Made by a program: the position numbers and the translations under genes | From: a virus | Taxonomy: Duplodnaviria > Caudoviricetes | IMG/VR virus record: IMGVR_UViG_3300034111_001022 | Location: 1 to 56,372 of that record | DNA length: 56,372 nucleotides | Reading direction: 5' to 3' (one strand) | In this document: positions 1-56,372 of the stretch, piece after piece | How positions within the stretch are numbered: the stretch's first letter is position 1 | Layout: each line of letters starts with the position of its first letter | The notes under the pieces: generated by a model | The model's database searches: none | Told to the model about the DNA's origin: nothing | Seen by the model: the letters and a program-made list of their open reading frames with translations, nothing else

Positions 1-74
1 CGATTTTCCATCGCACGATCTCCACGACCATCACCTACACTTTTCTTTAAACGTTCATCATTTGTATTTGTCAT
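1..74 (-). CDS. 5' part of a head-module protein (MTNTNDERLKKSVGDGRGDRAMEN...) that probably continues at the right end of the window
   Basis: ATG at 74 preceded by GGAG; frame open to the window edge. Confidence 0.65.
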   Translation of the reverse strand, partial: MTNTNDERLKKSVGDGRGDRAMEN

Positions 75-141
75 TACTTGCTCCATTCAGCAATTGATTA
101 GAATTATGTTCTAATTTTTATAAAAAGAAAACTACTATTTT

Positions 142-1068
142 TTAACTCTTGTTAGCACGATCGTATTCTGCGTACTTTTTAACGTAACGCTGACGCAATA
201 CTGGATCATCCCAAACGCCTGCCTCTTGTAAGGCTGCCTTGCGCTCAGGGCTAATGTAAACCTCTTTCCTGGTCGATACTGGCGCGTGTTCACGACCAGA
301 ACCTACAGCAGGGCCGCCTGTTGGCTTGCGTGCAGTCTTGAACTTCTCTGGTAAGCGACGCTTAACGCGGTCATGCAACTCATCCCAGTACTCTTCCGAG
401 CGAGGATCAAAACCTTCTTGCGCTAGCTTGTTATCAATGGCCAACACAATGGCTGAGTCTTCATCTTTACCTGAAGGATCGTACCAGCTGTGCTCTTCCA
501 TGAACTCTTTAGCGTAGTGCACAACCTCTGAATCAACCTGCGGCTGACGTGGGGCTTGCTGAGATTGCTGTTGCTTGTACTGCGTAAGCTGTTGCATCTT
601 AGCCATCGCTTGATCACGGTACTGCATCGCCTGCACGACATCTTCACCGTTACCTGCTTCTACTGCCTTGGCAATGATTTTTTGTGATGTCTCTACCTCA
701 TAAGCAGCTTGCTGGATTTGCTGATCAATCTGACTCAAGTTAGTTTGTTGGGTGTGTGTTTCAACAGCACCGATACGACGCTCTAGCTCATCGTTACGAC
801 TACGCAAAAAGTTAAGCTCAACTTTGTCGCGGCCGATGGCCTTATCGCGGCGCTCTTTACGTTCTTTTTTCTCTAGTCGACGGCGTTCACGAATTGCTTC
901 GCGGTCGTCCTCACTACTAGCATCGCTCTCTTCTTCAGATGATTTTAAATTACTTTCCTCTTCCTCATCGTCTTCGTCAAGCGGGTTGTCAACGGCCACA
1001 TACTCCGCATCCTTTAGCTCGTCCTCATCGTCTTCGATGAGCGCCTCAACTTCTTTTTCTTTTGCCAT
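142..1068 (-). CDS. Putative capsid scaffolding-like protein
   Basis: Acidic N-terminus, long coiled coil, lies between portal/GroES and capsid genes; AAGGAG RBS. Confidence 0.6.
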   Translation of the reverse strand: MAKEKEVEALIEDDEDELKDAEYVAVDNPLDEDDEEEESNLKSSEEESDASSEDDREAIRERRRLEKKERKERRDKAIGRDKVELNFLRSRNDELERRIGAVETHTQQTNLSQIDQQIQQAAYEVETSQKIIAKAVEAGNGEDVVQAMQYRDQAMAKMQQLTQYKQQQSQQAPRQPQVDSEVVHYAKEFMEEHSWYDPSGKDEDSAIVLAIDNKLAQEGFDPRSEEYWDELHDRVKRRLPEKFKTARKPTGGPAVGSGREHAPVSTRKEVYISPERKAALQEAGVWDDPVLRQRYVKKYAEYDRANKS

Positions 1069-1086
1069 ACCTAGCTCCTTTATCAG

Positions 1087-1488
1087 CTATAAGAAAGCAC
1101 GAATCGCTAATGGGTCAGCTGTTACTTTACCGATTAGATCCGTGTCTTTAAAAATTACGAACATTGCGGTCGTGTCGCTATCAACGCGCACTTCCCAACG
1201 ATCACCACCGTACTTGGCCACTCGAACAAAGTCACCCTTTTGACACCAAGCACCTTCAGGCCATAACTCCATAGTGTTACGGTTTTTGAAGGCCAACGGC
1301 CCCACTGTTACTACTCTTCCTACTTGCGTGTTCCACTTTTCTGTCTCTGTGGTTTCAGCCTGTAAAATAATACCGCCTGCTGTTTTTAACTTCGGTGCTC
1401 TAATTTGCACCAAAACATAACTCCCAAAAGGTGTTATTCCTGGGTCTGCATTTGGAAACGCATCATCCAGCGTTTGATCAGACATCAT
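1087..1488 (-). CDS. groES: GroES/Cpn10-like co-chaperonin
   Basis: PFGSYVLV...KTAGGIIL...GRVVTVG...GDFV..AKYGG...DTDLIG match the Cpn10 pattern. Confidence 0.85.
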   Translation of the reverse strand: MMSDQTLDDAFPNADPGITPFGSYVLVQIRAPKLKTAGGIILQAETTETEKWNTQVGRVVTVGPLAFKNRNTMELWPEGAWCQKGDFVRVAKYGGDRWEVRVDSDTTAMFVIFKDTDLIGKVTADPLAIRAFL

Positions 1489-1663
1489 CGTTATCCTCTT
1501 TAATTGTTGACAAAATTACTTCTATAGCACGCTCAATTCCAGCGTACATCCCCACCATGCGTCCATACTCAAACGCATCGTGCGAATTTGGTGTACGAAG
1601 CGCAGATATTGCCAACTCTTGCTGCGCCGTCGTTAATAAATTCAAAATCTTATCGATCGTCAT
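1478..1663 (-). CDS. Hypothetical phage protein
   Basis: Overlaps both neighbours in the head operon. Confidence 0.7.
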   Translation of the reverse strand: MTIDKILNLLTTAQQELAISALRTPNSHDAFEYGRMVGMYAGIERAIEVILSTIKEDNDDV

Positions 1664-1848
1664 TTCTTATTTGTCCGATTCTCATAGTCCTGTCTGCACC
1701 CAACGCTACACCACCGGGCCCCATTTACTGTACTATCTAAGCAATTCAAACACACATTGCTTGTCGGTATCGTCAAATCAACTGAATACCTAGCTCTAAT
1801 TAAGTCTTCGCGCTCTTGGCGCTCTTGACTTACGTCCGCATCATCCAT
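1660..1848 (-). CDS. DksA/TraR-like C4 zinc-finger protein
   Basis: MDDAD acidic N-terminal helix followed by CLNC...WCSVGC. Confidence 0.6.
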   Translation of the reverse strand: MDDADVSQERQEREDLIRARYSVDLTIPTSNVCLNCLDSTVNGARWCSVGCRQDYENRTNKK

Positions 1849-1851
1849 AAG

Positions 1852-1986
1852 TTACTTAGGGATTGATTGTGTTTTAACTGGTGTACCGGGTAATGATTTG
1901 CCGTCTAACTTAGCGCCCATTGCCATACGTTGGTGCTGTGATACGCCTTGTGAATTTTTGCAATTGCATTTATCTGTTGTTGCCAT
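1852..1986 (-). CDS. Small hypothetical protein (44 aa, not in ORF track)
   Basis: AAGGAG RBS, ATG at 1986, MATTDKCNCKNSQG...QSIPK*; fills the gap after portal. Confidence 0.65.
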   Translation of the reverse strand: MATTDKCNCKNSQGVSQHQRMAMGAKLDGKSLPGTPVKTQSIPK

Positions 1987-1997
1987 TTTGTTGCTCC

Positions 1998-4505
1998 TTA
2001 AAAGTTAGGATTTGGGTTAATGCCCGTGCCAGTTGACACGTCTACTTTGTTACCGCTCAATATCTCAGCTGCTGCAAGGTCCTTGGCCGTAGCGTTGTCT
2101 TCTTGGTTCATTTGCAAGCGTGCTGTTAAATCGGCCTGCTTACGTGCGTCCTCACGGTCTTGTTTAAGCAGCTCGGTTTGCATATCAAGCTCGTCCTGGC
2201 GAAGTTGCAAGCTAGCTTTGACCGCGTCACGCTGTGCTTGTGTCTGCGCTTGAACTTGATCACGCTGACCTTGCGCCTGTATCTTCATCTGATCAGACTG
2301 GGCACGTTGTGCAATAGATTGTTTTTGTACTTCTACTGCGGCCATAGTTGGATCTTGTGGTTGCTGTGGCTGCATTTGTTGCGCCATAGCGAACGCCTCT
2401 GAAACAATTTGCAAGAACTCTGGCGGTATCGCGCTTTCAATCGCTTGCTGTATCTCAACCGCTGCTTGTGCCTCAATCATCGCGTCGTCATTCAACTGGC
2501 CACTTTCGCTAGCCACGCTGAGGCCTTGGTTGGTGACCTTCATGTAGTGCATTAACAAGTGGTCTTTAATGTGCGCCACTATTGCCGGTACAAACATCGG
2601 TGCGATGATTGGATTTTGACCAAACATGGGCGACTGTAAGAACGCTAAGTGTACGCGCAAGTGGGCGATGTGCTCTTGCTCAAGCAACGCGCCGATTGGC
2701 TTGCCAACGGAGGCCGCAAAGTTCTCTTGTATGGGGTCGATGTTCTTAGGCTCAGGTTTTGGTATCAATAACTCAGAACCCTCTGGTATTTTTAGTTGTT
2801 TTAAGAATAATTCCTCAACCTTACGCACGTCATACAGCTGTGGCATCGCCATTGCGCGCTGTTGAACCGCCTGAATTTGCGCAAAACGCTGTGTTTCACT
2901 GAAAATATTGGGGTCTGAGACAGGAATAACGTCCATCGGACCGTCAAAATCTGACGGATCGACCATTTTCTCGCCAACTTCGTCAATTACCATCTCGTCT
3001 GTCAAATAAGCAGAGTTTAGGCGGTGCATTACCTTAAGAACTTGCGCCATTGAGTTGTGTAAGCGTGAGTGGATAGATGAAAACACCACCATGCCCTGCT
3101 CAATCAACGCTAAAGTCGTGCCAACTGGCATATTTGGGTTCTGATCTGACAGTTTTTCGAACGATGTCTGAACAACACCCTTACCTGCGTCAACCAAGAA
3201 GCCAAGCAACTGCATAAGTACTGGGCTTGGTGGGTTAAATGGTATCGGCATTGCAATCTTACGCACGTCGTCAACGTTGATGCCGCCCTCAATCTCTACA
3301 ACCTCTGTTGGTTGTGGGTTCAAGTTTTGGCCGTTAGGGCCACCCTTAAGCTTAAGCAACGTTGGGATGTTAGATATGTGTGCAGAGTCAAGCAACGCAC
3401 GCAGTGCGCCAGTGGCAGCGCCTGATAGGCCGCCAATCATATGTGTCAAGCCAATTGGGTACGCGCCGCGCCAGGGTACGAACGGGAACTCAACGATAGA
3501 GACCAGTGGCTCCTTGATTGTTGCGTCGCTCTCTGCCCAGTTACGGTACACGGACAAGCACTTTTCTGTGGCCTTGTCTACTGTGATGACGTACGGTAAG
3601 AACTCGTCGCCCTCAAGGTCAGCCGCCGTAGTGATTTCAAACACCGTGCGTAGGCCATCCTCGTTGTAAGAGTTGTCATTGCGACCTTCAATCTTGTCGT
3701 TGGCCTTGGTGGCCTTAGAGTAATCAATGTCATCCGCCATGCCGAGGTCAACCTCGCGGTACATGCCTGAGCGTACGCGTTTCTCGTACTCATACTTGGT
3801 GATGTACTGGACGTGCGTCTTGCGCTCGGCCGTGTGGAAGTTAGACGCAGCGAACGGTAGGTAGATGTCATCCACTGGAATGAACACTGACTCCGTGCGG
3901 TTAAGGTCCTTGTTCCAGAACAGCTTCATGTACTGCACGCCGCCTAGTGGCAACTGTGTCGTTAGCTGCTCAAGCTCAGAGCGGAACTCAGGCATCTGCT
4001 CGGTGAGCTGCCAGTTCATGTACTTGGCCTTGCGCTCAGCCTTCTCAAGCTTGGACTTGTTCTGTGTGCCTATGATTTTGCTGCGTACTGGGCCGTTCGG
4101 TGGGAACAGCTCCTTCATGGCGCGCGCTGAGAAGTCAACGCAGGCCTCTGTCATTAGTGGGTGCACGACCTTGTTGGCGCCTGTGAATGATGCGCCGCCT
4201 GGGGCGTCATCACCAAGGCCAGTACGACGAATGCCCTCTTCGTATTGCTCGTCGCGTTTTTTACGTGCGTCTTTGTCGCGCTCAATCTTTGTTATCAAGT
4301 CATCGACAATAGCAGCAAGGACACTAGGGTCGATGTCGTCAACGATGTTGGCAAAGTGCTCACTTTGGGTTTGATGGTCCTCTTCGTTCTCAAGCGTAAC
4401 CATCACGCCGCCGTCGTCAGTGTCACGGATGTCCGTGACCTCTTCGTCTAGCTCAACCGTCTCGCCCTTGAGTTCTTCCTCATCGTCCATCATGTCTTTA
4501 GCCAT
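1998..4505 (-). CDS. Portal protein (P22-like, Gln-rich C-terminal coiled-coil barrel)
   Basis: 835 aa, downstream of terL; VVHPLMTEACVDFSARAMKELFP, YMNWQL and LRALLDSA motifs. Confidence 0.85.
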   Translation of the reverse strand: MAKDMMDDEEELKGETVELDEEVTDIRDTDDGGVMVTLENEEDHQTQSEHFANIVDDIDPSVLAAIVDDLITKIERDKDARKKRDEQYEEGIRRTGLGDDAPGGASFTGANKVVHPLMTEACVDFSARAMKELFPPNGPVRSKIIGTQNKSKLEKAERKAKYMNWQLTEQMPEFRSELEQLTTQLPLGGVQYMKLFWNKDLNRTESVFIPVDDIYLPFAASNFHTAERKTHVQYITKYEYEKRVRSGMYREVDLGMADDIDYSKATKANDKIEGRNDNSYNEDGLRTVFEITTAADLEGDEFLPYVITVDKATEKCLSVYRNWAESDATIKEPLVSIVEFPFVPWRGAYPIGLTHMIGGLSGAATGALRALLDSAHISNIPTLLKLKGGPNGQNLNPQPTEVVEIEGGINVDDVRKIAMPIPFNPPSPVLMQLLGFLVDAGKGVVQTSFEKLSDQNPNMPVGTTLALIEQGMVVFSSIHSRLHNSMAQVLKVMHRLNSAYLTDEMVIDEVGEKMVDPSDFDGPMDVIPVSDPNIFSETQRFAQIQAVQQRAMAMPQLYDVRKVEELFLKQLKIPEGSELLIPKPEPKNIDPIQENFAASVGKPIGALLEQEHIAHLRVHLAFLQSPMFGQNPIIAPMFVPAIVAHIKDHLLMHYMKVTNQGLSVASESGQLNDDAMIEAQAAVEIQQAIESAIPPEFLQIVSEAFAMAQQMQPQQPQDPTMAAVEVQKQSIAQRAQSDQMKIQAQGQRDQVQAQTQAQRDAVKASLQLRQDELDMQTELLKQDREDARKQADLTARLQMNQEDNATAKDLAAAEILSGNKVDVSTGTGINPNPNF

Positions 4506-4514
4506 TTATAATCC

Positions 4515-7500
4515 TTAACAATTCCAACGTTTTAATGAGGCCGCCTTACGAGTTGGGTTACCTTGCTCGTCCTTCATCGGCCCCGGCATGCCAGACATTC
4601 TAGCGCAGAATGACTTGCGTCTACCGGCGTCCGCGTCTGTCTTTGGGTGCGGGGCCGGTGCCTTTAGGTTCGAGCCAGTGGCGTTGTTATACTTCGCGCG
4701 GCCCTTTGCAGTCAGCCCGGCGCCTTGTGACACCGGCAACTTCTCGCCTCTGCCTACTGATAAAACAGGGCCGCCTTTAGCGAAGCCTGGTGCGTTATCT
4801 TTAAACTCGTACATCGCATCATAGTCTACCTCGCCACCTTCTGCAAATGCGGGCTCATCTTTTTTATTCCAAAACGGTGACTGCCCACTTGCCTCACGCT
4901 TGTTAGCGCTGCGAATGGCCGTGGCCACTGCGTCTTCAGGAACGATACCGGTCTCACGGATGTAGTTCAAGTCAGCCGGGTGCATCCCCTCAATAATGCT
5001 CGGCATCTCGCGGCCGTCGACATTAATGGAGTACTCGGTCATCACGTCACGGCCGTTAGGCATACGGATCTCGCCCAAGGCACCAGTGTCCTTAGCCTCG
5101 CCAGTCTCACGGTCGCCGTAGTCTTTAAACTCGTACATGGAATCGTAGTCGATATCATCGGTCTCAACCGCGCCACCCTCTGCGTAGTTCGGCTCTTCGT
5201 ACTGCGGCAGCATCTTCGATACGCCACGGCCGTACTCGGCTGATCGTCTTTGTATCTCGGCCTCGGTTGCGCGTCTGCCGCGCTCCTTGATACCAGCCTC
5301 AACGCCGGCCATGTTCTCGTAGTAGTCACCGACGGCGTCGCTCTTAGGACCGGTGAACGGTGAGAAGAAGTAGTCTGTGTACTGGTAGGCCTTGCCCATG
5401 TCTCTAGCCACGTCAGCTGGGATGTCTTGTCTGACGCCGAAGTCGTAGCCACCGCCGTAGTTCAACGCCGCATCAAGCGGTGAGCGGTTCACTCGTGAGT
5501 TGCCGACCGTGTCTAGGTAGTTCTTCTTGAGCTCGCTCGATAGCGCGTCTGGGTACTTGCCGTGCTCGACCGCTTGCTTGTTGTACTGAATGCGATACTT
5601 GGCAGCCTTAGCTAGCAGCTTGGCCTTGTCCATCATTGATAGGCTGGCGAACGGGTCGCTAACCTTGCCGCCCTCTGCGAAGTTCTTGGTGTAGTTGATA
5701 CCCTTGTAGTAAGGCGACACGTTAACGCCAACGCTTGACTGATCGCGTGGGTCGGAACGGTAAACAGATAAGTTCTTGTATTGAGGCGACACGTTAAACC
5801 CTACCGTTGCCTGAGTGCGTGGGTCGGTGCGGTAAGCAGACCAGCCCTTCGCTAGTGGCTGGCGACCAACGCCATACTGCACACCGTCGTCTGTCATGTA
5901 ACGAGCGCGTAGCTCGCTGATGTCGTCACGCTTAATTTTTTGGCCTGGCTGCGTTACGGTGTAGCCGTCGTCGAACGTGTAGGTTCGAGCAGGCAACTTA
6001 AACACTTGGCCCTCTTTGGTAACACCGAAGCCGTACTTGTTTAGGATGTCAACGTCGGTGCTAAAGTTGTAGTGGCTGCCTGACGAGCTCGCACTGTCAA
6101 AGTTGCCGTAGTCACCTGACGCTCTAACGTTCAAGCCACCTTCGTCCATGTGAACTGGTCCGCCGCCAGCGAACTTCTGCTCGCTCTTGACGGCGTACGC
6201 TGGGTTCTTGGCGATAACCAACGGGCCAATCTGTAGTATCTCTTCGGCGCCGGATACAGGCTCCATCGTGTTACGGTCGTAGAAGTAGCCGTGACGCTCA
6301 GGGTCGTATCCAACCTGGACCCACTCACCACTGGCCAAGTTCTCTTGGGCCTTCTTGACCGCGTCCTCTTGGCTTATTGGGTTCCACTCGCCACGGATAA
6401 CAGCGAACGGCGCCTTGGGTCCGCCCTTGGCTACCTTTAACGCCTTGTCCGGTGCGCCTATCATGGTCGCGTTCTTAACTGACGACACTGAGTCGTATAC
6501 CGTCGGCGCGTTCTTGCGGTGAATAGAGTTAACCCACACGCCGTGATCCTTGTAGGCTGGGATGTCTAGGCGTAGGTCTGTCTGCTCACCAGCTGGGATC
6601 TCTGATGCCTTGCCGTACATTGGTTGCTTGTTCTTGGTGAGCGCGCGCATCGCGTCTTCGTATGTTGCTGGTGCTGGCACAAACGAGTACGGCTCAACTG
6701 GCTTGAGTGAGTTGACTAACCTGTCGTACTCGCTCGCGGTGATCTCGCCTCTGTCTAACTGATTGGCCGCCTTTGTCAGCTCAGGGACGCGCTTGGTGAC
6801 GTCCTTGAAGTTCATGTCTATGCGACTGACAGCCGGCGCAGCCTTGGGTGTTATGTACTGCTCGGCCATCTCACGTAAGCCCTTGGCTGCAGCCTTGACC
6901 ACACCGCCACCAGCGAACGCAGGTAGGCCTTGGTTGATCACATAGTCGCGTATCTCTGGCGTAATCTCGAAGCCCATCTGCTCAGACACGTTATTGCCAA
7001 GCTGCACGCCGATAGGTTTAACGCGCTCCGTTACACCCATTGATTTCAGTATATCGTTGGCAGTGCTGGGTATAATCTGATCGTAGTATGTCTTCATGCC
7101 CTCGCCGCCGACTCTAAGTGCATCAGCGTTATAAACTTCGCCACCAAGCCCTTGGGCTTCAATTTGTTTAGCCAAGTCGCTGCCGATGTAATCAGACACC
7201 GAACTCATAGGGATGTTCTTACCGATGCTATGCTCACCGCCACCTGGCAACGTTGCGAGCATTGATACTGTGTTGTCTGGATTCTTTGTAACCATTAGCT
7301 CATCAATCTGCTTAGCTAAGTTGTAACGATCAGCCTGCTGCGCGCCAGTAGTCCAGGCCAAATGGCTTTGCCCCTCGTCAACCGCGCGCTCGATGGCCTT
7401 CTTCAAGCCCAACGCTGTCCAGTCGCCTGTGTCTTCGACGTATGGGCCACGAGGTATGCCTCTTAGCTGAGGTATTTCACGTAGCGCTGCCCGCAATTCG

Positions 7501-8312
7501 CGAACCTTTTGAACCATAGGTGTAGAATCCTCACCGCGATTACGCATAGCCATGACTTCTAAATCTGCATTTTCTAACTCATTTTCCAATTGAATGCGAC
7601 GTTCTGCATTCAAGTCTGGTTCTAAGAACCCTTTCTTCCTACCCTGCTGCGCCCAGTCTGACTGCAGCTCCTCTAGGAACAGCACGTCCTTGTTGTCAGG
7701 TGTAAGCTTAATGTTGGTGCGCAGGTGAGCCAAGATGTTGGGCTCGTCGAAGTGACCAGAACTAAAGTTAGATGGGTCACGGAGTACATCGCTAAGGTTG
7801 GGCTGATCATACTCGCGTACCACCCAATCAGGATTGTTGTTGAGCTTCTCAAGCGTGCGCGCCGGTATGGGCATTGTGCCACTAGCAAGGACGGTTCCGT
7901 TAGCGTCTTTGATTTCAAAGGCCTTATCCATTCTTATTCTAGGTGAGCTTGTGTTTGGAGGCAGATGGATGAGCGTCTCGGTGTAGTCCTCGCCGCCTGG
8001 TAACACGTACTTGCCGTACTGGGTCTCATCGATACCATAACCATCAGCGCGGAGGTTCTTGGTATTAATCTTGGGTGAGTTCTCTTGAATGTGTTTGACG
8101 ATGTCCGCCTTGGACACCTTAGACTGCCGCGCTAGTAGCTCGTCTAGCTTGATCGCTAGTGCTTCTTTCTTCGCGGCCTTGGGTGCGTTAGCCTTGATGT
8201 ACGCTGCCCACTGTGAGCTGGGCATGGTCTCCATCTTATGCGCGATGATCGTTCTCTCTAGTGGAGAGAACATGTTCTTGATCTTGTTGAGTGCGCTAAC
8301 TGGGTTTGGCAT
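4515..8312 (-). CDS. Large modular (polyvalent-type) protein; segments delimited by seven AxGG-type motifs
   Basis: 1265 aa; N-terminal region has LFLEELQSDW, recalled from phage large polyvalent proteins; last segment resembles a small basic phage protein (RRKSFCARM...RWNC). Confidence 0.7.
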   Translation of the reverse strand: MPNPVSALNKIKNMFSPLERTIIAHKMETMPSSQWAAYIKANAPKAAKKEALAIKLDELLARQSKVSKADIVKHIQENSPKINTKNLRADGYGIDETQYGKYVLPGGEDYTETLIHLPPNTSSPRIRMDKAFEIKDANGTVLASGTMPIPARTLEKLNNNPDWVVREYDQPNLSDVLRDPSNFSSGHFDEPNILAHLRTNIKLTPDNKDVLFLEELQSDWAQQGRKKGFLEPDLNAERRIQLENELENADLEVMAMRNRGEDSTPMVQKVRELRAALREIPQLRGIPRGPYVEDTGDWTALGLKKAIERAVDEGQSHLAWTTGAQQADRYNLAKQIDELMVTKNPDNTVSMLATLPGGGEHSIGKNIPMSSVSDYIGSDLAKQIEAQGLGGEVYNADALRVGGEGMKTYYDQIIPSTANDILKSMGVTERVKPIGVQLGNNVSEQMGFEITPEIRDYVINQGLPAFAGGGVVKAAAKGLREMAEQYITPKAAPAVSRIDMNFKDVTKRVPELTKAANQLDRGEITASEYDRLVNSLKPVEPYSFVPAPATYEDAMRALTKNKQPMYGKASEIPAGEQTDLRLDIPAYKDHGVWVNSIHRKNAPTVYDSVSSVKNATMIGAPDKALKVAKGGPKAPFAVIRGEWNPISQEDAVKKAQENLASGEWVQVGYDPERHGYFYDRNTMEPVSGAEEILQIGPLVIAKNPAYAVKSEQKFAGGGPVHMDEGGLNVRASGDYGNFDSASSSGSHYNFSTDVDILNKYGFGVTKEGQVFKLPARTYTFDDGYTVTQPGQKIKRDDISELRARYMTDDGVQYGVGRQPLAKGWSAYRTDPRTQATVGFNVSPQYKNLSVYRSDPRDQSSVGVNVSPYYKGINYTKNFAEGGKVSDPFASLSMMDKAKLLAKAAKYRIQYNKQAVEHGKYPDALSSELKKNYLDTVGNSRVNRSPLDAALNYGGGYDFGVRQDIPADVARDMGKAYQYTDYFFSPFTGPKSDAVGDYYENMAGVEAGIKERGRRATEAEIQRRSAEYGRGVSKMLPQYEEPNYAEGGAVETDDIDYDSMYEFKDYGDRETGEAKDTGALGEIRMPNGRDVMTEYSINVDGREMPSIIEGMHPADLNYIRETGIVPEDAVATAIRSANKREASGQSPFWNKKDEPAFAEGGEVDYDAMYEFKDNAPGFAKGGPVLSVGRGEKLPVSQGAGLTAKGRAKYNNATGSNLKAPAPHPKTDADAGRRKSFCARMSGMPGPMKDEQGNPTRKAASLKRWNC

Positions 8313-8343
8313 AGCATTCCCTAAAGAGGATTGGCTTTTCGCG

Positions 8344-8372
8344 ATTTTAACCCAGTATTAATTAAAATACAA
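8344..8372 (-). promoter_or_regulatory. Sigma70-like promoter for the 1265-aa gene
   Basis: TTGTAT-N17-TAAAAT in the AT-rich gap after terL. Confidence 0.5.
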
Positions 8373-9914
8373 CTACACAGCGTACGGATTACTTCTTTCT
8401 TTTGGTGGCGCTTGTCCGTACTCAACCTGGTTGCCGTCGATGCTCAGCATGCGCGTGTCACGCAAGTAAATCAACGCCTGCGTCATGCTGTCGACCATGT
8501 CGTCGTGCTCGCCGTTAGGGAAGATCATCAGCTCGTGCATCATCGCGTCTGTCCACGCCGGTGCGCGGCCTGGGTTCTTCTTCGACTCAGGCAAGTACAC
8601 CAGGCCAGACTCAAGCAAGGGCGCAACCGCGTGAACGCGTGTCACCTTGTCTGCGCGACCAGGGTTGTACGGATGGCAAGGCACACCGCTGCGACGCAAG
8701 TCTTGCATAAGACTTATGCCCGATCCCTTCTCCTCGATCAGCACCACGTCGACCGTCTTGTCCTTGTCGCCGTACTTGGACCGGTACTCGTCGCCCATCT
8801 TCTTACGCAGGTCAGGGTAACCGAGGTGCTCCTTCCAACAGTCAAGCAGCACGACCGCCTTGCCGCCCTCGGTGTTGATCACGCCCCAGGTGCTGCAGGC
8901 CGTTGGGTCGTTCTGTGTCTTCTCGGTGAAGGCCGTGTCGTAAGACTGCACAACGTACATGAGCTTAGGTAACGGCTTATCTGCTGGCAGCAGCTTGAAC
9001 CAGTCACGCTTGATGATACCACCAGCGGCCGGTGACGGACGTTGCTGCAACTGGCCAGACGTGCCGTACTCGCCAAGCTGTACCTTCAGCTCGTCAATCT
9101 CTTTCATGCCGAAGCGACCCTTCCACAGCAGCTCACCGTCCTCGGTGCGTGGGTCGTAGTTGCCTAGCGTGGTCTTGCTGCGTCGACCCTTCTCGAACTG
9201 AGCTGGCAAGCAGAGGTGATCCCAGCCGCCCTGTCTGAGTATGTGGCCAGAGAGGTCGTTCTCGTGCAGCCGTTGCATCACGATCACCTTGCAGCCGGTC
9301 TTTGGATTGTTGAGACGCGTGCTCATCGCCTGGTCCCACCACTCAAGCGTGGACTCGCGCATCGTGTCTGACTGCGCCTCCATCGAGTTGTGCGGGTCAT
9401 CGACAACCAGCACGTCACCGCCGTGGCCAGTGGTCGACGCGCCAACAGAGGTCGCGAACCGGTAGCCGGACTTGTCGTTCTCGAAGAAGGTCTTAGCGTT
9501 CTGGTCACCAGTCAGCGCGAACCTGTGGCCCCAGCGCTCTTGGAACCAGGGCGACTCGATCAGTCGGCGGCACTTGAGTGAGTCACGCACCGACAGACTG
9601 ATCGCGTACGAGGCGAACAGCCAACGGAACTGCGGCTGCGTCATCCACACCCACACCGGCCACATCACAGCGACCTGTATCGACTTCATGTGCCGAGGTG
9701 GCACGTTGATGAGCAGGTTGCGTATCTCGCCGCGCGTGACGGCCTCCAGGTGCTCGGAGATGGTATCGAGGTGCCAGTTGCCGATGTAAGGCGTGCCAGG
9801 CTCGATGACGTGCCAGGCCATCTTAGTGAACTCGCTCAATGACCGCTCAGCGCGGCGCCTGTCGTGCTCAAGCTGGATGTCCCGCAGCGGGATCACGTTG
9901 GACATGTCAATCAT
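8373..9914 (-). CDS. terL: Terminase large subunit
   Basis: INVPPRHMKS Walker A, VLVVDDP Walker B, QSYDTA and HDDMVDS nuclease motifs. Confidence 0.95.
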   Translation of the reverse strand: MIDMSNVIPLRDIQLEHDRRRAERSLSEFTKMAWHVIEPGTPYIGNWHLDTISEHLEAVTRGEIRNLLINVPPRHMKSIQVAVMWPVWVWMTQPQFRWLFASYAISLSVRDSLKCRRLIESPWFQERWGHRFALTGDQNAKTFFENDKSGYRFATSVGASTTGHGGDVLVVDDPHNSMEAQSDTMRESTLEWWDQAMSTRLNNPKTGCKVIVMQRLHENDLSGHILRQGGWDHLCLPAQFEKGRRSKTTLGNYDPRTEDGELLWKGRFGMKEIDELKVQLGEYGTSGQLQQRPSPAAGGIIKRDWFKLLPADKPLPKLMYVVQSYDTAFTEKTQNDPTACSTWGVINTEGGKAVVLLDCWKEHLGYPDLRKKMGDEYRSKYGDKDKTVDVVLIEEKGSGISLMQDLRRSGVPCHPYNPGRADKVTRVHAVAPLLESGLVYLPESKKNPGRAPAWTDAMMHELMIFPNGEHDDMVDSMTQALIYLRDTRMLSIDGNQVEYGQAPPKERSNPYAV

Positions 9915-10444
9915 ACGTCGGTCACCACCTTAAGACCATCTAGGCTCTCGTCTGAGGCCTTCGCGGTTAGTCTGAGGTACTCGGCTAGCTCGTCATCAGT
10001 TAAGCGGCTCAGCTTGATCTCACTAGCCAGCGAGCCGTTGATGTTGATGTTCTTGCTCTCGACCTTGTCAACGTAGAGGCCGCTGACCTTCCCTCGTAGC
10101 ATCTCGCCGTTGATGGCAGCAGAGTACTGATCCTTGGCTGCAGCGAGGTCACTCAGCTGGCCCAACTTGATTAGGTGCTCTTCGAGTGTGATCTGCACCT
10201 TCTTGATCACAGGAGCGCGTAGCTCGGCAATCCTTGCAATTAGCTTGGGTTTTGACATGAGCTCATTTGCAGCTCGATAAATGGTTGAATCCTTGTAGCG
10301 ACTGGTGTCGTAGGCCGCTCTGTAGGCATCTGACTGGTTGTTGCCCCTGACAATGTTCTGACAGAAGACCTCCTCTTGCGCGGTAAGACCGCTTGGCATT
10401 AGCGCCTTTGACGCTGTCTTGCGTGACTCACTTACTTCACTCAT
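9911..10444 (-). CDS. terS: Terminase small subunit
   Basis: LTAQEEVFC...NQSDAYRAAY...ANELM HTH-type terS pattern, overlaps terL start. Confidence 0.85.
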   Translation of the reverse strand: MSEVSESRKTASKALMPSGLTAQEEVFCQNIVRGNNQSDAYRAAYDTSRYKDSTIYRAANELMSKPKLIARIAELRAPVIKKVQITLEEHLIKLGQLSDLAAAKDQYSAAINGEMLRGKVSGLYVDKVESKNININGSLASEIKLSRLTDDELAEYLRLTAKASDESLDGLKVVTDV

Positions 10445-10716
10445 GCTTTAAGCCCTGACAAATGTTCGATCGTGAGTGTAAACCCTTCTCGTCTTGCGAT
10501 GTGCATAATCTCTATCCAGTACTTCTGCGGGATGTGACCGTCTGTGCCCTTCATGATCTTAGGATACGTCCATCGAGTGATCGTGCTCGGACTGATACCA
10601 AGCTTCTTGGCCAGTGAGCGATTGCTCTTGAACTTAGCTAGGACCGTGGCCGCCGGCTTTTTGTTCATTAGGTGACTGTACTCTTCGTTGCCCATTTGCG
10701 TTCCAATAATATTCAA
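10441..10716 (-). CDS. Cro-like helix-turn-helix regulator (true start may be 10695 or 10668)
   Basis: RSLAKKLGISPSTITRW HTH followed by GHIPQKYW. Confidence 0.8.
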   Translation of the reverse strand: MNIIGTQMGNEEYSHLMNKKPAATVLAKFKSNRSLAKKLGISPSTITRWTYPKIMKGTDGHIPQKYWIEIMHIARREGFTLTIEHLSGLKA

Positions 10717-10724
10717 CAGCGAGT

Positions 10725-10757
10725 AGTCTAAACTAGTTGTGCGTTTTACTCAACATA
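10725..10757 (-). promoter_or_regulatory. Leftward promoter overlapping a degenerate operator
   Basis: TTGAGT-N17-TAGACT on minus; AGTTGTG-cgttttact-CAACATA resembles the AGTGTTG-N9-CAACACT palindrome. Confidence 0.55.
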
Positions 10758-10831
10758 CAAAAGCATTTTAAATAAAATTAGCCTTGAAACCTAGTCATAG
10801 TGTCATCGTTAAAAATAATTAAAAATAATTG

Positions 10832-10919
10832 AAAATAAGTGTTGCGTTTTTCTCAACACTCTGTATAATCGTTTCTGTGGTTGGGCAACACAATAAAACT
10901 AAAAGGACTAAACAAAATG
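10832..10919 (+). promoter_or_regulatory. 88-bp early promoter/operator/RBS cassette, copy 1
   Basis: A-rich UP region, TTGCGT-N16-TATAAT, AGTGTTG-N9-CAACACT palindrome, AAAGGA RBS, ATG. Confidence 0.85.
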
Positions 10920-11099
10920 AACGAAGATGAATACACAAACTACGGTACCGAACAAGATCGAGTGGATCAATACACTTACGTTTACGGCGCCGAAAGAACA
11001 GACTCTCAATGGATTCTTTCACCGTACGACACTTGGGAACGCAACCCACACTACACAGGCCCAGATCAGGGTCATCCAGAAGACGATTACGACGATTAA
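10917..11099 (+). CDS. Small acidic early protein (60 aa)
   Basis: Start re-assigned to the cassette ATG (MNEDEY...). Confidence 0.75.
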   Translation: MNEDEYTNYGTEQDRVDQYTYVYGAERTDSQWILSPYDTWERNPHYTGPDQGHPEDDYDD

Positions 11100-11104
11100 T
11101 TAAA

Positions 11105-11122
11105 TAGGGCCTTCGGGCCCTA
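11105..11122 (+). other. Stable cUUCGg hairpin (mRNA stabiliser or weak terminator)
   Basis: TAGGGCC-TTCG-GGCCCTA with no U-tract. Confidence 0.6.
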
Positions 11123-11137
11123 CTCAAGGAGATTAAA

Positions 11138-11401
11138 ATGAACAGCAAACTAAAAAGAAAAGCAAACCAAATAACTAACCGTTTCCCTGGCGTGTGGCTA
11201 AAAGACGGTGAAGACTTTAACGGCAGCACGAACGCGCTATGGTCTGGCGAGGGCTCAGAGATCAACGGCAACTACGCGTTTGACTACTACGGCTTTCGTG
11301 ACACGATGGGCGTGCACCCAGAGTTGTTTGAGTACCTACACAAGATAGGCCTACACTCTGAATGGTACGATAGCGGTACAGTTTTAATTTATGTAAATTA
11401 A
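11138..11401 (+). CDS. Hypothetical early protein
   Basis: AAGGAG RBS, 87 aa. Confidence 0.75.
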   Translation: MNSKLKRKANQITNRFPGVWLKDGEDFNGSTNALWSGEGSEINGNYAFDYYGFRDTMGVHPELFEYLHKIGLHSEWYDSGTVLIYVN

Positions 11402-11404
11402 TTG

Positions 11405-11492
11405 AAAATAAGTGTTGCGTTTCTCTCAACACTCTGTATAATGACTTCTGTGGTAGGACAACACAATAAAACTAAAAGGACTAAATAAAATG
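11405..11492 (+). promoter_or_regulatory. 88-bp early promoter/operator/RBS cassette, copy 2
   Basis: Near-identical to 10832-10919. Confidence 0.85.
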
Positions 11493-11774
11493 ACAAATCT
11501 AGCTAAACTTCAAGCAACAACTCAAATCGACCAACTAGGCATCTTGTTAGCTCAAATCGCTGACCTTGAGGCACAGGCCGAGATCATCAAGAACGAACTT
11601 AAATCAAACGAAGGCGTTATTGAGGGCGACCTCTTCCGTGGTGTTGTAACACTGTCAGAAAGAAAGACAGTAGACAACAAGGCAGTATTCATCGCTGCTG
11701 ACGTACCAGCTGAGTTAATCGCTAAGTACACAAAGACAACAGCTGTTATTACCTTAAAAGTAACTTCACGCTAG
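11490..11774 (+). CDS. Hypothetical early protein
   Basis: Starts at the cassette ATG; N-terminal coiled coil. Confidence 0.75.
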   Translation: MTNLAKLQATTQIDQLGILLAQIADLEAQAEIIKNELKSNEGVIEGDLFRGVVTLSERKTVDNKAVFIAADVPAELIAKYTKTTAVITLKVTSR

Positions 11775-11783
11775 GAGTCAATC

Positions 11784-12242
11784 ATGAAACTATCAAGCGC
11801 AACTAAAATAGCTACGACACTAATGAAAGAACATGGCTTGTTGACCCAAGGTTGGAAGTTCACTTACGACAGAGCCGTTCGCAGGTTCGGCTGCTGCAAC
11901 TACAGCAACAAGACAATCAGCTTAAGCAAACACCTGGTAGAGCTTAACGATGAAAAGCAAATGATTGACACCATGCTGCATGAGATTGCTCACGCGTTGG
12001 TTGGCAAGGGCCACGGCCACAATCGTACCTGGCAGCGTCAGGCTGTAAGCATCGGCTGCAGTGGAACTAGATGCTACGGCAGCGAGGTTGTTAAGCCAAA
12101 AGCTAAGTACAAGCTTACCTGCCCTAACTGTGACCGCGTAACAACTCGATCAAAGCTTCGCAGCGGACTTGCTTGTGGTGCCTGCTGCAGACAATACAAC
12201 GGCGGAAAATACTCTGCTGCTTACCAATTTATAGTTCACTAA
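11784..12242 (+). CDS. SprT-like zinc metalloprotease
   Basis: RRFGCC..TISLS, MLHEIAH..GH.H..W, C-terminal CPNC/CGAC zinc ribbon. Confidence 0.85.
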   Translation: MKLSSATKIATTLMKEHGLLTQGWKFTYDRAVRRFGCCNYSNKTISLSKHLVELNDEKQMIDTMLHEIAHALVGKGHGHNRTWQRQAVSIGCSGTRCYGSEVVKPKAKYKLTCPNCDRVTTRSKLRSGLACGACCRQYNGGKYSAAYQFIVH

Positions 12243-12252
12243 GGAGAACATC

Positions 12253-12465
12253 ATGACAACATCAACACAAACAACTTGGACCCCATACGACGCCTCAGCG
12301 TGCGTGGAAGGCTTCGACGGCGAAGAACACGATCAGGACACAATCATCTCAGCCTGGCAGTACCTACTCGACACCGGACTCGTCTGGCAGCTGCAAGGTT
12401 GGTACGGCCGTACCGCTACTCAACTGATCGAAGCCGGCTACATCATCCCACCAGCCACACACTAG
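12253..12465 (+). CDS. Hypothetical early protein
   Basis: AAGGAG RBS; AWQYLLDTGLVWQLQGWYGR. Confidence 0.75.
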   Translation: MTTSTQTTWTPYDASACVEGFDGEEHDQDTIISAWQYLLDTGLVWQLQGWYGRTATQLIEAGYIIPPATH

Positions 12466-12475
12466 GGACTACATC

Positions 12476-12829
12476 ATGACTAAAGACGAAGCATTAAAGA
12501 TGGCGATTGAAGCGTTAGAAAAGTCATTAGACTACATAGAAGAAGAAACCATTGAGTCTATTTATATAAGGCAATCACTTGGATATTCAATCAACGCTTG
12601 CAAAGAAGCACTAGAACAACCAGCGCAAGAATCTGTGGAATACTTGGGTGCGTTACCAAATGTAGATGGTTCAGTAAATCTTTATTTCAAAAAAGACCAA
12701 TGGCAAGGATTAACGGATGATGAAGATAATGCAATCATTAAAAAGATTTGGATATGGGGCAATGATTTCCCTTATGAAAAATACAGAATTGCTATTGAAC
12801 AAGCATTAAAGCAGAAGAACTTTAACTAG
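12476..12829 (+). CDS. Hypothetical phage protein
   Basis: MTKDEALKMAIEALE...AIEQALK, a common phage accessory pattern. Confidence 0.7.
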   Translation: MTKDEALKMAIEALEKSLDYIEEETIESIYIRQSLGYSINACKEALEQPAQESVEYLGALPNVDGSVNLYFKKDQWQGLTDDEDNAIIKKIWIWGNDFPYEKYRIAIEQALKQKNFN

Positions 12830-13057
12830 GGGTGCGGTGCTCGGTTATTCTTATACTACTTAAATGTGTAATGTGTGTGTGTTTTATGTCTGTACCAACT
12901 CTAAAATATACACACTCATTTCTCATATGAATACTTTTTACTATTTAACTGATAACCGATATCTAAAATAAAAAATATATAATAAAAACAAAGAATTAAA
13001 TAGGGGCGCGGTTAGGGGCGCAGTTGCAAAAAAGGGCGCGGTCACTGCGCCCTTTTT
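12827..13057. other. Putative replication origin: AT-rich tract flanked by GGG(C/T)GC(G/A)GT repeats
   Basis: Repeats at 12827, 13001, 13013, 13032 and inverted at 13044; non-coding; next to primase-helicase 3' end. Confidence 0.45.
13029..13057. terminator. Bidirectional intrinsic terminator
   Basis: AAAAAGGGCGCGG-TCA-CTGCGCCCTTTTT between convergent genes. Confidence 0.7.
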
Positions 13058-13059
13058 AC

Positions 13060-15519
13060 TTAGAATTCTACCTTTTCTAAAAATCCACCACTTTTGTTGC
13101 TGTGAAAGTCTCGCACGATGTTTTTTACCTCCGTCACTCGTGGGTCATCGACCGCGCCCCTAATCCACACATAATGATGCCCATCGTTGTAGATCTTTAT
13201 CTTACGTCCAGGGATGGGTGAGTACCCCATCTCAGACAAGATAATAGAGGCCGTCCTATTCTTAGGTAGCTCGCCGCCCTGGCCCAAGACAACCTTATTC
13301 ATCCAGGTAACATCAACAATCTTATCGTTAATAACCTCGCAGTTGTTGTTGCTGATAGCGTCGTCGATTAGATCCCAATCAGGCGACACGCTCAAGGCTT
13401 TCATCTCGCGCTTGGCCCCGGTGTCCGGCGCACGTCCGCTAGGATCAAAGCTGTCGGCAATCTTCCTGTTAAGCAAGAACCTAGCGATAGCGTCTGGACG
13501 ACGACGCGTGTTAGCGAACAGGTCGTCGAAGTACTCGCGGGCTTTCTCACGGCCACCGAAGGCGTCGAACAACTCCTCCTCGCTCTGTATCCTAGAGAAC
13601 ATAGCGCAATAGCGGCGCTCACCGTCGCCCAAGGGCACGGCGTCCTTGTGGTTAGTCAGCAGCAAGTACGACGTGAAGTTAGGCACGGTCCGATGATCGC
13701 GGCCCTTCTCCTCGATCTGAATGGTCGAGTTCGATATGATCGGCTTCAACTTGTCCAGTATCTCGTACTTGTTAGTGCCGGCGATACGGATCTCTTCGAC
13801 GACCGTCACGATAGAGCCGTGAGCCCAGCCGGTGAATCGGCCAGAGATGGCCTGCGTGTCTAGCGACCGAACATTGCTGCCGAGCAGCTCCTCGAAGACG
13901 TTACCGAAGTAACTCTTGCCGGTACCAGGTGCACCCTGCAGCAGCATCGCCCAGCCCACGCGCTTGCCTGGGTTCTGATAGATGTAGGCCATCCAATCTA
14001 GTAACAGGTCCTGCTCGTACTGCGACTCAAGCGTGAAGGCGACGTGCTTCAAGAACATGTCGACCACCATCTGACCGTCGTCGTCAATCGTCTCGCATGG
14101 GCTGACGCCCTTGGGTGAGTACGAGTTCATCATGCGCTTGTGCTCGTACGTGAAGAACTTACCGGCAGCGGGGAAGAACATAACGTCCACCACGGTCTGA
14201 AGGTTGTAGTTAACCAATGCAAGCTGTGAGGCCTGACGCTCGGCAGCCAAGCACTCAGGCTCGCGGTCGAACTTAGCGTTGAAGGCCTCGCGCTTGATCA
14301 TGTAGTCGGCCACGTCAGCGTTAGCGAACGAGCAGGTGTTCTCGACGTAGACCCAAGGGTCCAGCCAGTCCGGCTGCACGACGGTGTTAGCCCTGGCGAC
14401 GCGAGAGGCCTGCATCTCTTTGGTGATGGCGCCCTTGGCGACCTTGTTAATCTTACCGAAGTGATCAGCGAGCTCACTCACGACACCGGACCGGTAGACC
14501 GGCGGTAGGACGTGGTCGCTCATGGCGGTGATCTTGTCCTTGAACTTCTGGTACTCGTCGAAGGTGGCGACCTTCGAGGCCTCAAGCAGCAAGGTCTCGA
14601 ACATGTTATCCACAGCCACGACGCCGCCGGCCTCTTTGACCCAGTGCATGATAGAGGCGAACGTGATGGGCGACTCGGCGCCACCGAACGACTGCCACTT
14701 GGGAGCCATCTCTGCCTCATCGAACCGATCACTGTCAGCGCTGGACCAGGCGACCCAACGCTCAAAGCCTGCGGCCGAGCCTTGGAACTGATGAAAGAGC
14801 GCCATCCCTACCTTGACCCAAGTGTCGTACGGGGCCTGGGTAGGGTCGAGCGCGGACAGGTAGGCGTCGACCATCTCAGGTGTGATGTCGAGCGGCTGGT
14901 TGGCGAGCGCGGAGCTGAGCTCATCGAGCTCGTCGTCTGAAGAGTCTACCGTGACGTGTCTCTCGACGCCGTGTATGACGTCGGGCACGAGTAGCTCGTC
15001 GCCCTCTTGCGTCATGGACCAGTGATCACCGCCCTCAGGGTGCTGAGGCAAGAACATAGCCTGGTTAGGCACGGAGGAGCACTTGTCGAAGGCCTCGAAG
15101 GGGATGGTCGTGCCCAGCATGAAGTTAATCGCCAGCGCGCGGTACTCGTCAGGCGTGACCTCACGGCTGAGCGGGAGCACAACGCGGATGCGTGGGCGCT
15201 TGCTGTCGTGACGGTAGCTTGAGTAGGCGACGAAGGTGCCGCGAATGCTTATCTCTAAGTCAAACGCCAGATCGTCAATCGTGCCAACGTAGCCGTCGAT
15301 GTCTAGGACCATCAGCGTACGGGCGATCATGAACTCTTCCTTGCGCACGTCACCGCTGTAGTATCCACCGACCAAGTACTTGCCGCCCTTCTTATCGGCG
15401 ACCGCGTGAGTCGATAGCTGCTTCATTATATGTTGCCAACCGCGAACGACGGCGGCTACCTTATTACTCGATTCTGTCTTACCAATCGAGAGCTTGTATG
15501 TTTTCATTGGAGTGTCCAA
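13060..15519 (-). CDS. Primase-helicase (N-terminal primase-like, PriCT-2, C-terminal SF3/D5-like ATPase)
   Basis: LDID and YSSYRH..RPRIRVVLPL; YDTWVKVGMAL...WS...KWQSF; GAPGTGKS Walker A, VVEEI Walker B. Confidence 0.85.
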   Translation of the reverse strand: MDTPMKTYKLSIGKTESSNKVAAVVRGWQHIMKQLSTHAVADKKGGKYLVGGYYSGDVRKEEFMIARTLMVLDIDGYVGTIDDLAFDLEISIRGTFVAYSSYRHDSKRPRIRVVLPLSREVTPDEYRALAINFMLGTTIPFEAFDKCSSVPNQAMFLPQHPEGGDHWSMTQEGDELLVPDVIHGVERHVTVDSSDDELDELSSALANQPLDITPEMVDAYLSALDPTQAPYDTWVKVGMALFHQFQGSAAGFERWVAWSSADSDRFDEAEMAPKWQSFGGAESPITFASIMHWVKEAGGVVAVDNMFETLLLEASKVATFDEYQKFKDKITAMSDHVLPPVYRSGVVSELADHFGKINKVAKGAITKEMQASRVARANTVVQPDWLDPWVYVENTCSFANADVADYMIKREAFNAKFDREPECLAAERQASQLALVNYNLQTVVDVMFFPAAGKFFTYEHKRMMNSYSPKGVSPCETIDDDGQMVVDMFLKHVAFTLESQYEQDLLLDWMAYIYQNPGKRVGWAMLLQGAPGTGKSYFGNVFEELLGSNVRSLDTQAISGRFTGWAHGSIVTVVEEIRIAGTNKYEILDKLKPIISNSTIQIEEKGRDHRTVPNFTSYLLLTNHKDAVPLGDGERRYCAMFSRIQSEEELFDAFGGREKAREYFDDLFANTRRRPDAIARFLLNRKIADSFDPSGRAPDTGAKREMKALSVSPDWDLIDDAISNNNCEVINDKIVDVTWMNKVVLGQGGELPKNRTASIILSEMGYSPIPGRKIKIYNDGHHYVWIRGAVDDPRVTEVKNIVRDFHSNKSGGFLEKVEF

Positions 15520-15533
15520 TCTATTAATTGTTT

Positions 15534-15737
15534 TTATAGGTCCGCTGACTCGCTAGGTGCTACAATATCCAGCGCCTTAAAGCGGCCCTTAGTGATGCGT
15601 TCAATCTCAATCGCTCGACGGGCAGGCAAGCCACCCGTGGCTAACCACTGACTGACGGCGCCCTGCGTTACCTCTAGCGCGTCGGCCATCTTGTCCTGTG
15701 TACCGAAGTACGCGACCAACTCTATCAACTTACTCAT
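15534..15737 (-). CDS. cro: Cro-like transcriptional regulator
   Basis: YFGTQDKMADALEVTQGAVSQW...PARRAIEIERIT.G. Confidence 0.85.
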   Translation of the reverse strand: MSKLIELVAYFGTQDKMADALEVTQGAVSQWLATGGLPARRAIEIERITKGRFKALDIVAPSESADL

Positions 15738-15771
15738 TATGATTTACCCTTTAGTTAATTTACCCAAATAT

Positions 15772-15803
15772 ATTAGCACAAGTAATATTAGCTGTGGTAA
15801 TAT
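15772..15803. promoter_or_regulatory. Two tandem ATTAGC-N3-GCTAAT-like operators over the divergent promoter region
   Basis: ATTAGCACAAGTAAT (15772) and ATTAGCTGTGGTAAT (15787); extended -10 TGgTAATAT. Confidence 0.6.
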
Positions 15804-15845
15804 TATTTTGCAACACATCACTTAAAACATAAAAGGAAAACTAAA

Positions 15846-16229
15846 ATGTCACTAGAAGATAACATCAAAGAGCTAACCCTAGCCATCCACCGCCTTACTG
15901 TAGCGCTAGACGTTACAACCGCGAGCGTAACGCCGGCACCGACCGAGACCGTCTACGAGGTAGAGCTAACGGCCCCGGCGCCTAAGAAGCCTAAGGCCGA
16001 GCTTAAGGTTGTACAGAACGATCCGCCGGCAGCCGAGAAGGTCAAAGATACACCAGAGCAAACGCACGACAAGCTAAAGGCGCTGTGCCTGGACCTAGTG
16101 CGCAAAGACCCAGCGAACAGAGACAAGATTAAGGCAGTGATCTCTAGCTTTGGCGCCACCTTGGTGAGCGACGTCGCAGCCGACAAGCTACCATCATTGG
16201 CTAAGCAGCTATTGGAGCTAGGAGCATGA
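15846..16229 (+). CDS. Conserved hypothetical protein of the replication module
   Basis: AAAGGA RBS; Pro/Ala linker and helical C-terminus; overlaps exonuclease start. Confidence 0.75.
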   Translation: MSLEDNIKELTLAIHRLTVALDVTTASVTPAPTETVYEVELTAPAPKKPKAELKVVQNDPPAAEKVKDTPEQTHDKLKALCLDLVRKDPANRDKIKAVISSFGATLVSDVAADKLPSLAKQLLELGA

Positions 16230-17350
16230 GCACCGCCCACGCAAAGCTAAGCGCTAGCGGTAGCGCGAAGTGGTCCCTCTGTGCCGGCAGCGTGTTCGCC
16301 GAGAAGGACTACCCCAACACAACCTCTGTCTTTGCCGAGGAGGGCACGGCTGCTCACGAGCTGGCTGAGATGCTGCTGCGAGGCGACAGTTGGAATAACG
16401 TAATTGGCGAAACGCTGTTAGAAAGCAACGTGGTTGTCACCCAAGACATGTACGACTACGTTATGACCTACGTCAGCTACGTCAACTCAATCAGCGGCGA
16501 GCTGTTCGTCGAGCAGCGCGTGGACTTCAGTCACATCGCGCCAGAGGGGTTCGGCACCAGCGACGCCATCGTGATCAACGACGAGACCATGACCATCGTC
16601 GACCTTAAGTACGGCAAGGGCGTACGCGTTGACGCAGAGAACAACACGCAGGGCATACTGTACGCCCTCGGTGCGGTGAACGACTACGGCATGCTGTTCA
16701 ACATCAAGACTATTAATATAGTTATTGTGCAGCCGCGCCTCGATCACATCTCAGAGTGGTCCATTGGCATCGACGAGCTTAACCGCTGGGGTGAGCGCCT
16801 AAAGCAAGCCGCCGAGCTAGCGTTAACTGACAACGCGCCGAGGGTGCCAGGTGAGAAACAATGCCAATGGTGTCGAGCCAAGGCCACCTGCCCAGCGCTA
16901 GCCAAGCTAACCGAGAGCACGCTGATGACCTCGTTCGATAACCTAGACACCAGCAAGCCGGAGCAGCTGACAGACGAGCAGCTTAAGACGGCGCTAGACA
17001 ACAAGAAGCTGATTGTCTCATGGTTCGACGCCATCGAGACCTTAGTGACCGACCGCCTAAGCACCGGCCAAGGGTTCAACGGTTACAAGCTGGTAGCCGG
17101 TAGGGCCAACCGTGCCTGGCGTGATGAGGTAGCGACAGCGGCCGCACTGCGTGACGTGCTAGGCGAGGACACGCTCTACACGCGCAAGATCATCTCACCG
17201 GCGCAGGCTGAGAAAGAGCTGGGCAAGTCACGCGCTGAGTTGCTGGACGACCTAGTCACCAAGCCAGAGGGCGCGCCAACGCTAGTGCCGGAGTCAGATA
17301 AGCGTCCTCCGGTCAACGTCAGTAAAAATGACTTTGACTTAATTAATTAG
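16226..17350 (+). CDS. DUF2800-family PD-(D/E)xK (Cas4-like) exonuclease
   Basis: HAKLSAS..W..C, AEEGTAAH, GFGTSD, IVDLKYG, CQWCRAKATC. Confidence 0.9.
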   Translation: MSTAHAKLSASGSAKWSLCAGSVFAEKDYPNTTSVFAEEGTAAHELAEMLLRGDSWNNVIGETLLESNVVVTQDMYDYVMTYVSYVNSISGELFVEQRVDFSHIAPEGFGTSDAIVINDETMTIVDLKYGKGVRVDAENNTQGILYALGAVNDYGMLFNIKTINIVIVQPRLDHISEWSIGIDELNRWGERLKQAAELALTDNAPRVPGEKQCQWCRAKATCPALAKLTESTLMTSFDNLDTSKPEQLTDEQLKTALDNKKLIVSWFDAIETLVTDRLSTGQGFNGYKLVAGRANRAWRDEVATAAALRDVLGEDTLYTRKIISPAQAEKELGKSRAELLDDLVTKPEGAPTLVPESDKRPPVNVSKNDFDLIN

Positions 17351-17362
17351 CTGTGCTAATAT
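17334..17362 (+). promoter_or_regulatory. Promoter with a perfect ATTAGC-TGT-GCTAAT operator
   Basis: TTGACT-N17-TAATAT with extended TG; palindrome 17346-17360. Confidence 0.65.
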
Positions 17363-17418
17363 TCTTTTTGTGCGCAGTCTAGGCACAATAAACTTCAAAC
17401 GTAAAAGGAAAAAGTAAA

Positions 17419-17934
17419 ATGTCTCAAATTAAACTTAAAAATGTACGACTATCATTCCCCTCACTGTTTCACAAGGCGTCTTTCCAAGGCAACGAAACTA
17501 AGTACGAGGCAACCTTCCTACTAAACAAAAAGACACACGCGGAAACAATCGCCGAGATTCAGTCTGCAATCGCTGAGAAAGTTAAGACAGACTTAAAAGG
17601 TGCCAAGCTTGGCTCCGACAAGATCTGCCTTAAAGATGGCGACGAGATTGACTACGACGGGTACGCCGGTCACTTTAGTATCAAGGGCGCTAACGGCAAA
17701 CGTCCGTTGGTTATCGGCAAGGACAAGTCACCAGTAACAGAAGACGACAATGTTTTCTACGCTGGTTGCTACGTCAACGCAATAATTGAGCTTTGGGCAC
17801 AGGACAACGGCTTCGGTAAGCGTATCAACGCTAACCTATTGGCTGTTCAGTTTGCCGGTGACGGTGAGCCGTTCGGTGACGGCGGTACGAGTGTTGGTGT
17901 TGACGATTTTGATATTGTTGACGACGACTTTTAA
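17419..17934 (+). CDS. DUF2815-family single-stranded DNA-binding protein
   Basis: VRLSFPSLF, LKDGD, FYAGCYVNA, QFAGDGEPFG, acidic tail ending in F. Confidence 0.9.
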   Translation: MSQIKLKNVRLSFPSLFHKASFQGNETKYEATFLLNKKTHAETIAEIQSAIAEKVKTDLKGAKLGSDKICLKDGDEIDYDGYAGHFSIKGANGKRPLVIGKDKSPVTEDDNVFYAGCYVNAIIELWAQDNGFGKRINANLLAVQFAGDGEPFGDGGTSVGVDDFDIVDDDF

Positions 17935-17953
17935 TACGCGTTACATGTAACAC

Positions 17954-17979
17954 CGCCCCTCGATGCTGAGGGGCGTTTT
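17954..17979 (+). terminator. Intrinsic terminator after SSB
   Basis: CGCCCCTC-N6-GAGGGGCG-TTTT. Confidence 0.7.
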
Positions 17980-17999
17980 AACTAAAAGGCTACCCCTTA

Positions 18000-19769
18000 A
18001 TGTTTGTAATCGATACCGAGGTCTACTCGGATTATTTTCTACTCTCGATGCTGCGCCTAGATGATGGCAAGATCCGTCACTTTGAATTTCACGCAGACGC
18101 CAAGCTTGATGTAAATAAAATCACGGCACTGTTTAAGACAGAGACCGTTATCAGCTTCAACGGCAACAGCTACGACATACCTATTATCAGTGCAGCCCTA
18201 GCTGGCTACACCAACCAAAAGATTAAAGACCTATCCGACAGTATCATTAAGAGCAACCAGCCGAGCTGGACGATACTGCGTGCGCATAAGTTTGAGCTAC
18301 TAAAGACAGACCACATCGACCTAATCGAGGTCGCCCCTGGGCGCTCTAGCCTTAAGATCTACGGCGGCCGCATGAACGCCCCTAAGATGCAAGACCTACC
18401 GATTGACCCTAGCAGCAGAATATCCCCAAGCCAACGAGCTGAGCTACGCCAGTACTGCGAGAACGACCTACACACGACGGCCATGCTGTACAAGGCGCTG
18501 AAGCCGCAGATTGACTTGCGCGTCACAATGAGCAAGCAGTACGGCATGGACTTACGCAGTAAGAGCGATGCGCAGATTGCCGAGACGGTGATCATCAGCG
18601 AGCTGACTAAGATCACGAACGAGGGCTACGGCAAGGTAACGCTGAAGGACAACACGACCTTTAACTACACCGACCCTAAGATTGTTAACTTCACCGACAC
18701 GGCGCTTAACCTACTGATCAACAGCCTGTGCGAGCACAAGTTCACGCTAGGGTTGAACGGCGCGGTGCAGATGCCGGACTGGCTACGCAACACTAAGATT
18801 AATATCGGCACGGCCGAGTATCAGATGGGCATCGGTGGCCTGCACAGCTGCGAGAAGTCGCAGTACATCAAGGCAGACGACGAGAACATACTGCTAGAGC
18901 TAGACGTGGCCAGCTACTACCCGAACATTATCCTGCAGCAGCGATTGGCGCCTAAGAGTATGGGCGCGCCGTTCTTGCGCGTGTATCAGACAATAGTCAC
19001 TAGGCGCCTAGAGGCCAAGCACCGTGGCGACAAGGTAACGGCCGACGTGCTTAAGATTGCCGTCAACGGTAGCTTCGGCAAGCTTGGCAGTAAGTACAGC
19101 GCGCTGTTCGCGCCTGAGCTACTGATACAGACAACCATCACCGGTCAGCTTGCGCTGCTTATGCTGATCGAGGCCGTAGAGCTAGCGGGCGCCAGGGTAG
19201 TCAGCGCCAACACCGACGGCGTGGTGATCCTATGCCCACGCAAGCTAGAGCACAAGATTGAGGTGGTGGCGTTCGACTGGATGCTTCGTACCTCGTTTGA
19301 CCTAGAGCGGACAGACTACCGAGCACTAGCCAGCCGTGACGTGAACAGCTACGTGGCCGTCAAGCTAGACGGAAAGACCAAGGGCAAGGGCGTCTTCGCT
19401 AGCACTAGCCTGGCTAAGAACCCAGACGACCCGATCATCGCCCACGCGGTGGCCCAGTACGTCGCGCACGAGATCCCGCTAGAGATAACGATACGCAACT
19501 GCCGTGACATCACGCAGTTCATTACCATACGACGCGTCCAGGGTGGCGCCACGTGGCAGGGCGAGTACCTAGGTAAGGCGGTGAGGTTCTATCACAGCAA
19601 CGCCGTACCGAGCGCGCAGTGCATTCACTACGCTAGTAACAGTAACCGCGTACCGAACTCAGCGGGTGCGCGACCATTGATGGAGTTGCCAGACACGTTC
19701 CCGACGGACGTTGACTACAACTACTACCTGGTTGAGGCTGAGAAACTTTTATGTGAGGTAGGATTGTGA
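18000..19769 (+). CDS. DNA polymerase, family-B-like, with 3'-5' exonuclease
   Basis: IDTE, FNGNSYD, YCEND exonuclease motifs; LDVASYYP, KIAVNGSFGK, NTDG polymerase motifs. Confidence 0.85.
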   Translation: MFVIDTEVYSDYFLLSMLRLDDGKIRHFEFHADAKLDVNKITALFKTETVISFNGNSYDIPIISAALAGYTNQKIKDLSDSIIKSNQPSWTILRAHKFELLKTDHIDLIEVAPGRSSLKIYGGRMNAPKMQDLPIDPSSRISPSQRAELRQYCENDLHTTAMLYKALKPQIDLRVTMSKQYGMDLRSKSDAQIAETVIISELTKITNEGYGKVTLKDNTTFNYTDPKIVNFTDTALNLLINSLCEHKFTLGLNGAVQMPDWLRNTKINIGTAEYQMGIGGLHSCEKSQYIKADDENILLELDVASYYPNIILQQRLAPKSMGAPFLRVYQTIVTRRLEAKHRGDKVTADVLKIAVNGSFGKLGSKYSALFAPELLIQTTITGQLALLMLIEAVELAGARVVSANTDGVVILCPRKLEHKIEVVAFDWMLRTSFDLERTDYRALASRDVNSYVAVKLDGKTKGKGVFASTSLAKNPDDPIIAHAVAQYVAHEIPLEITIRNCRDITQFITIRRVQGGATWQGEYLGKAVRFYHSNAVPSAQCIHYASNSNRVPNSAGARPLMELPDTFPTDVDYNYYLVEAEKLLCEVGL

Positions 19770-20764
19770 AATACTTATCGGTTTGTAGTGGAATAGAGGC
19801 TGCGTCAGTAGCATGGCATCATATGGGATGGGAGGCCGTTGGGTATTCAGAGATTGAAAAGTTTCCAAGCCAACTGTTAGAACATCATTACCCAAACGTC
19901 ACTAATTACGGCGACATGACAAAATTTAAGGAGTGGAATATAAATGAACCAGTTAACCTTTTGGTCGGAGGAACCCCCTGTCAATCCTTCTCAGTCGCAG
20001 GACTCAGAAAAGGATTGGAAGACCCTCGTGGAAACCTCATGCTTACCTATCTCGCAATGGCTGACCACTTTAAACCCAAATGGCTTCTATGGGAAAACGT
20101 ACCAGGAGTACTCTCTAGCAACGGAGGACATGACTTCGCAGCCTTACTTCAAGGGATGGTTGAATGCGGGTATGGGGTCGCCTACAGGGTTCTTGACGCT
20201 CAACATTTCGGAGTGCCACAAAGACGCAGGCGGGTGTTCGTTGTCGGATGTCTTGGAGACTGGCGAAGTGCTGCCAAAGTACTTTTTGAGTCAGAGAGCT
20301 TGTGCAGGGATATTAAACCGAGCAGAAAAACACAACAAAAAGATGCCAGCAATGCTAATAGCAGCATTGAAGAATGCGTAGCTTTAGATGAAAGAAATGT
20401 CAGAATGTTTAGCAATGAAAATTTAAAGACATTCCCAAGTTTAACTGCAACAGATTATAAAGGCGCAAAATCTATTTGTTTTAAAGTTCGTGGCGGTTGT
20501 GCTGGAGGTGGTAAAGGTTATTTAGGTAGTGAAGAAAAAGCATTTACTATTAGCACGGCGCAAGATCAGCAATTGTTTAATGATATGCGTGTTCGTAGGC
20601 TAACTCCTATGGAATGTGAACGCCTACAAGGATTTCCTGATAACTACACTAACACACCTACATCAAGCGACACTACGCGCTATAAAGCTTTAGGTAACTC
20701 TATGGCTGTGCCTGTAATGAAATGGATAGGCGAAAGGATAAACGAGGTAAATTCGCAATGCTAG
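19766..20764 (+). CDS. DNA (cytosine-5) methyltransferase
   Basis: CSGIEA, GGTPCQSFS, ENV, QRRRR, RRLTPMECERLQGFP, LGNS motifs. Confidence 0.95.
   Translation: MKYLSVCSGIEAASVAWHHMGWEAVGYSEIEKFPSQLLEHHYPNVTNYGDMTKFKEWNINEPVNLLVGGTPCQSFSVAGLRKGLEDPRGNLMLTYLAMADHFKPKWLLWENVPGVLSSNGGHDFAALLQGMVECGYGVAYRVLDAQHFGVPQRRRRVFVVGCLGDWRSAAKVLFESESLCRDIKPSRKTQQKDASNANSSIEECVALDERNVRMFSNENLKTFPSLTATDYKGAKSICFKVRGGCAGGGKGYLGSEEKAFTISTAQDQQLFNDMRVRRLTPMECERLQGFPDNYTNTPTSSDTTRYKALGNSMAVPVMKWIGERINEVNSQC
19944..20381 (+). CDS. Overprinted ORF inside the methyltransferase (M.EcoHK31I beta-subunit-like)
   Basis: 145-aa +1-frame ORF with its own TAAGGAG RBS; ends SLSDVLE...KYFLSQRACAGILNRA. Confidence 0.65.
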   Translation: MNQLTFWSEEPPVNPSQSQDSEKDWKTLVETSCLPISQWLTTLNPNGFYGKTYQEYSLATEDMTSQPYFKGWLNAGMGSPTGFLTLNISECHKDAGGCSLSDVLETGEVLPKYFLSQRACAGILNRAEKHNKKMPAMLIAALKNA

Positions 20765-21024
20765 AGCGTGACATAGAGAAGGCGTTTGTTAAGCGGGTTA
20801 AGTCACTAGGTGGCATGGCTGAGAAGTTCACGTCACCCGCCAAGCGCTCAGTGCCTGATCGAATTGTCACGCTGCCTGGCGGCAAGATTATCTTTGTTGA
20901 ACTAAAGAAGCCAGGCGCAAAGCCTACCGAGCTGCAGGTGCGCGACCATGACATCCGTCGTGCATTCGGCTGCGACGTCAGGGTTATCTCTACTATGGAG
21001 CAGGTCGATGCGTTCCCTGAGTGA
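20758..21024 (+). CDS. VRR-NUC domain nuclease
   Basis: ERDIE...VPDRIV...FVELK...Q; start re-assigned to MLERD. Confidence 0.9.
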   Translation: MLERDIEKAFVKRVKSLGGMAEKFTSPAKRSVPDRIVTLPGGKIIFVELKKPGAKPTELQVRDHDIRRAFGCDVRVISTMEQVDAFPE

Positions 21025-22348
21025 TCTACACCAGTACCAGCTGCACGCGATTAATTTTATCAAGCAACAGAAGCGCTGCCTGCTAGCCATCTCGATGGGC
21101 CTAGGCAAGACCATCTCAACGCTGACGGCCGTCAACGACTTGATAGACTCGTTCACGATACACAAGACCCTAATCATCGCACCACTGCGCGTGGCTAACA
21201 GCGTATGGGCGCAAGAGGCCGAGCTGTGGGAGCACACCAAGCACTTAAAGATTAGCGTCTGCACGGGCAACGAGCGGCAGCGGCTGACGGCGCTTATGCA
21301 AGACGCTGACGTCTTCGTGATCAACCGTGAGAACGTCGAGTGGCTAGTCAAGTCGCAGAAGAAGTGGCGTTTTGATTGCGTGGTGGTCGACGAGTCCGAC
21401 TCATTCAAGAACTCTAGCTCTAAGCGCTTTAGGGCGCTACGCAAGGTGCTGCCAGACACGACGCACATGATTTTATTGTCAGGCACCCCGTCACCCAATG
21501 GCCTACTCGATGTCTGGGCGCAGATGTACCTGATTGACTTCGGTGAGCGCCTAGGTAGGACCATGACGGCGTACAAGGACCGGTTCTTCGAGAAGGACTA
21601 CATGGGCTACAACTTCACACTACGTGAGGGTAGCGCCGGTAAGATACACGCCCTGCTTAGGGATAAGGTGTTGAGCATGAGCAGCGAGGACTACCTTGAG
21701 CTGCCTGATCGTATTAGCCTGGTCGAGGCCGTAGACTTACCGCCGACAGCACTGCGCGAGTACAAGGACTTTGAGACCACGCTACTGGCGACCTTGCCCG
21801 ATGGCGAAGAGATCGAGGCCATGAACGCGGCCGTGCTAGCCGGCAAGCTACTGCAGTACGCCAACGGCGCCATCTACACCGACGAGCACCACAACTGGAC
21901 TCACATTCACGACGTTAAGCTGGACGCACTAGCCGAGATCATTGAGAACAACAGCGGTGAGAACATACTGGTCGCGTACAACTTTAAGCACGATCTGGCC
22001 AAGCTTCAGCAGCGGTTCCCTACCGGCGTCGCGTTAGACAAGGACCCCAACACCGTCACGCGTTGGCAGCAGGGTAAGATTAAGCTTATGTTCGCTCACC
22101 CACAGAGCGCCGGTCACGGGCTTAACCTTCAAGACGGTGGCTGCCTAGCCGTTTGGTTTGGCTTGACGTGGTCACTTGGCCACTACCAGCAGTTCAACGC
22201 GCGGCTGCACAGGCAAGGTCAGCAGCGCCCAGTGCGAATTATTCACATAATTGCTAACGGTACGATAGACGAGCGAGTGGTGTCAGTATTGAGTTTGAAG
22301 GGCGCCGTACAAAATAATTTGCTAAATGCGTTAAAAGTACAAAAATAA
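21008..22348 (+). CDS. SNF2-like SF2 helicase
   Basis: LHQYQ, MGLGKT, VVDES, LSGTP, GHGLNLQ, ARLHRQGQ; start re-assigned to MRSL. Confidence 0.9.
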   Translation: MRSLSDLHQYQLHAINFIKQQKRCLLAISMGLGKTISTLTAVNDLIDSFTIHKTLIIAPLRVANSVWAQEAELWEHTKHLKISVCTGNERQRLTALMQDADVFVINRENVEWLVKSQKKWRFDCVVVDESDSFKNSSSKRFRALRKVLPDTTHMILLSGTPSPNGLLDVWAQMYLIDFGERLGRTMTAYKDRFFEKDYMGYNFTLREGSAGKIHALLRDKVLSMSSEDYLELPDRISLVEAVDLPPTALREYKDFETTLLATLPDGEEIEAMNAAVLAGKLLQYANGAIYTDEHHNWTHIHDVKLDALAEIIENNSGENILVAYNFKHDLAKLQQRFPTGVALDKDPNTVTRWQQGKIKLMFAHPQSAGHGLNLQDGGCLAVWFGLTWSLGHYQQFNARLHRQGQQRPVRIIHIIANGTIDERVVSVLSLKGAVQNNLLNALKVQK

Positions 22349-22429
22349 GTGTTGCGTTTCCCTCAACACTCTGTATAATCGTTTTTGTGGTTGGGCAACA
22401 CGATAAAATTAAAAGGACTAAATAAAATG
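22342..22429 (+). promoter_or_regulatory. 88-bp early promoter/operator/RBS cassette, copy 3
   Basis: Near-identical to copies at 10832 and 11405. Confidence 0.85.
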
Positions 22430-22858
22430 GCTTATGTATCAAACTTAAAAAAATTAAACATTAGTGCAGCACTAAGACCTATATTTAAAAGTTACGGTGT
22501 TAAGGCTACAATCGCTCGCAGTTCTAACAAGTCAACCTTGGTTGTAAACATTTCCGCCGGTGACATCGACTTCGGTACAGACTACCAACAAGTCAATGTG
22601 TACCACATAGACAAGAACCACACTGGTAAAGCTAGGTTGTTCTTAAACCACGTAATAAACACCATCAAAAATACCGGCGAGTGGTACGACAACTCAGACG
22701 CAATGACAGACTACTTCAACACCGCGTTTTATATCGACATCAACGTCGGCCGTTGGGACAAGCCTTACAAAAACACCGCAGTTAACCTATTGGAAAACAT
22801 GCTAGAGTTTAAGGCGTTGCGCGAGCTTGGTAAACTTCAAATCGTACACATTAAGTAA
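22427..22858 (+). CDS. Conserved phage early protein
   Basis: Starts at the cassette ATG; WYDNSDAMTDYFNTAFYIDINVG motif. Confidence 0.75.
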   Translation: MAYVSNLKKLNISAALRPIFKSYGVKATIARSSNKSTLVVNISAGDIDFGTDYQQVNVYHIDKNHTGKARLFLNHVINTIKNTGEWYDNSDAMTDYFNTAFYIDINVGRWDKPYKNTAVNLLENMLEFKALRELGKLQIVHIK

Positions 22859-22868
22859 GGGGGCTGAC

Positions 22869-22985
22869 ATGGACATTAACGAAGAGTTAGCAGAAATTAT
22901 CCGTCAAATACAAGAGGCTCGTAAAGAGTTTGAACAACTAGAGATGCGCATGGCGCAAAGGGAAAAAGAAAATGGTACAGATTGA
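22869..22985 (+). CDS. Small coiled-coil protein (38 aa)
   Basis: Read manually: MDINEELAE...; GGGG RBS. Confidence 0.55.
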   Translation: MDINEELAEIIRQIQEARKEFEQLEMRMAQREKENGTD

Positions 22986-23151
22986 TTATTCAGAGCACAT
23001 GAAACACCTAGGTGCAGGCATGACAGAGCAAGAAAAATTAGACGCCACGCTTAACGGCATACACAACAACATTGGCGCATTGATTAGCATGTTTCAAATT
23101 TTAGATCACCGTGTTAAAGAGCTTGAGGAGAAACTAAATGAACTACCGTGA
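22972..23151 (+). CDS. Small hypothetical protein (59 aa)
   Basis: Read manually: MVQIDYSEH...; overlaps neighbours. Confidence 0.55.
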   Translation: MVQIDYSEHMKHLGAGMTEQEKLDATLNGIHNNIGALISMFQILDHRVKELEEKLNELP

Positions 23152-23314
23152 GCCGTGGGATAAGAGCAACTACCACTTCAATCGCCAGGACGAGTGGTCA
23201 GGCGCAACATTCGTAGAGGAAGACCACTGGGATGCAGATCACTTACGCCTTTACACTGGCCGCTGGATTATGGTTTGCTTGGTCGCCTTGGGTGCGCTGC
23301 TATGGATAATGTAG
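23138..23314 (+). CDS. Small protein with C-terminal transmembrane helix (58 aa)
   Basis: GAGGAG RBS; ends WIMVCLVALGALLWIM. Confidence 0.6.
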   Translation: MNYREPWDKSNYHFNRQDEWSGATFVEEDHWDADHLRLYTGRWIMVCLVALGALLWIM

Positions 23315-23679
23315 CCTCGTTTATTAAGTCTATATCGTCGTCTGAAGACCTAGCTAAGGTGCGGATGGCCCTTTACGCAGAGCTGCTGATTGCTAATCGT
23401 AGTGGTAGAAGCTTGATGGACCAAGGCTTTAGCCGGTCTGACATTCAGTACAGCATGCAGATGCTTGTTTCCGAGGGGCTGGTGTTTAAGTACGGCGTGG
23501 GTAGGAACACCTACTACTCTGTAACGAAAGACGAAAGCAAAGAGCGCTCTAACAAGATTGATCCGGTGATTATTCCAGAGCAGTACGTTGGCAACTTGCA
23601 GCTTGGCCTTCGTATGGGGTACACAGACATTGAACCGCCCAAGGGCAGAAGAATTAAGGGGATACTAAATGGCCAATAA
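23302..23679 (+). CDS. Possible winged-helix DNA-binding protein
   Basis: FSRSDIQYSMQMLVSEGLVFKYGVGRNTYYSV; start re-assigned to MDNV. Confidence 0.55.
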   Translation: MDNVASFIKSISSSEDLAKVRMALYAELLIANRSGRSLMDQGFSRSDIQYSMQMLVSEGLVFKYGVGRNTYYSVTKDESKERSNKIDPVIIPEQYVGNLQLGLRMGYTDIEPPKGRRIKGILNGQ

Positions 23680-23848
23680 CCGCAACTCAATAACTGGTGA
23701 CAAGATTATCACCAAGCACAAGTCTAAGTCGTTTGACGATAACTTTGACGCCATCTTTCGAAAGCCTGAAGAGCCTACATGGATCGACGTGTTAGAGATG
23801 ACAGACGACGAGCTTAACCAGGTAGACAAAGATGCAAATCCGACGTAG
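23669..23848 (+). CDS. Small hypothetical protein (59 aa)
   Basis: Read manually: MANNRNSITGDKII...; AAGGGG RBS. Confidence 0.6.
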   Translation: MANNRNSITGDKIITKHKSKSFDDNFDAIFRKPEEPTWIDVLEMTDDELNQVDKDANPT

Positions 23849-24299
23849 GTACGCCAAGACGCGCATGACTAGCATGCGCAGAGACCACCTACCGCACAAC
23901 GTCAGATTCTTAGCGTACACGGCTTTTCGTACTAGGATGCAATACGGGCGTCGCCCAAACGTGTACCGGTGGCACTTTAAAGGAAAAAAGCAATGAAGAC
24001 TAATCAAATAATTTGGATGATAGTAGACTTTCTAGCAATCACTTGCAGCGTTTACTATGCACTGACAGGTAACTTTCAAGTGGCTGGCTATTTCGTGGCC
24101 CTTGCAATATATGCCATGATGGCAGCAAAGGAGGTTTAATAATGGGTAAGTTTGAAAAAAGATTTTGTCTCATTTTAGCAATTATTATGTTTGGAGCTGC
24201 CTTTTACGGTATGTACTATAACTATCAACATAAAGGTCAAGGCTGCGCAATTGAAATCCAGTTCAAGGACAGCCGGGCTACATATATAGGCAGGACAGT

Positions 24300-24491
24300 A
24301 TGAATGAGGTCTGGCAGTTAACGGAACATATTCGTTTTCTAACAGAGGGCATGGCGTCAGACCATTATATAATTATGGATTTGAAAAACGAATTGAAACT
24401 AGCAAGGGAAATTATGACTGAAGAGCAACTGAAAGAACTACGAGAACTACTTTTAAAGGCGCAACAACACAAACAAGGAGAAACAAAATGA
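24300..24491 (+). CDS. Hypothetical protein
   Basis: ORF track; part of a chain of overlapping small genes. Confidence 0.6.
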   Translation: MNEVWQLTEHIRFLTEGMASDHYIIMDLKNELKLAREIMTEEQLKELRELLLKAQQHKQGETK

Positions 24492-24709
24492 GTGGATACA
24501 CAAAAGCAGCAACATTAATCGCTAACGCAATGCACCAGGCGTATCAAGAAGGTGTAAATCTAGATGAGATGTTTGGTGTCTTGTCTGTACAAAAAGAAGT
24601 CACCTCTGTACATTTAGCTCAGGCTGCATTACGTCAACAGGAAGTCTTAGCTAAGCAGGCGCAAGAACAAGCGGACTTAGCGGAGGAAATAGAAAATGGC
24701 GCCAACTAG
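24488..24709 (+). CDS. Hypothetical protein
   Basis: AAGGAG RBS, ATGA overlap. Confidence 0.7.
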   Translation: MSGYTKAATLIANAMHQAYQEGVNLDEMFGVLSVQKEVTSVHLAQAALRQQEVLAKQAQEQADLAEEIENGAN

Positions 24710-24844
24710 ACAAGAACTTGTTTTAAGTTTTATGCAAGCGCTAGCGACCAATCCTGAGCTGTTAAACCCTAGCGTATCAAAAGCACCGGAACGCATTATT
24801 AATATGGCTGGTGCGTTAGCCGACGAGTACCTGAAAAGTTTGGG

Positions 24845-25036
24845 ATGAATAGCCTCAAGCAATTAATTGATGACTGTCGATCGGTAGGGATGGAAATACC
24901 TGAAAAGTTAAGCGAAAGTGATTATGAGGTACTTTTTGCAATTCAGGCGATTGTGTTCCTACAAATCGGCAGAAATCAGCTCTCTACAACGAATAATTTA
25001 TCTAGTGTCAATGCTACGACATTAGAAAAAACATAA
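24845..25036 (+). CDS. Hypothetical protein
   Basis: ORF track; ATGA overlap with upstream small ORF. Confidence 0.5.
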   Translation: MNSLKQLIDDCRSVGMEIPEKLSESDYEVLFAIQAIVFLQIGRNQLSTTNNLSSVNATTLEKT

Positions 25037-25097
25037 AACCAGCCTATCGCGCTAGAAATGGCCAGTACGGCCATTTGCGGTGAAAAAGGAGAAAGAT

Positions 25098-25433
25098 ATG
25101 ACAATAAAACTACTAATACGGTTAATAGAAATAATTATTAACCCATCACTTTGGTTTTCATACAACGAGTGGGTTAAACCATTTTGTAAACAACATGCCG
25201 TTTACGTTGAAAACGATCAACAGAAGTCGCTTCGATACAAATTTATTATTTGGCGGCAACTTAATCGTATACGAGCCCGCCACTGCGCAGTTTACTTAAA
25301 TATAGCGTACCCAATATATTGTGAGTACGAATTAGGCAAACGAGCAATTCCAAGTGACGTTATTTCTTTTTTCGAGCGTCGTGAGATCTTGCTTTTTGTT
25401 CTACAGAAACAAGTTTCGGTGTTTTCGGATTAA
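25098..25433 (+). CDS. Possible XRE-like HTH protein
   Basis: AAGGAG RBS; WRQLNRI...CAVYLNIAYPIYCEYELGKRAIP resembles an XRE HTH. Confidence 0.5.
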   Translation: MTIKLLIRLIEIIINPSLWFSYNEWVKPFCKQHAVYVENDQQKSLRYKFIIWRQLNRIRARHCAVYLNIAYPIYCEYELGKRAIPSDVISFFERREILLFVLQKQVSVFSD

Positions 25434-28400
25434 CATTATAGCTAGGGTAGTCTTTTTTATCGACAAGACTTGATTCATATGTGCCAAACTTGAATTTTTT
25501 ATTTGCGTCTTTTCCGTAGATATTATATAGGGTATGCTCAATGTCTCCAGTCGAGTCGGTCATAAAATTAAAGATAACAGCTGATCCATCTTGTGGTCGA
25601 TGTTGTATTGCAACATCCTCCCCTAGTATTTTGCCAAGTGTAACAATATCTTTTTCAGTAACATTATTAACCTTAATGGCTGTACTACCAGCTGGTTTTT
25701 TTTGTGGAACAAAACGAACAACACTCATCGCTTCTTGATCTGTGTCACTACCAAATTGAGCAAGTTGTGCATTGTAGTCTGATAATGGTCCTAATTTTCT
25801 AGGTAATTTAACGGAGTACGCTCGATTAAACTCTATTCCTTTATTACCACCCCAAGCACCTTGACCAGTCTCGACGTTATAGTTACCTAATCCTGACGTA
25901 CGCAACGCCTCTTGTGCGCGCTCATCTGCTAACTCTAAACCTGCTGGGTCGTTTGCTAATTCGCCAGTATTTCTCATGCGGTACGTGTTTTGTAATAAGC
26001 CTGGCGACGTTGATTCCATCACAGCCACTGGTGGGTTCATTACTTTTCTTAGTAATGGGCTAGCTGCTTTATAGGCAGCTTTACCAGCTTTTACAAATGG
26101 GACCTGCATACCAGCTAAGTTAAGAAAATCAAACGCGTTAACATCACCGTATACGTTTTCATACGTCATCCCCCCTGTAGCCGGGCTAGGTACCCACTTA
26201 CCACCACGTACAAAGCCAGGTTGTCCAGAGGTAGTGTAGTCATATACGGTTTCTGGTAGTTGACCAAATAAAAGATCAGTGCCTATTTTTAATTCACCGT
26301 TTACTACATCGGACTCTCTTGTTGGTCTAGAAGAGGCTACGATTGAGCCAACAACAGGCACGTAGTTTGGATCAATACCCATCGAAGAAAGTGTTTTACC
26401 TGTAAAAGATGGCGCCTTATCTAACGCTGTTCGCAAATATTCTAAACCCTTAGATGCAAGGCGCCCAGTGCTACCAAGGTATTTATCTGTCAATCTGTCT
26501 CTTTCAGCGACCATATTGTGTACAAGATTACCCCGGTCTGAAATGTTTGCGCGATCTAACGTTGTCCTTGGAGGCACATCCATAAAACTGTTGCTAGCAT
26601 CTAACACATAACCATACGGGTTATTTACACGAGAACTACCATCAATGTATTTTGAACTATTAGCAAGATCAACCTTGCCGCCATCATCGTAGCCTTGTAC
26701 TAGGCCGCCTTCTGCCAAGTGTGTTTTTTTCAATATGACTAAGTCTCTAGCTGTTTCAGGTGATACACCAAGGCGATTTGCAGTGTCGCCAATTAATTTT
26801 GATATTAGTTCTAATTTAGGTGCGCCTATCGGCGATGTTACACCCGTGGCTCCAGAGCCTGACCCCCACACAACTGCTTGCGCAGGTACACTTTCTAGCT
26901 CCATTGGTTTTGCAATTTTCTCTTCCCACCAAGGGCCGAGTGACACCATTTCTGGTACCGAAGCACTTGCGTTTGGTAAAACTTCTACTCCTTTTTTAGT
27001 TCTTGCTCCACGTACATCGGGTAGACCTACTAATCTTGACCAGTGCGCGTCACCTACGGGCCAGCTTGTTTGAAATCCTGTTTCTGGTACACCTGACGCG
27101 GCTATGTAGCTCGGCACTTTTGCAGAGCCCATATCTAAAAAACCAGACTCAAGGTACTTACTCATTGGCAACCCATGTGCTGTGGAATGATATGGATGCC
27201 CAAGAATATTTTGCATATCTGCCGGGCCAGTTCCGGCTTTACGGCCATATTTTAAAAAGTCAGAAAAACGATTTTCGGAATCTAACCAATTTGCAGCGGA
27301 GCCTCTATTAAGTTCAACTAATACTTCTGACCCTGGTGATGCCATACCAGTAAGCGTGTTAAATCTGTTATATTCTTTAATTGCGTTTTCTAAACCATAC
27401 AGTTCAACATACCTATTAAAAAGCGGGTCCATTGTGTACCATGACGCCATGCCTTTATATAACTCTGGTGAATTTTTTGATTCACCAATAATATCTTGTA
27501 TCCTTTGTACATTTCTTGGGTTCATTACCTCTTCTGCGTGACCTGCCCCAGTAGCATTTGGCGCTGCTTTAAATGGACGTTCAGTAATATTCCCCTTACG
27601 CCTGCCTTGTTCTGTTATATTAAATAAATCATCTCTAGTTACGCCAAATAATCTTTTAAGTAATGGCGATTCTTCCTCAACGCGAGATGTTGCTTCCGCA
27701 ACTAGTTGTTTAGGGTCGGAATATATGCCTGGGTACGCTACTCGTTTTGGACGCATTACCGTTGCTGATTTTTTAGCGGCGACGTCTGCTGCTTTTTTAG
27801 CAGCTGCTTTTTTTGCAAGGATTGCTGCAACAGCACCACCAGCCCCAAACTTAGCCGGTTCTTGTTCTGGTTCTCTACTGTCACGGTAGTAGTTTAAGGC
27901 AGGGGCAGCGAGTGACGTTAAGCCACCGATGACTTTAAGGCCTGCACCAACGGGGCCAATCGGTGGAATCATAGACAACGCACCGCCAACAGCACCAACG
28001 CCACTGATTGCTGCACCAGGGTAGTCGCCTTGCTTAAAGCGCTCACGGGCTTCAACAACATCTAAGCCAGCACCGGCACCCGGCAACATAGACATACCAG
28101 GTATTCTGCTCAAGTAACGAGCGACGGTTGTACCAACACCAGGGGCTTTATTAGCCGCAGCCTTAGCGTAGTCTGCTTTAGCCACATCTAAATTAGCTTG
28201 CGCTATGGTCTTGCCGGTTGGGCCTTTCTCTGTTAGGTTGCGTAAGCGATCCGCCTCTTTTTGAGCAGCGCCTTCTGCTTTCTCTGCAGCCTTGATTAAA
28301 CGTTGGTGCTCTGCATCAGCGGCGGCCAACTCTTTTTGTGCAGCAAGCTGCTCTGGATTATAGACAGACGCGCCAGAGTATTTGTCAGGAACAATTAGGC

Positions 28401-29421
28401 GTGACTTTTGTGAGTACCCAGGGCCTGCGCTCTCGGTACCTTTACGCACAACGTTTGCCTCATGCACCTCACCCATAACGTTAGAGTGACGCATCGCGCC
28501 AGAGCCAATACCACCTTGCTGCGTAACGCCACCAGGGGTAGTCTTAACTGTCTCTTCTAACACACCGTAGCGACGAGCGTTTTCTGTAGCCTTAGCCAAG
28601 CGTTCTTCTGCGGCCAATTGCGCCTGGCGTAAACGAGCAGCCTCTTTTACTGAGTTCTCTGTGGCGGCGGATTGTATTTTAAGACGACCAGTGTGCTCAC
28701 CCTCTCTTGCTGACACGCGAGTCTCACCAGCCACGACGCGTTTTTCCGCAGCGGCCGCTTGACGTTGTGCTACTTTTTCTGCAGCCTCGGCTTGTTTAAG
28801 CTTAGTCTCAGTGTAGGCACCACTAGCCGCACCGGCTGTTGCACCAGTTACGGCACCAGCTGCCTCAGCGCCAATATCACGTTGAAACGCGGCATTCTCT
28901 TCCGGTAATGACTGAATAACTGGCACATCATTTACATCAATGTCAGCGCCTTTTGGTTTATACAGTCTATCTAGCTGATCAATATAGTCAAGTGTTTCTA
29001 TATCAAGACCGCTAAGGTCATCTGTCTCTAAAAACTTGTCCGCTACACCAGGGCCAGCGTTGTAAGCAATGCCTGCAACGTATGGGTCCTTATACTTGTC
29101 GAGCATTGTCTTAAAGTAAGTGACCCCACCAGCAATATTTTGATCGATGTTATTAGGGTCAACGCCTAAGTCTTTAGCCGTGCCAGGCATAAGTTGCATT
29201 GGTCCTAACGCACCCTTGGGGGATGGGCCAGTTTTAAAACGGTTCTCTATGTGCGCAAGAGACAACATAAGATCAGGGTCGACACCCTGTCTTTCTGCCT
29301 CGTCAAAGATTTTATTGGCTATAAGCTTTTGATCGTCGGTTAACTTGTCGTAATTAATAGATGAGGTATCATCAGGCGTGACGGGTACTGGTTTAAGCGT
29401 CATCTTTACATTGTCAGCCAT
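25360..29421 (-). CDS. Internal virion/ejection protein with N-terminal lytic transglycosylase and appended modules
   Basis: IEN.F..GALGPMQLMPGTA...NIAGG..Y...AYNAGPG SLT motifs; modules follow FGAGG and LAEGG/YDDGG. Confidence 0.8.
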   Translation of the reverse strand: MADNVKMTLKPVPVTPDDTSSINYDKLTDDQKLIANKIFDEAERQGVDPDLMLSLAHIENRFKTGPSPKGALGPMQLMPGTAKDLGVDPNNIDQNIAGGVTYFKTMLDKYKDPYVAGIAYNAGPGVADKFLETDDLSGLDIETLDYIDQLDRLYKPKGADIDVNDVPVIQSLPEENAAFQRDIGAEAAGAVTGATAGAASGAYTETKLKQAEAAEKVAQRQAAAAEKRVVAGETRVSAREGEHTGRLKIQSAATENSVKEAARLRQAQLAAEERLAKATENARRYGVLEETVKTTPGGVTQQGGIGSGAMRHSNVMGEVHEANVVRKGTESAGPGYSQKSRLIVPDKYSGASVYNPEQLAAQKELAAADAEHQRLIKAAEKAEGAAQKEADRLRNLTEKGPTGKTIAQANLDVAKADYAKAAANKAPGVGTTVARYLSRIPGMSMLPGAGAGLDVVEARERFKQGDYPGAAISGVGAVGGALSMIPPIGPVGAGLKVIGGLTSLAAPALNYYRDSREPEQEPAKFGAGGAVAAILAKKAAAKKAADVAAKKSATVMRPKRVAYPGIYSDPKQLVAEATSRVEEESPLLKRLFGVTRDDLFNITEQGRRKGNITERPFKAAPNATGAGHAEEVMNPRNVQRIQDIIGESKNSPELYKGMASWYTMDPLFNRYVELYGLENAIKEYNRFNTLTGMASPGSEVLVELNRGSAANWLDSENRFSDFLKYGRKAGTGPADMQNILGHPYHSTAHGLPMSKYLESGFLDMGSAKVPSYIAASGVPETGFQTSWPVGDAHWSRLVGLPDVRGARTKKGVEVLPNASASVPEMVSLGPWWEEKIAKPMELESVPAQAVVWGSGSGATGVTSPIGAPKLELISKLIGDTANRLGVSPETARDLVILKKTHLAEGGLVQGYDDGGKVDLANSSKYIDGSSRVNNPYGYVLDASNSFMDVPPRTTLDRANISDRGNLVHNMVAERDRLTDKYLGSTGRLASKGLEYLRTALDKAPSFTGKTLSSMGIDPNYVPVVGSIVASSRPTRESDVVNGELKIGTDLLFGQLPETVYDYTTSGQPGFVRGGKWVPSPATGGMTYENVYGDVNAFDFLNLAGMQVPFVKAGKAAYKAASPLLRKVMNPPVAVMESTSPGLLQNTYRMRNTGELANDPAGLELADERAQEALRTSGLGNYNVETGQGAWGGNKGIEFNRAYSVKLPRKLGPLSDYNAQLAQFGSDTDQEAMSVVRFVPQKKPAGSTAIKVNNVTEKDIVTLGKILGEDVAIQHRPQDGSAVIFNFMTDSTGDIEHTLYNIYGKDANKKFKFGTYESSLVDKKDYPSYNVNPKTPKLVSVEQKARSHDARKKK

Positions 29422-29423
29422 GA

Positions 29424-32060
29424 TTATTTTCCTTCTTTGTTTTTACGATTAACGCGCTCTTGTCTTATCCGTTCTGCTAAGCTACCGCCAGCAGAGCTGG
29501 CTGCAACAGGTATGCCATTCTTCTCAGCAAACGCACGGTATTTAGTTTCGTAGTTGTCGTTGATACGTTTATACTCAGGCGTTTGATAGAAAGAACGTGG
29601 GCCAGCCTCTGGGTGCTGCTCTTTGTATTTTTCAAAGGCGTCAACAATTTTTTCTTGCTTCTCAGCGCCAATAGTAATCATACCCGCTTTAAGTTGAACG
29701 GTCTTAGCGTTATCAGAAAGCTGTGGACCAATGAACTTGGTTAACGCACCCTCCATGTTAGACACAGCGCCTTCGCCTTTTAAGAACATCTTACGGTAAC
29801 CAACCTCAATCAACGCTATAGGTGCAGCGGCTAATTGACGAACAGCGGCCTCTGGGCCAGTTAGTTTAAGCTTAGCGATAGGCTCTTCAACGGCCAAACC
29901 AACGCTACCCCACGGCGTATTAACACCAGTATCAACTAGGCTAGCCAGTGCGTTTGAGAACGTAGGATCGGCAAGGATACCAAATGATTTAGGGCTCTTT
30001 GTAGCGTAACCAAGTACAAGGTTTGCCGCATCTTTTTGTTGCTTAGCAAACGATTTTTGAGCTAACAAGTCACCACTCGCCGCAATGTCGGCTTTAGACT
30101 GCTCAACCAAACCAGTCTTTTTAGCTTCCATTTGCTCTTGCGATAACGGCACTTGTCTAGACGCAGCAGGTGCCGCTTGAGCAGGCTCAGCAGTAGGCGC
30201 TGTCGTTGGAGCTAAACGAGTAGGCAATGTGTTTGTGGCATAGAACGTACGAGCCTCAGGGCCAGTAAGTTTAAACGTACCGCCTAACTCAGGGATAGCC
30301 ACGTCAACCATTTCAAGTTTACCCTGTAGGTTCTCTTGAATAATCGCGTCACCCTGCTGAGGGGTTAATGAGTTGTTAGCAACTAAGAATTTAACGCCTC
30401 TGATTAAATCAGACGGTTTGTTTTGTTCTTTTGCCATCTCGACCAATGTTTTAACCGCATCAGCTGGATCTTGAGATAACAACAACGCCTTCATGTTGTC
30501 TGGAATACCTGTATCATACCCGCTAACTTTGCCACCATCAGTTGAACGAGGTGTTGGTGTTAGGTATTGCTCAATCATGCGACGTTTACCCTCGTCCATT
30601 TCCATCTCGTATTGTTTTTGAGCTAACTCTGAGCGAGCCTGTAGGCGTTGCAAGTCTGCAGCTTGGTTGGCAATCCTAGCCTTGCGTTTTTCAGCTTGGT
30701 GACCTGCCTCAACGGCAGTCATGTGCTGCAAGCCCTCACCGAAAGAGCCAGTCTTGCCTGGATCCAAGAACGCTGCGGCACGATTTAACCACATCTCAGA
30801 CTCAGTAGGGCCAGTGTCTCGGCCAACTGGCGCGGTAGACAAAGACGTTTGTAATTGTTTTAGTAACGCCTTGCGCTCAGCATTAGCTCGCATTACCTCA
30901 GGGTCTTGCGTGTAAGACGTCGTTGGCGCTGCCATTACTGGCGCGTCTTGTTGTGTTGGGTACTCCAACTGACCTTGTGCGTACTGATCAGCGAACGCTT
31001 GGCCACCGTCGACCAGTTCCGCTGGGTCTTGTGTGTCAACGTAACCCTCTTCAGCGTAGCCTGGTACCATGCCACCGCGTTTAAAGTATTGACCGTAGTC
31101 AGTCATAACAGAGCCGTGTAAGTCTTCACCACCTGATACCGCTCCACCTTCAGCGTAACCATCAATTAGTCCACCCTTGGCTGCACCAGTTAAACCTTTA
31201 TAAGTAGCAAACGCACCCGCAACTTGAGACAACGGGCTAGGCGTGTATTGTGTTTGATAGCCTGAAGATGTGCCTGTTGTTGGAATTGCAGCTGGAGGAA
31301 GTCCACGCAACGTGGTACTCATGTTGTTAATTTGCGTTTGAGGATAGTTTATTTGATTTTGAAAATCTTGATAAGCTACGTCTAAACCTTTTTGTTGTCT
31401 TGCTTCTTGAGATGCACCTACAGACTCTAATGCAGCAGCGTCGGCAATACTTAAACCTTGTTGCATTTTGGCTAAATCGCCAGCTTGAGATAGCGCACCT
31501 TGTTGGCGAGTTAAATCGGCTGCACTTGCGTTCAGCGCTTGTGTATACCCTGTATTTAGTGCTTGTGTTTGATTGGCTAATATTGCCTCTTGCGTGTCAC
31601 GCAACGCTCTTCCGCCAAAGTCTCCCATGCCTGTTGAGCCAAATTGACCGGCCTTAATAAATTGATCGCTTACCCCCGGCAATAGATTTTCAGACAAGTT
31701 GCGGGCACCAAGCTTAGCGATTTGATCCGTCACGTTTTGAGTGTACGGATTCATGTACGCATTTATATTGCCGACAGATGTTGCGCCAGCTAAGTTTTGA
31801 GTGCCTGCAATTGCATTTTGTATAGTAGGCTGATAGGCACCTGAAGTGCTTCTTATCAAATCCTGTGCTTGTGTGGTTGCGGCAGATTGTCCTGCAATCC
31901 TTGGCAATTGATATTGCTGATACGGAGTTGCAGAAACAGCGCGTTGTTGCGAGAACAAATCTACCGTATAGTCTTGTAGCCATTTTGGCACGTCCGCCGT
32001 GGTTGCGGCGTAACTAGGTGCCTGAAGCGGTTGCCCTGCAAATAAAGAAGAAGAAGCCAT
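29424..32060 (-). CDS. Putative DNA ejection/pilot protein
   Basis: Gln/Ala-rich helical, YMNPYTQNV motif, position in ejection cluster, four clustered AxGG-type motifs. Confidence 0.65.
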   Translation of the reverse strand: MASSSLFAGQPLQAPSYAATTADVPKWLQDYTVDLFSQQRAVSATPYQQYQLPRIAGQSAATTQAQDLIRSTSGAYQPTIQNAIAGTQNLAGATSVGNINAYMNPYTQNVTDQIAKLGARNLSENLLPGVSDQFIKAGQFGSTGMGDFGGRALRDTQEAILANQTQALNTGYTQALNASAADLTRQQGALSQAGDLAKMQQGLSIADAAALESVGASQEARQQKGLDVAYQDFQNQINYPQTQINNMSTTLRGLPPAAIPTTGTSSGYQTQYTPSPLSQVAGAFATYKGLTGAAKGGLIDGYAEGGAVSGGEDLHGSVMTDYGQYFKRGGMVPGYAEEGYVDTQDPAELVDGGQAFADQYAQGQLEYPTQQDAPVMAAPTTSYTQDPEVMRANAERKALLKQLQTSLSTAPVGRDTGPTESEMWLNRAAAFLDPGKTGSFGEGLQHMTAVEAGHQAEKRKARIANQAADLQRLQARSELAQKQYEMEMDEGKRRMIEQYLTPTPRSTDGGKVSGYDTGIPDNMKALLLSQDPADAVKTLVEMAKEQNKPSDLIRGVKFLVANNSLTPQQGDAIIQENLQGKLEMVDVAIPELGGTFKLTGPEARTFYATNTLPTRLAPTTAPTAEPAQAAPAASRQVPLSQEQMEAKKTGLVEQSKADIAASGDLLAQKSFAKQQKDAANLVLGYATKSPKSFGILADPTFSNALASLVDTGVNTPWGSVGLAVEEPIAKLKLTGPEAAVRQLAAAPIALIEVGYRKMFLKGEGAVSNMEGALTKFIGPQLSDNAKTVQLKAGMITIGAEKQEKIVDAFEKYKEQHPEAGPRSFYQTPEYKRINDNYETKYRAFAEKNGIPVAASSAGGSLAERIRQERVNRKNKEGK

Positions 32061-33892
32061 TATCGTAATCCGCCTTTCATATAAGCTAATGGGGATTTAG
32101 CATCTGGGCTGAATTTACCCTTAGCCAATGCCCTGCCTTTTTGTTGTCTAATACCTTGCCGCATTTGGTCTAGCATTGCCGCACCTGCTTTGGTTGAACC
32201 GTTGCCTAATAATGCCACAGTTTCGGCGTCAATAACGTACTCGCCGTCAGATAATCTTGCCTCTATGCTGTCTGATCTGCCAGTGCCTGGACCTTGTACG
32301 GCGTATGACATCTGGCTTAACGCTCCCTGTGGTTTTCTATTTGCTCGACCGCCTTTAGCTTTTTGCACAGTATATGTTGGCGCAGTATAAGTCTGCTCAA
32401 TACCTTGCGACAAGTTAGCCATCAGTTTTTCATATTCTGGAGTGCCTTGTGCTGGGAAAGTAGTCATGTTTGGGCTAAATGTGTAATTGGTCAGCGAGCG
32501 CAGCATGCCTTCTTTTTGTTGTGCAGTTAATGCAGGGTCTTGCATGATTGCATCATTTGCTTGTTGTGGTGTTTTACCAGCAATCAAACTGCCGATCAAA
32601 CCTAATTTAGCAATGTCGCCAAAACTAACCCCTGTCGATGGCACAGCACCAGCATTAGCAGTTTGAGCTAATGCGCCTGTAGCTTGCGGAGTTGGAGTCG
32701 GTGCTAAATTTGCAGCGTAACCGCCTGTGTTGGAAGTAATGTCTAGCTTATTGCCAACTTGACCGTCACCATATGTTCCAGTATTTGTTGCAGCACCTAA
32801 ATCAAATTTTCCTGTAGCTGAATTATACATACCATCTTCAGGACTTACAGTAGGCGCACCTTTAACTGTGTCTGACGCTTGATTGACAGGATCCCCTGGG
32901 AATAAATTAGAGGCCAAGCTAGCTAATCCAGAAGCACCTGCGCTAGTTGCAATACCTTTTAAACCTTGACCAGTATTTGCCGCTGCTTGCGCACCAATAG
33001 CCATGTTTTGTGCCATGCCTTCTGGCAATACATTTCCATATTTATCAACAAGACCAGGAGCGTAGTTAGCTAAAGCCCCTGCAGTTAGTGCACCAGTTAT
33101 TGGGTTTTTACCTGCCAATGCCGATGTTGCACCGCCTAGTATGCCAGAGCCAAGCACTTCGTTGCTTAGTCCTCCAAAATTGCTAATAGCACTATTCGCG
33201 TAAGAACCTAGACTTGCTGTTAGTCCTTTGCCTAGACCTCCTGGACCTAGTGCTGCGCCTAAGCCACCTAATATTGCACCGCCAAATCCACCGCTCTTAG
33301 CCCCTTGGATAGCACCATATGCTGCACCTAAATATGGTCCTACCACTGGTATAAAATTAAGAGCTATCGGTGCAACAGCTTTTACAATAGACTTAACTGC
33401 TTTTTTAAATTTCTTGAAAAGCCCAAACTCCATTAAACCTGTTTGTGGATTGATAGTACCTGAACCGCCTAAGCGTTTAAGGAACATCGCTTCGTGCGGA
33501 CTGATGTGAGCTAGCATGGTATCTGAATCACGACCTTGTGACTGAACTTGCTGCGCAGCTTGTGATAACCCTCCCCGCGCAAATCCTTGACCACCACGTT
33601 GTTGTAGCCCTTGTAAGGCAAGCAGGAAGATAGCAATAAACAACGGATCAAACTGTTCTGGGAAGTCCCCTTCATCAAGCACACCCGCCTGAATAGTCTC
33701 TTGAATGACACTCTCATAGCTTTCAGGATTCTCAGCAACCTGACTAAACAGGTTAATCATCTGCGTAATCACCTCTGGCGTGACGTCGGGGTCTTGTCCC
33801 AGTGCCTGCGCAGCTTGGTCCACCATCTGTTTAAGATTGTCTGGTCCTAATTTCTGTGCGACCAGTTTGATTAAATTGTCTTTGTTTGCCAT
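32060..33892 (-). CDS. Putative internal virion/ejection protein
   Basis: Start re-assigned to MANKD (AGGGG RBS); glycine-zipper hydrophobic region; GPGTGRSDSIEARLSDGEYV domain. Confidence 0.65.
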   Translation of the reverse strand: MANKDNLIKLVAQKLGPDNLKQMVDQAAQALGQDPDVTPEVITQMINLFSQVAENPESYESVIQETIQAGVLDEGDFPEQFDPLFIAIFLLALQGLQQRGGQGFARGGLSQAAQQVQSQGRDSDTMLAHISPHEAMFLKRLGGSGTINPQTGLMEFGLFKKFKKAVKSIVKAVAPIALNFIPVVGPYLGAAYGAIQGAKSGGFGGAILGGLGAALGPGGLGKGLTASLGSYANSAISNFGGLSNEVLGSGILGGATSALAGKNPITGALTAGALANYAPGLVDKYGNVLPEGMAQNMAIGAQAAANTGQGLKGIATSAGASGLASLASNLFPGDPVNQASDTVKGAPTVSPEDGMYNSATGKFDLGAATNTGTYGDGQVGNKLDITSNTGGYAANLAPTPTPQATGALAQTANAGAVPSTGVSFGDIAKLGLIGSLIAGKTPQQANDAIMQDPALTAQQKEGMLRSLTNYTFSPNMTTFPAQGTPEYEKLMANLSQGIEQTYTAPTYTVQKAKGGRANRKPQGALSQMSYAVQGPGTGRSDSIEARLSDGEYVIDAETVALLGNGSTKAGAAMLDQMRQGIRQQKGRALAKGKFSPDAKSPLAYMKGGLR

Positions 33893-33905
33893 TTTATTAC
33901 CCCTA

Positions 33906-34139
33906 TTATGCCTGCAGTGCCTTGCACAAGCCGTCTGCCCAATCATTCCATTCAAAAAATGCGTACGGGCTTGGGACGTTATACCCCGCTAACCCTGGGG
34001 TTGTTACGAATTGTACACCCCAATTTTGCCAATAATCATCATTATCTAACCGCTGAATAACAATATACTCGGCTAAATCATACGATACTTGATCCGCCCA
34101 ATCGCGCAATCCCATATTTTTTGGCAGCGTAATAATCAT
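33906..34139 (-). CDS. Small Trp-rich putative virion protein
   Basis: Overlaps nozzle gene stop; 77 aa. Confidence 0.65.
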   Translation of the reverse strand: MIITLPKNMGLRDWADQVSYDLAEYIVIQRLDNDDYWQNWGVQFVTTPGLAGYNVPSPYAFFEWNDWADGLCKALQA

Positions 34140-35686
34140 CCGCCAAGTACAGTCCCGTCGCCTGGTTCAACGTGTAGTAACACTTGCCCCATTTGGTAGT
34201 CGCCGCCTAATGTATTGCTTTCAAACTTAAGTCGTAGCTCACGACGCTGCTCTTTCATCATTACGACTTGCTTAGACGGCAACAACGTTGCATCCTCAGG
34301 GAATGTCACGGTGTTACTGTCTTCTGTTTTAGCACGAGCATTGGCACGGCCAGTGACAGTCACGTTCATATCGCCTTTTTGCACAAAATCCGGCTCAATA
34401 GCATTAATTTTAAGCTTACGATTTTGATTATTCATAACAGCCAACGAGATGTCTGAAGTCACAAAGTTAGATTTAATAGGGTTGATTAGCAACCCACTAA
34501 TTGAGTTTAAACCAATCTCGTGCCGCCACACATTATAAACAGGATCACCCTCTGTATTAAGTGTCGTACTAGCAGACGTCATAATTGGTGCAGCGTACAA
34601 TTGACTGAAAGAAGCAGCAGTACGGCCATCCGCAGGTAAAATAGTGTCGTACCATGTGTTTTCACGCACATTATAAATGATTGCGTGAGTACACTCTGTA
34701 GCATCACCGAATGGGAAGCACCACCAAATTTCACCAAAGCGCGGCACCTTCATTGCAAATACTTTTTCACGCTGTGTCTGATTTAAGTTATCAAAGAACC
34801 AGTTAACGTTCATGGTGTTTGGCACTTCGCGCACCACACCGTTAAATGACAAGAATCGATCTACGCCAATCCAATAGTAAATACCGTCGTACTCAATCAC
34901 GCAGTTTTTAGATAAAATTGAGGTTTCAGTAGAGATAGTATCAAACTGAAATACTGTTGCGCCACCTGTAAATGACACACGAATCAATGAATCGTAAGAC
35001 CAAAATAGCCCGGCTGGAGCAGAGCCAGCGCCGGCACGAAGAGGCATGGCTTTAACTACCTTTTGCCCTGTTACACGAGCTTGCCCAGAGCCTGATCCAG
35101 TCAAGTCGCCAGGTTTACCAGCAACAGACCATCCTACAATTCCATTTTCACCGTAGTAGAAAAGATAAGGGTGCAACACGACGATGCCGCCGTTAGGGTT
35201 GATGCCTGCAGGCAATGTAACTGCGGTTAAAGCAGATGTACCTACAATATCACCCTGGTAAATGTAACCAGCCTCAGAACTAACAATATTGTTTAAGTCG
35301 CTTGTTACGTGTGCAATTAATTGGTTAGTGGTTGAGACAGACGAAAACATCACATCAAACATCCACTCGTTGTAGCCTGGTGATGGTAACCCAGACGGAG
35401 TTCGATCAATAATAACAGAGGTATTGTTGTTAGAATCCAGTAAAAAACGACTCAAAAGATTTTCTGATCCTGAGTGGCAATAGATAGCGTTATTTTTAGA
35501 GTACGTGTGAAACCCACGTGATATTTCAGTTAGCCACGTTTGAATAGCTCGACAGCCGCCAATTTTACGTGGCAAGCCGCGTTGAAAACGAGTCCACTCG
35601 CCGTCAACATAATAATCGCCCTCAAATACAGTCCCATCCCGTTTAATACCAGGATTAGTTTTAAGGACCATTACATTGGCGGCCAT
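34136..35686 (-). CDS. Tail nozzle/head-stabilisation protein (P22 gp10/T7 gp12-like)
   Basis: Beta-rich, FGEIWWCFP...AIIYNVRENTWY; synteny; start re-assigned to MAANV. Confidence 0.6.
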   Translation of the reverse strand: MAANVMVLKTNPGIKRDGTVFEGDYYVDGEWTRFQRGLPRKIGGCRAIQTWLTEISRGFHTYSKNNAIYCHSGSENLLSRFLLDSNNNTSVIIDRTPSGLPSPGYNEWMFDVMFSSVSTTNQLIAHVTSDLNNIVSSEAGYIYQGDIVGTSALTAVTLPAGINPNGGIVVLHPYLFYYGENGIVGWSVAGKPGDLTGSGSGQARVTGQKVVKAMPLRAGAGSAPAGLFWSYDSLIRVSFTGGATVFQFDTISTETSILSKNCVIEYDGIYYWIGVDRFLSFNGVVREVPNTMNVNWFFDNLNQTQREKVFAMKVPRFGEIWWCFPFGDATECTHAIIYNVRENTWYDTILPADGRTAASFSQLYAAPIMTSASTTLNTEGDPVYNVWRHEIGLNSISGLLINPIKSNFVTSDISLAVMNNQNRKLKINAIEPDFVQKGDMNVTVTGRANARAKTEDSNTVTFPEDATLLPSKQVVMMKEQRRELRLKFESNTLGGDYQMGQVLLHVEPGDGTVLGG

Positions 35687-35687
35687 G

Positions 35688-36767
35688 TTAGAACGTACCG
35701 CCGTTAATTGCGCCAACAACAGCTGCGGCAGAAGTAGGCCATACGTCTGAACCATCGCAATAAGTAATAATGTGATCGCCACGTACCAACGCCAGCTCAT
35801 TGCCTAAGGCTTTTTGTGCAGCCGTAGCGATTGATAATACGTCACCGTTGTCTACGGTGTTGTTGTATACCCAGTATTGCTGAACGGTAGGCGGCACAAT
35901 CACCGTAATTGAAGCACCAAGTGTACCTTCAAAACCATACCCTACTCGATTTAACTCAGAACCGGCCAATACATAATCTGTTGCTACAGTGTCTAAATCA
36001 ACAACAATGTATTCAAAAGCAAACGAGGCCCCTTGGCCAAATCCGACGGTGTAGTAGTTAGTACCATCACAAAGAATAAAGGCTGAAAAGCCAGGGTTAA
36101 ATGTTAATGAAGACAACCCGTCAATTGTTTCAGAAGCAAAAGGTACTAACGAAATAGACGCCTCGCCAGAGTTGCGAAGTTGCACAAACCAATCGTTGCC
36201 TACAACAGATGGATCAGGCAGCGTTACTGTGACTCCAGCGGCGGACAATTCAAAGTTAAACATTTGAGCCCGGTCTGTGTCAGCCAAAGCAAAGCTACTT
36301 GTAAATCCGGTAACGTTAGCACTTTGAGCCAACCTAGAGTTAATCGCTTTAAGGCCCGCACCAGCTAAAGCTGAGGCGTTAGCAGTAGATGTACCTGCAC
36401 CAAATTGATAAACCTCAAATACACCAGCTAATGTTGTATTGTTTGCTAAATAAATTTGCCACTGCGTGCCAGGATCAAGCGAAACAATCTGCGTACCGCC
36501 GGCATCATTAATAATAACAACTTGACTAGACAAGTTGTTAAATAAGGTAGTGTCACCAATAGAAGTACGACGCGCGTCAGGCATCGTGATGACCCAGTTA
36601 GCAGCCGTAGAGCTATCAATTTGAACAATGCTAGAGGCAATTGGTTGATTTGGCTGGGCCTCTTGTGGCCACCAAAGGGTAATGCTTGCGGTTAAATCTA
36701 CCTTAGTAAGGGAGATGTCGGTCGGATAGATATTTGATCCGGTAAACACGTCTACATAGGTTGTCAT
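35688..36767 (-). CDS. Putative tail structural protein
   Basis: Repeated beta modules (TLPD...), between adaptor and nozzle genes. Confidence 0.55.
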   Translation of the reverse strand: MTTYVDVFTGSNIYPTDISLTKVDLTASITLWWPQEAQPNQPIASSIVQIDSSTAANWVITMPDARRTSIGDTTLFNNLSSQVVIINDAGGTQIVSLDPGTQWQIYLANNTTLAGVFEVYQFGAGTSTANASALAGAGLKAINSRLAQSANVTGFTSSFALADTDRAQMFNFELSAAGVTVTLPDPSVVGNDWFVQLRNSGEASISLVPFASETIDGLSSLTFNPGFSAFILCDGTNYYTVGFGQGASFAFEYIVVDLDTVATDYVLAGSELNRVGYGFEGTLGASITVIVPPTVQQYWVYNNTVDNGDVLSIATAAQKALGNELALVRGDHIITYCDGSDVWPTSAAAVVGAINGGTF

Positions 36768-36770
36768 TTG

Positions 36771-37415
36771 TTAGGCCTCCGTTCTAGTCGCGTCGCGATC
36801 TAGAATTTTGTTTAGGTCTTCGTTATTAATAGCTTGAGCTGCGCGATCATAGAACGCTTGCCAAGTTTGAATGCGGTCATCATTCTTAAGGAACGGGGTA
36901 GCCTCTAACAATGCGCCGTATAACAATAAGTTTGGAGCAAACGCAGACAACCAATTTGTTTGATTCTCATCGTCTAGAAGAGGTGGCAATTGATAGTAAA
37001 GGATTTCGGCAGTGTAATCAGTGTCTGGAGTAGGTACAATTAGCCAGTGGCTGTAGTCGTAGTCAGCATAAAACTCAGGCTGACCTGTTTGTGATTCATC
37101 AGGCCAGTAATTGCGGCAATACTCATAGGATCTAGTAAACACCGGCACGCGGCCAGCATCTGTATCTACAAATACGCTAATTGTGTCGCGCCAACGATCA
37201 GGTTTTGAGTAAACTGAGACGCCAGTGACAAAATCAGTGGCTACGGCTGAGATAAAACCTTGGATTTTTAATTCACGAGCAATGCGGCGCTCGGCACGAT
37301 TGATTAACCGTGGTAGCTGCTCGTAAACGTACGGATCGTCTTCTTCAGTAAAGCCGCGCTCTAAATACTGACGTAAATCCTGTTTCAAGCTATCAAAAGT
37401 TGTCACATAAGCCAT
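36771..37415 (-). CDS. Head-tail adaptor-like protein
   Basis: LINRAERRI, GQPEFY, PTPD, NWLS..APNLLLYGALLEA pattern. Confidence 0.65.
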   Translation of the reverse strand: MAYVTTFDSLKQDLRQYLERGFTEEDDPYVYEQLPRLINRAERRIARELKIQGFISAVATDFVTGVSVYSKPDRWRDTISVFVDTDAGRVPVFTRSYEYCRNYWPDESQTGQPEFYADYDYSHWLIVPTPDTDYTAEILYYQLPPLLDDENQTNWLSAFAPNLLLYGALLEATPFLKNDDRIQTWQAFYDRAAQAINNEDLNKILDRDATRTEA

Positions 37416-37491
37416 AATGATCCCTCACTAGTGACTTGCTCTAGACAGCATGTCGACAGTACTATTAATTTTCAGCCTATTATAAGGCATA

Positions 37492-37983
37492 CTACGATAA
37501 AAACAAAGCCTTCTCGTCTTTTCTACGAGTGTCTAAACCTTTTAAGACCTTACCACCAGCTTTGTTATACTTGAGTAAGCTTTCCATAGCCCCTGTTTTA
37601 TCGCCACGATTGATTTTTTGACGAACGGGACTTCTTTGCATCCAGCCACTGCCAAGATTGTAAACAGCAGATATAAGAGCGTTAAATTCATTTTGTCTAA
37701 GCGGAACAGTAATGTATCGGTCAACTGCTCGCTCAAATCGTACGACATCCTTAACCAATAATGCGTCAATTTCTTCTTTACTCCATATACGATTGTCTTC
37801 AGGCTTTAATGGGAACGCTTTACGGGCAGCCATCCCTTCAGGTGTAGAGGGTATCTTTAACTGCTCCGCATACATAGCATGGCCGTAACCAATTGTCCAG
37901 ATTCCAGCTGCGCACTGATAGGGCTTCTTACGAAAACCCTCGTGGTGCTTTAGTAACTTAAGACCTTCTTCACTTACTTTCAT
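37492..37983 (-). CDS. Endolysin, GH24 (T4/P21-like) lysozyme
   Basis: HEG...YQCAAGIWTIGYGH (E-x8-C-x5-T), YNLG, GL..RRKDE. Confidence 0.9.
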   Translation of the reverse strand: MKVSEEGLKLLKHHEGFRKKPYQCAAGIWTIGYGHAMYAEQLKIPSTPEGMAARKAFPLKPEDNRIWSKEEIDALLVKDVVRFERAVDRYITVPLRQNEFNALISAVYNLGSGWMQRSPVRQKINRGDKTGAMESLLKYNKAGGKVLKGLDTRRKDEKALFLS

Positions 37984-38468
37984 TACTTCTTATTCCAACC
38001 ATCACGACCGTAGTAAAAACCTACTATCGTAAAAGTAATAGCCATTTCATCGGCACTAAATACTAATTCAAGTGCGGTGTTAAAATCCACACCAGTCTTC
38101 ATAGCCCAAAACAACGACACCAAGTTGATTACTAAAAGCTCACCTACAAATATAAAAGCAATAGCAGGGCGAACAATAGCATTAAAGTTAACAACCCATT
38201 GTGAGGCTTTAGATACAACGGCAGTATCATGTGCGTGTAGGGCTTCTGTCTCGCGGATTTGTGCGTCTACTATGGTGCTTTCGTATTCAATCGCTGCAAT
38301 CTTTTCTTGTGATGCAAAGCCAGCTGCAGCCATAGCAAGTTCACGTTCGTTCTGCAAACGAGCCATAGTTAGCTCATGCTTTTGGTCGCCCTTTTGTTGA
38401 AAGAAACTTAAGACGCTTGGTAGACCTGCAGTAGCAAAGCCCATTAAACCTGATAGTATAGATAACAT
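37983..38468 (-). CDS. Putative holin-like membrane protein
   Basis: Hydrophobic N-terminus, VRP followed by two TM helices ending FYYGR; directly upstream of endolysin. Confidence 0.6.
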   Translation of the reverse strand: MLSILSGLMGFATAGLPSVLSFFQQKGDQKHELTMARLQNERELAMAAAGFASQEKIAAIEYESTIVDAQIRETEALHAHDTAVVSKASQWVVNFNAIVRPAIAFIFVGELLVINLVSLFWAMKTGVDFNTALELVFSADEMAITFTIVGFYYGRDGWNKK

Positions 38469-38470
38469 AA

Positions 38471-38941
38471 TTAATTCCCCAGTGGATTTGATGTTGCCCG
38501 TTTAAGAGCTTTTAGTTGTGACTCTATGCCTTCGCGGGTGGCTTTCATTTCCTCACGCACACCCATCAAGGACGCTGCCGTTTCACGCACGTTGCCGTTA
38601 GTGATAGCCTTGGCTTCATTAGCTGTACCGATAGCGTTTGACACCTTCTCTTGCATTGATACAAGCTGGTTAGAAGTAGTCACCATAGAGTCTTTAACCG
38701 TATTTACAGAAGACTGCTGGGCAGACAACTGCACCTTTAGTGCGTTGACATCTGCTTTCAGTTCTGCATCGTCATACGGCTTGGCCGCCTCAATCGCTTC
38801 AGTCGCAGCTATAACACGGTTGTAGGTCGTTATTCCTACGTAGATTGTTCCACCTATCGGCGCTAATACTCCAAAAAGAACTACTAATAGCGTTTTCGCT
38901 GAGTAATTCGAGAAGGATTCCTTGGTTTCCTCTAAGCTCAT
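38471..38941 (-). CDS. Membrane-anchored coiled-coil protein (i-spanin-like topology)
   Basis: AGGAG RBS at MSLEE; one TM helix then a long coiled coil. Confidence 0.55.
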   Translation of the reverse strand: MSLEETKESFSNYSAKTLLVVLFGVLAPIGGTIYVGITTYNRVIAATEAIEAAKPYDDAELKADVNALKVQLSAQQSSVNTVKDSMVTTSNQLVSMQEKVSNAIGTANEAKAITNGNVRETAASLMGVREEMKATREGIESQLKALKRATSNPLGN

Positions 38942-40031
38942 ATGGTAACTCCTGCTGGTATGCCAGTGCATCGTTCAACTGAATCTCTTGAGTCTGCATT
39001 GGCTTGTTTAAAATTTCTAGGCTCAACACTATCCCAAACCCTGGCACCAGCTCCTTGCCCTTGGGTACCTGTGGCTGCGATGTAGTCGGCGTAGTCCCGC
39101 TCGATGTAGTCGGTGACGGTGTTGCACTCACCGCTGGTTGTGTTGAAGTGCTGGCTGATGATGCTGCCGGCGCAGCTGTTGCTGGTGGTGGCGCCTCTGC
39201 TGCTGGAGGCGGTGCTTCTGCAGGTGGTGGCGCTTCCACAGGTGGCGGTTCCGGTGGTGGCTCCGGTGCAGGGGCAGGAGGCATTGCTTCCTGGGTCGCA
39301 GGCACACTTAACGGACTCGCAGGGTTTACCGGGCTGCTCATGTTCGTTGGATTGGTTGCACTCTTGACGCACGAGTTCATTGTTTCCGTCCAAGGAGAAA
39401 CCACAGGCTGACTGTAAGGTGTAGGACAAGTCGTTGTCTGTTGTTCTGTTATCGTTCCCACAAACCCTGCTTGACATGCTACTTGCCTTTCTTCGACGTT
39501 TGCTTGGCAGGTTGCTGGCGCTGCTTGGCACGACCTTGCGATTTCAAACCAGCCGGAGTCGACTGGAGAACCATAGGGGTCTGGGCAGTTTTGTTCTTTC
39601 TTGAACGTGATCGAGCCGACTTGGTTGACCCCACAGGTCTGCCTCTCTTCGGTGACGACGCTGTAGGTGCAGGTTGGTGGATTTGGAGTACAGTTATTAG
39701 ACGCGGTAGTCCAAGGCGTATAGCTTTCACTTTGGCACTGATAAGTGCGCGACTGGTTGATAATGCCTGAGTAATTAGGCTCACAAGCCAAGCTTTGATA
39801 CTCAACACGGTCTGAACAACTTGGCGGCAGAGGCTGCCCGCACTCTGGTATACCTGGGTAAAGTTGACAAGCAAGCTGTTGACAAGCTTGCAACGTAGTG
39901 CCTTGAGCGACGCCAAGACTTGAGTATACAGGGCCGTAATCCGCCCACTGATTTGCGAAACAATATGCGTAAACATAACTACTCCTTAGAAGAATCAGGC
40001 AGAGGAGTGATAAGGACAAAGTCTTTGCCAT
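38799..40031 (-). CDS. Secreted Cys-rich repeat protein with Pro/Thr-rich stalk
   Basis: GAGG RBS at MAKT; signal peptide; three Cys-patterned repeats; PPAPAPEPPPEPPP tract. Confidence 0.65.
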   Translation of the reverse strand: MAKTLSLSLLCLILLRSSYVYAYCFANQWADYGPVYSSLGVAQGTTLQACQQLACQLYPGIPECGQPLPPSCSDRVEYQSLACEPNYSGIINQSRTYQCQSESYTPWTTASNNCTPNPPTCTYSVVTEERQTCGVNQVGSITFKKEQNCPDPYGSPVDSGWFEIARSCQAAPATCQANVEERQVACQAGFVGTITEQQTTTCPTPYSQPVVSPWTETMNSCVKSATNPTNMSSPVNPASPLSVPATQEAMPPAPAPEPPPEPPPVEAPPPAEAPPPAAEAPPPATAAPAASSASTSTQPAVSATPSPTTSSGTTPTTSQPQVPKGKELVPGFGIVLSLEILNKPMQTQEIQLNDALAYQQELPYELRGNQGILLELLSENAISSSFWSISADRWNNLRRNNDLQPCYSCD

Positions 40032-40461
40032 ATATTTCCTCAAACCAGTTTGGATGTAAGTCATACCATGCCTTTCTTGCTGCATCACCAATAGCACCCC
40101 CTATAGGACAAGGACTGCCGCTCATCTCCATTGCAACCCAGTTGTCATGGTTGGCAGCACAAGCAAGGGACACCGCCGCTACCTTGAGGCCACTGTCACT
40201 TAGAAACTTAGCCCAACGAAGTTTAACGCAGTTGTTATCTGTGACCATTGTACCCCCAGCGACAGAGAATATACCGCCATTGACAGCGCCACTGATACCA
40301 ATACTACATACGTCTTGACTAAAGGCTGACATCGATGGGGCCATAGCAGATGGCACTGGTTGACCCTTATAGTTGATGGTAGTCTCATCTGCATACGCCA
40401 CTTCAACCGCTAATAAGCCGCCTAATAGTAGACTTAATAAAAATAATGTTAGCTTTTTCAT
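39979..40461 (-). CDS. Secreted Cys-containing conserved phage protein
   Basis: MKKLTLFLLSLLLGGLLAVEVAYA signal peptide; four Cys. Confidence 0.7.
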   Translation of the reverse strand: MKKLTLFLLSLLLGGLLAVEVAYADETTINYKGQPVPSAMAPSMSAFSQDVCSIGISGAVNGGIFSVAGGTMVTDNNCVKLRWAKFLSDSGLKVAAVSLACAANHDNWVAMEMSGSPCPIGGAIGDAARKAWYDLHPNWFEEIYGKDFVLITPLPDSSKE

Positions 40462-40619
40462 TTGAGCATCTGCGATAACAAAAACACGATGATAAAACCT
40501 GCAGTGCCAATTAGTATTTGCTCTAAACGTTTTAAGCGAGCATTAATAGTCTCATACCGAAAAGCACAAACAGCCTCGTGTGAATTAAGACGTGCGTCAG
40601 TTTCGTTGATAGATGCCAT
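40458..40619 (-). CDS. Small membrane protein (53 aa; holin/XhlA-like; not in ORF track)
   Basis: MASINETDARLNSHEAVCAFRYETINARLKRLEQILIGTAGFIIVFLLSQMLK; ATGA overlap. Confidence 0.7.
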   Translation of the reverse strand: MASINETDARLNSHEAVCAFRYETINARLKRLEQILIGTAGFIIVFLLSQMLK

Positions 40620-40623
40620 TTGT

Positions 40624-41088
40624 TTAGTACCCTTCTGGCCAAATCGCCTCGACCGCTGCCACAGCGTCTACATTAGCGGCGTTGTTAATAGAATTTACTG
40701 CAGCCTTTGATGCTGCACGCACTGCGTCTCGCCAAGCTACAACCTCTGGCTTGTAAGCTGGATCGCGCAAGTTGCGTGCATCAACATAGTCTGTGCCGCT
40801 TAACGTAGCCTTAACGTGTGACTTGATTTGATCAATACGGACAGCCTTAACGTTATCCAAATCGCGTGGATCGGCCACGTAAGTAAGCGTGCCGTTCTCT
40901 AAAACAGTCGAGTTGCTGTAGTAAAGTTCAGGCTTAGGTGCACCAATTACTTGAACAGGGACCACGCCAAGTGCAGCTAAATCTTCCTCTGATGCTAGGT
41001 TAAACCAGTTAGCCGGGTACTGAATATCATCAACTGTAAAGGCCACTCCGCGTGGGATGTATTGATTTGATTGTGCTCTATAAAACAT
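40624..41088 (-). CDS. Tail fibre assembly/chaperone-like protein
   Basis: QYPANWF, LSGTDY..WRDAVR, terminal WP; follows a fibre gene. Confidence 0.6.
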   Translation of the reverse strand: MFYRAQSNQYIPRGVAFTVDDIQYPANWFNLASEEDLAALGVVPVQVIGAPKPELYYSNSTVLENGTLTYVADPRDLDNVKAVRIDQIKSHVKATLSGTDYVDARNLRDPAYKPEVVAWRDAVRAASKAAVNSINNAANVDAVAAVEAIWPEGY

Positions 41089-41092
41089 TGTG

Positions 41093-43432
41093 TTACCTCG
41101 CGTTAGTATAGTTAAACGGATTTTCAGCAAAGGCCATGTAAGTGTAGACCACCGTGCTAGTGTTAATGCCCACGTTAGTGCCTCTAATTTTAAAGCCGTT
41201 ACATAAGAAGTCTACATCCACTGCGGTAGCTCCAACAGCTGTAGCGTCTGGGTAAAGCTCTTCTCCTAGCACATTATATGTGTTTCTAGCACTATCTAAA
41301 ACATACCAATTTCGAGCGGTGCTTGTAATAGCCTTAATTAAAATATACTTAGGAGTAAAATCACAAAAAACCAACGCTCCCGTTAAATTATCACCTGTTC
41401 CAGTGTACGCACCAAATTGAGAAAACCCTGGTGTTTCAGCAAAAACGTAAGCCACATAGTCTGATAAATTGGCGTTAACTATTGCATTTGATCCAATCGT
41501 AAAGGTAGTGGTTGTTGGAGAAGTATTATTCCAAACGGTAGTATCGGTTGTAGGATTAGCTGTAGTATTTAAGATTAAATATGCTTGTTCAGGGGCGACC
41601 ACACTTGAAATAGAAGAGCTATAAACAGCCCAGTTAGCAGCGGTTGTTGTTAATCGTTTAACAATAATCATATCAGGCGAAACACCTAGATTATGCGATA
41701 TTGCTTGAGATGTACCATTCCCTACGTATGTGACAATGTCAAACCCAGCAGATGGTGATTCTTTCCAGGTCCAAGCGACATACTTAGACGCAGACGCATT
41801 TAAGTTATCGTTGGTCGCAGAACCTTTAGCCAGCGTTAAACCGGTGCCAGTAAATGCAGAGGCGTTACCGGCAGTACCTAGCGTGTCATCTTGTGTGTTA
41901 GTAAGATTTGAATAAATAGTCTTAAGTGACGTAGATCCTGCTCCGCGAACAGTATCGAACAAGAAGTGATTACCTACTGCAACGTCTCTACGTTTTAACC
42001 AAAAAAAGTTAGGCGTAAAGTTGCCATTCTGTAAAACTTCTCTAGAGACAGTGCCGTCACCTGTGTATAACAACGCATCAAAATATCTATTTGGAACTGT
42101 AATGCCATACAATGGTTTTGTGTAAGCGCAAAGAGGTGTGCCTACTTCAGAGGGCGTGTACACATAAGTATATTGACCAAAGTTAGCTGTTGTTACTACC
42201 GAATAAAATGTTCCAGCCAAATATTGATCTTGTTTTCTAACATAAAGCGACGTGTTTGCGGTAAAACTAAACGATCCCTGGAGGGTGTTGTTTTTATAAA
42301 AGTATACATTGCCACCGTTGATATCTACAACCATACCTATTACATCGGCAGTGGTGTACGTTGCACCCGTGGCAACCGTTGATCCTGATAAATTTACAAT
42401 GGCTCCGTCAGATTTGTAATACCCAAAAGAACTACTTGCTACACCAATGTAAATGCGACCAGTGCCAGACACACTACCTATTGTAAATTCAATGTAATAC
42501 TTGCCTGTTTTGCCTGTGCTAATGCTAGAGGTTACTGTCGCTATAGTATTTCCACCGCCACCACTAGTCGTTGTTGCTGTATACGTATTGCCAAGACGGA
42601 TTGTTATAGATGGAAGTCCTGTGGCTGAAAAATTACCCCAGTTTGCAAAGTTGCCATAAATTTTACCGTCAGCTACCCCTACAACAGGAGAGTCTGTGCT
42701 TGGTGTCATACTTGATGAGTTTATTGATGTCCAATTATTTCCTAGACCTGAATTATCTGTCCCGTAGCCACTAGCTTGCCCAGTTGCAAACGTTAAATAG
42801 TAACCAGTTGTGCCATACGAACCCGTATATTTAATAGGCTGCCATTGGTTATATGTCGCAGTGCTGTACCCAAAAGAAGACGCAGACAACGCTGCATTAT
42901 CAATAAAATTAAACTCAGCAAAAATACTATTAAGATTATAAATGTAGGCTGACGAAACATAATCATAGTAAGAACCAATGGTTGTTACGTTGGTGTCATT
43001 GATAAGCTGGTTAGTGTTTTGCGGAGGATACGTACTGCCCGCAGTGTTAGGTATTAACGCACCATTTACATAAAATTTAACACGGTTGGCGGCTGTAGCT
43101 TGCGTCATGTCAATGGTTAAAACAACGTGATACCAGGCGCTAGGATCGCGTAAAAAACTATTGCTTGTTGCAGTGTATAACGTGCCAGCATTAAATTTAT
43201 AGGTTAACGCACCATCTACAAGAGAAAAGTTATTGTAGTTAGTAGAAGATGTTCCTGTTCCAATAATTGGCTCAGTCCCAGTTACGTCAGTAGCCTTCAT
43301 CCAAAAAGACAAAGTGAACGTCTTTTGATTGCCCGCAGAAGCTAGAGTTTTGCTTAAATACGCACCGCTTGAAAAAATCAACGCGCTTTTAATTAAATAC
43401 GGATTGGCTGATCCAGCGGAATAGACAAGCAT
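41093..43432 (-). CDS. Tail fibre/adhesin with ConA-like lectin and SPRY-like domains
   Basis: FTLSFW...RDPSAWYHVV...KFYVNG; GKYYIEF...DVIGMVVD...FYKNN; start re-assigned to MLVY. Confidence 0.7.
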   Translation of the reverse strand: MLVYSAGSANPYLIKSALIFSSGAYLSKTLASAGNQKTFTLSFWMKATDVTGTEPIIGTGTSSTNYNNFSLVDGALTYKFNAGTLYTATSNSFLRDPSAWYHVVLTIDMTQATAANRVKFYVNGALIPNTAGSTYPPQNTNQLINDTNVTTIGSYYDYVSSAYIYNLNSIFAEFNFIDNAALSASSFGYSTATYNQWQPIKYTGSYGTTGYYLTFATGQASGYGTDNSGLGNNWTSINSSSMTPSTDSPVVGVADGKIYGNFANWGNFSATGLPSITIRLGNTYTATTTSGGGGNTIATVTSSISTGKTGKYYIEFTIGSVSGTGRIYIGVASSSFGYYKSDGAIVNLSGSTVATGATYTTADVIGMVVDINGGNVYFYKNNTLQGSFSFTANTSLYVRKQDQYLAGTFYSVVTTANFGQYTYVYTPSEVGTPLCAYTKPLYGITVPNRYFDALLYTGDGTVSREVLQNGNFTPNFFWLKRRDVAVGNHFLFDTVRGAGSTSLKTIYSNLTNTQDDTLGTAGNASAFTGTGLTLAKGSATNDNLNASASKYVAWTWKESPSAGFDIVTYVGNGTSQAISHNLGVSPDMIIVKRLTTTAANWAVYSSSISSVVAPEQAYLILNTTANPTTDTTVWNNTSPTTTTFTIGSNAIVNANLSDYVAYVFAETPGFSQFGAYTGTGDNLTGALVFCDFTPKYILIKAITSTARNWYVLDSARNTYNVLGEELYPDATAVGATAVDVDFLCNGFKIRGTNVGINTSTVVYTYMAFAENPFNYTNAR

Positions 43433-44634
43433 TATGCAACCCCTAAAGAACGACCTTGTTCGTACAAGTTCGTGCCGTCTGATCGGAACACAAAGTAATC
43501 TTTTGCCCCAGCGGCTGTGGATAAAATAGGGGATGCCCCGCCATTCCATTTAAACACGCTGTTCCAGGTAAGTGTATTAGATCCTGCATTTTGAATAACA
43601 GCCAATGCGTAAAAACCACCACTCACGAGATTGGTTGGCGCACCAACAGTTCTGTTAGATGACACAAAAGTAAACGTTGCCACTTGCCCGTTTTGAGTGT
43701 CCCAAGCAATGGTGGTTGCATCTGTTAATGCAATGTTTGGTGAGTAGCCTGTTCCAACAACGGCCAACTTGGCACTTGGTGAGGATGTTCCTAAGCCTAC
43801 AAATCCGCCTGACACACCTGTGCCACCAGTGATGGCCATTTTAATGGTGTCGTTAGTTCTGACGTAAAGCGGAACGTCAGTGACTGTACCAAAGTCTACT
43901 TCACCTGAAGTGGCATAAAAACTACCTATTCTTGTAGCGTTGACGCTTAAATCAAGCACTGGCGATGTCGTAGCTCCAACTACAAAATTGACGTATCCAG
44001 TGCCATAATTGACAGGCGCTGACCCAACACCTAAATTGCCATTGGTATCTAACTGTACGCGTTGAGCGCCACCCGTGTATAAAGCCAGCGGTAAATACGA
44101 TCCTGAACCTAATTTTCCAGCAGCCAATATAGAGGCTGTAGCATTGACCAATACTTGTGTGGTAGATGAATTGGTTGGCGTGCTATTATTAATAGCTGTG
44201 AATCCTGAGCTTGCACTAGTTCCGTTTGGAATAGCAGCAATAGACGTGTCGCCGTTGACAGTGCTTGATTTAAACAACACCTGGTTGGCAATAGTCCCGT
44301 TGCTGAAATCACCAAGGATGCGATTGCCTGTAGACGTAAATGTTAAGTCGTTAGAGATATTGACGTCTACAAACGTTCCTGTGGTAATCGGTGTAATCCC
44401 GCCAATTGTAACGTTATCAATTGTGCCACCAGTGATGGCCACATCATCTGCGTCTTGGCTGCCCAAAGAGCCAACCATCGTGACAACAGCAGAGGTGCTG
44501 CTTATTAAAGAATAAATCTTTTTATCGGTAACGTTGACAGCTAGCTCACCCTGTTTTAAATTACCGGCAAGTGGCACCGCAGCTGCTGTGGCGCTGTTGT
44601 ATAAAATAATTTCTGTGGATCCTGGTGCGGCCAT
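43432..44634 (-). CDS. Tail fibre protein
   Basis: GELAVNVTDKKIY, GNLGVG, VGLGTSSPSAKL fibre repeats. Confidence 0.75.
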   Translation of the reverse strand: MAAPGSTEIILYNSATAAAVPLAGNLKQGELAVNVTDKKIYSLISSTSAVVTMVGSLGSQDADDVAITGGTIDNVTIGGITPITTGTFVDVNISNDLTFTSTGNRILGDFSNGTIANQVLFKSSTVNGDTSIAAIPNGTSASSGFTAINNSTPTNSSTTQVLVNATASILAAGKLGSGSYLPLALYTGGAQRVQLDTNGNLGVGSAPVNYGTGYVNFVVGATTSPVLDLSVNATRIGSFYATSGEVDFGTVTDVPLYVRTNDTIKMAITGGTGVSGGFVGLGTSSPSAKLAVVGTGYSPNIALTDATTIAWDTQNGQVATFTFVSSNRTVGAPTNLVSGGFYALAVIQNAGSNTLTWNSVFKWNGGASPILSTAAGAKDYFVFRSDGTNLYEQGRSLGVA

Positions 44635-44636
44635 GT

Positions 44637-44879
44637 TTAATTACCTCCTGTTGCAGCAAACGCTTGATTTGCTTTTTCAATCAACCTATCAAGGTCTCCT
44701 GAACTTGTTAAATCATCAAAAATAGATGACAGTATTATATCTTTTTCAGGGTCTGTTTGCACAAAAGACGCAACGCTGTGACCAGCGTCGTTAGGGTTAT
44801 AGATATTTATTTGATTTGCCGCATTATTTGGAACGACTGATATGCGTATTTTATAGTTTTGGTATTCAAAATATTCCAT
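44637..44879 (-). CDS. Hypothetical protein in fibre cluster
   Basis: AGGA RBS, 80 aa. Confidence 0.6.
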   Translation of the reverse strand: MEYFEYQNYKIRISVVPNNAANQINIYNPNDAGHSVASFVQTDPEKDIILSSIFDDLTSSGDLDRLIEKANQAFAATGGN

Positions 44880-44887
44880 AATTTTTC

Positions 44888-45775
44888 CTAAACGGATATA
44901 ACTTTAACTTCGTATGCATAGGTAGTAAAAGAAGTGCCAGCCGGGGAAGTTCTATTAGTAAAGCGTAATAAGACTTGTGTAGCTGTTACAATTGTTTGCA
45001 CTTTTACAGCATTGACAGCACCAGCAGGGAAGTTGGTAGCGTCAGAGTTATATGCTGCATACATAAGGACTGCTCCAGCAATTGCATATGTTGACCCTGT
45101 ATAGTTAATGTTTTGTGCCCAAGCCTTAAACAGTCTATTTATTGTAACAGGAGTAGCTGGATTATCTACGTACACTCCGTTAACCCTAGCTTCCATAAAA
45201 TAATTAGAAAGTAGATTAGCACTAAAATACCCTGTGATATCTACATCGATAGTAGTGTCCCCACCCCCCATAGTTAGTGAACCCGCAAAAGTAACTCCAT
45301 TACCTTGGGAAAATTGCCCATCAACACCTATACTCATAAAAGTCGATTGTAAGCTAGTTGCGCTTACAGTAGACCCCGATATTGCTAATCCTTGCGTTAA
45401 TGTTGTGGTGTTAGAGGTTGCGGTGTAAAACCGTAATGACGTTCCGCCTGTTGCAGATGTTGCATAAGCTGAAATTTTAGCTCTGACCCCGTTAGCGTTT
45501 GTGCTGTTATCGTTACCAAAAAATTCAACGTTTCCTAGGAAATTGCCTATAGCAACAGAAGTTAGTGTGTTTTCTAAACGTACTGTACCGCCGGAGGTCG
45601 TTCCGTTGGCTATGTGTAAATCAGTAACTGGAACAGCTTTATTAATACCAACTTTATTTGCCCCATCGGTTACTAGGGTATTTGACGCTACATTAAGCGT
45701 GTCTGTACCTGCGTCCCCTAGTACGGCGTTGCCCGTGGAAGTAATTCCTGTTGTTCCATCTAAAACTATAGCCAT
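44888..45775 (-). CDS. Tail fibre-like protein
   Basis: KVGINKAVPVTDLHI and LRFYT fibre motifs. Confidence 0.7.
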   Translation of the reverse strand: MAIVLDGTTGITSTGNAVLGDAGTDTLNVASNTLVTDGANKVGINKAVPVTDLHIANGTTSGGTVRLENTLTSVAIGNFLGNVEFFGNDNSTNANGVRAKISAYATSATGGTSLRFYTATSNTTTLTQGLAISGSTVSATSLQSTFMSIGVDGQFSQGNGVTFAGSLTMGGGDTTIDVDITGYFSANLLSNYFMEARVNGVYVDNPATPVTINRLFKAWAQNINYTGSTYAIAGAVLMYAAYNSDATNFPAGAVNAVKVQTIVTATQVLLRFTNRTSPAGTSFTTYAYEVKVISV

Positions 45776-45794
45776 AGTGTTTCCTTAATTTGCT

Positions 45795-46187
45795 TTATGC
45801 TGCTGCTTTAGCTTCTTCAGTTATTTTCTTTTCGGCAAGTACCGCATCGTAGTCTAAACCACCAGCAATGATTTGTGCTTTTAATGCTTCTAATACTAAT
45901 CGTGCTTTGTTTTGTTCAACCCTTTCAGAACGCAACAATGACCGCAATTTGTCACGGTATTGATATTGCGATACCGTTTGAACATCAGCATCTTCCATAT
46001 CCCAAGGTAAATTTTGTGTTTCTGTATTGCTATGTATGGCTAAATTACTAGGAATAGCATCTTGCGGCAATCCTGTAAGCATAACAGTATAGTTATCTAC
46101 ATTAACTTGATATTGATAAACTTCTTTTTCACGATGATACGCGTTTGTAACTAGTGTATCTAAATGTTCTGATTGTGTTACTACCAT
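45795..46187 (-). CDS. Hypothetical helical protein following the propeller adhesin
   Basis: AGGAG RBS, 130 aa. Confidence 0.7.
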   Translation of the reverse strand: MVVTQSEHLDTLVTNAYHREKEVYQYQVNVDNYTVMLTGLPQDAIPSNLAIHSNTETQNLPWDMEDADVQTVSQYQYRDKLRSLLRSERVEQNKARLVLEALKAQIIAGGLDYDAVLAEKKITEEAKAAA

Positions 46188-46213
46188 AATTATTTCTCCT
46201 GATTAAAAAAATA

Positions 46214-47410
46214 TTAAACATTGTTAAATGCAACACTTTGACCCGCACCGCCACTTCCACCATCTGGAAGTGGCACAGGGTTAGCATACTTAGTACCAAA
46301 ACCAGCACTCCAAGGATATGCTGAAACCCATGGTGTTGAGCCATGTCCTACTACAATGGCTGTTCCTGCTGGATTAAATGTAACACTTTCACCTTGACCA
46401 CCTGGAAGTGTTGCAGGGTTAGCATATTTAGCTCCAAAACCAGCCGACCAAGGGTAAGTTGAAATAAAAGGTGTTCCGGTATGCGCTACTGCAATAACTG
46501 TTCCTGCTGGGTTAAATGCAACACCTTGACCAAAACTAGCTGGAAGTGTTGCAGGGTTAGCGTATTTAGTACCAAAACCAGCACTCCAAGGGTAAGCTGA
46601 TATAAAAGGTGTTCCGGCATGTGCTATTGCAATAACTGTTCCTGCTGGATTAAATGTAACTCCAAACCCAGTACCAGTTGGAAGTGTTGCAGGGTTAGCA
46701 TACTTAGTGCCAAAACCAGCACTCCAAGGGTAAGTTGATATATTTGGGAAAGCATTATGCACTACTGCAATGGCTGTTCCTGCTGGGTTAAATGCAACAC
46801 CATAACCCTCACCAGTTGGAAGTGTTGCAGGGTTAGCATACTTAGTGCCAAAACCAGCCGACCAAGGGTAAGTTGAAATAAAAGGTGTTCCGGTATGCGC
46901 TACTGCAATAACTGTTCCTGCTGGGTTAAATGCAACACCTTGACCAAAACCAGTTGGAAGTGTTGCAGGGTTAGCATACTTAGTGCCAAAACCAGCCGAC
47001 CAAGGGTAAGTTGATATACGTGGTGTTACGGAATGTGCTACTGCAATAACTGTTCCTGCTGGGTTAAATGCAACTCCAAGCCCAGTACCAGTTGGAAGTG
47101 TTGCAGGGTTAGCATACTTAGTGCCAAAACCAGCACTCCTGGGAGGACTTATACTAGATGTTACTTCAAAAGGATAAGTTGATATAAATGGGGTATTATT
47201 ATGTGCTATTGCAATAACTGATTGAGCCATACTTTTACCCCAAAAATTAGTAGGCATTGTAATAGCTCCACTAGCAACGCCAGCAAGCGTTCTTACCGCA
47301 GTATCGTTAAGGCTAATTTGCGTTGAAGTGCCTAGGCTTAATTCTAAGGCAATAGACTGCCCTGTAATTGCGCCAGCAAGGCTTATCGGACCTGATGAAT
47401 TAAGTGCCAT
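46214..47410 (-). CDS. Putative tail-tip adhesin with seven-bladed beta-propeller
   Basis: N-terminal SSGPISL..EL..ISLND..VR.LAG..FWGKS attachment-like domain plus seven 46-aa repeats. Confidence 0.7.
   Translation of the reverse strand: MALNSSGPISLAGAITGQSIALELSLGTSTQISLNDTAVRTLAGVASGAITMPTNFWGKSMAQSVIAIAHNNTPFISTYPFEVTSSISPPRSAGFGTKYANPATLPTGTGLGVAFNPAGTVIAVAHSVTPRISTYPWSAGFGTKYANPATLPTGFGQGVAFNPAGTVIAVAHTGTPFISTYPWSAGFGTKYANPATLPTGEGYGVAFNPAGTAIAVVHNAFPNISTYPWSAGFGTKYANPATLPTGTGFGVTFNPAGTVIAIAHAGTPFISAYPWSAGFGTKYANPATLPASFGQGVAFNPAGTVIAVAHTGTPFISTYPWSAGFGAKYANPATLPGGQGESVTFNPAGTAIVVGHGSTPWVSAYPWSAGFGTKYANPVPLPDGGSGGAGQSVAFNNV
46225..47220 (-). repeat. Seven tandem 138-bp coding repeats
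   Basis: CCAAAACCAGC anchor recurs every 138 bp; unit SAGFGTKYANPATLP..GVAFNPAGTVIAVAH...ISTYPW. Confidence 0.95.
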
Positions 47411-47412
47411 TA

Positions 47413-47694
47413 TTAAACTGTTCCGTATGCTGTTACGTTTGCTAGGGCTGTAAAGTTACCTGATGAGTCTAACTTGGCAACGTTAGTGCCGTTATAATTA
47501 AAGAATAACGTAGTTCCGCTAGGTGTTACACTCCAACCACCAGAGTTTGTGATGTTGTTAGCATTAATTGTACTAGCGCTTGTTAAAACCGTACCAGACG
47601 TTGCAGGTAATGTTAATACCGTTGTTCCCGCTACAGCTGGTGCGCTTAGGGTTACTGTTCCGCTGGTATCGCCTGCTATGATTACTGAACTCAT
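47413..47694 (-). CDS. Short tail fibre connector
   Basis: GDTSGTVTLSAPAVAG..LTLPA N-terminus; LDSSGNFTALANVTAY C-terminus. Confidence 0.65.
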   Translation of the reverse strand: MSSVIIAGDTSGTVTLSAPAVAGTTVLTLPATSGTVLTSASTINANNITNSGGWSVTPSGTTLFFNYNGTNVAKLDSSGNFTALANVTAYGTV

Positions 47695-47695
47695 G

Positions 47696-47989
47696 CTATG
47701 CTCCTAGTGCTTGTATTTTAGCTGTTAAGGCTGCAAGTTCAGCCATCAATTCTGCTTTGGTTGGTTCTGGTGGGGCTGCATATTCTAATACTGGCTGCTC
47801 AATAGGTAATGTAGTTATATCCCAAACTTCTCCATCCCAAGTGCAAGATTCTAATTCTGTAAATGTAGGTGGCTCTATTGGTGTTGAATCAGCAGGAGTA
47901 ATATATACACCAAGTTCTAAGGGGCTTTCTTGACAATCATAAAAACCTGCATATTTAAAAGTAACACCATCAAATAAATAAACTCTCAT
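47696..47989 (-). CDS. Tail fibre assembly-like protein
   Basis: ESPLE.GVY..PA.ST.IEPP...WDGEVW. Confidence 0.7.
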   Translation of the reverse strand: MRVYLFDGVTFKYAGFYDCQESPLELGVYITPADSTPIEPPTFTELESCTWDGEVWDITTLPIEQPVLEYAAPPEPTKAELMAELAALTAKIQALGA

Positions 47990-47997
47990 ATTAATTC

Positions 47998-48561
47998 CTA
48001 AAATTTAACGCAGAATAATACTGCAGTTGATGCTGCCAAGTTGGCAGTTCCACCATTTGAAGATGTTGTTGTTGTTACTGGAACTGAAGCAACAGCAGCA
48101 GCAGATGAGTTACCCCCACCAGTAGCTTGATATTGTGTAAATGAGTGAGTATGTGCTAAGTTTTGACCAACTGTAGCTGTAGCTACGTTAGAGTTGGCTT
48201 GTGTCATAGCATAACCAGCAGCAAACCAAGGAATACCAAAAGTAGTAGAGCCGTCACCAGCGCCCCACGTTGTACCTATAGCTGCAAATAAAGCCGCATA
48301 AGTAGTTCTTGATATTGTCGTGGCGGAAGTAGGGCAAGTTAAGTAACCTGTCGGAGGAGTAGTTCCAGAAAATTGAATAATAGTTCCCGCTGGAATTAAA
48401 CTTGCTCCGTTTACAGTCAATGTGCCAGTAACTGCAACTCCAGTAGAAGTTATCGCAGCAATGGTAGTGCCACTGCTTTGTATGTTTAAATCGCCACTAC
48501 TGTCTGCTGTAGTGATTACTCCTCCGCCTGAGGCTGTTGTTGCGTTTATTGTAGATGCCAT
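47998..48561 (-). CDS. Tail fibre protein with phage tail collar domain
   Basis: PAGTIIQF..PTGYL.C...SRTTYAALFAAIGTTWGAGDGSTTF. Confidence 0.85.
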   Translation of the reverse strand: MASTINATTASGGGVITTADSSGDLNIQSSGTTIAAITSTGVAVTGTLTVNGASLIPAGTIIQFSGTTPPTGYLTCPTSATTISRTTYAALFAAIGTTWGAGDGSTTFGIPWFAAGYAMTQANSNVATATVGQNLAHTHSFTQYQATGGGNSSAAAVASVPVTTTTSSNGGTANLAASTAVLFCVKF

Positions 48562-51119
48562 TATAAAATCACCAATCTAGATCCATTAGGGACAGTAATA
48601 TTCATTCCTGAAGGCACTGTAATAGGACCAACAGTCATAGAACTCTTGTTTGTGCTTACAGTATAGCTTGCTGTTATAGTCTGATTATTTTCTAAAAATA
48701 CATTATCTATTTGCGGACTGCTAGCAGTTGCAGCTAGTGTGCCTGCTGTAAACGTAAGATTTGCGCCTACAGTTACATTGCTGAAGCCACCTGCGCCATT
48801 GCCATAAAGAATAGACGTGCCAGAAGTTGCAGGGGCGTAATCAGTGCCAGAAGTAGCCGCAGAGATGGCTGTGCCGTTACCTTTTAATAAACCAGTGATA
48901 GTTGTTGAAAGTGTAATCGCTGGGGTTGTTGTTGATGTTGCTACAGTGCCTGCAAATCCGTTAGCGCTAACAACAGATACGTCAGTAACAGTTCCGCCAC
49001 TAGCAGCACCATTAGCTGCAGCAGTAATCCTACCTTTTGCATCAACTGTAATATTAGCGTTAGTAAATGCACCAACATTAGCGTTCACTGTAGCTAGTGT
49101 CAAACTTCCTGTGCTTGCCAATGTTGCGTCGCTAGACATTGCAACAGGTGCATACGCAGTGCCACCAGCATTGCCTACAAGAATTTGTCCTGAGGCAGGT
49201 GCGGTATTAGGGACTATAGCTTCTTTTGTTTGAATGTCATTGGTGACGTTGCTTAAACCTACATCTGTTTTTGTAGGTGTTGAATAACTGAATGTGCCTG
49301 AACCGTTATTATATAGCCAACCTGTAGCGTTTGCTAAAGAGCCGATAGTTGTTAAATTTGTATACGCAGCTTGTTTGCCGTTAAATGTCGACCAATCAGC
49401 AGAGCTTAATGCTCCTCTATTGGCTGCTGATGCAGTTGGCACGTTCAGTGTGATGACAGGCGTTGTTGTGCTGTTGGCAACTGTAGATGATAAATCTGTT
49501 CCTGTTGTGCCTAGTGTTAATGCGGCTACAGAAGTGACTGATCCGCCCGCTGATGTAGAAGACAAAGTGCCTGCAGAAAAAGACAACCCTGATCCTACGG
49601 TGACATTGCTAAAACCACCTGCACCGTTGCCGTAAAGAATGCTTGTGCCAGAAGTTGCAGGGGCGTAATCCGTTCCACTTGTTGCAGCAGTAAATGCAGT
49701 TGTGCCGTTACCTTTTACAAGACCAGTAATTGTTGAAACTCCTGTACCTCCATTTGCAACACCAAGCTCACCAGAAACAGCCGTAGTTTGATTTAACGGA
49801 ACGGCGTTCCACTCTACTTGAGTGCCTGACGCATTAATTATCAATGATTTGTATGCAACCCCTAGCGGTAACTTGGACCATGTGTCTGTAGCTGAACCAT
49901 ACAACAAATCGCCTGTAGCAACTGTGCTAGTGCCAGTACCCCCGTTAGTGGCTGCAACTGTGTCAATAGCAATTGTGCCAGACGTTGTAATCGTGCCGCC
50001 AGTTAAACCTGTGCCAGCCGTAATGCTAGTTACTGTGCCTCCAGTCCCTGTCAGCGTAAAATTAGGATACGTACCAGTAACGGCAACTGTGCCAGCGCCA
50101 GTTAAAACCACTGTTTGATCAGGTGCTGTGTTGGTGATTGTAACGGCAGAAGAGCCGTTATAACTAGTCCCAGACAATCCACTGCCAATAGTCAAAGCAT
50201 AAGGTGCCGCCGCAGTGATTGTGCCTGAGCTACCCAAAGTAACTGGCGTACCATTAATTGTTAATGAGTCGTACTGTAAATCAGCGTTAACTAAGTTCCT
50301 GTAGGTTGGAATAGCATCCACTCCACTTGCAGGACCAGCTTTAACTAAGTTGGCTCCGACAGGAATGCTTAAATCTACATTAGCCCAATATGGGGCACCT
50401 GTGCCTGACGAGGCTAATACTTGATTAAGTGAGCCAGCGCTACTTATTAATATATTGCTGCCGTCAGAGTAAGCGATACCGCCATCGGCTGGTGCAGTTA
50501 ACGCTGTGCCTGTGCCGCCACGGGTAGGGCTTAAAACACCATTTGTTTGATCAGTGTCTGTTAAATCAATAGAAGGGTGAACGTGATCAGCACGTGCCAT
50601 TGTGTTGCTTACACCTGCAGTAGCGTCGCCTACAGCTAGCGGGGTAGCGTTAGATAATGCAGCAGAAAGCGTTACATCGCTTGTTAATGTTCCGCCGCCT
50701 GTTAACCCAATACCCGCAATTACTTGGCGTGAGGTAGGTACAAAGCCCGACGTAGAGGGTAAAGGTAAGGTCGTTGCCGCTGTTAAACGACCGTTTGCGT
50801 CAACTGTAATAACCGGGTAGTTGTTAGAGTTGCCATAGACACCAGCTGAAACGCCTGTCAAATCAAGCTGCGTTGAGCCAATCCCACCAACAGCAACAGA
50901 AATTGTGATGTTAGATGACAGTGCCCCACCGCCTGTAAGCCCGGTCCCAGCAGCTACAACACGTGACGTAGGCACACCAGACACATTTAATAGTGCATTT
51001 ACTTGTACTTTATAGGTCTGCCCATCTCGGACATACACCATCCACCCCGTTTCTGATGGGGCTGGATCCTCTTGTAGTTGAGTAATCTTTAATGGTATCT
51101 GGCTGTATGGTTGTGCCAT
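48561..51119 (-). CDS. Long Gly/Thr/Ser-rich tail fibre
   Basis: AGTGLTGGG, ITVDANGRLTAA and NGGTG repeats; a roughly 45-aa block is duplicated (about 48765-48910 and 49595-49738). Confidence 0.8.
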   Translation of the reverse strand: MAQPYSQIPLKITQLQEDPAPSETGWMVYVRDGQTYKVQVNALLNVSGVPTSRVVAAGTGLTGGGALSSNITISVAVGGIGSTQLDLTGVSAGVYGNSNNYPVITVDANGRLTAATTLPLPSTSGFVPTSRQVIAGIGLTGGGTLTSDVTLSAALSNATPLAVGDATAGVSNTMARADHVHPSIDLTDTDQTNGVLSPTRGGTGTALTAPADGGIAYSDGSNILISSAGSLNQVLASSGTGAPYWANVDLSIPVGANLVKAGPASGVDAIPTYRNLVNADLQYDSLTINGTPVTLGSSGTITAAAPYALTIGSGLSGTSYNGSSAVTITNTAPDQTVVLTGAGTVAVTGTYPNFTLTGTGGTVTSITAGTGLTGGTITTSGTIAIDTVAATNGGTGTSTVATGDLLYGSATDTWSKLPLGVAYKSLIINASGTQVEWNAVPLNQTTAVSGELGVANGGTGVSTITGLVKGNGTTAFTAATSGTDYAPATSGTSILYGNGAGGFSNVTVGSGLSFSAGTLSSTSAGGSVTSVAALTLGTTGTDLSSTVANSTTTPVITLNVPTASAANRGALSSADWSTFNGKQAAYTNLTTIGSLANATGWLYNNGSGTFSYSTPTKTDVGLSNVTNDIQTKEAIVPNTAPASGQILVGNAGGTAYAPVAMSSDATLASTGSLTLATVNANVGAFTNANITVDAKGRITAAANGAASGGTVTDVSVVSANGFAGTVATSTTTPAITLSTTITGLLKGNGTAISAATSGTDYAPATSGTSILYGNGAGGFSNVTVGANLTFTAGTLAATASSPQIDNVFLENNQTITASYTVSTNKSSMTVGPITVPSGMNITVPNGSRLVIL

Positions 51120-51433
51120 TAAAATCTCTTCTTAGCGTATAAATAACCAGTGTCATCTTCAGTGATGAGATACTCTTCACCATCCTGAGTGATGATACCG
51201 TACTGATCTTGTGTTAAAGGTAAGTCTGGACGTACAAAAGGCAGTGTAATCTGATCAGCTGGGCGAGGGGCCAAGCGATAAGGATCGTAGTTATCTAAAT
51301 CTTCTTTACACACCATCAACCCAGGTGAATTTGGGTCAGAATAAAGCTCAGCAAGGGGCATTTTGCGACTACAACGAGCGCACAATGCAACACCTAAGGT
51401 AGAATTTCCAGTGGTATCAAGAAAAATAGCCAT
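51119..51433 (-). CDS. Cys-containing putative virion protein
   Basis: CARC...VC motif; start re-assigned to MAIF. Confidence 0.6.
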   Translation of the reverse strand: MAIFLDTTGNSTLGVALCARCSRKMPLAELYSDPNSPGLMVCKEDLDNYDPYRLAPRPADQITLPFVRPDLPLTQDQYGIITQDGEEYLITEDDTGYLYAKKRF

Positions 51434-51435
51434 AT

Positions 51436-52422
51436 TTACCTTGTGTACGGTGAAATCCAAGGCTGAATAGTAGTTGGGCTACCATCGTTGTCACCATCCC
51501 ATGCTGTACGCATTGAAATTTCAGCAACTTGCATTAATTGAACAGACAAATTAGGATCAACAGTTTCTGTTTCCATTGCTAGTTTAGATGCAAGCTTCAT
51601 TACGATAGCATCGTACCAACGTTGAGGGATGTCTAGCTCTTGTTGTAAGTTGCCAACGTCCATAATTTGACGATGACGCCACACAATCAACTGAGCATAC
51701 TCAGCATAAGCATTAGGGGCAGGCCAAAGGTTAAGTGTTGGCTGATTAATGTTACGTTGGAACCAATAGGTAGTGGGCCGACCGTTATACACTTTGTTAC
51801 TTTGTGCCACGTAGGTATCACGGTTAAGTAATCCAAATGGAATCTCAGTAGGCGTGTTACCTAAAAACACAGTCTCTACAAGAAACGGGTCATTACTTTT
51901 TACTCTAAAGAACGGAAACGCGTTAGCAGGAATAATGTCATACCAAATCCACTCGTTAGCGCCAGCTGATGCAGGAATCTCACCAACCTTAAACCAGATA
52001 TCGCCATCTTCAGACACTTCTAAATCTACGTCAACACTTGGTGTTAGCCACTTAATCCCTACGTTACTAACGATAGTGTCTTGTCCACCAAAGTCGACTT
52101 CGTATGTAGTGGTTGTAATAGTTTCTACACCAACTTGCTGTAATAATGTACGATAGTTAAGATTTAAAACTTCTTCAGTACCCAACGGGAGCGTAACGAT
52201 AGGTTGCCCTTCGTACATAGGTAAGATAAGCTTATCGATACACCAGGATGGGGTCTTGATACTAGCAAGCTCTGAAAGCAACAGGTACAGCAAATCAATT
52301 GCTGTCTGTTGCATCTCAGCGGTTACTTTTTGAGGTGGAATCTTACAACGACGAAAAGCGTGATCAATCACGCGTCTCGTGTTAAAGGTAGTCGTGCTAA
52401 TTGTTCCTGACATTGCCATCAA
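51436..52422 (-). CDS. Head-tail connector/tail tubular-like protein
   Basis: IDHAFRRC, GRPTTYW, LWPAP, IPQRWYDAI..LA pattern; synteny. Confidence 0.6.
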   Translation of the reverse strand: MMAMSGTISTTTFNTRRVIDHAFRRCKIPPQKVTAEMQQTAIDLLYLLLSELASIKTPSWCIDKLILPMYEGQPIVTLPLGTEEVLNLNYRTLLQQVGVETITTTTYEVDFGGQDTIVSNVGIKWLTPSVDVDLEVSEDGDIWFKVGEIPASAGANEWIWYDIIPANAFPFFRVKSNDPFLVETVFLGNTPTEIPFGLLNRDTYVAQSNKVYNGRPTTYWFQRNINQPTLNLWPAPNAYAEYAQLIVWRHRQIMDVGNLQQELDIPQRWYDAIVMKLASKLAMETETVDPNLSVQLMQVAEISMRTAWDGDNDGSPTTIQPWISPYTR

Positions 52423-52502
52423 AATATTCCTCTAGTTGATGGCCGCTGTTACAGCAAGCCCAATCTTTTCAGCTTATTATACTACGCCAAGTTAAAAAAA
52501 TA

Positions 52503-52652
52503 CTATTTTTTAGCTGTTTTGGCAGCTTCAGCAAAGTCTTTCTTTGTAGGTGCACCCTTAGAGCCTGGCTTTCTCATCTTTTCACCAGAACCTTCTTCGA
52601 TTCTAGTTTTTTTAGCGTGAATGTTTGCGTATAAACCTTTTTTAGCAGCCAT
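52503..52652 (-). CDS. Small basic protein (49 aa)
   Basis: AAGGAG RBS at MAAKKGLYANIHAK...GAPT. Confidence 0.7.
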   Translation of the reverse strand: MAAKKGLYANIHAKKTRIEEGSGEKMRKPGSKGAPTKKDFAEAAKTAKK

Positions 52653-52662
52653 CGTTTGCTCC

Positions 52663-53073
52663 TTATTTTTTAACCTTACCGCCGCACATAAGCATTGGAA
52701 CGCGTGGATCACGACCGGCAGCCATAGCTGGGCCCTTAACAACGCGCTTTTGAACCAACTCTTCACGCTGCATACGTGGCGTTTCGGTCTTTTCGTGCTT
52801 CATCATCGCTGATTTAGACGCATAACGCTCACCAGTAGCCTTTTCCATCACGCTGCCGCCTTTTTTAAGCTTGGTAAGGGGTTTGCCTGGGTGTTGTGCT
52901 TTTTCGTGCTTGTGGATTGATTCTGCGATCATCTTTTTGTCTTGTTTCATGTCAGCTTTAATGTCGCCACCTTTAGCGTACATTTTAGTTGCGCAGCCGC
53001 CTTCAGCGTAAGCTTTGCCTTTCATCTTACCTGCTGAACCAAAATCAAACTCTTTTACATATGTACATGCCAT
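52663..53073 (-). CDS. Lys/Met-rich protein with four xxxGG motifs
   Basis: YAEGG, YAKGG, LKKGG, LMCGG; AGGAG RBS. Confidence 0.75.
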   Translation of the reverse strand: MACTYVKEFDFGSAGKMKGKAYAEGGCATKMYAKGGDIKADMKQDKKMIAESIHKHEKAQHPGKPLTKLKKGGSVMEKATGERYASKSAMMKHEKTETPRMQREELVQKRVVKGPAMAAGRDPRVPMLMCGGKVKK

Positions 53074-53083
53074 GATATTGCTC

Positions 53084-53503
53084 CTAGAACGTAGTTGGGT
53101 TGGCGTAGGTTTTAATGCACTCTAAGATGATTGTGTAACGATCACCCGCAGTGGCACCAACTGTCGTGAATACCACGTCGCCAGTTTTGCCTGTACCTGA
53201 GTTGTTTGGAATACCGCCAAAGTCTGAGAAGCACATCTTGTACATCACGTCAGCTGGGACGGTATCAGCGATTACGTTTGTGTCTGCGTCCCAAAGGATG
53301 TCTACAGCAACGCCAAATGTTTGCGCCCAGATCTTGTTAATCTTTACGCCTGTGCAAGCACTGCCGTTGGTGTTAACTGCTAAAGTTGAAACATCTACCT
53401 TAACTACGGCTGATTCGCCTGTGCCGTCAGAGATGTTTGTGAATTTTTGAATGACGAGCCTGTCGCCGTCAAGGATTGTTTGTGTTGTTACTGCATCTGC
53501 CAT
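53084..53503 (-). CDS. Putative virion structural protein
   Basis: MADAVTTQT..DG...SDGTGE...DFGGIPN; beta-rich; capsid operon. Confidence 0.65.
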   Translation of the reverse strand: MADAVTTQTILDGDRLVIQKFTNISDGTGESAVVKVDVSTLAVNTNGSACTGVKINKIWAQTFGVAVDILWDADTNVIADTVPADVMYKMCFSDFGGIPNNSGTGKTGDVVFTTVGATAGDRYTIILECIKTYANPTTF

Positions 53504-53663
53504 GTCGTTCTCCTAAATCAGTAGAGGGTGTTTCAAGTCGGTTGATCAACATTTGATAAGCCACGATAGTCGCTTGGGCTTGAATAACGAAAGTGTTAGC
53601 CTTAGTTAATTCTTGCTCAAGCGACTGTATCTCAGCCACCAAAAAGTCTTTGGTGATTTCCAT
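53469..53663 (-). CDS. Small coiled-coil protein
   Basis: ORF track; abuts upstream gene. Confidence 0.6.
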   Translation of the reverse strand: MEITKDFLVAEIQSLEQELTKANTFVIQAQATIVAYQMLINRLETPSTDLGERHGRCSNNTNNP

Positions 53664-53665
53664 TA

Positions 53666-54244
53666 TTACAATGAAGCTGCACAGAGAATGAAGTAGTCAT
53701 TGCCTGCAGCATCAACGATCTTGATACCTTTAGTTGCTGTAGCTGTTGTGTTTTGCAACATAGCAGCTGGAACGTTTAATAAAGTACCTAACGCTGTAGA
53801 GTTAGAGTCAGTTACGCGAATAAACGCAGCTGTACCTGGAACAGTTACGCCAGAAGCGATGTCTGAATCAACTTGGATAGCAGCCAATGTGCCTCCTGGA
53901 GTTACGCCAGAAGCAACACCTAAAGTAGCACGCAATGCGTTAGCTGCACCAGAAATAGTACCGCCAGTGCTAACTGACATAGAGATGTGCGCACCGTTAA
54001 TTGTGCCAGCTGCAGCTGCGCCTGCGCCAGTTACTACAGAGAATGCACGCAATGTTTCTCCTGAACCTGTAGATGTGAATGTCAACTTGTCATAAACAAG
54101 ACGAGTATCACCTGTGGTTGCAGATGTTGTTGCGTAAGCTGAATTAATGTTGCCAGCAGTTGTTACCACTACTGGAGCTGAAGAAGTACCAGAGATAAAG
54201 CCGTTTAAGCTCGTGACTGGACCTGAAAAGGTGCTTGATGCCAT
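53666..54244 (-). CDS. Putative capsid-associated (decoration/head fibre) protein
   Basis: MASSTFSGPV N-terminus, Ala/Thr/Gly-rich, directly after major capsid gene. Confidence 0.6.
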   Translation of the reverse strand: MASSTFSGPVTSLNGFISGTSSAPVVVTTAGNINSAYATTSATTGDTRLVYDKLTFTSTGSGETLRAFSVVTGAGAAAAGTINGAHISMSVSTGGTISGAANALRATLGVASGVTPGGTLAAIQVDSDIASGVTVPGTAAFIRVTDSNSTALGTLLNVPAAMLQNTTATATKGIKIVDAAGNDYFILCAASL

Positions 54245-54258
54245 GATATATTTCCTTT

Positions 54259-54312
54259 TTGCACAAGTCGCTTATTAGTCTGTGCAACGTCCGCTGGAAC
54301 GGTCTAATAAGC
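54259..54312 (-). ncRNA. Candidate cis-regulatory H-type pseudoknot
   Basis: Interleaved stems GCUUAUUAG/CUAAUAAGC and UUGCACA/UGUGCAA next to the RBS. Confidence 0.55.
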
Positions 54313-54338
54313 TAAAATAATAATTCCAGAAAGTTGGT

Positions 54339-54356
54339 AGGGGGCCGAAGCCCCCT
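54339..54356 (-). terminator. cUUCGg hairpin after major capsid gene (terminator or stabiliser)
   Basis: AGGGGGC-TTCG-GCCCCCT on minus, weak U-tract. Confidence 0.6.
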
Positions 54357-54368
54357 GACCATTACAAC

Positions 54369-55283
54369 TTAGATACCAGCTGTACCGTAAGCGGCACGAG
54401 GATCTGTCCAACCTAGGCTATAACGCTCTGTTGCTTTGTAGCGCATAGAATCAGTTTCAAAGTCCCCTTCCATCGATTTTTCTAAACCACGACGCATAAC
54501 GATTTTCAAGCCTTCTGGCGCGTCTGTTTTCACCCACCAAGCGGTGTTTGAAGTCAAACGAGACATGTTAGCTTGACCACCAGATAATAGACCCATTGAT
54601 TTAATCGGGTTCAAGTCGTTGTCTGCAGTACCAGCTTTTAATACGCTGTTTAGCAATACTTCACCTTGGAACACGTTAGATGGGCTTAATACTAGTTTTT
54701 GTGGTACTAAACGGATACGTTTACCGTTGTTGTCCACTGCCTGACGGATTTGAATCAACATTTGTTCCAATGATGTTTGTGACAAAGCAGCTGCAGTAGT
54801 TAACTGGTTGCTGAATGTACCATTCACGATTGGGTGTGAAGCGTTGATTAATGAAACACCGTCGCCACCAGCGTAAGCGTTGTTGAATGAGTTATTCAAC
54901 ACGTTAGCTGCTAAGGTCTCTTTTGTCTCAACCAAAGATTGAGCTAAATGACGAGCGTATGTTTGACCGATACGGATATGGTCACCGTCTTCTACCAAGA
55001 CTTTAGTCAAGGCAAAAGCTAGGCCATATACTTTGTACCAGTAGCGTTGTGCGAATAACACACCACCAGATTGGTAAGTAACTGCCATACCGTCTGGTAA
55101 TTCAGGTGCTGCACCAAAGCCGTACAATACAGGCTCTTCGTGGTAGTTACGTTTGATACCTTGAACCTCATCAAACACGCCTTTCCACTCGTCAGCACGT
55201 TGGCTGTAAATACCGTCAAAACTTTCGTTAAGGATCGGCTCAACAATGGACCTAAAGTCCGTACTTCTCATTGGGGTTGCCAT
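54369..55283 (-). CDS. Major capsid protein
   Basis: 304 aa; EPILN..F, LAQSLVETKE..AANVLN, DGVSL...HP, RYKATERYS.GW.DPR; followed by a strong hairpin. Confidence 0.85.
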   Translation of the reverse strand: MATPMRSTDFRSIVEPILNESFDGIYSQRADEWKGVFDEVQGIKRNYHEEPVLYGFGAAPELPDGMAVTYQSGGVLFAQRYWYKVYGLAFALTKVLVEDGDHIRIGQTYARHLAQSLVETKETLAANVLNNSFNNAYAGGDGVSLINASHPIVNGTFSNQLTTAAALSQTSLEQMLIQIRQAVDNNGKRIRLVPQKLVLSPSNVFQGEVLLNSVLKAGTADNDLNPIKSMGLLSGGQANMSRLTSNTAWWVKTDAPEGLKIVMRRGLEKSMEGDFETDSMRYKATERYSLGWTDPRAAYGTAGI

Positions 55284-55296
55284 TTGTCAGACCTCC

Positions 55297-55902
55297 TTAG
55301 ATTGATGCTGTTGGATACTTGTAAGCGTGCTCGTTGAAACGAACGTACGCAACAACATAAGCATCTGTTAGCGATTGGTTAATATTAGTAGCGAAGCCAG
55401 TGATTTGGAACTGACCAGTACCTGAACCTTCGATGGCGCCTAAATAAGCGTCTGAAAGACCTGTACGAGTTGAACCACCTGGAGCTGTGAAACCAGCCCA
55501 GTCACATTGTTCACCAACGGCTGTTTGAACTGAGTCTGTACCAGCTGTGCCTGGATTTGTGTACTGAGCTTCAAACAATGTTTCTGGATCGTCAAACACG
55601 TAAGCAGTGACGTCAGTAGCAGTAGTACCACCAATCCAGTATGGAGAGATAGACGGTTTGCCAGTTGAATCACGGTACTCAACACCAGCTAGTGTACCCA
55701 ATAAGGTAACACCACCAGTAGTGCCTGTACGTGTACCGTCGGTAGTACCCAATTGGATAACACCGTCGTTTGTTAACTTAACAGGATCATTTGAAAAAAT
55801 GTTCGTTGCGTAAGTTGATGCAATTGTATAAGCTTTCGGACGAATCTGACCACTGTTGTGGAAAGAAGGGCGGAAGCCAAAAGGTGCGCTTGTTGAAGGC
55901 AT
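55297..55902 (-). CDS. Capsid-associated (cement/minor capsid) protein
   Basis: APFGFRP, IFSNDPV, DDPETLFE; immediately upstream of capsid gene. Confidence 0.65.
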   Translation of the reverse strand: MPSTSAPFGFRPSFHNSGQIRPKAYTIASTYATNIFSNDPVKLTNDGVIQLGTTDGTRTGTTGGVTLLGTLAGVEYRDSTGKPSISPYWIGGTTATDVTAYVFDDPETLFEAQYTNPGTAGTDSVQTAVGEQCDWAGFTAPGGSTRTGLSDAYLGAIEGSGTGQFQITGFATNINQSLTDAYVVAYVRFNEHAYKYPTASI

Positions 55903-55928
55903 CTTAATACTCCTTAAAAAAAATAAAG

Positions 55929-56372
55929 TTAGGTCAAGTCAAATTGAGCTCGACCAGCATTTTTCCTCAAGTCTTGTGTACCATCACCTTCATATAGACG
56001 ACTGCCGGTAGTTTCTGCGTCGCGTTTAAGGAACTCGGAAGTATCCGTCAACTTTTCTAGCTCACGCAAAGGTGCATCGTGGTGCGCCTCTTGCATGTAC
56101 TTCTCATAAAGAGAAAGTGGTAGCTTGAATGCGAGCATTTCATTAACCCCAATAAAGCCAATCCAATCACCTGTTTTAACAGACGTTGATTCCCAGCCAG
56201 GAATGTCTTCTGGCTTAATGGCTTCGTAACCCAACCGCATACGCATATTAATCGTATCTCTTGGGTTTGTAGTGGTCAACCAGCATACGTGGTATCCAGG
56301 TATTTTTGGTAGATCAGGAAGTGAAGATTGAAAGAACTGTTGCCGAAATATATCTAGACGGTCTGCATCCGA
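55929..56372 (-). CDS. Head-module protein, 5'-truncated by the window edge
   Basis: Frame open from 56372 (SDADRLDIFRQQFFQSSLPDLPKIPGYHVCWLTTTNPRD...). Confidence 0.75.
   Translation of the reverse strand, partial: SDADRLDIFRQQFFQSSLPDLPKIPGYHVCWLTTTNPRDTINMRMRLGYEAIKPEDIPGWESTSVKTGDWIGFIGVNEMLAFKLPLSLYEKYMQEAHHDAPLRELEKLTDTSEFLKRDAETTGSRLYEGDGTQDLRKNAGRAQFDLT

Follow-up and report, generated by a model that had tools for sequence, protein, structure and literature searches.

In the genome of a 56-kb podophage (a short-tailed phage), analysed here as a window comprising its whole 56,372-bp contig, the conserved short linear motif [FYM]-A-x-G-G-x-V closes or joins independently folding modules in proteins exiting via the tail channel. 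In this phage these are the three ejection proteins, a small internal protein and a polyvalent cargo protein, and in long-tailed phages they are the tape measures. The motif also supplies the flanks of an old, widespread composite element of tape-measure and ejection proteins. As to its function, a proteolytic processing site is our best, albeit tentative, guess from the sequences compared, with almost the same likelihood given to an uncleaved motif for docking or acting as a "tape". A description of the motif was not found in the literature searched.

All 21 motif copies listed in the original prediction were located on the minus strand at the nucleotide positions given there (Table 1), with seven copies in the 1265-aa, three in the 1353-aa, four in the 878-aa, three in the 631/610-aa and four in the 136-aa protein. 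Several of these are degenerate (e.g. MDEGG, KAKGG and AAKGGLI), and YAEEGYV is without Gly-Gly. In the 45 ORFs of at least 100 aa (16,694 aa in total, 4,263 aa of them in the five named proteins), the strict pattern [FYLM]A.GG.[VI] was observed nine times against 0.29 expected from residue shuffles within each protein, with none of 300 shuffles giving nine, an enrichment above compositional background. All nine matches fall in the five named proteins, where 0.087 were expected, and capsid, portal, terminase and replication proteins of the window are, as originally observed, free of strict matches. The core pattern [FYLM]A.GG gave 11 matches (2.5 expected from shuffles of the 45 ORFs) and the loose pattern [FYLM]..GG.[VIL] 20 (4.2 expected), 14 of which lie in the five proteins (1.3 expected). 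Codons vary between the copies of the window, in line with the initial observation, and orthologues use several synonymous codons at each conserved motif position (31 distinct 21-mers encoding 24 distinct peptides in 58 orthologue instances); conservation thus acts at the protein level. Besides the three ejection proteins, the carriers comprise the portal-adjacent polyvalent cargo protein and one small basic protein. Their proposed virion-internal or ejected nature agrees with the phrog annotation "DNA ejection protein", the N-terminal SLT transglycosylase and the polyvalent-domain relatives of the portal-adjacent protein.

Table 1. Motif carriers and motif copies in the 56,372-bp window
Feature	Position	Strand	Remark
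1265-aa polyvalent-type virion cargo protein	4515..8312	-	between large terminase and portal
FAGGGVV, aa 466	6897..6917	-	closes constant N-module; tblastn matches of other phages stop at 466; pLDDT<50
Tandem FAGGGPV (aa 714) and MDEGG (aa 722)	6135..6173	-	close 506-714 module
FAEGGKV, aa 878	5661..5681	-	directly precedes helical domain
YAEGGAV, aa 1043, then DYDSMYEFKD	5166..5186	-	upstream flank of optional module 1064-1149
FAEGGEV, aa 1156, then DYDAMYEFKD	4827..4847	-	module comparison, AlphaFold
FAKGGPV, aa 1177	4764..4784	-	opens DUF6321 module
1353-aa ejection protein, N-terminal SLT lytic transglycosylase	25360..29421	-	profile matches
FGAGGAV, aa 525, 1353-aa protein	27829-27849	-	
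LAEGGLV, aa 902, 1353-aa protein	26698-26718	-	
YDDGGKV, aa 911, 1353-aa protein	26671-26691	-	
878-aa ejection protein	29424..32060	-	phrog_4287 "DNA ejection protein", residues 16-300
Cluster AAKGGLI, YAEGGAV, FKRGGMV, YAEEGYV, aa 293-340	31038-31184	-	after conserved N-domain of 878-aa protein
631-aa ORF, ejection protein	32060..33955	-	laid out like tape-measure C-terminal part
FARGG, 631-aa ORF	33563-33583	-	
GDTMLAH mini-module, 631-aa ORF	~33425-33535	-	
KAKGG, 631-aa ORF	32342-32362	-	
GEYV mini-module, 631-aa ORF	~32135-32302	-	
YMKGGLR, C-terminal, 631-aa ORF	32063-32083	-	
136-aa basic protein, head-gene block	52663..53073	-	four motif copies

In the 1265-aa protein, a constant N-module (residues ~1-466) is followed by variable modules and, at the C-terminus, by a DUF6321 domain (1197-1263, Pfam match). 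The protein resembles the polyvalent proteins (Iyer et al. 2017, PMC5512222), likewise large multi-module virion proteins from the late-gene block beside the portal, and its 120 relatives carry ART-PolyVal, LPD23, PcfJ, SLT or GDSL modules in changing combinations. The portion of PMC5512222 consulted proposes an embedded zincin-like metallopeptidase as processing enzyme of this class and describes no conserved joint motif; the 1265-aa protein is without this domain and contains no HExxH.

Comparison of these relatives confirmed that the motif lies at module junctions, since modules are gained, lost and swapped at it and homology break-points cluster there. Matches of other phages to the 1265-aa protein stop or begin at residues 466, 714-734 and 1177, additional modules are inserted after the aa-714 copy in L096 and L098, and the optional module 1064-1149, between YAEGGAV (aa 1043) and the next copy, is missing in L095, L096 and L097. 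Some orthologues have lost 480-713 from motif to motif, and the N-module is sometimes a separate ORF with the motif at its end. Across the 120 relatives, 21.2% of 7,346 internal homology break-points, which are non-independent observations, are at most 5 aa away from a motif compared with 4.1% of random positions, at a median distance of 39 aa versus 156 aa. Modules also occur as stand-alone genes that have one end at the motif position: a DUF6321 gene in another phage begins exactly at the position of FAKGGPV (M-A-K-K… aligned to F-A-K-G-G…), and MEP402 gp68, the homologue of the optional module 1064-1149, stops where the window protein runs on into the motif. AlphaFold placed all six strict copies of the 1265-aa protein in linkers with pLDDT<50 at the edges of confident domains, one of which stops at about residue 714, although such low pLDDT may in part come from patchy alignments; in the 610-aa protein, FARGG directly follows an N-domain with pLDDT>86.

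The enrichment extends to related phages. The 120 polyvalent relatives (150,045 aa) contain 234 motifs against 1.76 expected, with at least two copies in 89 of them, and 79 related ejection-gene loci (310,204 aa) contain 59 against 5.9 expected, all of which belong to orthologues of the three ejection proteins or to adjoining large same-strand ORFs; none was found in ~63,000 aa of tail and structural orthologues or in ~26,000 aa of opposite-strand ORFs of these loci, and capsid ORFs of the relatives were likewise free of the motif. Phage ctYwJ313 has five copies (0.16 expected), and further copies occur in HMO-2011 gp25 and gp49 and in CRP-9 gp54; T7 and S-TIP37 contained none. Among orthologues of the 1353-aa protein, YAAGG[LK][IV] stands at about residue 523, at the end of the conserved region 1-529. 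For the 878-aa protein, the match stops at residues 292-312 in many of the 79 loci, and orthologues carry [FY]AxGGxV at residues 284-370. The 136-aa protein (YAEGG at aa 22, YAKGGDI at aa 32, LKKGGSV at aa 69 and LMCGGKV at aa 128, nine residues before the C-terminus) belongs to a family with 48 viral loci, and in 17 aligned members the number of N-terminal copies varies while [KA]KGG.V[ML]EKATGE is conserved.

The 631-aa ORF, which probably starts at Met22 to give a product of 610 aa, links this phage to tape measures. Its order is a helical N-domain, FARGG, the GDTMLAH mini-module, a hydrophobic Gly-zipper region, KAKGG, the GEYV mini-module and the C-terminal YMKGGLR. Residues 552-630 match PHROG tape-measure families, tblastn retrieved 245 phage records, mainly tape measures, and an HMM of the 610-aa family gave two matches in the Douge tape measure gp16. 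The composite element common to these proteins reads [FY]AxGG, 5-25 residues, GPGTxxSDSIxAxLSxGE[FY]V, ~30 residues, [FY]AxGG, and occurs with flanking AxGG in the mycobacteriophage Douge, Sergei, SBP33, GB2A, lambda gpH and many prophages. Bacterial-genome loci yielded 37 instances (from 33 of 37 loci), with hydrophobic-x-x-GG upstream in 25 and downstream in 22. None of the copies of Pfam, NCBIfam and PHROGs searched holds a model dedicated to the element; TIGR01541 (tape_meas_lam_C) spans lambda gpH 472-813 including FATGG…GEFV…YATGG, PF09718 covers only gpH 627-701 and ends before the element, and none of the five window proteins reaches either model.

Two tape measures, those of T5 and lambda, are known to be cleaved. 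T5 pb2, which yields pb2* and pb2C, is cut after R1127 (PMC10038345, main text), within …FVPR|AEGGMM… and thus directly before A-E-G-G; A-x-G-G occurs at only two sites in its 1219 residues, one being the cut site, a resemblance to our motif judged by eye rather than by scored alignment. Lambda gpH, which yields gpH* and gpHC, indeed carries FATGG (733-737) and YATGG (778-782) within its processed region, as the original prediction had stated. According to the part of PMC12617516 consulted, it sheds a C-terminal piece of ~14 kDa "from the glycine-rich region"; the unmapped cut lies in the region holding FATGG, and a hypothetical cut at F733|A734 would release a computed 12.6-kDa piece. T5, lambda and the 631-aa protein have a common order of a hydrophobic Gly-rich stretch, A-x-G-G, a GE-x-x-x-V element and a C-terminal tail.

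We therefore lean, with some reserve, towards processing, given a motif that is enriched in and restricted to ejected proteins, its position at junctions, the stand-alone modules, the selection on the peptide evident from synonymous codon variation, and the T5 cut at A-E-G-G. The motif would sit as a proteolytic site in an exposed linker and, taking T5 as a guide, would be cut between the hydrophobic residue and Ala by a protease whose gene lies away from it, whether one of the host or an as yet unrecognised one of the phage. Against this reading, the residue before the T5 cut is Arg where this phage has Phe or Tyr (or Met), and cleavage at near-C-terminal copies would take off few residues. 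Core motifs 2-12 residues from the C-terminus make up 107 of 441 in the 610-aa family (9.6 expected) and 18 of 664 in the polyvalent relatives (7.1 expected), and such copies fit a cleavage site no better than a tag for docking at the terminus. P22 gp7 is an ejection protein cut by a host enzyme (OpdA removes its N-terminal 20 residues according to a sequence-record note) just ahead of a K-G-G-K-G-G stretch, but the cut falls one residue before K-G-G, in a different register, without aromatic-Ala and at a single N-terminal site instead of a repeated joint. The N4 vRNAP is a polyvalent protein packaged uncut, as told in the consulted portion of PMC5512222.

No protease co-occurred with the motif. 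A single host enzyme is not obvious since carriers of the motif include phages of both Proteobacteria and Actinobacteria, and self-cleavage by known chemistries is unlikely because the motif has no conserved Ser, Thr, Cys or Asn. The suggested analogy to the adenovirus protease and ASFV pS273R, for which Gly-Gly also stands in a short consensus at virion-protein joints, found no support, as the 45 ORFs gave no match to CE-clan or other cysteine protease families, and the only cut mapped in a related context, that of T5 pb2, precedes A-E-G-G instead of following Gly-Gly. The adenain consensus has its hydrophobic residue four positions before the end of Gly-Gly, compared with five here. Of the genes in the window, just a SprT-like ORF resembles a peptidase, and it has no homologue in the examined loci of CRP-9, HMO-2011 and ctYwJ313.

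Nearly as probable is that the motif remains uncleaved and acts as a short strand-turn-strand peptide that becomes ordered only on adding to a partner, such as a neighbouring ejection-conduit subunit, the lumen of portal or tail, or a component of the host envelope. It would then drive the internal core to assemble before ejection or a trans-envelope tube to assemble afterwards, junctions and C-termini being where exposed peptides fit. The motif and its adjoining mini-modules are invariant in 99 family members (e.g. G107, G108 and L109), including nearly every residue of GxGxGRxDxIxAxLSDGEYVxDAETVA, and these segments have pLDDT<50 in the AlphaFold monomer, as expected for folding on binding. 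Extreme C-termini are strongly enriched, with …AYMKGGL[RK] ending 107 of 120 family members and GB2A, lambda gpH and the 136-aa family likewise ending with the motif, and tandem copies nine residues apart suggest a beta-meander. A precedent is T7 gp16, whose N-terminal residues serve as a "molecular tape" stitching gp15 (consulted part of the review PMC8954989). However, the partner is hypothetical, and docking leaves unexplained both the T5 cut at the motif and why effector modules of the cargo protein need a copy at every joint.

A passive flexible linker, serving as a recombination joint without biochemical function and persisting by descent after illegitimate or short-homology shuffling, appears improbable. 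It would suit the exchange exactly from motif to motif, including a deletion that produced the hybrid FGKGGPV in L100/L101, and the low-confidence linkers, but copies differ synonymously at every conserved position and a varied stretch of only 21 nt does not suffice for homologous exchange. Nor would it preserve Phe/Tyr, Ala, Gly-Gly and Val in phages whose hosts belong to different bacterial phyla or keep the motif invariant in 99 orthologues despite variable flanks, and C-terminal copies link nothing. Very unlikely is a chaperone-recruitment tag mimicking the GroES mobile loop, by which host GroEL and a phage GroES-like protein would fold or hold the large proteins. In its favour, the phage encodes a Cpn10/GroES homologue, flanked by the portal and scaffold genes, with …KTAGGIIL… as its predicted mobile loop, and several ejection-protein copies have two hydrophobic residues after Gly-Gly (GGLI, GGMV, GGLV). 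Against it, the hydrophobic triplet on which GroES loops depend is absent from most copies, among them the six of the 1265-aa protein, where Gly-Gly is followed by a small or charged residue, and the conserved aromatic-Ala ahead of Gly-Gly is not part of the phage's own loop. Moreover, the motif occurs in lambda, T5 and actinophage tape measures, but neither the lambda and T7 records nor the T5 and P22 regions examined show an annotated GroES gene.

Processing, as the preferred reading, would be the same event as the long-known tape-measure cleavage (lambda gpH to gpH*, T5 pb2 to pb2*). In contrast to those tape measures, which are cleaved, cleavage here is putative, and the motif is multiplied to up to seven copies per protein in five proteins of a short-tailed phage, including a cargo protein unrelated to tail length. 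That polyvalent proteins are processed into separate products was suggested on different grounds (PMC5512222, portion consulted). Modules would be chained in one polypeptide for packaging and then be freed or remodelled, either while the particle assembles or once injected, and because selection keeps the joint, their insertion, deletion and exchange would be possible only from joint to joint, giving the cassette pattern.

All 21 copies of the Gly-Gly motif listed in the original prediction were present in the window. In its strict form, [FYLM]A.GG.[VI], the motif matched nine times in 45 ORFs (16,694 aa), and all nine matches lay inside the five named minus-strand proteins, i.e. a 1265-aa polyvalent cargo protein, three ejection proteins of 1353, 878 and 631 aa (610 aa if translation starts at Met22), and a 136-aa basic protein. 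Composition alone predicts 0.29 matches, and none of 300 within-protein residue shuffles reached nine; looser forms were enriched as well (11 observed vs 2.5 expected, and 20 vs 4.2). Two further statements made from the sequence were borne out: the strict motif is absent from the capsid, portal, terminase and replication proteins of the window, and codon usage varies among its copies, with synonymous variation at every conserved position in orthologues.

The same pattern was found in relatives. The related complete phage ctYwJ313 encodes five strict copies (0.16 expected), distributed over an 863-aa ejection-block protein, a portal-adjacent 994-aa protein and a 108-aa protein, and looser copies occur in the corresponding proteins of HMO-2011 and CRP-9; T7 and one T7-like cyanophage contain none. 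In 79 viral-contig loci encoding a relative of the 878-aa protein (310,204 aa), we counted 59 strict copies vs 5.9 expected, of which 15 each fell in orthologues of the 631- and 878-aa proteins, four in orthologues of the 1353-aa protein, and the other 25 in large same-strand ORFs without BLAST match to window proteins. Upstream structural-gene orthologues (~63,000 aa) and opposite-strand ORFs (~26,000 aa) of these loci yielded no strict copy. Database relatives of the 1265-aa protein (120 sequences, 150,045 aa) carried 234 strict copies vs 1.76 expected, with a median of three copies per protein when the second residue was left free and at least two copies in 89 of the 120. Their consensus was [FYM]-[AK]-[EKD]-G-G-[AEP]-V, often with a Pro two to three residues earlier. 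These counts show a motif that is conserved at the protein level, confined to proteins expected to exit the virion via the tail, and a trait of the family.

The window represents one complete contig (56,372 bases) of a short-tailed phage, with tail genes also on the minus strand and replication genes on the plus strand. The 878-aa protein matches a PHROG annotated 'DNA ejection protein', and an SLT transglycosylase domain lies at the N-terminus of the 1353-aa protein; judged from these matches, the consecutive 631-, 878- and 1353-aa genes carry the signature of the usual podophage ejection-protein trio. G+C content is 0.48-0.545 over the first 24 kb, which hold the packaging, cargo and replication genes, vs 0.42-0.48 over the other 32 kb, where the ejection, tail and head genes lie. 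The family of the 136-aa protein (loci L155-L184) comprises small Lys-rich proteins with a variable number of YA[EK]GG copies, a frequent C-terminal Cys and the invariant block KGG.V[ML]EKATGE.Y.S..AM.KHE..ETPRMQR; a tblastn search of the annotated phage collection gave no match to the 136-aa protein.

Features of the window with their coordinates and strand
Feature	Position	Strand	Remarks
Acidic, coiled-coil scaffold-like ORF	142-1068	minus	
GroES/Cpn10 homologue	1087-1488	minus	between portal and scaffold-like ORF; predicted mobile loop includes A-G-G-I-I-L
Portal	1998-4505	minus	
1265-aa protein	4515-8312	minus	between large terminase and portal
DUF6321	4515-4724	minus	final module of 1265-aa protein
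Direct repeat (protein level)	4764-5186	minus	aa 1043-1183 of 1265-aa protein
Large terminase	8373-9914	minus	
Small terminase	9911-10444	minus	
SprT-like ORF	11784-12242	plus	152 aa, with HEIAH; Pfam E 5e-12
DUF2800/PD-(D/E)XK nuclease	16226-17350	plus	within replication block
Cytosine-5 DNA methyltransferase	19766-20764	plus	within replication block
631-, 878-, 1353-aa genes	33955 down to 25360	minus	consecutive
Mini-module of 631-aa ORF	33425-33535	minus	aa 141-177
136-aa ORF	52663-53073	minus	among small head-block genes
Capsid gene	54369-55283	minus	beyond contig ends from scaffold-like ORF, with small head-block genes

Comparison of module content showed that the motif occupies exposed linkers at module joints and also C-termini. 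The 1265-aa protein gave three separate tblastn matches to annotated phages (residues 96-466, 506-734 and 1177-1265), the bounds of which fall at the motif copies at 466, 714 and 1177. Orthologues on viral contigs differ by entire modules with the motif at their bounds: one is without residues 1064-1149, two have additional modules inserted behind copy 714, two are without residues 480-713 and retain a hybrid motif copy at the joint, and one has the segment 498-840 swapped, while in one the N-terminal module is a separate 513-aa ORF with the motif at its end and the 469-726 module lies between two copies. The 120 relatives have 7,346 internal homology break-points, which are mutually non-independent; 21.2% of them lay within five residues of a motif, vs 4.1% of random positions. 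Similar bounds were seen in the ejection proteins, where the conserved N-domain of the 878-aa protein stops at residues 292-312, the start of its motif cluster, in many of the 79 loci, and the copy near residue 523 of the 1353-aa orthologues closes the conserved region 1-529.

The original prediction had asked whether domain boundaries coincide with the motif and whether inter-motif segments recur as stand-alone genes, and both were observed. In an AlphaFold2 model of residues 440-1265 (alignment of 66 rows, mean pLDDT 59; 59-64 across all models), all six strict copies of the 1265-aa protein were placed in segments of pLDDT<50 at predicted domain edges, with confident domains at ~490-714 and 885-1031 and weaker ones at 1111-1142 and DUF6321. 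The DUF6321 gene of another phage begins with M-A-K-K-S-V, aligned with F-A-K-G-G-P-V of the window, and MEP402 gp68 corresponds to module 1064-1150 and ends where the window protein continues into the next motif copy. Many T7-like cyanophages and pelagiphages encode DUF6321, with its conserved Cys residues (…SFCARM…RWNC), as a small gene of its own, and this domain accounted for most of the 73 phage records that the 1265-aa query matched. The optional module 1064-1149 is flanked by a direct repeat, [FY]AEGG[AE]V…DYD[SA]MYEFKD; where relatives lack this module, two to three copies of the repeat stand in tandem, and …DYDAMYEFR forms the end of some proteins.

In Iyer et al. 2017 (PMC5512222), polyvalent proteins are phage or conjugative-element polypeptides that each unite two or more unrelated globular, frequently enzymatic, domains. 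We assign the 1265-aa protein to this class because its relatives carry ART-PolyVal, LPD23, PcfJ, SLT and GDSL domains, DUF6321 being the sole Pfam match of the window protein itself. At least three separate confident domains are predicted by AlphaFold2 in residues 440-1265 in addition to DUF6321, the modules recur independently in other phages, and the gene lies in a late-gene/virion context, being portal-adjacent also in CRP-9 and ctYwJ313. An embedded zincin-like metallopeptidase, proposed as the processing enzyme, is reported for ~36% of the class in the same paper; HExxH is absent from the 1265-aa protein and present in 19 of its 120 relatives, and one relative matches DUF6782, a 'putative metallopeptidase'.

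Homology searches further show the motif to be part of a larger and older composite element of tape-measure and ejection proteins, which we define here as a GxGTxxSDxIxAxLSxGE[FY]V core with hydrophobic-A-x-G-G within ~55 aa upstream and/or ~85 aa downstream. The C-terminus of the 631-aa protein conforms to this definition, with KAKGG at 532, the core GPGTGRSDSIEARLSDGEYVIDAETVALLGNGS at ~552-580 and YMKGG at 625, YMKGGLR forming the last residues. PHROG tape-measure families match residues 552-630 (E 1.3e-7), and homologues of the region number 3,729 in the database; an alignment of 99 relatives shows Gly-Gly-Leu of FARGG, the first copy, and almost the entire core to be invariant. The family profile matches Douge gp16, a mycobacteriophage tape measure, twice (970-1003 and 1418-1448), and tblastn retrieved 245 phage records, chiefly annotated tape measures of Mycobacterium, Gordonia, Rhodococcus, Klebsiella, Salmonella and Burkholderia phages. 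Five tape measures that we read share a common layout, with [FY]AxGG preceding and/or trailing the core; in lambda gpH, FATGG (733-737) is followed by …RGEFVF… and then YATGG (778-782). The C-terminal third of tape measures resembles the entire 631-aa protein (helical N-domain, motif, mini-module, Gly-zipper hydrophobic helices, motif, core, motif).

The family alignment located 37 loci in bacterial genomes, 33 of which gave a total of 37 core instances, one of them a likely chance regex match. Hydrophobic-x-x-GG lay within 55 residues upstream in 25 instances (19 with Ala as second residue), a count that omits copies with a non-hydrophobic first residue, and within 85 residues downstream in 22. 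Pfam, NCBIfam and PHROG hold no model for the composite element by itself, TIGR01541 covering it for lambda-like proteins only. None of the 631-, 878-, 1265- and 136-aa proteins reached the cut-off of TIGR01541/PF09718, with zero NCBIfam families and no Pfam tape-measure family among their matches; lambda gpH scores 448.7 bits (NCBIfam). Directly behind FARGG, the 631-aa ORF carries a second invariant mini-module, GRxGDTxLAHIxPxEAxxLxRxGGxGxINPxTGLxEF, patterned like the GEYV core (D-[ST]-x-[IL]-A-x-[IL]-x-x-x-E), without family match and of low pLDDT. The element also has a longer version (GG…DPVSGNDVPPG…EVRDDIPAQLSEGEFVxPADVVR), which is borne by the portal-adjacent protein, not an ejection protein, in HMO-2011 (L005, 38772-41060), ctYwJ313 (L009, 31242-34226) and CRP-9 (L004, 41038-45225); it forms the very start of HMO-2011 gp49 and is preceded in ctYwJ313 by a 380-residue module and FAKGGIV.

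Sequence searches of solved structures with the 1265-, 631- and 878-aa proteins gave chance-level matches only. The PDB entries of lambda gpH and Douge gp16, according to the papers on them, are modelled over the last 32-42 residues only, so that the motif and the composite element are without solved structure. Foldseek returned no PDB match at E <= 0.001 for the 440-1265 model, a multi-domain and partly low-confidence query; likewise, no usable ESM Atlas look-alike was found for residues 1-466, and no tblastn match in the phage collection for module 725-876. Complex prediction for segment 495-610 of the 610-aa protein, entered in three copies, scored 0.04, which speaks neither for nor against self-association.

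Regarding function, we tentatively prefer to read the motif as a proteolytic processing site, since this best unites the polyprotein-like, joint-to-joint modularity of the cargo protein, the interchange between modules that are fused and modules that stand alone, and the cleavages of the T5 and lambda tape measures. According to Linares et al. [quoted passage not shown] The cut bond in the T5 record reads …FVPR/AEGGMMYPG…, with only two A-x-G-G in 1219 residues; this register was noticed after the fact and is suggestive rather than conclusive. For lambda gpH, cleavage has been known since 1974, its site being unmapped and its enzyme unidentified as of the 2025 Ur-lambda paper (PMC12617516); a cut before A734 would yield a 12.6-kDa fragment and cuts at 712-720 fragments of 13.8-14.4 kDa, which gel-based sizing cannot separate. 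In P22, whose record states that host OpdA removes the first 20 residues of the ejection protein gp7, the bond (…YPE/KGGKGG…) is close to Gly-Gly but differs in register from the motif. The originally proposed analogy with Gly-Gly proteases found no support: the 45 ORFs of at least 100 aa, each scanned against Pfam, PHROGs or both, matched no cysteine protease of the adenain (C5) or pS273R (C63) type, and adenain and pS273R cut after Gly-Gly, whereas the T5 cut precedes A-E-G-G.

The main rival, tenable though on the doubtful side, holds that the motif is a peptide left uncleaved, which takes on its fold only when bound to a partner and serves assembly of an internal core or trans-envelope conduit. 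Several observations weaken processing and favour such docking: no protease co-occurs with the motif, the SprT-like ORF being without counterpart in the relatives examined; T5 has an Arg before the cut; the motif offers no possible self-cleavage chemistry; and many copies lie only 2-12 residues from the C-terminus. The invariant core and its flanks, predicted to be disordered in the AlphaFold monomer, would also fit a peptide of this kind. A passive linker or recombination scar is improbable, as synonymous variation and conservation across bacterial phyla are hard to reconcile with it. Mimicry of the GroES mobile loop, in which a hydrophobic triplet follows Gly-Gly, is very improbable, for although a few ejection-protein copies have two hydrophobic residues there, only few copies fit and the triplet is absent from all six strict copies of the 1265-aa protein.

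Candidate partners and known folds were also considered. The SprT-like ORF is the sole peptidase-like gene found in the genome; as an obligatory processing partner it was rejected, being a common phage gene (1124 records) that is absent from the examined loci of motif-bearing relatives and from lambda, T7 and the T5/P22 regions compared. The GE-x-G-x-E element, proposed as a metallopeptidase for T5, was rejected as well: the T5 His is Phe or Tyr in other phages, and the zinc site is therefore not conserved. RTX-like calcium-binding repeats with 9-residue spacing were set aside, as the register of Gly and Asp would not fit.

Returning to processing, a broader and rather unlikely proposal is that [FYM]-A-x-G-G acts as a general 'cassette joint' of tail-exported phage proteins, a processing signal at which a widely available protease or an assembly-triggered mechanism would separate chained modules. 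If so, the polyvalent cargo and ejection proteins of this phage group would be true polyproteins, the T5 pb2 cut would be explained, and the lambda gpH site would be named, the prediction being F733/A734 or a bond next to it. No description of the motif or of the composite element turned up in the open-access texts searched, PMC4819975 and PMC10386132 included. The motif, its breadth and its cassette-joint role thus appear to be new; virion protein processing sites, short docking motifs and polyvalent proteins are known kinds.

The conduit through which phage DNA crosses the cell envelope is made of tape-measure and ejection proteins, and the first anti-host effectors enter the cell on polyvalent proteins. 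A short motif common to these protein classes at exact joints provides a concrete, mutable target in lambda and T5, a rule by which the module limits and injected cargo of metagenomic phages can be predicted, and a natural insertion point for engineered virion cargo. Even if it were only a docking peptide, it would still define a new interaction motif, and a very widespread one, in the ejection machinery.

Follow-up and report, generated by a model that had tools for sequence, protein, structure and literature searches.

Toxins and effectors that are anchored through MuF or SPP1 gp7 carry a variable payload at their C-terminus. The T4 Alt protein and the T4 internal proteins possess a capsid-targeting sequence that is cut by the prohead protease. 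In the tail fibres of T-even phages short conserved motifs, the His-boxes, flank variable segments and coincide with module exchange; they operate within a single functional class, the adhesins, presumably through DNA homology. Clan-CE cysteine proteases of adenovirus, ASFV and vaccinia cut core polyproteins at GG-X or AG-X. Most relevant here are the phage polyvalent proteins, for which the main text of Iyer et al. 2017 (PMC5512222) describes two to fifteen unrelated domains per polypeptide. A zincin-like metallopeptidase is proposed there as the processing device, such a peptidase being a common theme and not a strict requirement, and a paucity of these proteins is described for cyanobacteria and archaea; the words 'linker' and 'glycine' are absent from that main text (PMC5512222). 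Polyvalent proteins are regarded as a principal route by which phages deliver pre-made counter-defence and takeover functions, and little is understood of the assembly, exchange, loading and release of their domains beyond a few cases that bear a peptidase.

We analysed a window of 56,372 nucleotides (the whole stretch of DNA studied), in which all features described below lie on the minus strand. An open reading frame for a protein of 1265 aa, P0001 (4515..8312, stop codon included), is flanked upstream by terL (8373..9914; phrog_38, E 8e-96; Terminase_6C) and downstream by the portal gene (1998..4505; phrog_1216, E 8.5e-16), so that the gene which an earlier, sequence-only reading had placed between terL and portal is real. 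The portal ATG lies 9 nt past the P0001 stop, and the order terS-terL-P0001-portal is part of a block of about 40 kb of minus-strand structural genes. The same reading held that terL and portal are usually adjacent, as they indeed are in both roseophage isolates inspected, CRP-902 and CRP-9; CRP-902, the closest isolate by TerL (49.6% identity), has no gene between the two. In CRP-9 and MW202675 large proteins that bear module B or module A (see below) adjoin the portal, and in phage DSL-LC05 and MW202675 several small genes of unrelated kinds (DUF6321, HNH, dUTPase, GroES) lie in the interval from terL to portal. Of the promoter claimed for P0001 the hexamers exist: TTGTAT-N17-TAAAAT is present at 8344..8372, within the 60 nt that separate terL from the P0001 frame. 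The match does not exceed chance; it agrees with only 8 of 12 consensus positions and falls under the scan threshold, and over 12 kb the scan gave 6 promoter-like sites where shuffles predict 9.0. Both hexamers are kept in relatives with a spacer that varies, which makes them, as far as alignment can tell, conserved yet statistically not distinctive.

Sequencing runs containing the stretch bear the label lake-water or freshwater metagenome, except for one that is called just 'metagenome'; shares below 0.2 and uncovered bins were not counted as evidence. Two lake-water runs contain all sampled words of the stretch, and both are flagged as possible sources of the record. Our main reading, to which we assign a probability of roughly 0.6, is that P0001 is a polyvalent cargo protein which occupies a hypervariable slot in an uncultured, lake-water, podovirus-like lineage and is delivered together with the DNA.

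P0001 consists of six autonomous modules (A to F) strung together by a conserved peptide joint of the form hydrophobic-A-x-G-G-x-V. The sequence-only reading had divided the protein into about six dissimilar segments on the basis of motifs that were all found, both in the first part (EELQSDW at aa 214, RLDIPAY at 581, RHGYFYD at 673) and in the tail half (MTEYSI at 1091, GQSPFW at 1143, RRKSFCARM at 1231, RWNC at 1262). The division is real and sharper than claimed, since the segments are bounded by six [FY]AxGG joints. Modules are mutually dissimilar (the best pair scores 27.7 bits at 20% identity), and each of the six recurs independently in other proteins, which is also the outcome of searching the segments separately as the earlier reading had advised. 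Searches of Pfam (P0001 whole and as six segments, E<=10), NCBIfam and PHROGs returned only DUF6321 and unnamed PHROGs. In the PDB, neither the full-length sequence nor profiles built from A and B had a sequence match. No recognised enzymatic family was found among the six modules, and P0001 contains no peptidase family (Pfam, PHROGs, NCBIfam) and no known anchor domain.

In module A (aa 1-465; 6918..8312) the N-terminal part is helical (aa ~17-78), and the core (aa ~95-465) has the invariant residues N192, H196, R198, E215, Q217, D219, W220, Q222, R329 and Y330. The module matches the representatives of 9909 clusters (50% identity) at E<=1e-3, many of them within proteins of 2000-6800 aa, and has no match in Pfam, NCBIfam or PDB. 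Its first 84 aa are 92-95% identical in P0015, P0017 and P0019 against 42-68% for the remainder of A; these 84 aa were considered as a lineage-specific anchor and rejected, because residues from ~14 onward belong to the widespread A domain of giant proteins. Module B (aa 471-713; 6174..6902; RLDIPAY...DPERHGYFYDR) is predicted as an alpha/beta domain in its AlphaFold model (pLDDT 82.0, pTM 0.77). That model found no match in the PDB (best E 0.19, TM<=0.15), and neither did the model of A (pLDDT 82.4; best E 9e-3, TM<=0.15). In BFVD module B has 18 matches at E<=1e-3, the best eleven being in large proteins of uncultured phages; the BFVD structure search gave only further uncharacterised phage proteins and no function, and the ESM Atlas gave no usable match for A (top score 0.83 against a bar of 0.9) or B. 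The C-terminal half of B weakly resembles small proteins of the mycobacteriophage L5 gp82 type (Pfam E 0.003; BFVD ranks 13-19). A search for host or prophage copies found module B only on seven MAG contigs of mixed taxa, too little to name a host from. A and B represent two large domain families whose confidently predicted folds are without a counterpart in Pfam, NCBIfam or PDB.

Module C (aa 719-877; 5682..6158) carries two tandem units of 24 aa (aa 826-849 and aa 850-873, with 14/24 residues identical). Module D (aa 883-1042; 5187..5666) has one stand-alone relative (P0294, 168 aa, 43% identical) and probably also exists as a small gene of its own. Module E (aa 1048-1155; 4848..5171; GEIRMPNGRDVMTEYSI...GQSPFW) is encoded elsewhere by stand-alone genes of 114-140 aa. 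The 29 proteins that consist of E alone have their Met start directly past the box described below, and 22 of them contain the joint; their basic tail, RGxGxxxRGKTKGRF, is absent from the window. Module F (aa 1182-1265; 4518..4769) is basic (net +11), carries the only two Cys residues of P0001 (1236 and 1265) and contains DUF6321 (Pfam PF19846) at aa 1197-1263, with 84.6 bits against a cut-off of 28.5, or 90.5 bits when the segment is searched alone. Stand-alone DUF6321 genes start where module F starts. The earlier statement that this tail is a stand-alone small gene in aquatic phages was borne out by genes of 87 aa and 78 aa in Phage DSL-LC05 and Prochlorococcus phage P-GSP1, and by tblastn of P0001, which matched 73 phage records, mostly through module F. 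In P-GSP1 the neighbours of the gene, in the middle of the genome, are hypothetical genes rather than annotated virion genes.

The joint motif is the new lead of this analysis. Six copies of [FY]AxGGxV are present in P0001, at aa 466, 714, 878, 1043, 1156 and 1177. Joint 1 (FAGGGVV, aa 466-472; 6897..6917) coincides with a cluster of BLAST break-points; break-points and contig skips coincide with joint 2 (FAGGGPV, aa 714-720; 6153..6173) and joint 3 (FAEGGKV, aa 878-884; 5661..5681). The others are accompanied by MYEFKD boxes: joint 4 (YAEGGAV, aa 1043-1049) is followed by the box DYDSMYEFKD (aa 1055-1064; together 5121..5186), and the box DYDAMYEFKD (aa 1163-1172) stands between joint 5 (FAEGGEV, aa 1156) and joint 6 (FAKGGPV, aa 1177; together 4764..4847). 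In P0001 and 120 homologues among the matches listed, the broad motif [FYWLMIV]AxGG occurs 387 times against a shuffle mean of 30.8 (20 shuffles). Internal BLAST break-points lie within 25 aa of a joint in 252/293 cases (22.4% expected) and within 10 aa in 144/293 (10.2% expected). The Ala and Gly codons of the joint vary among synonyms (46 distinct instances), so it is the peptide and not the DNA that is conserved; for this reason we rejected the possibility that the joint is kept as DNA for homologous recombination. Only the 17-nt ATGTACGAGTTTAAAGA, common to both boxes, is identical at the DNA level. Among A-bearing giant proteins in a wider set the joint shows only weak enrichment (127 occurrences, shuffles giving 81) and is absent from 66/144, which makes it a trait of the clade rather than one general to polyvalent proteins.

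At the joints, modules have been added, dropped, exchanged or put into another order in related phages. Among phages with TerL 93-98% identical, at least eight module orders occur in the slot between terL and portal. Besides A-B-C-D-E-F in P0001 these are A-B-C-D-F (L002), A-B-X-C-D-F (L003), A-B-C-D (L004), A-X-D-E-F (L006), A-C-D (L007, L008 and L009, the last being cut), A-X-C-E-F (L108) and A-E (L115); L005 (A-B-X-C-D..) ends at the edge of the locus and is indistinguishable from L003. E stands ahead of C in L109 and ahead of D in L116, where the flanks are less similar or missing. Contigs from other lake samples lack aa 466-716 (B), 883-1058 (D), 1064-1150 (E) or everything from 1171 onward (F): the stretch missing for B spans joint 1 to joint 2, that for D opens at joint 3, and the remaining skips end within or beside the MYEFKD boxes. 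The close clade has module A at the N-terminus, whereas L012/L013 have it near the C-terminal end and it was undetected in the slot proteins of L113/L116; no module that could serve as an anchor is common to all slot variants. The comparison of this interval among related phages, which the sequence-only reading had recommended, thus shows variable content, and its modular view holds, as homologues are not co-linear and segments occur separately. This gives good support to the view of P0001 as an accessory chain whose modules can be exchanged.

By its domain neighbours P0001 can be placed in the class of polyvalent proteins (PMC5512222), because A and B sit in phage proteins beside ART-PolyVal, LPD23, PcfJ, SLT and GDSL. 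Within single polypeptides A or B is also combined with RadC, FtsK_gamma and DUF7178, and the BFVD matches to B are labelled ART-PolyVal, PcfJ, lysozyme and zeta-toxin. In P0019 ART-PolyVal takes the position after A, and joints flank ART, DUF6321 and SLT in P0019 and P0048. The link to effectors suggested earlier is upheld to the extent that relatives carry ART-PolyVal, SLT, GDSL, LPD23 and PcfJ in the same slot or polypeptides; the label 'effector' rests on these neighbouring domains, because neither A nor B, though modelled with confidence, resembles a solved structure. P0001 further combines six dissimilar modules in one chain, belongs to a phage with portal and terminase, lies among late or virion genes and is connected to the recognised domain network indirectly, through the companions of A and B. 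The concept of a multi-effector cargo is not new and equals that of the polyvalent protein (PMC5512222).

The joint also occurs in other proteins of this phage. In the DNA-ejection protein P0125 (878 aa; 29424..32060) GYAEGGAV is found at aa ~302, directly past the conserved ejection domain (aa 16-300). GYAxGGAV at the end of the N-domain is kept in 7/7 close relatives (N-domain identity >=62%), and in most of the distant relatives listed the frame ends at or near this point; the joint marks a fusion point in P0125. The virion protein P0127 (1353 aa; 25360..29421), with an N-terminal SLT domain, has a joint-like LAEGGLV at aa ~901, and P0126 (631 aa; 32060..33955) has FARGGLS at aa ~125 and ends in ...AYMKGGLR. 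The Lys-rich P0124 (136 aa; 52663..53073) contains YAEGG at aa 22 and YAKGG at aa 32; the YVKEFDFG ahead of these resembles the MYEFKD box.

We infer that P0001 is probably packaged in the capsid and injected, and that it may be cleaved at its joints. Late synthesis would follow from the position of its gene, which lies close to portal in what we take to be the late head operon; this position, together with a joint common to ejection proteins, makes it likely that the protein is late, packaged and delivered. It would be loaded into the capsid and enter the host with the DNA, and several independent functions would then act ahead of phage gene expression. With less confidence, the joints may be flexible tethers and at the same time a recognised signal for the processing or loading of modules.

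The head-gene location and the joint shared with three large ejection-type proteins (25360..33955) would equally suit a structural internal-virion protein of the ejectosome or core, in which the modules are spacers or envelope-penetrating parts and not effectors, and relatives with SLT or lysozyme domains, typical of ejection proteins, point the same way. We nevertheless consider this unlikely: a fixed role fits poorly with module sets that differ at TerL 93-98% identity, down to A-C-D. In CRP-902, moreover, nothing separates terL and portal. The phage studied here has an ejection set of its own elsewhere (25360..33955; phrog_4287, SLT N-terminus, tape-measure-like C-terminus), and P0001 matches no ejection-protein PHROG.

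Less probable still is a late, cytoplasmic, multi-domain protein that is never packaged, a parked fusion of accessory genes with inert Gly-rich linkers as joints. The small unrelated genes in the gap of DSL-LC05 and MW202675 suggest a general parking place, modules E and F are also free genes, and neither an anchor nor a protease was found in P0001, nor a peptidase family among 16 other window ORFs scanned with Pfam. Inert linkers, however, are not expected to be as constant as this peptide, which persists in many contexts despite varied codons and recurs both at the fusion point of the ejection protein and in most stand-alone E proteins; the wider family is also tied to portal-adjacent positions. 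A chimera created during assembly, or a fused pseudogene in decay, which a mosaic pattern in a metagenome-derived record might suggest, is effectively refuted by open frames of 873-1430 aa (873 for the A-C-D version) in the same slot on independent viral contigs that hold the slot whole inside the locus, and by break-points that are in frame and located at joints; the two lake-water runs with all sampled words, though possible sources of the record, also speak against it.

Returning to the packaged polyvalent cargo, we tentatively propose, though the odds are rather against it, that the joint serves as a portable signal of its own, marking a site for processing, for loading into the capsid or for both, by which any domain may be plugged into the ejected cargo. 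If so, the joint would also stitch extra domains onto ejection proteins and persist on stand-alone small proteins, and the gene between terL and portal would be one face of a plug-and-play system of cargo cassettes with a putative reader (a protease or docking site). The locus offers unusually clean natural material, as TerL and portal flanks are nearly identical while module sets differ, and one short peptide marks almost every seam, including that in the ejection protein. Three questions become directly testable here, namely if the seam is a cleavage or a docking site, which factor reads it, and how each module acts when expressed by itself.

Compared with known systems, P0001 resembles the MuF and SPP1 gp7 toxins in that a variable payload, thought to be capsid-borne, is encoded beside portal (as far as described in PMC5512222). 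Unlike in those toxins, its gene precedes portal instead of following it, the slot variants are without a constant anchor module common to all, and no MuF domain is matched in P0001 by Pfam even at E<=10. T4 Alt, the T4 internal proteins and P1 DarB/DdrB are comparable as proteins that a short peptide signal directs into the head and/or that are processed, and that are then injected and act early (PMC5512222 treats Alt and DdrB); these T4 and P1 proteins have a single function, an N-terminal signal and a known protease, whereas the candidate signal of P0001 is internal and present in six copies. In contrast to the T-even His-boxes, the joint connects unrelated modules and its codons vary. By analogy, a Gly-Gly after a small or hydrophobic context recalls the GG-X and AG-X sites between units of virion-core precursors, but no protease family of the clan-CE type was matched by Pfam in the 16 other window ORFs. 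The resemblance to polyvalent proteins, as the main text of PMC5512222 presents them, extends to many unrelated domains, a virion-gene context, extensively mosaic architectures and predicted delivery with the DNA, and A and B share chains with ART-PolyVal, LPD23, PcfJ, RadC and lysozyme/SLT. P0001 differs from the proteins described there in having no Pfam-defined polyvalent domain and no zincin-like metallopeptidase (PMC5512222), in its position upstream of portal, directly after terL, and in modules that are bounded by a conserved [FYM]AxGGxV joint.

P0001, the 1265-aa protein encoded in the terL-portal interval (4515..8312, minus strand), is composed of autonomous modules exchanged at joints that are conserved as peptide; it occupies a conserved slot and is a member of the polyvalent-protein network. 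The ORF is a real, well-delimited feature of a complete IMG/VR virus (56,372 bases, CheckV 100%): terL (8373..9914) lies directly upstream, preceded by terS (9911..10444), and the portal gene (1998..4505) follows downstream, its ATG 9 nt past the P0001 stop. All motifs by which the sequence-only reading divided the protein into six segments are found (aa 214, 581, 673, 1091, 1143, 1231 and 1262). DUF6321 (aa 1197-1263, 84.6 bits against a cut-off of 28.5) is the sole Pfam family in P0001, and scanning the six segments one by one at E<=10 yields no further credible Pfam family.

Modules A (aa 1-465; 6918..8312, minus strand), B (aa 471-713), C (aa 719-877), D (aa 883-1042), E (aa 1048-1155) and F (aa 1182-1265) are mutually dissimilar, the top-scoring pair reaching 27.7 bits at 20% identity. 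The joints are six copies of [FY]AxGG, then x-V, at aa 466, 714, 878, 1043, 1156 and 1177, and a repeated box, DYD[SA]MYEFKD, follows joints 4 and 5. For P0001 and 120 listed homologues (147,136 aa) the joint consensus is [FYMV]-A-[EKGQD]-G-G-x-V, and 387 instances of the broad pattern [FYWLMIV]AxGG were counted, where 20 shuffles give 30.8 on average. The joint is conserved as peptide and not as DNA, because its Ala and Gly codons differ among synonyms, both within the window and across 46 distinct instances from related loci; in the latter all synonymous codons are used, with a bias to GCA for Ala.

A word-seeded protein search scored 8000 candidates, 339 of them reaching E<=1e-3; the 120 listed were compared with P0001 by BLAST. 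Full-length co-linear homologues had been named beforehand as the outcome that would speak against a modular protein; the opposite is seen in these 120, where colinearity breaks at the joints. From 293 internal HSP ends, 144 fall within 10 aa of a joint (10.2% expected) and 252 within 25 aa (22.4% expected). Beside a TerL of 93-98% identity we find eight distinct slot orders, the window (A-B-C-D-E-F) counted and L005 excluded. These are A-B-C-D-F (L002), A-B-X-C-D-F with an X, a segment other than A-F, of ~270 aa (L003), A-B-C-D (L004), A-X-D-E-F (L006, on the same contig as L110), A-C-D (L007, L008 and the cut L009), A-X-C-E-F (L108) and A-E (L115); L005 (A-B-X-C-D..) is cut at the locus end and cannot be told from L003. 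Where flanks are less similar or missing the order is permuted: A-X-E-C in L109, cut before terL, and ..E-D in L116 (TerL 74%). Module A was not detected in L113 and L116 (TerL 73-74%). Even at a TerL identity of just 41-48% (L011-L016) a large gene after terL still bears B, with A downstream of B in L012 and L013, and a portal match lies 3' of it in all but L016, which is cut.

The flanks are better conserved than module A (TerL 93-98% against 53-85% identity), and for modules B-F identity reaches 89-99% in 22 of 25 matches, the lower ones being C in L004 (73%) and L003 (81%) and E in L115 (88%). A joint is present at nearly every seam of the compared relatives; only the A|C seam of L007-L009 departs from this, with the hybrid joint variant FGKGGPV. 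A second break-point is seen within A at aa 84-95: three related proteins (P0015, P0017 and P0019) retain aa 1-84 at 92-95% identity, followed by ~100 added residues and a far more divergent A core (42-68%). The structure model of A has low confidence at aa 91-95.

Similar rearrangements are observed in sequencing runs containing the stretch, which are labelled as lake-water or freshwater metagenomes (one merely as metagenome) and two of which are a possible source of the record. Four runs were compared at 88% likeness, a level that includes relatives, and the skipping joins come, as intended, from other organisms; runs X23 and X24 represent one sample. Contigs join across 6165-6915 (aa 466-716), skipping module B from joint 1 to joint 2; across 5138-5666 (aa 883-1058), skipping D; across 4863-5123 (aa 1064-1150), skipping E between the two boxes; and across 4509-4801 (aa 1171 to the end), skipping F.

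Segments also occur separately, as the sequence-only reading would have it. A search for shorter proteins with C-D-E as query returned 37 small proteins, of which 29 are complete E-only proteins (114-140 aa) with the initial Met just past the MYEFKD box. The eight left out of this count are pieces or cut (P0274-P0276, P0283, P0284, P0286 and P0305) or, for P0294, a stand-alone D of 168 aa at 43% identity. Open frames for stand-alone E are also present in L117 (136 aa) and L118 (125 aa). At their C-termini 22 of the 29 carry a joint-like [Y/M/K][K/A]xGGxV and then a basic tail RGxGxxxRGKTKGRF, the strict joint motif fitting 7 of the 29. This tail, conserved as RG[HD]G[IC]ExRGKTKGRF in 22/29 (among P0277-P0310), looks like a mini-module; it is absent from the window. 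As the sequence-only reading states, the P0001 tail exists as a small gene in aquatic phages: tblastn of P0001 matches 73 phage records, mostly to aa ~1180-1265 alone, and DUF6321 is a free-standing gene in many cyano-, pelagi- and methylophilales phages. In DSL-LC05 it is a gene of 87 aa directly after terL, 5' of GroES and portal, and in P-GSP1 one of 78 aa in mid-genome; both start where module F starts past joint 6. GroES in DSL-LC05 lies just upstream of portal, sharing the gap with DUF6321; in the window a GroES/Cpn10-like gene (1087..1488, minus strand; Pfam Cpn10, E 7.5e-09) lies just 3' of portal.

The joint is not confined to P0001. Six-frame translation of the window yields 19 instances of the broad motif, and 16 lie in open frames of 100 aa or more. 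Of these 16, seven belong to P0001 (the six joints and VAKGG within module B), one each to a 1353-aa SLT protein, an 878-aa DNA-ejection protein and a 631-aa protein, two to a 136-aa Lys-rich protein, two to plus-strand frames overlapping other genes, and two to an 852-aa protein (VANGG and VAVGG, probably by chance). In the ejection protein the joint, GYAEGGAV at aa ~302, comes immediately after the conserved domain (phrog_4287, aa 16-300). Of 79 related loci, 12 have a motif between -30 and +60 aa from the domain end, and every one of the 7 close relatives (ORFs of 932-1218 aa, N-domain identity 62% or more) is among them; in most of the distant relatives listed the ORF stops at or near the domain end (~300-370 aa). 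Since most distant ORFs listed end there and close relatives keep the motif, the joint marks a fusion point. In close relatives the joint sits at almost every module seam; it also coincides with the ejection-protein fusion point and with the appendage at the C-terminus of stand-alone modules.

Further genes of the window can be described as well. Three large consecutive proteins (25360..33955, minus strand) resemble a podovirus ejection set, each with at least one joint-like motif: the 631-aa protein has a tape-measure-like C-terminus, the 878-aa protein carries the DNA-ejection domain and is a fusion relative to the ~300-370-aa homologues in most distant phages listed, and the 1353-aa protein has an N-terminal SLT. 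The 136-aa Lys-rich protein (52663..53073, minus strand), for which no family was found, has YAEGG and YAKGG 10 aa apart, preceded by YVKEFDFG, which is MYEFKD-box-like, and ends in ...LMCGGKVKK. A tail-collar domain (47998..48561, minus strand; E 6.6e-14) and a weak SU10-adaptor-like match (51436..52422, minus strand; E 0.0018, below the cut-off) are consistent with a podovirus-like tail. The replication block comprises a primase-type protein with PriCT_2 and DUF5906 (13060..15519, minus strand), a protein with an RNase_H-superfamily 3'-5' exonuclease-like N-terminus (18000..19769, plus strand) and a SNF2-family helicase (20948..22348, plus strand). The structural block wraps from window start to window end, and the record ends cut a gene, as the ORF at 55929..56372 (minus strand) is 5' open and runs off the linear record.

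The family to which module A belongs is very large and has no name: among 1.84 billion cluster representatives, phmmer matches 9909 at E<=1e-3, of which 2175 reach E<=1e-30, and the core of A (aa ~95-465) often sits inside proteins of 2000-6800 aa. From nine such giants scanned, five contain ART-PolyVal (one to six stretches; RadC also in one, FtsK_gamma in another) and four no Pfam family. The invariant polar residues N192, H196, R198, E215, Q217, D219, Q222, R329 and Y330 suggest a putative active or binding site. The model of A is confident (pLDDT 82.4, pTM 0.71), with no match in the PDB. The core, whose clusters at 50% identity number at least 9909 and sit mostly within giant multi-ART proteins, is without counterpart in Pfam, NCBIfam or PDB and would deserve its own family definition. 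Module B (pLDDT 82.0, pTM 0.77; invariants R110, D112, H127, K162, R202, H203 and R209 in segment numbering) likewise has no PDB match. At E<=1e-3 it matches 18 BFVD entries; the eleven best are within large proteins of uncultured phages, some of them bearing the labels PcfJ-like, ART-PolyVal-like, LT_GEWL, tail lysozyme or zeta toxin. For C, D and E no family was found; C holds a tandem pair of 24-aa units, AYRTDPRTQATVGFNVSPQYKNLS and VYRSDPRDQSSVGVNVSPYYKGIN (aa 826-873; 5742..5837, minus strand), with 14/24 identical. Module F is basic (net +11) and contains the only two cysteines of P0001.

Of the promoter proposed in the sequence-only reading, the hexamers TTGTAT (8372..8367) and TAAAAT (8349..8344) are present with a 17-nt spacer, but they agree with the consensus at only 8 of 12 positions, below the scan threshold, and the scan gives 6 sites against 9.0 expected in 12 kb. 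The 60-nt gap between terL and the ORF is 91% identical across ten relatives; TTGTAT is kept in nine and TAAAAT in eight (TACAAT in the other two), with a varying spacer. This hexamer conservation, among close kin, is compatible with a promoter. An RNA-library contig (3857 nt) covers terS, terL and module A, and is evidence of neither transcription nor a single transcript. With moderate confidence, P0001 would be expressed late with the head genes, loaded into the capsid and delivered with the DNA. The joints might tentatively serve as a cleavage or docking signal; against this counts the lack of any peptidase family in the proteins scanned (16 other window ORFs with Pfam, P0001 and five further proteins with NCBIfam).

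The domains found alongside A and B in related proteins include ART-PolyVal, LPD23, PcfJ, SLT, GDSL, ASCH and DUF7178. In P0019 ART-PolyVal occupies the position after A, and in P0019 and P0048 ART, DUF6321 and SLT are flanked by joints. This company puts P0001 among the phage-type polyvalent proteins of Iyer et al. 2017 (PMC5512222); the domain catalogue of that paper, in a supplement outside the literature search, may include equivalents of A or B. A MuF domain is absent from P0001. In Roseobacter phage CRP-9 a large A- or B-bearing protein (gp54, 1395 aa) lies one small gene after portal, and in MW202675 two genes after portal; the retrieved part of the CRP-9 paper (PMC8528129) does not discuss gp54 and holds no virion proteome. 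In CRP-902, the closest isolate by TerL, terL and portal are adjacent, so the P0001 gene is accessory. The literature search gave no paper mentioning DUF6321 and no phage-biology paper on ART-PolyVal; going by titles and abstract beginnings, there was no phage paper among the matches listed for the joint pentapeptides and no account of the terL-portal slot for polyvalent proteins near terminase and portal. Capsid packaging and delivery are predicted for polyvalent proteins, with zincin-like peptidases named as processing device, in the retrieved text of PMC5512222; P0001 is without peptidase. The joint is clade-specific: in the wider A-bearing giants its enrichment is weak (127 observed against 81.3 shuffled) and 66 of 144 proteins are without it. 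Summarizing, the kind of protein, polyvalent, is known; what is new is the conserved peptide joint.
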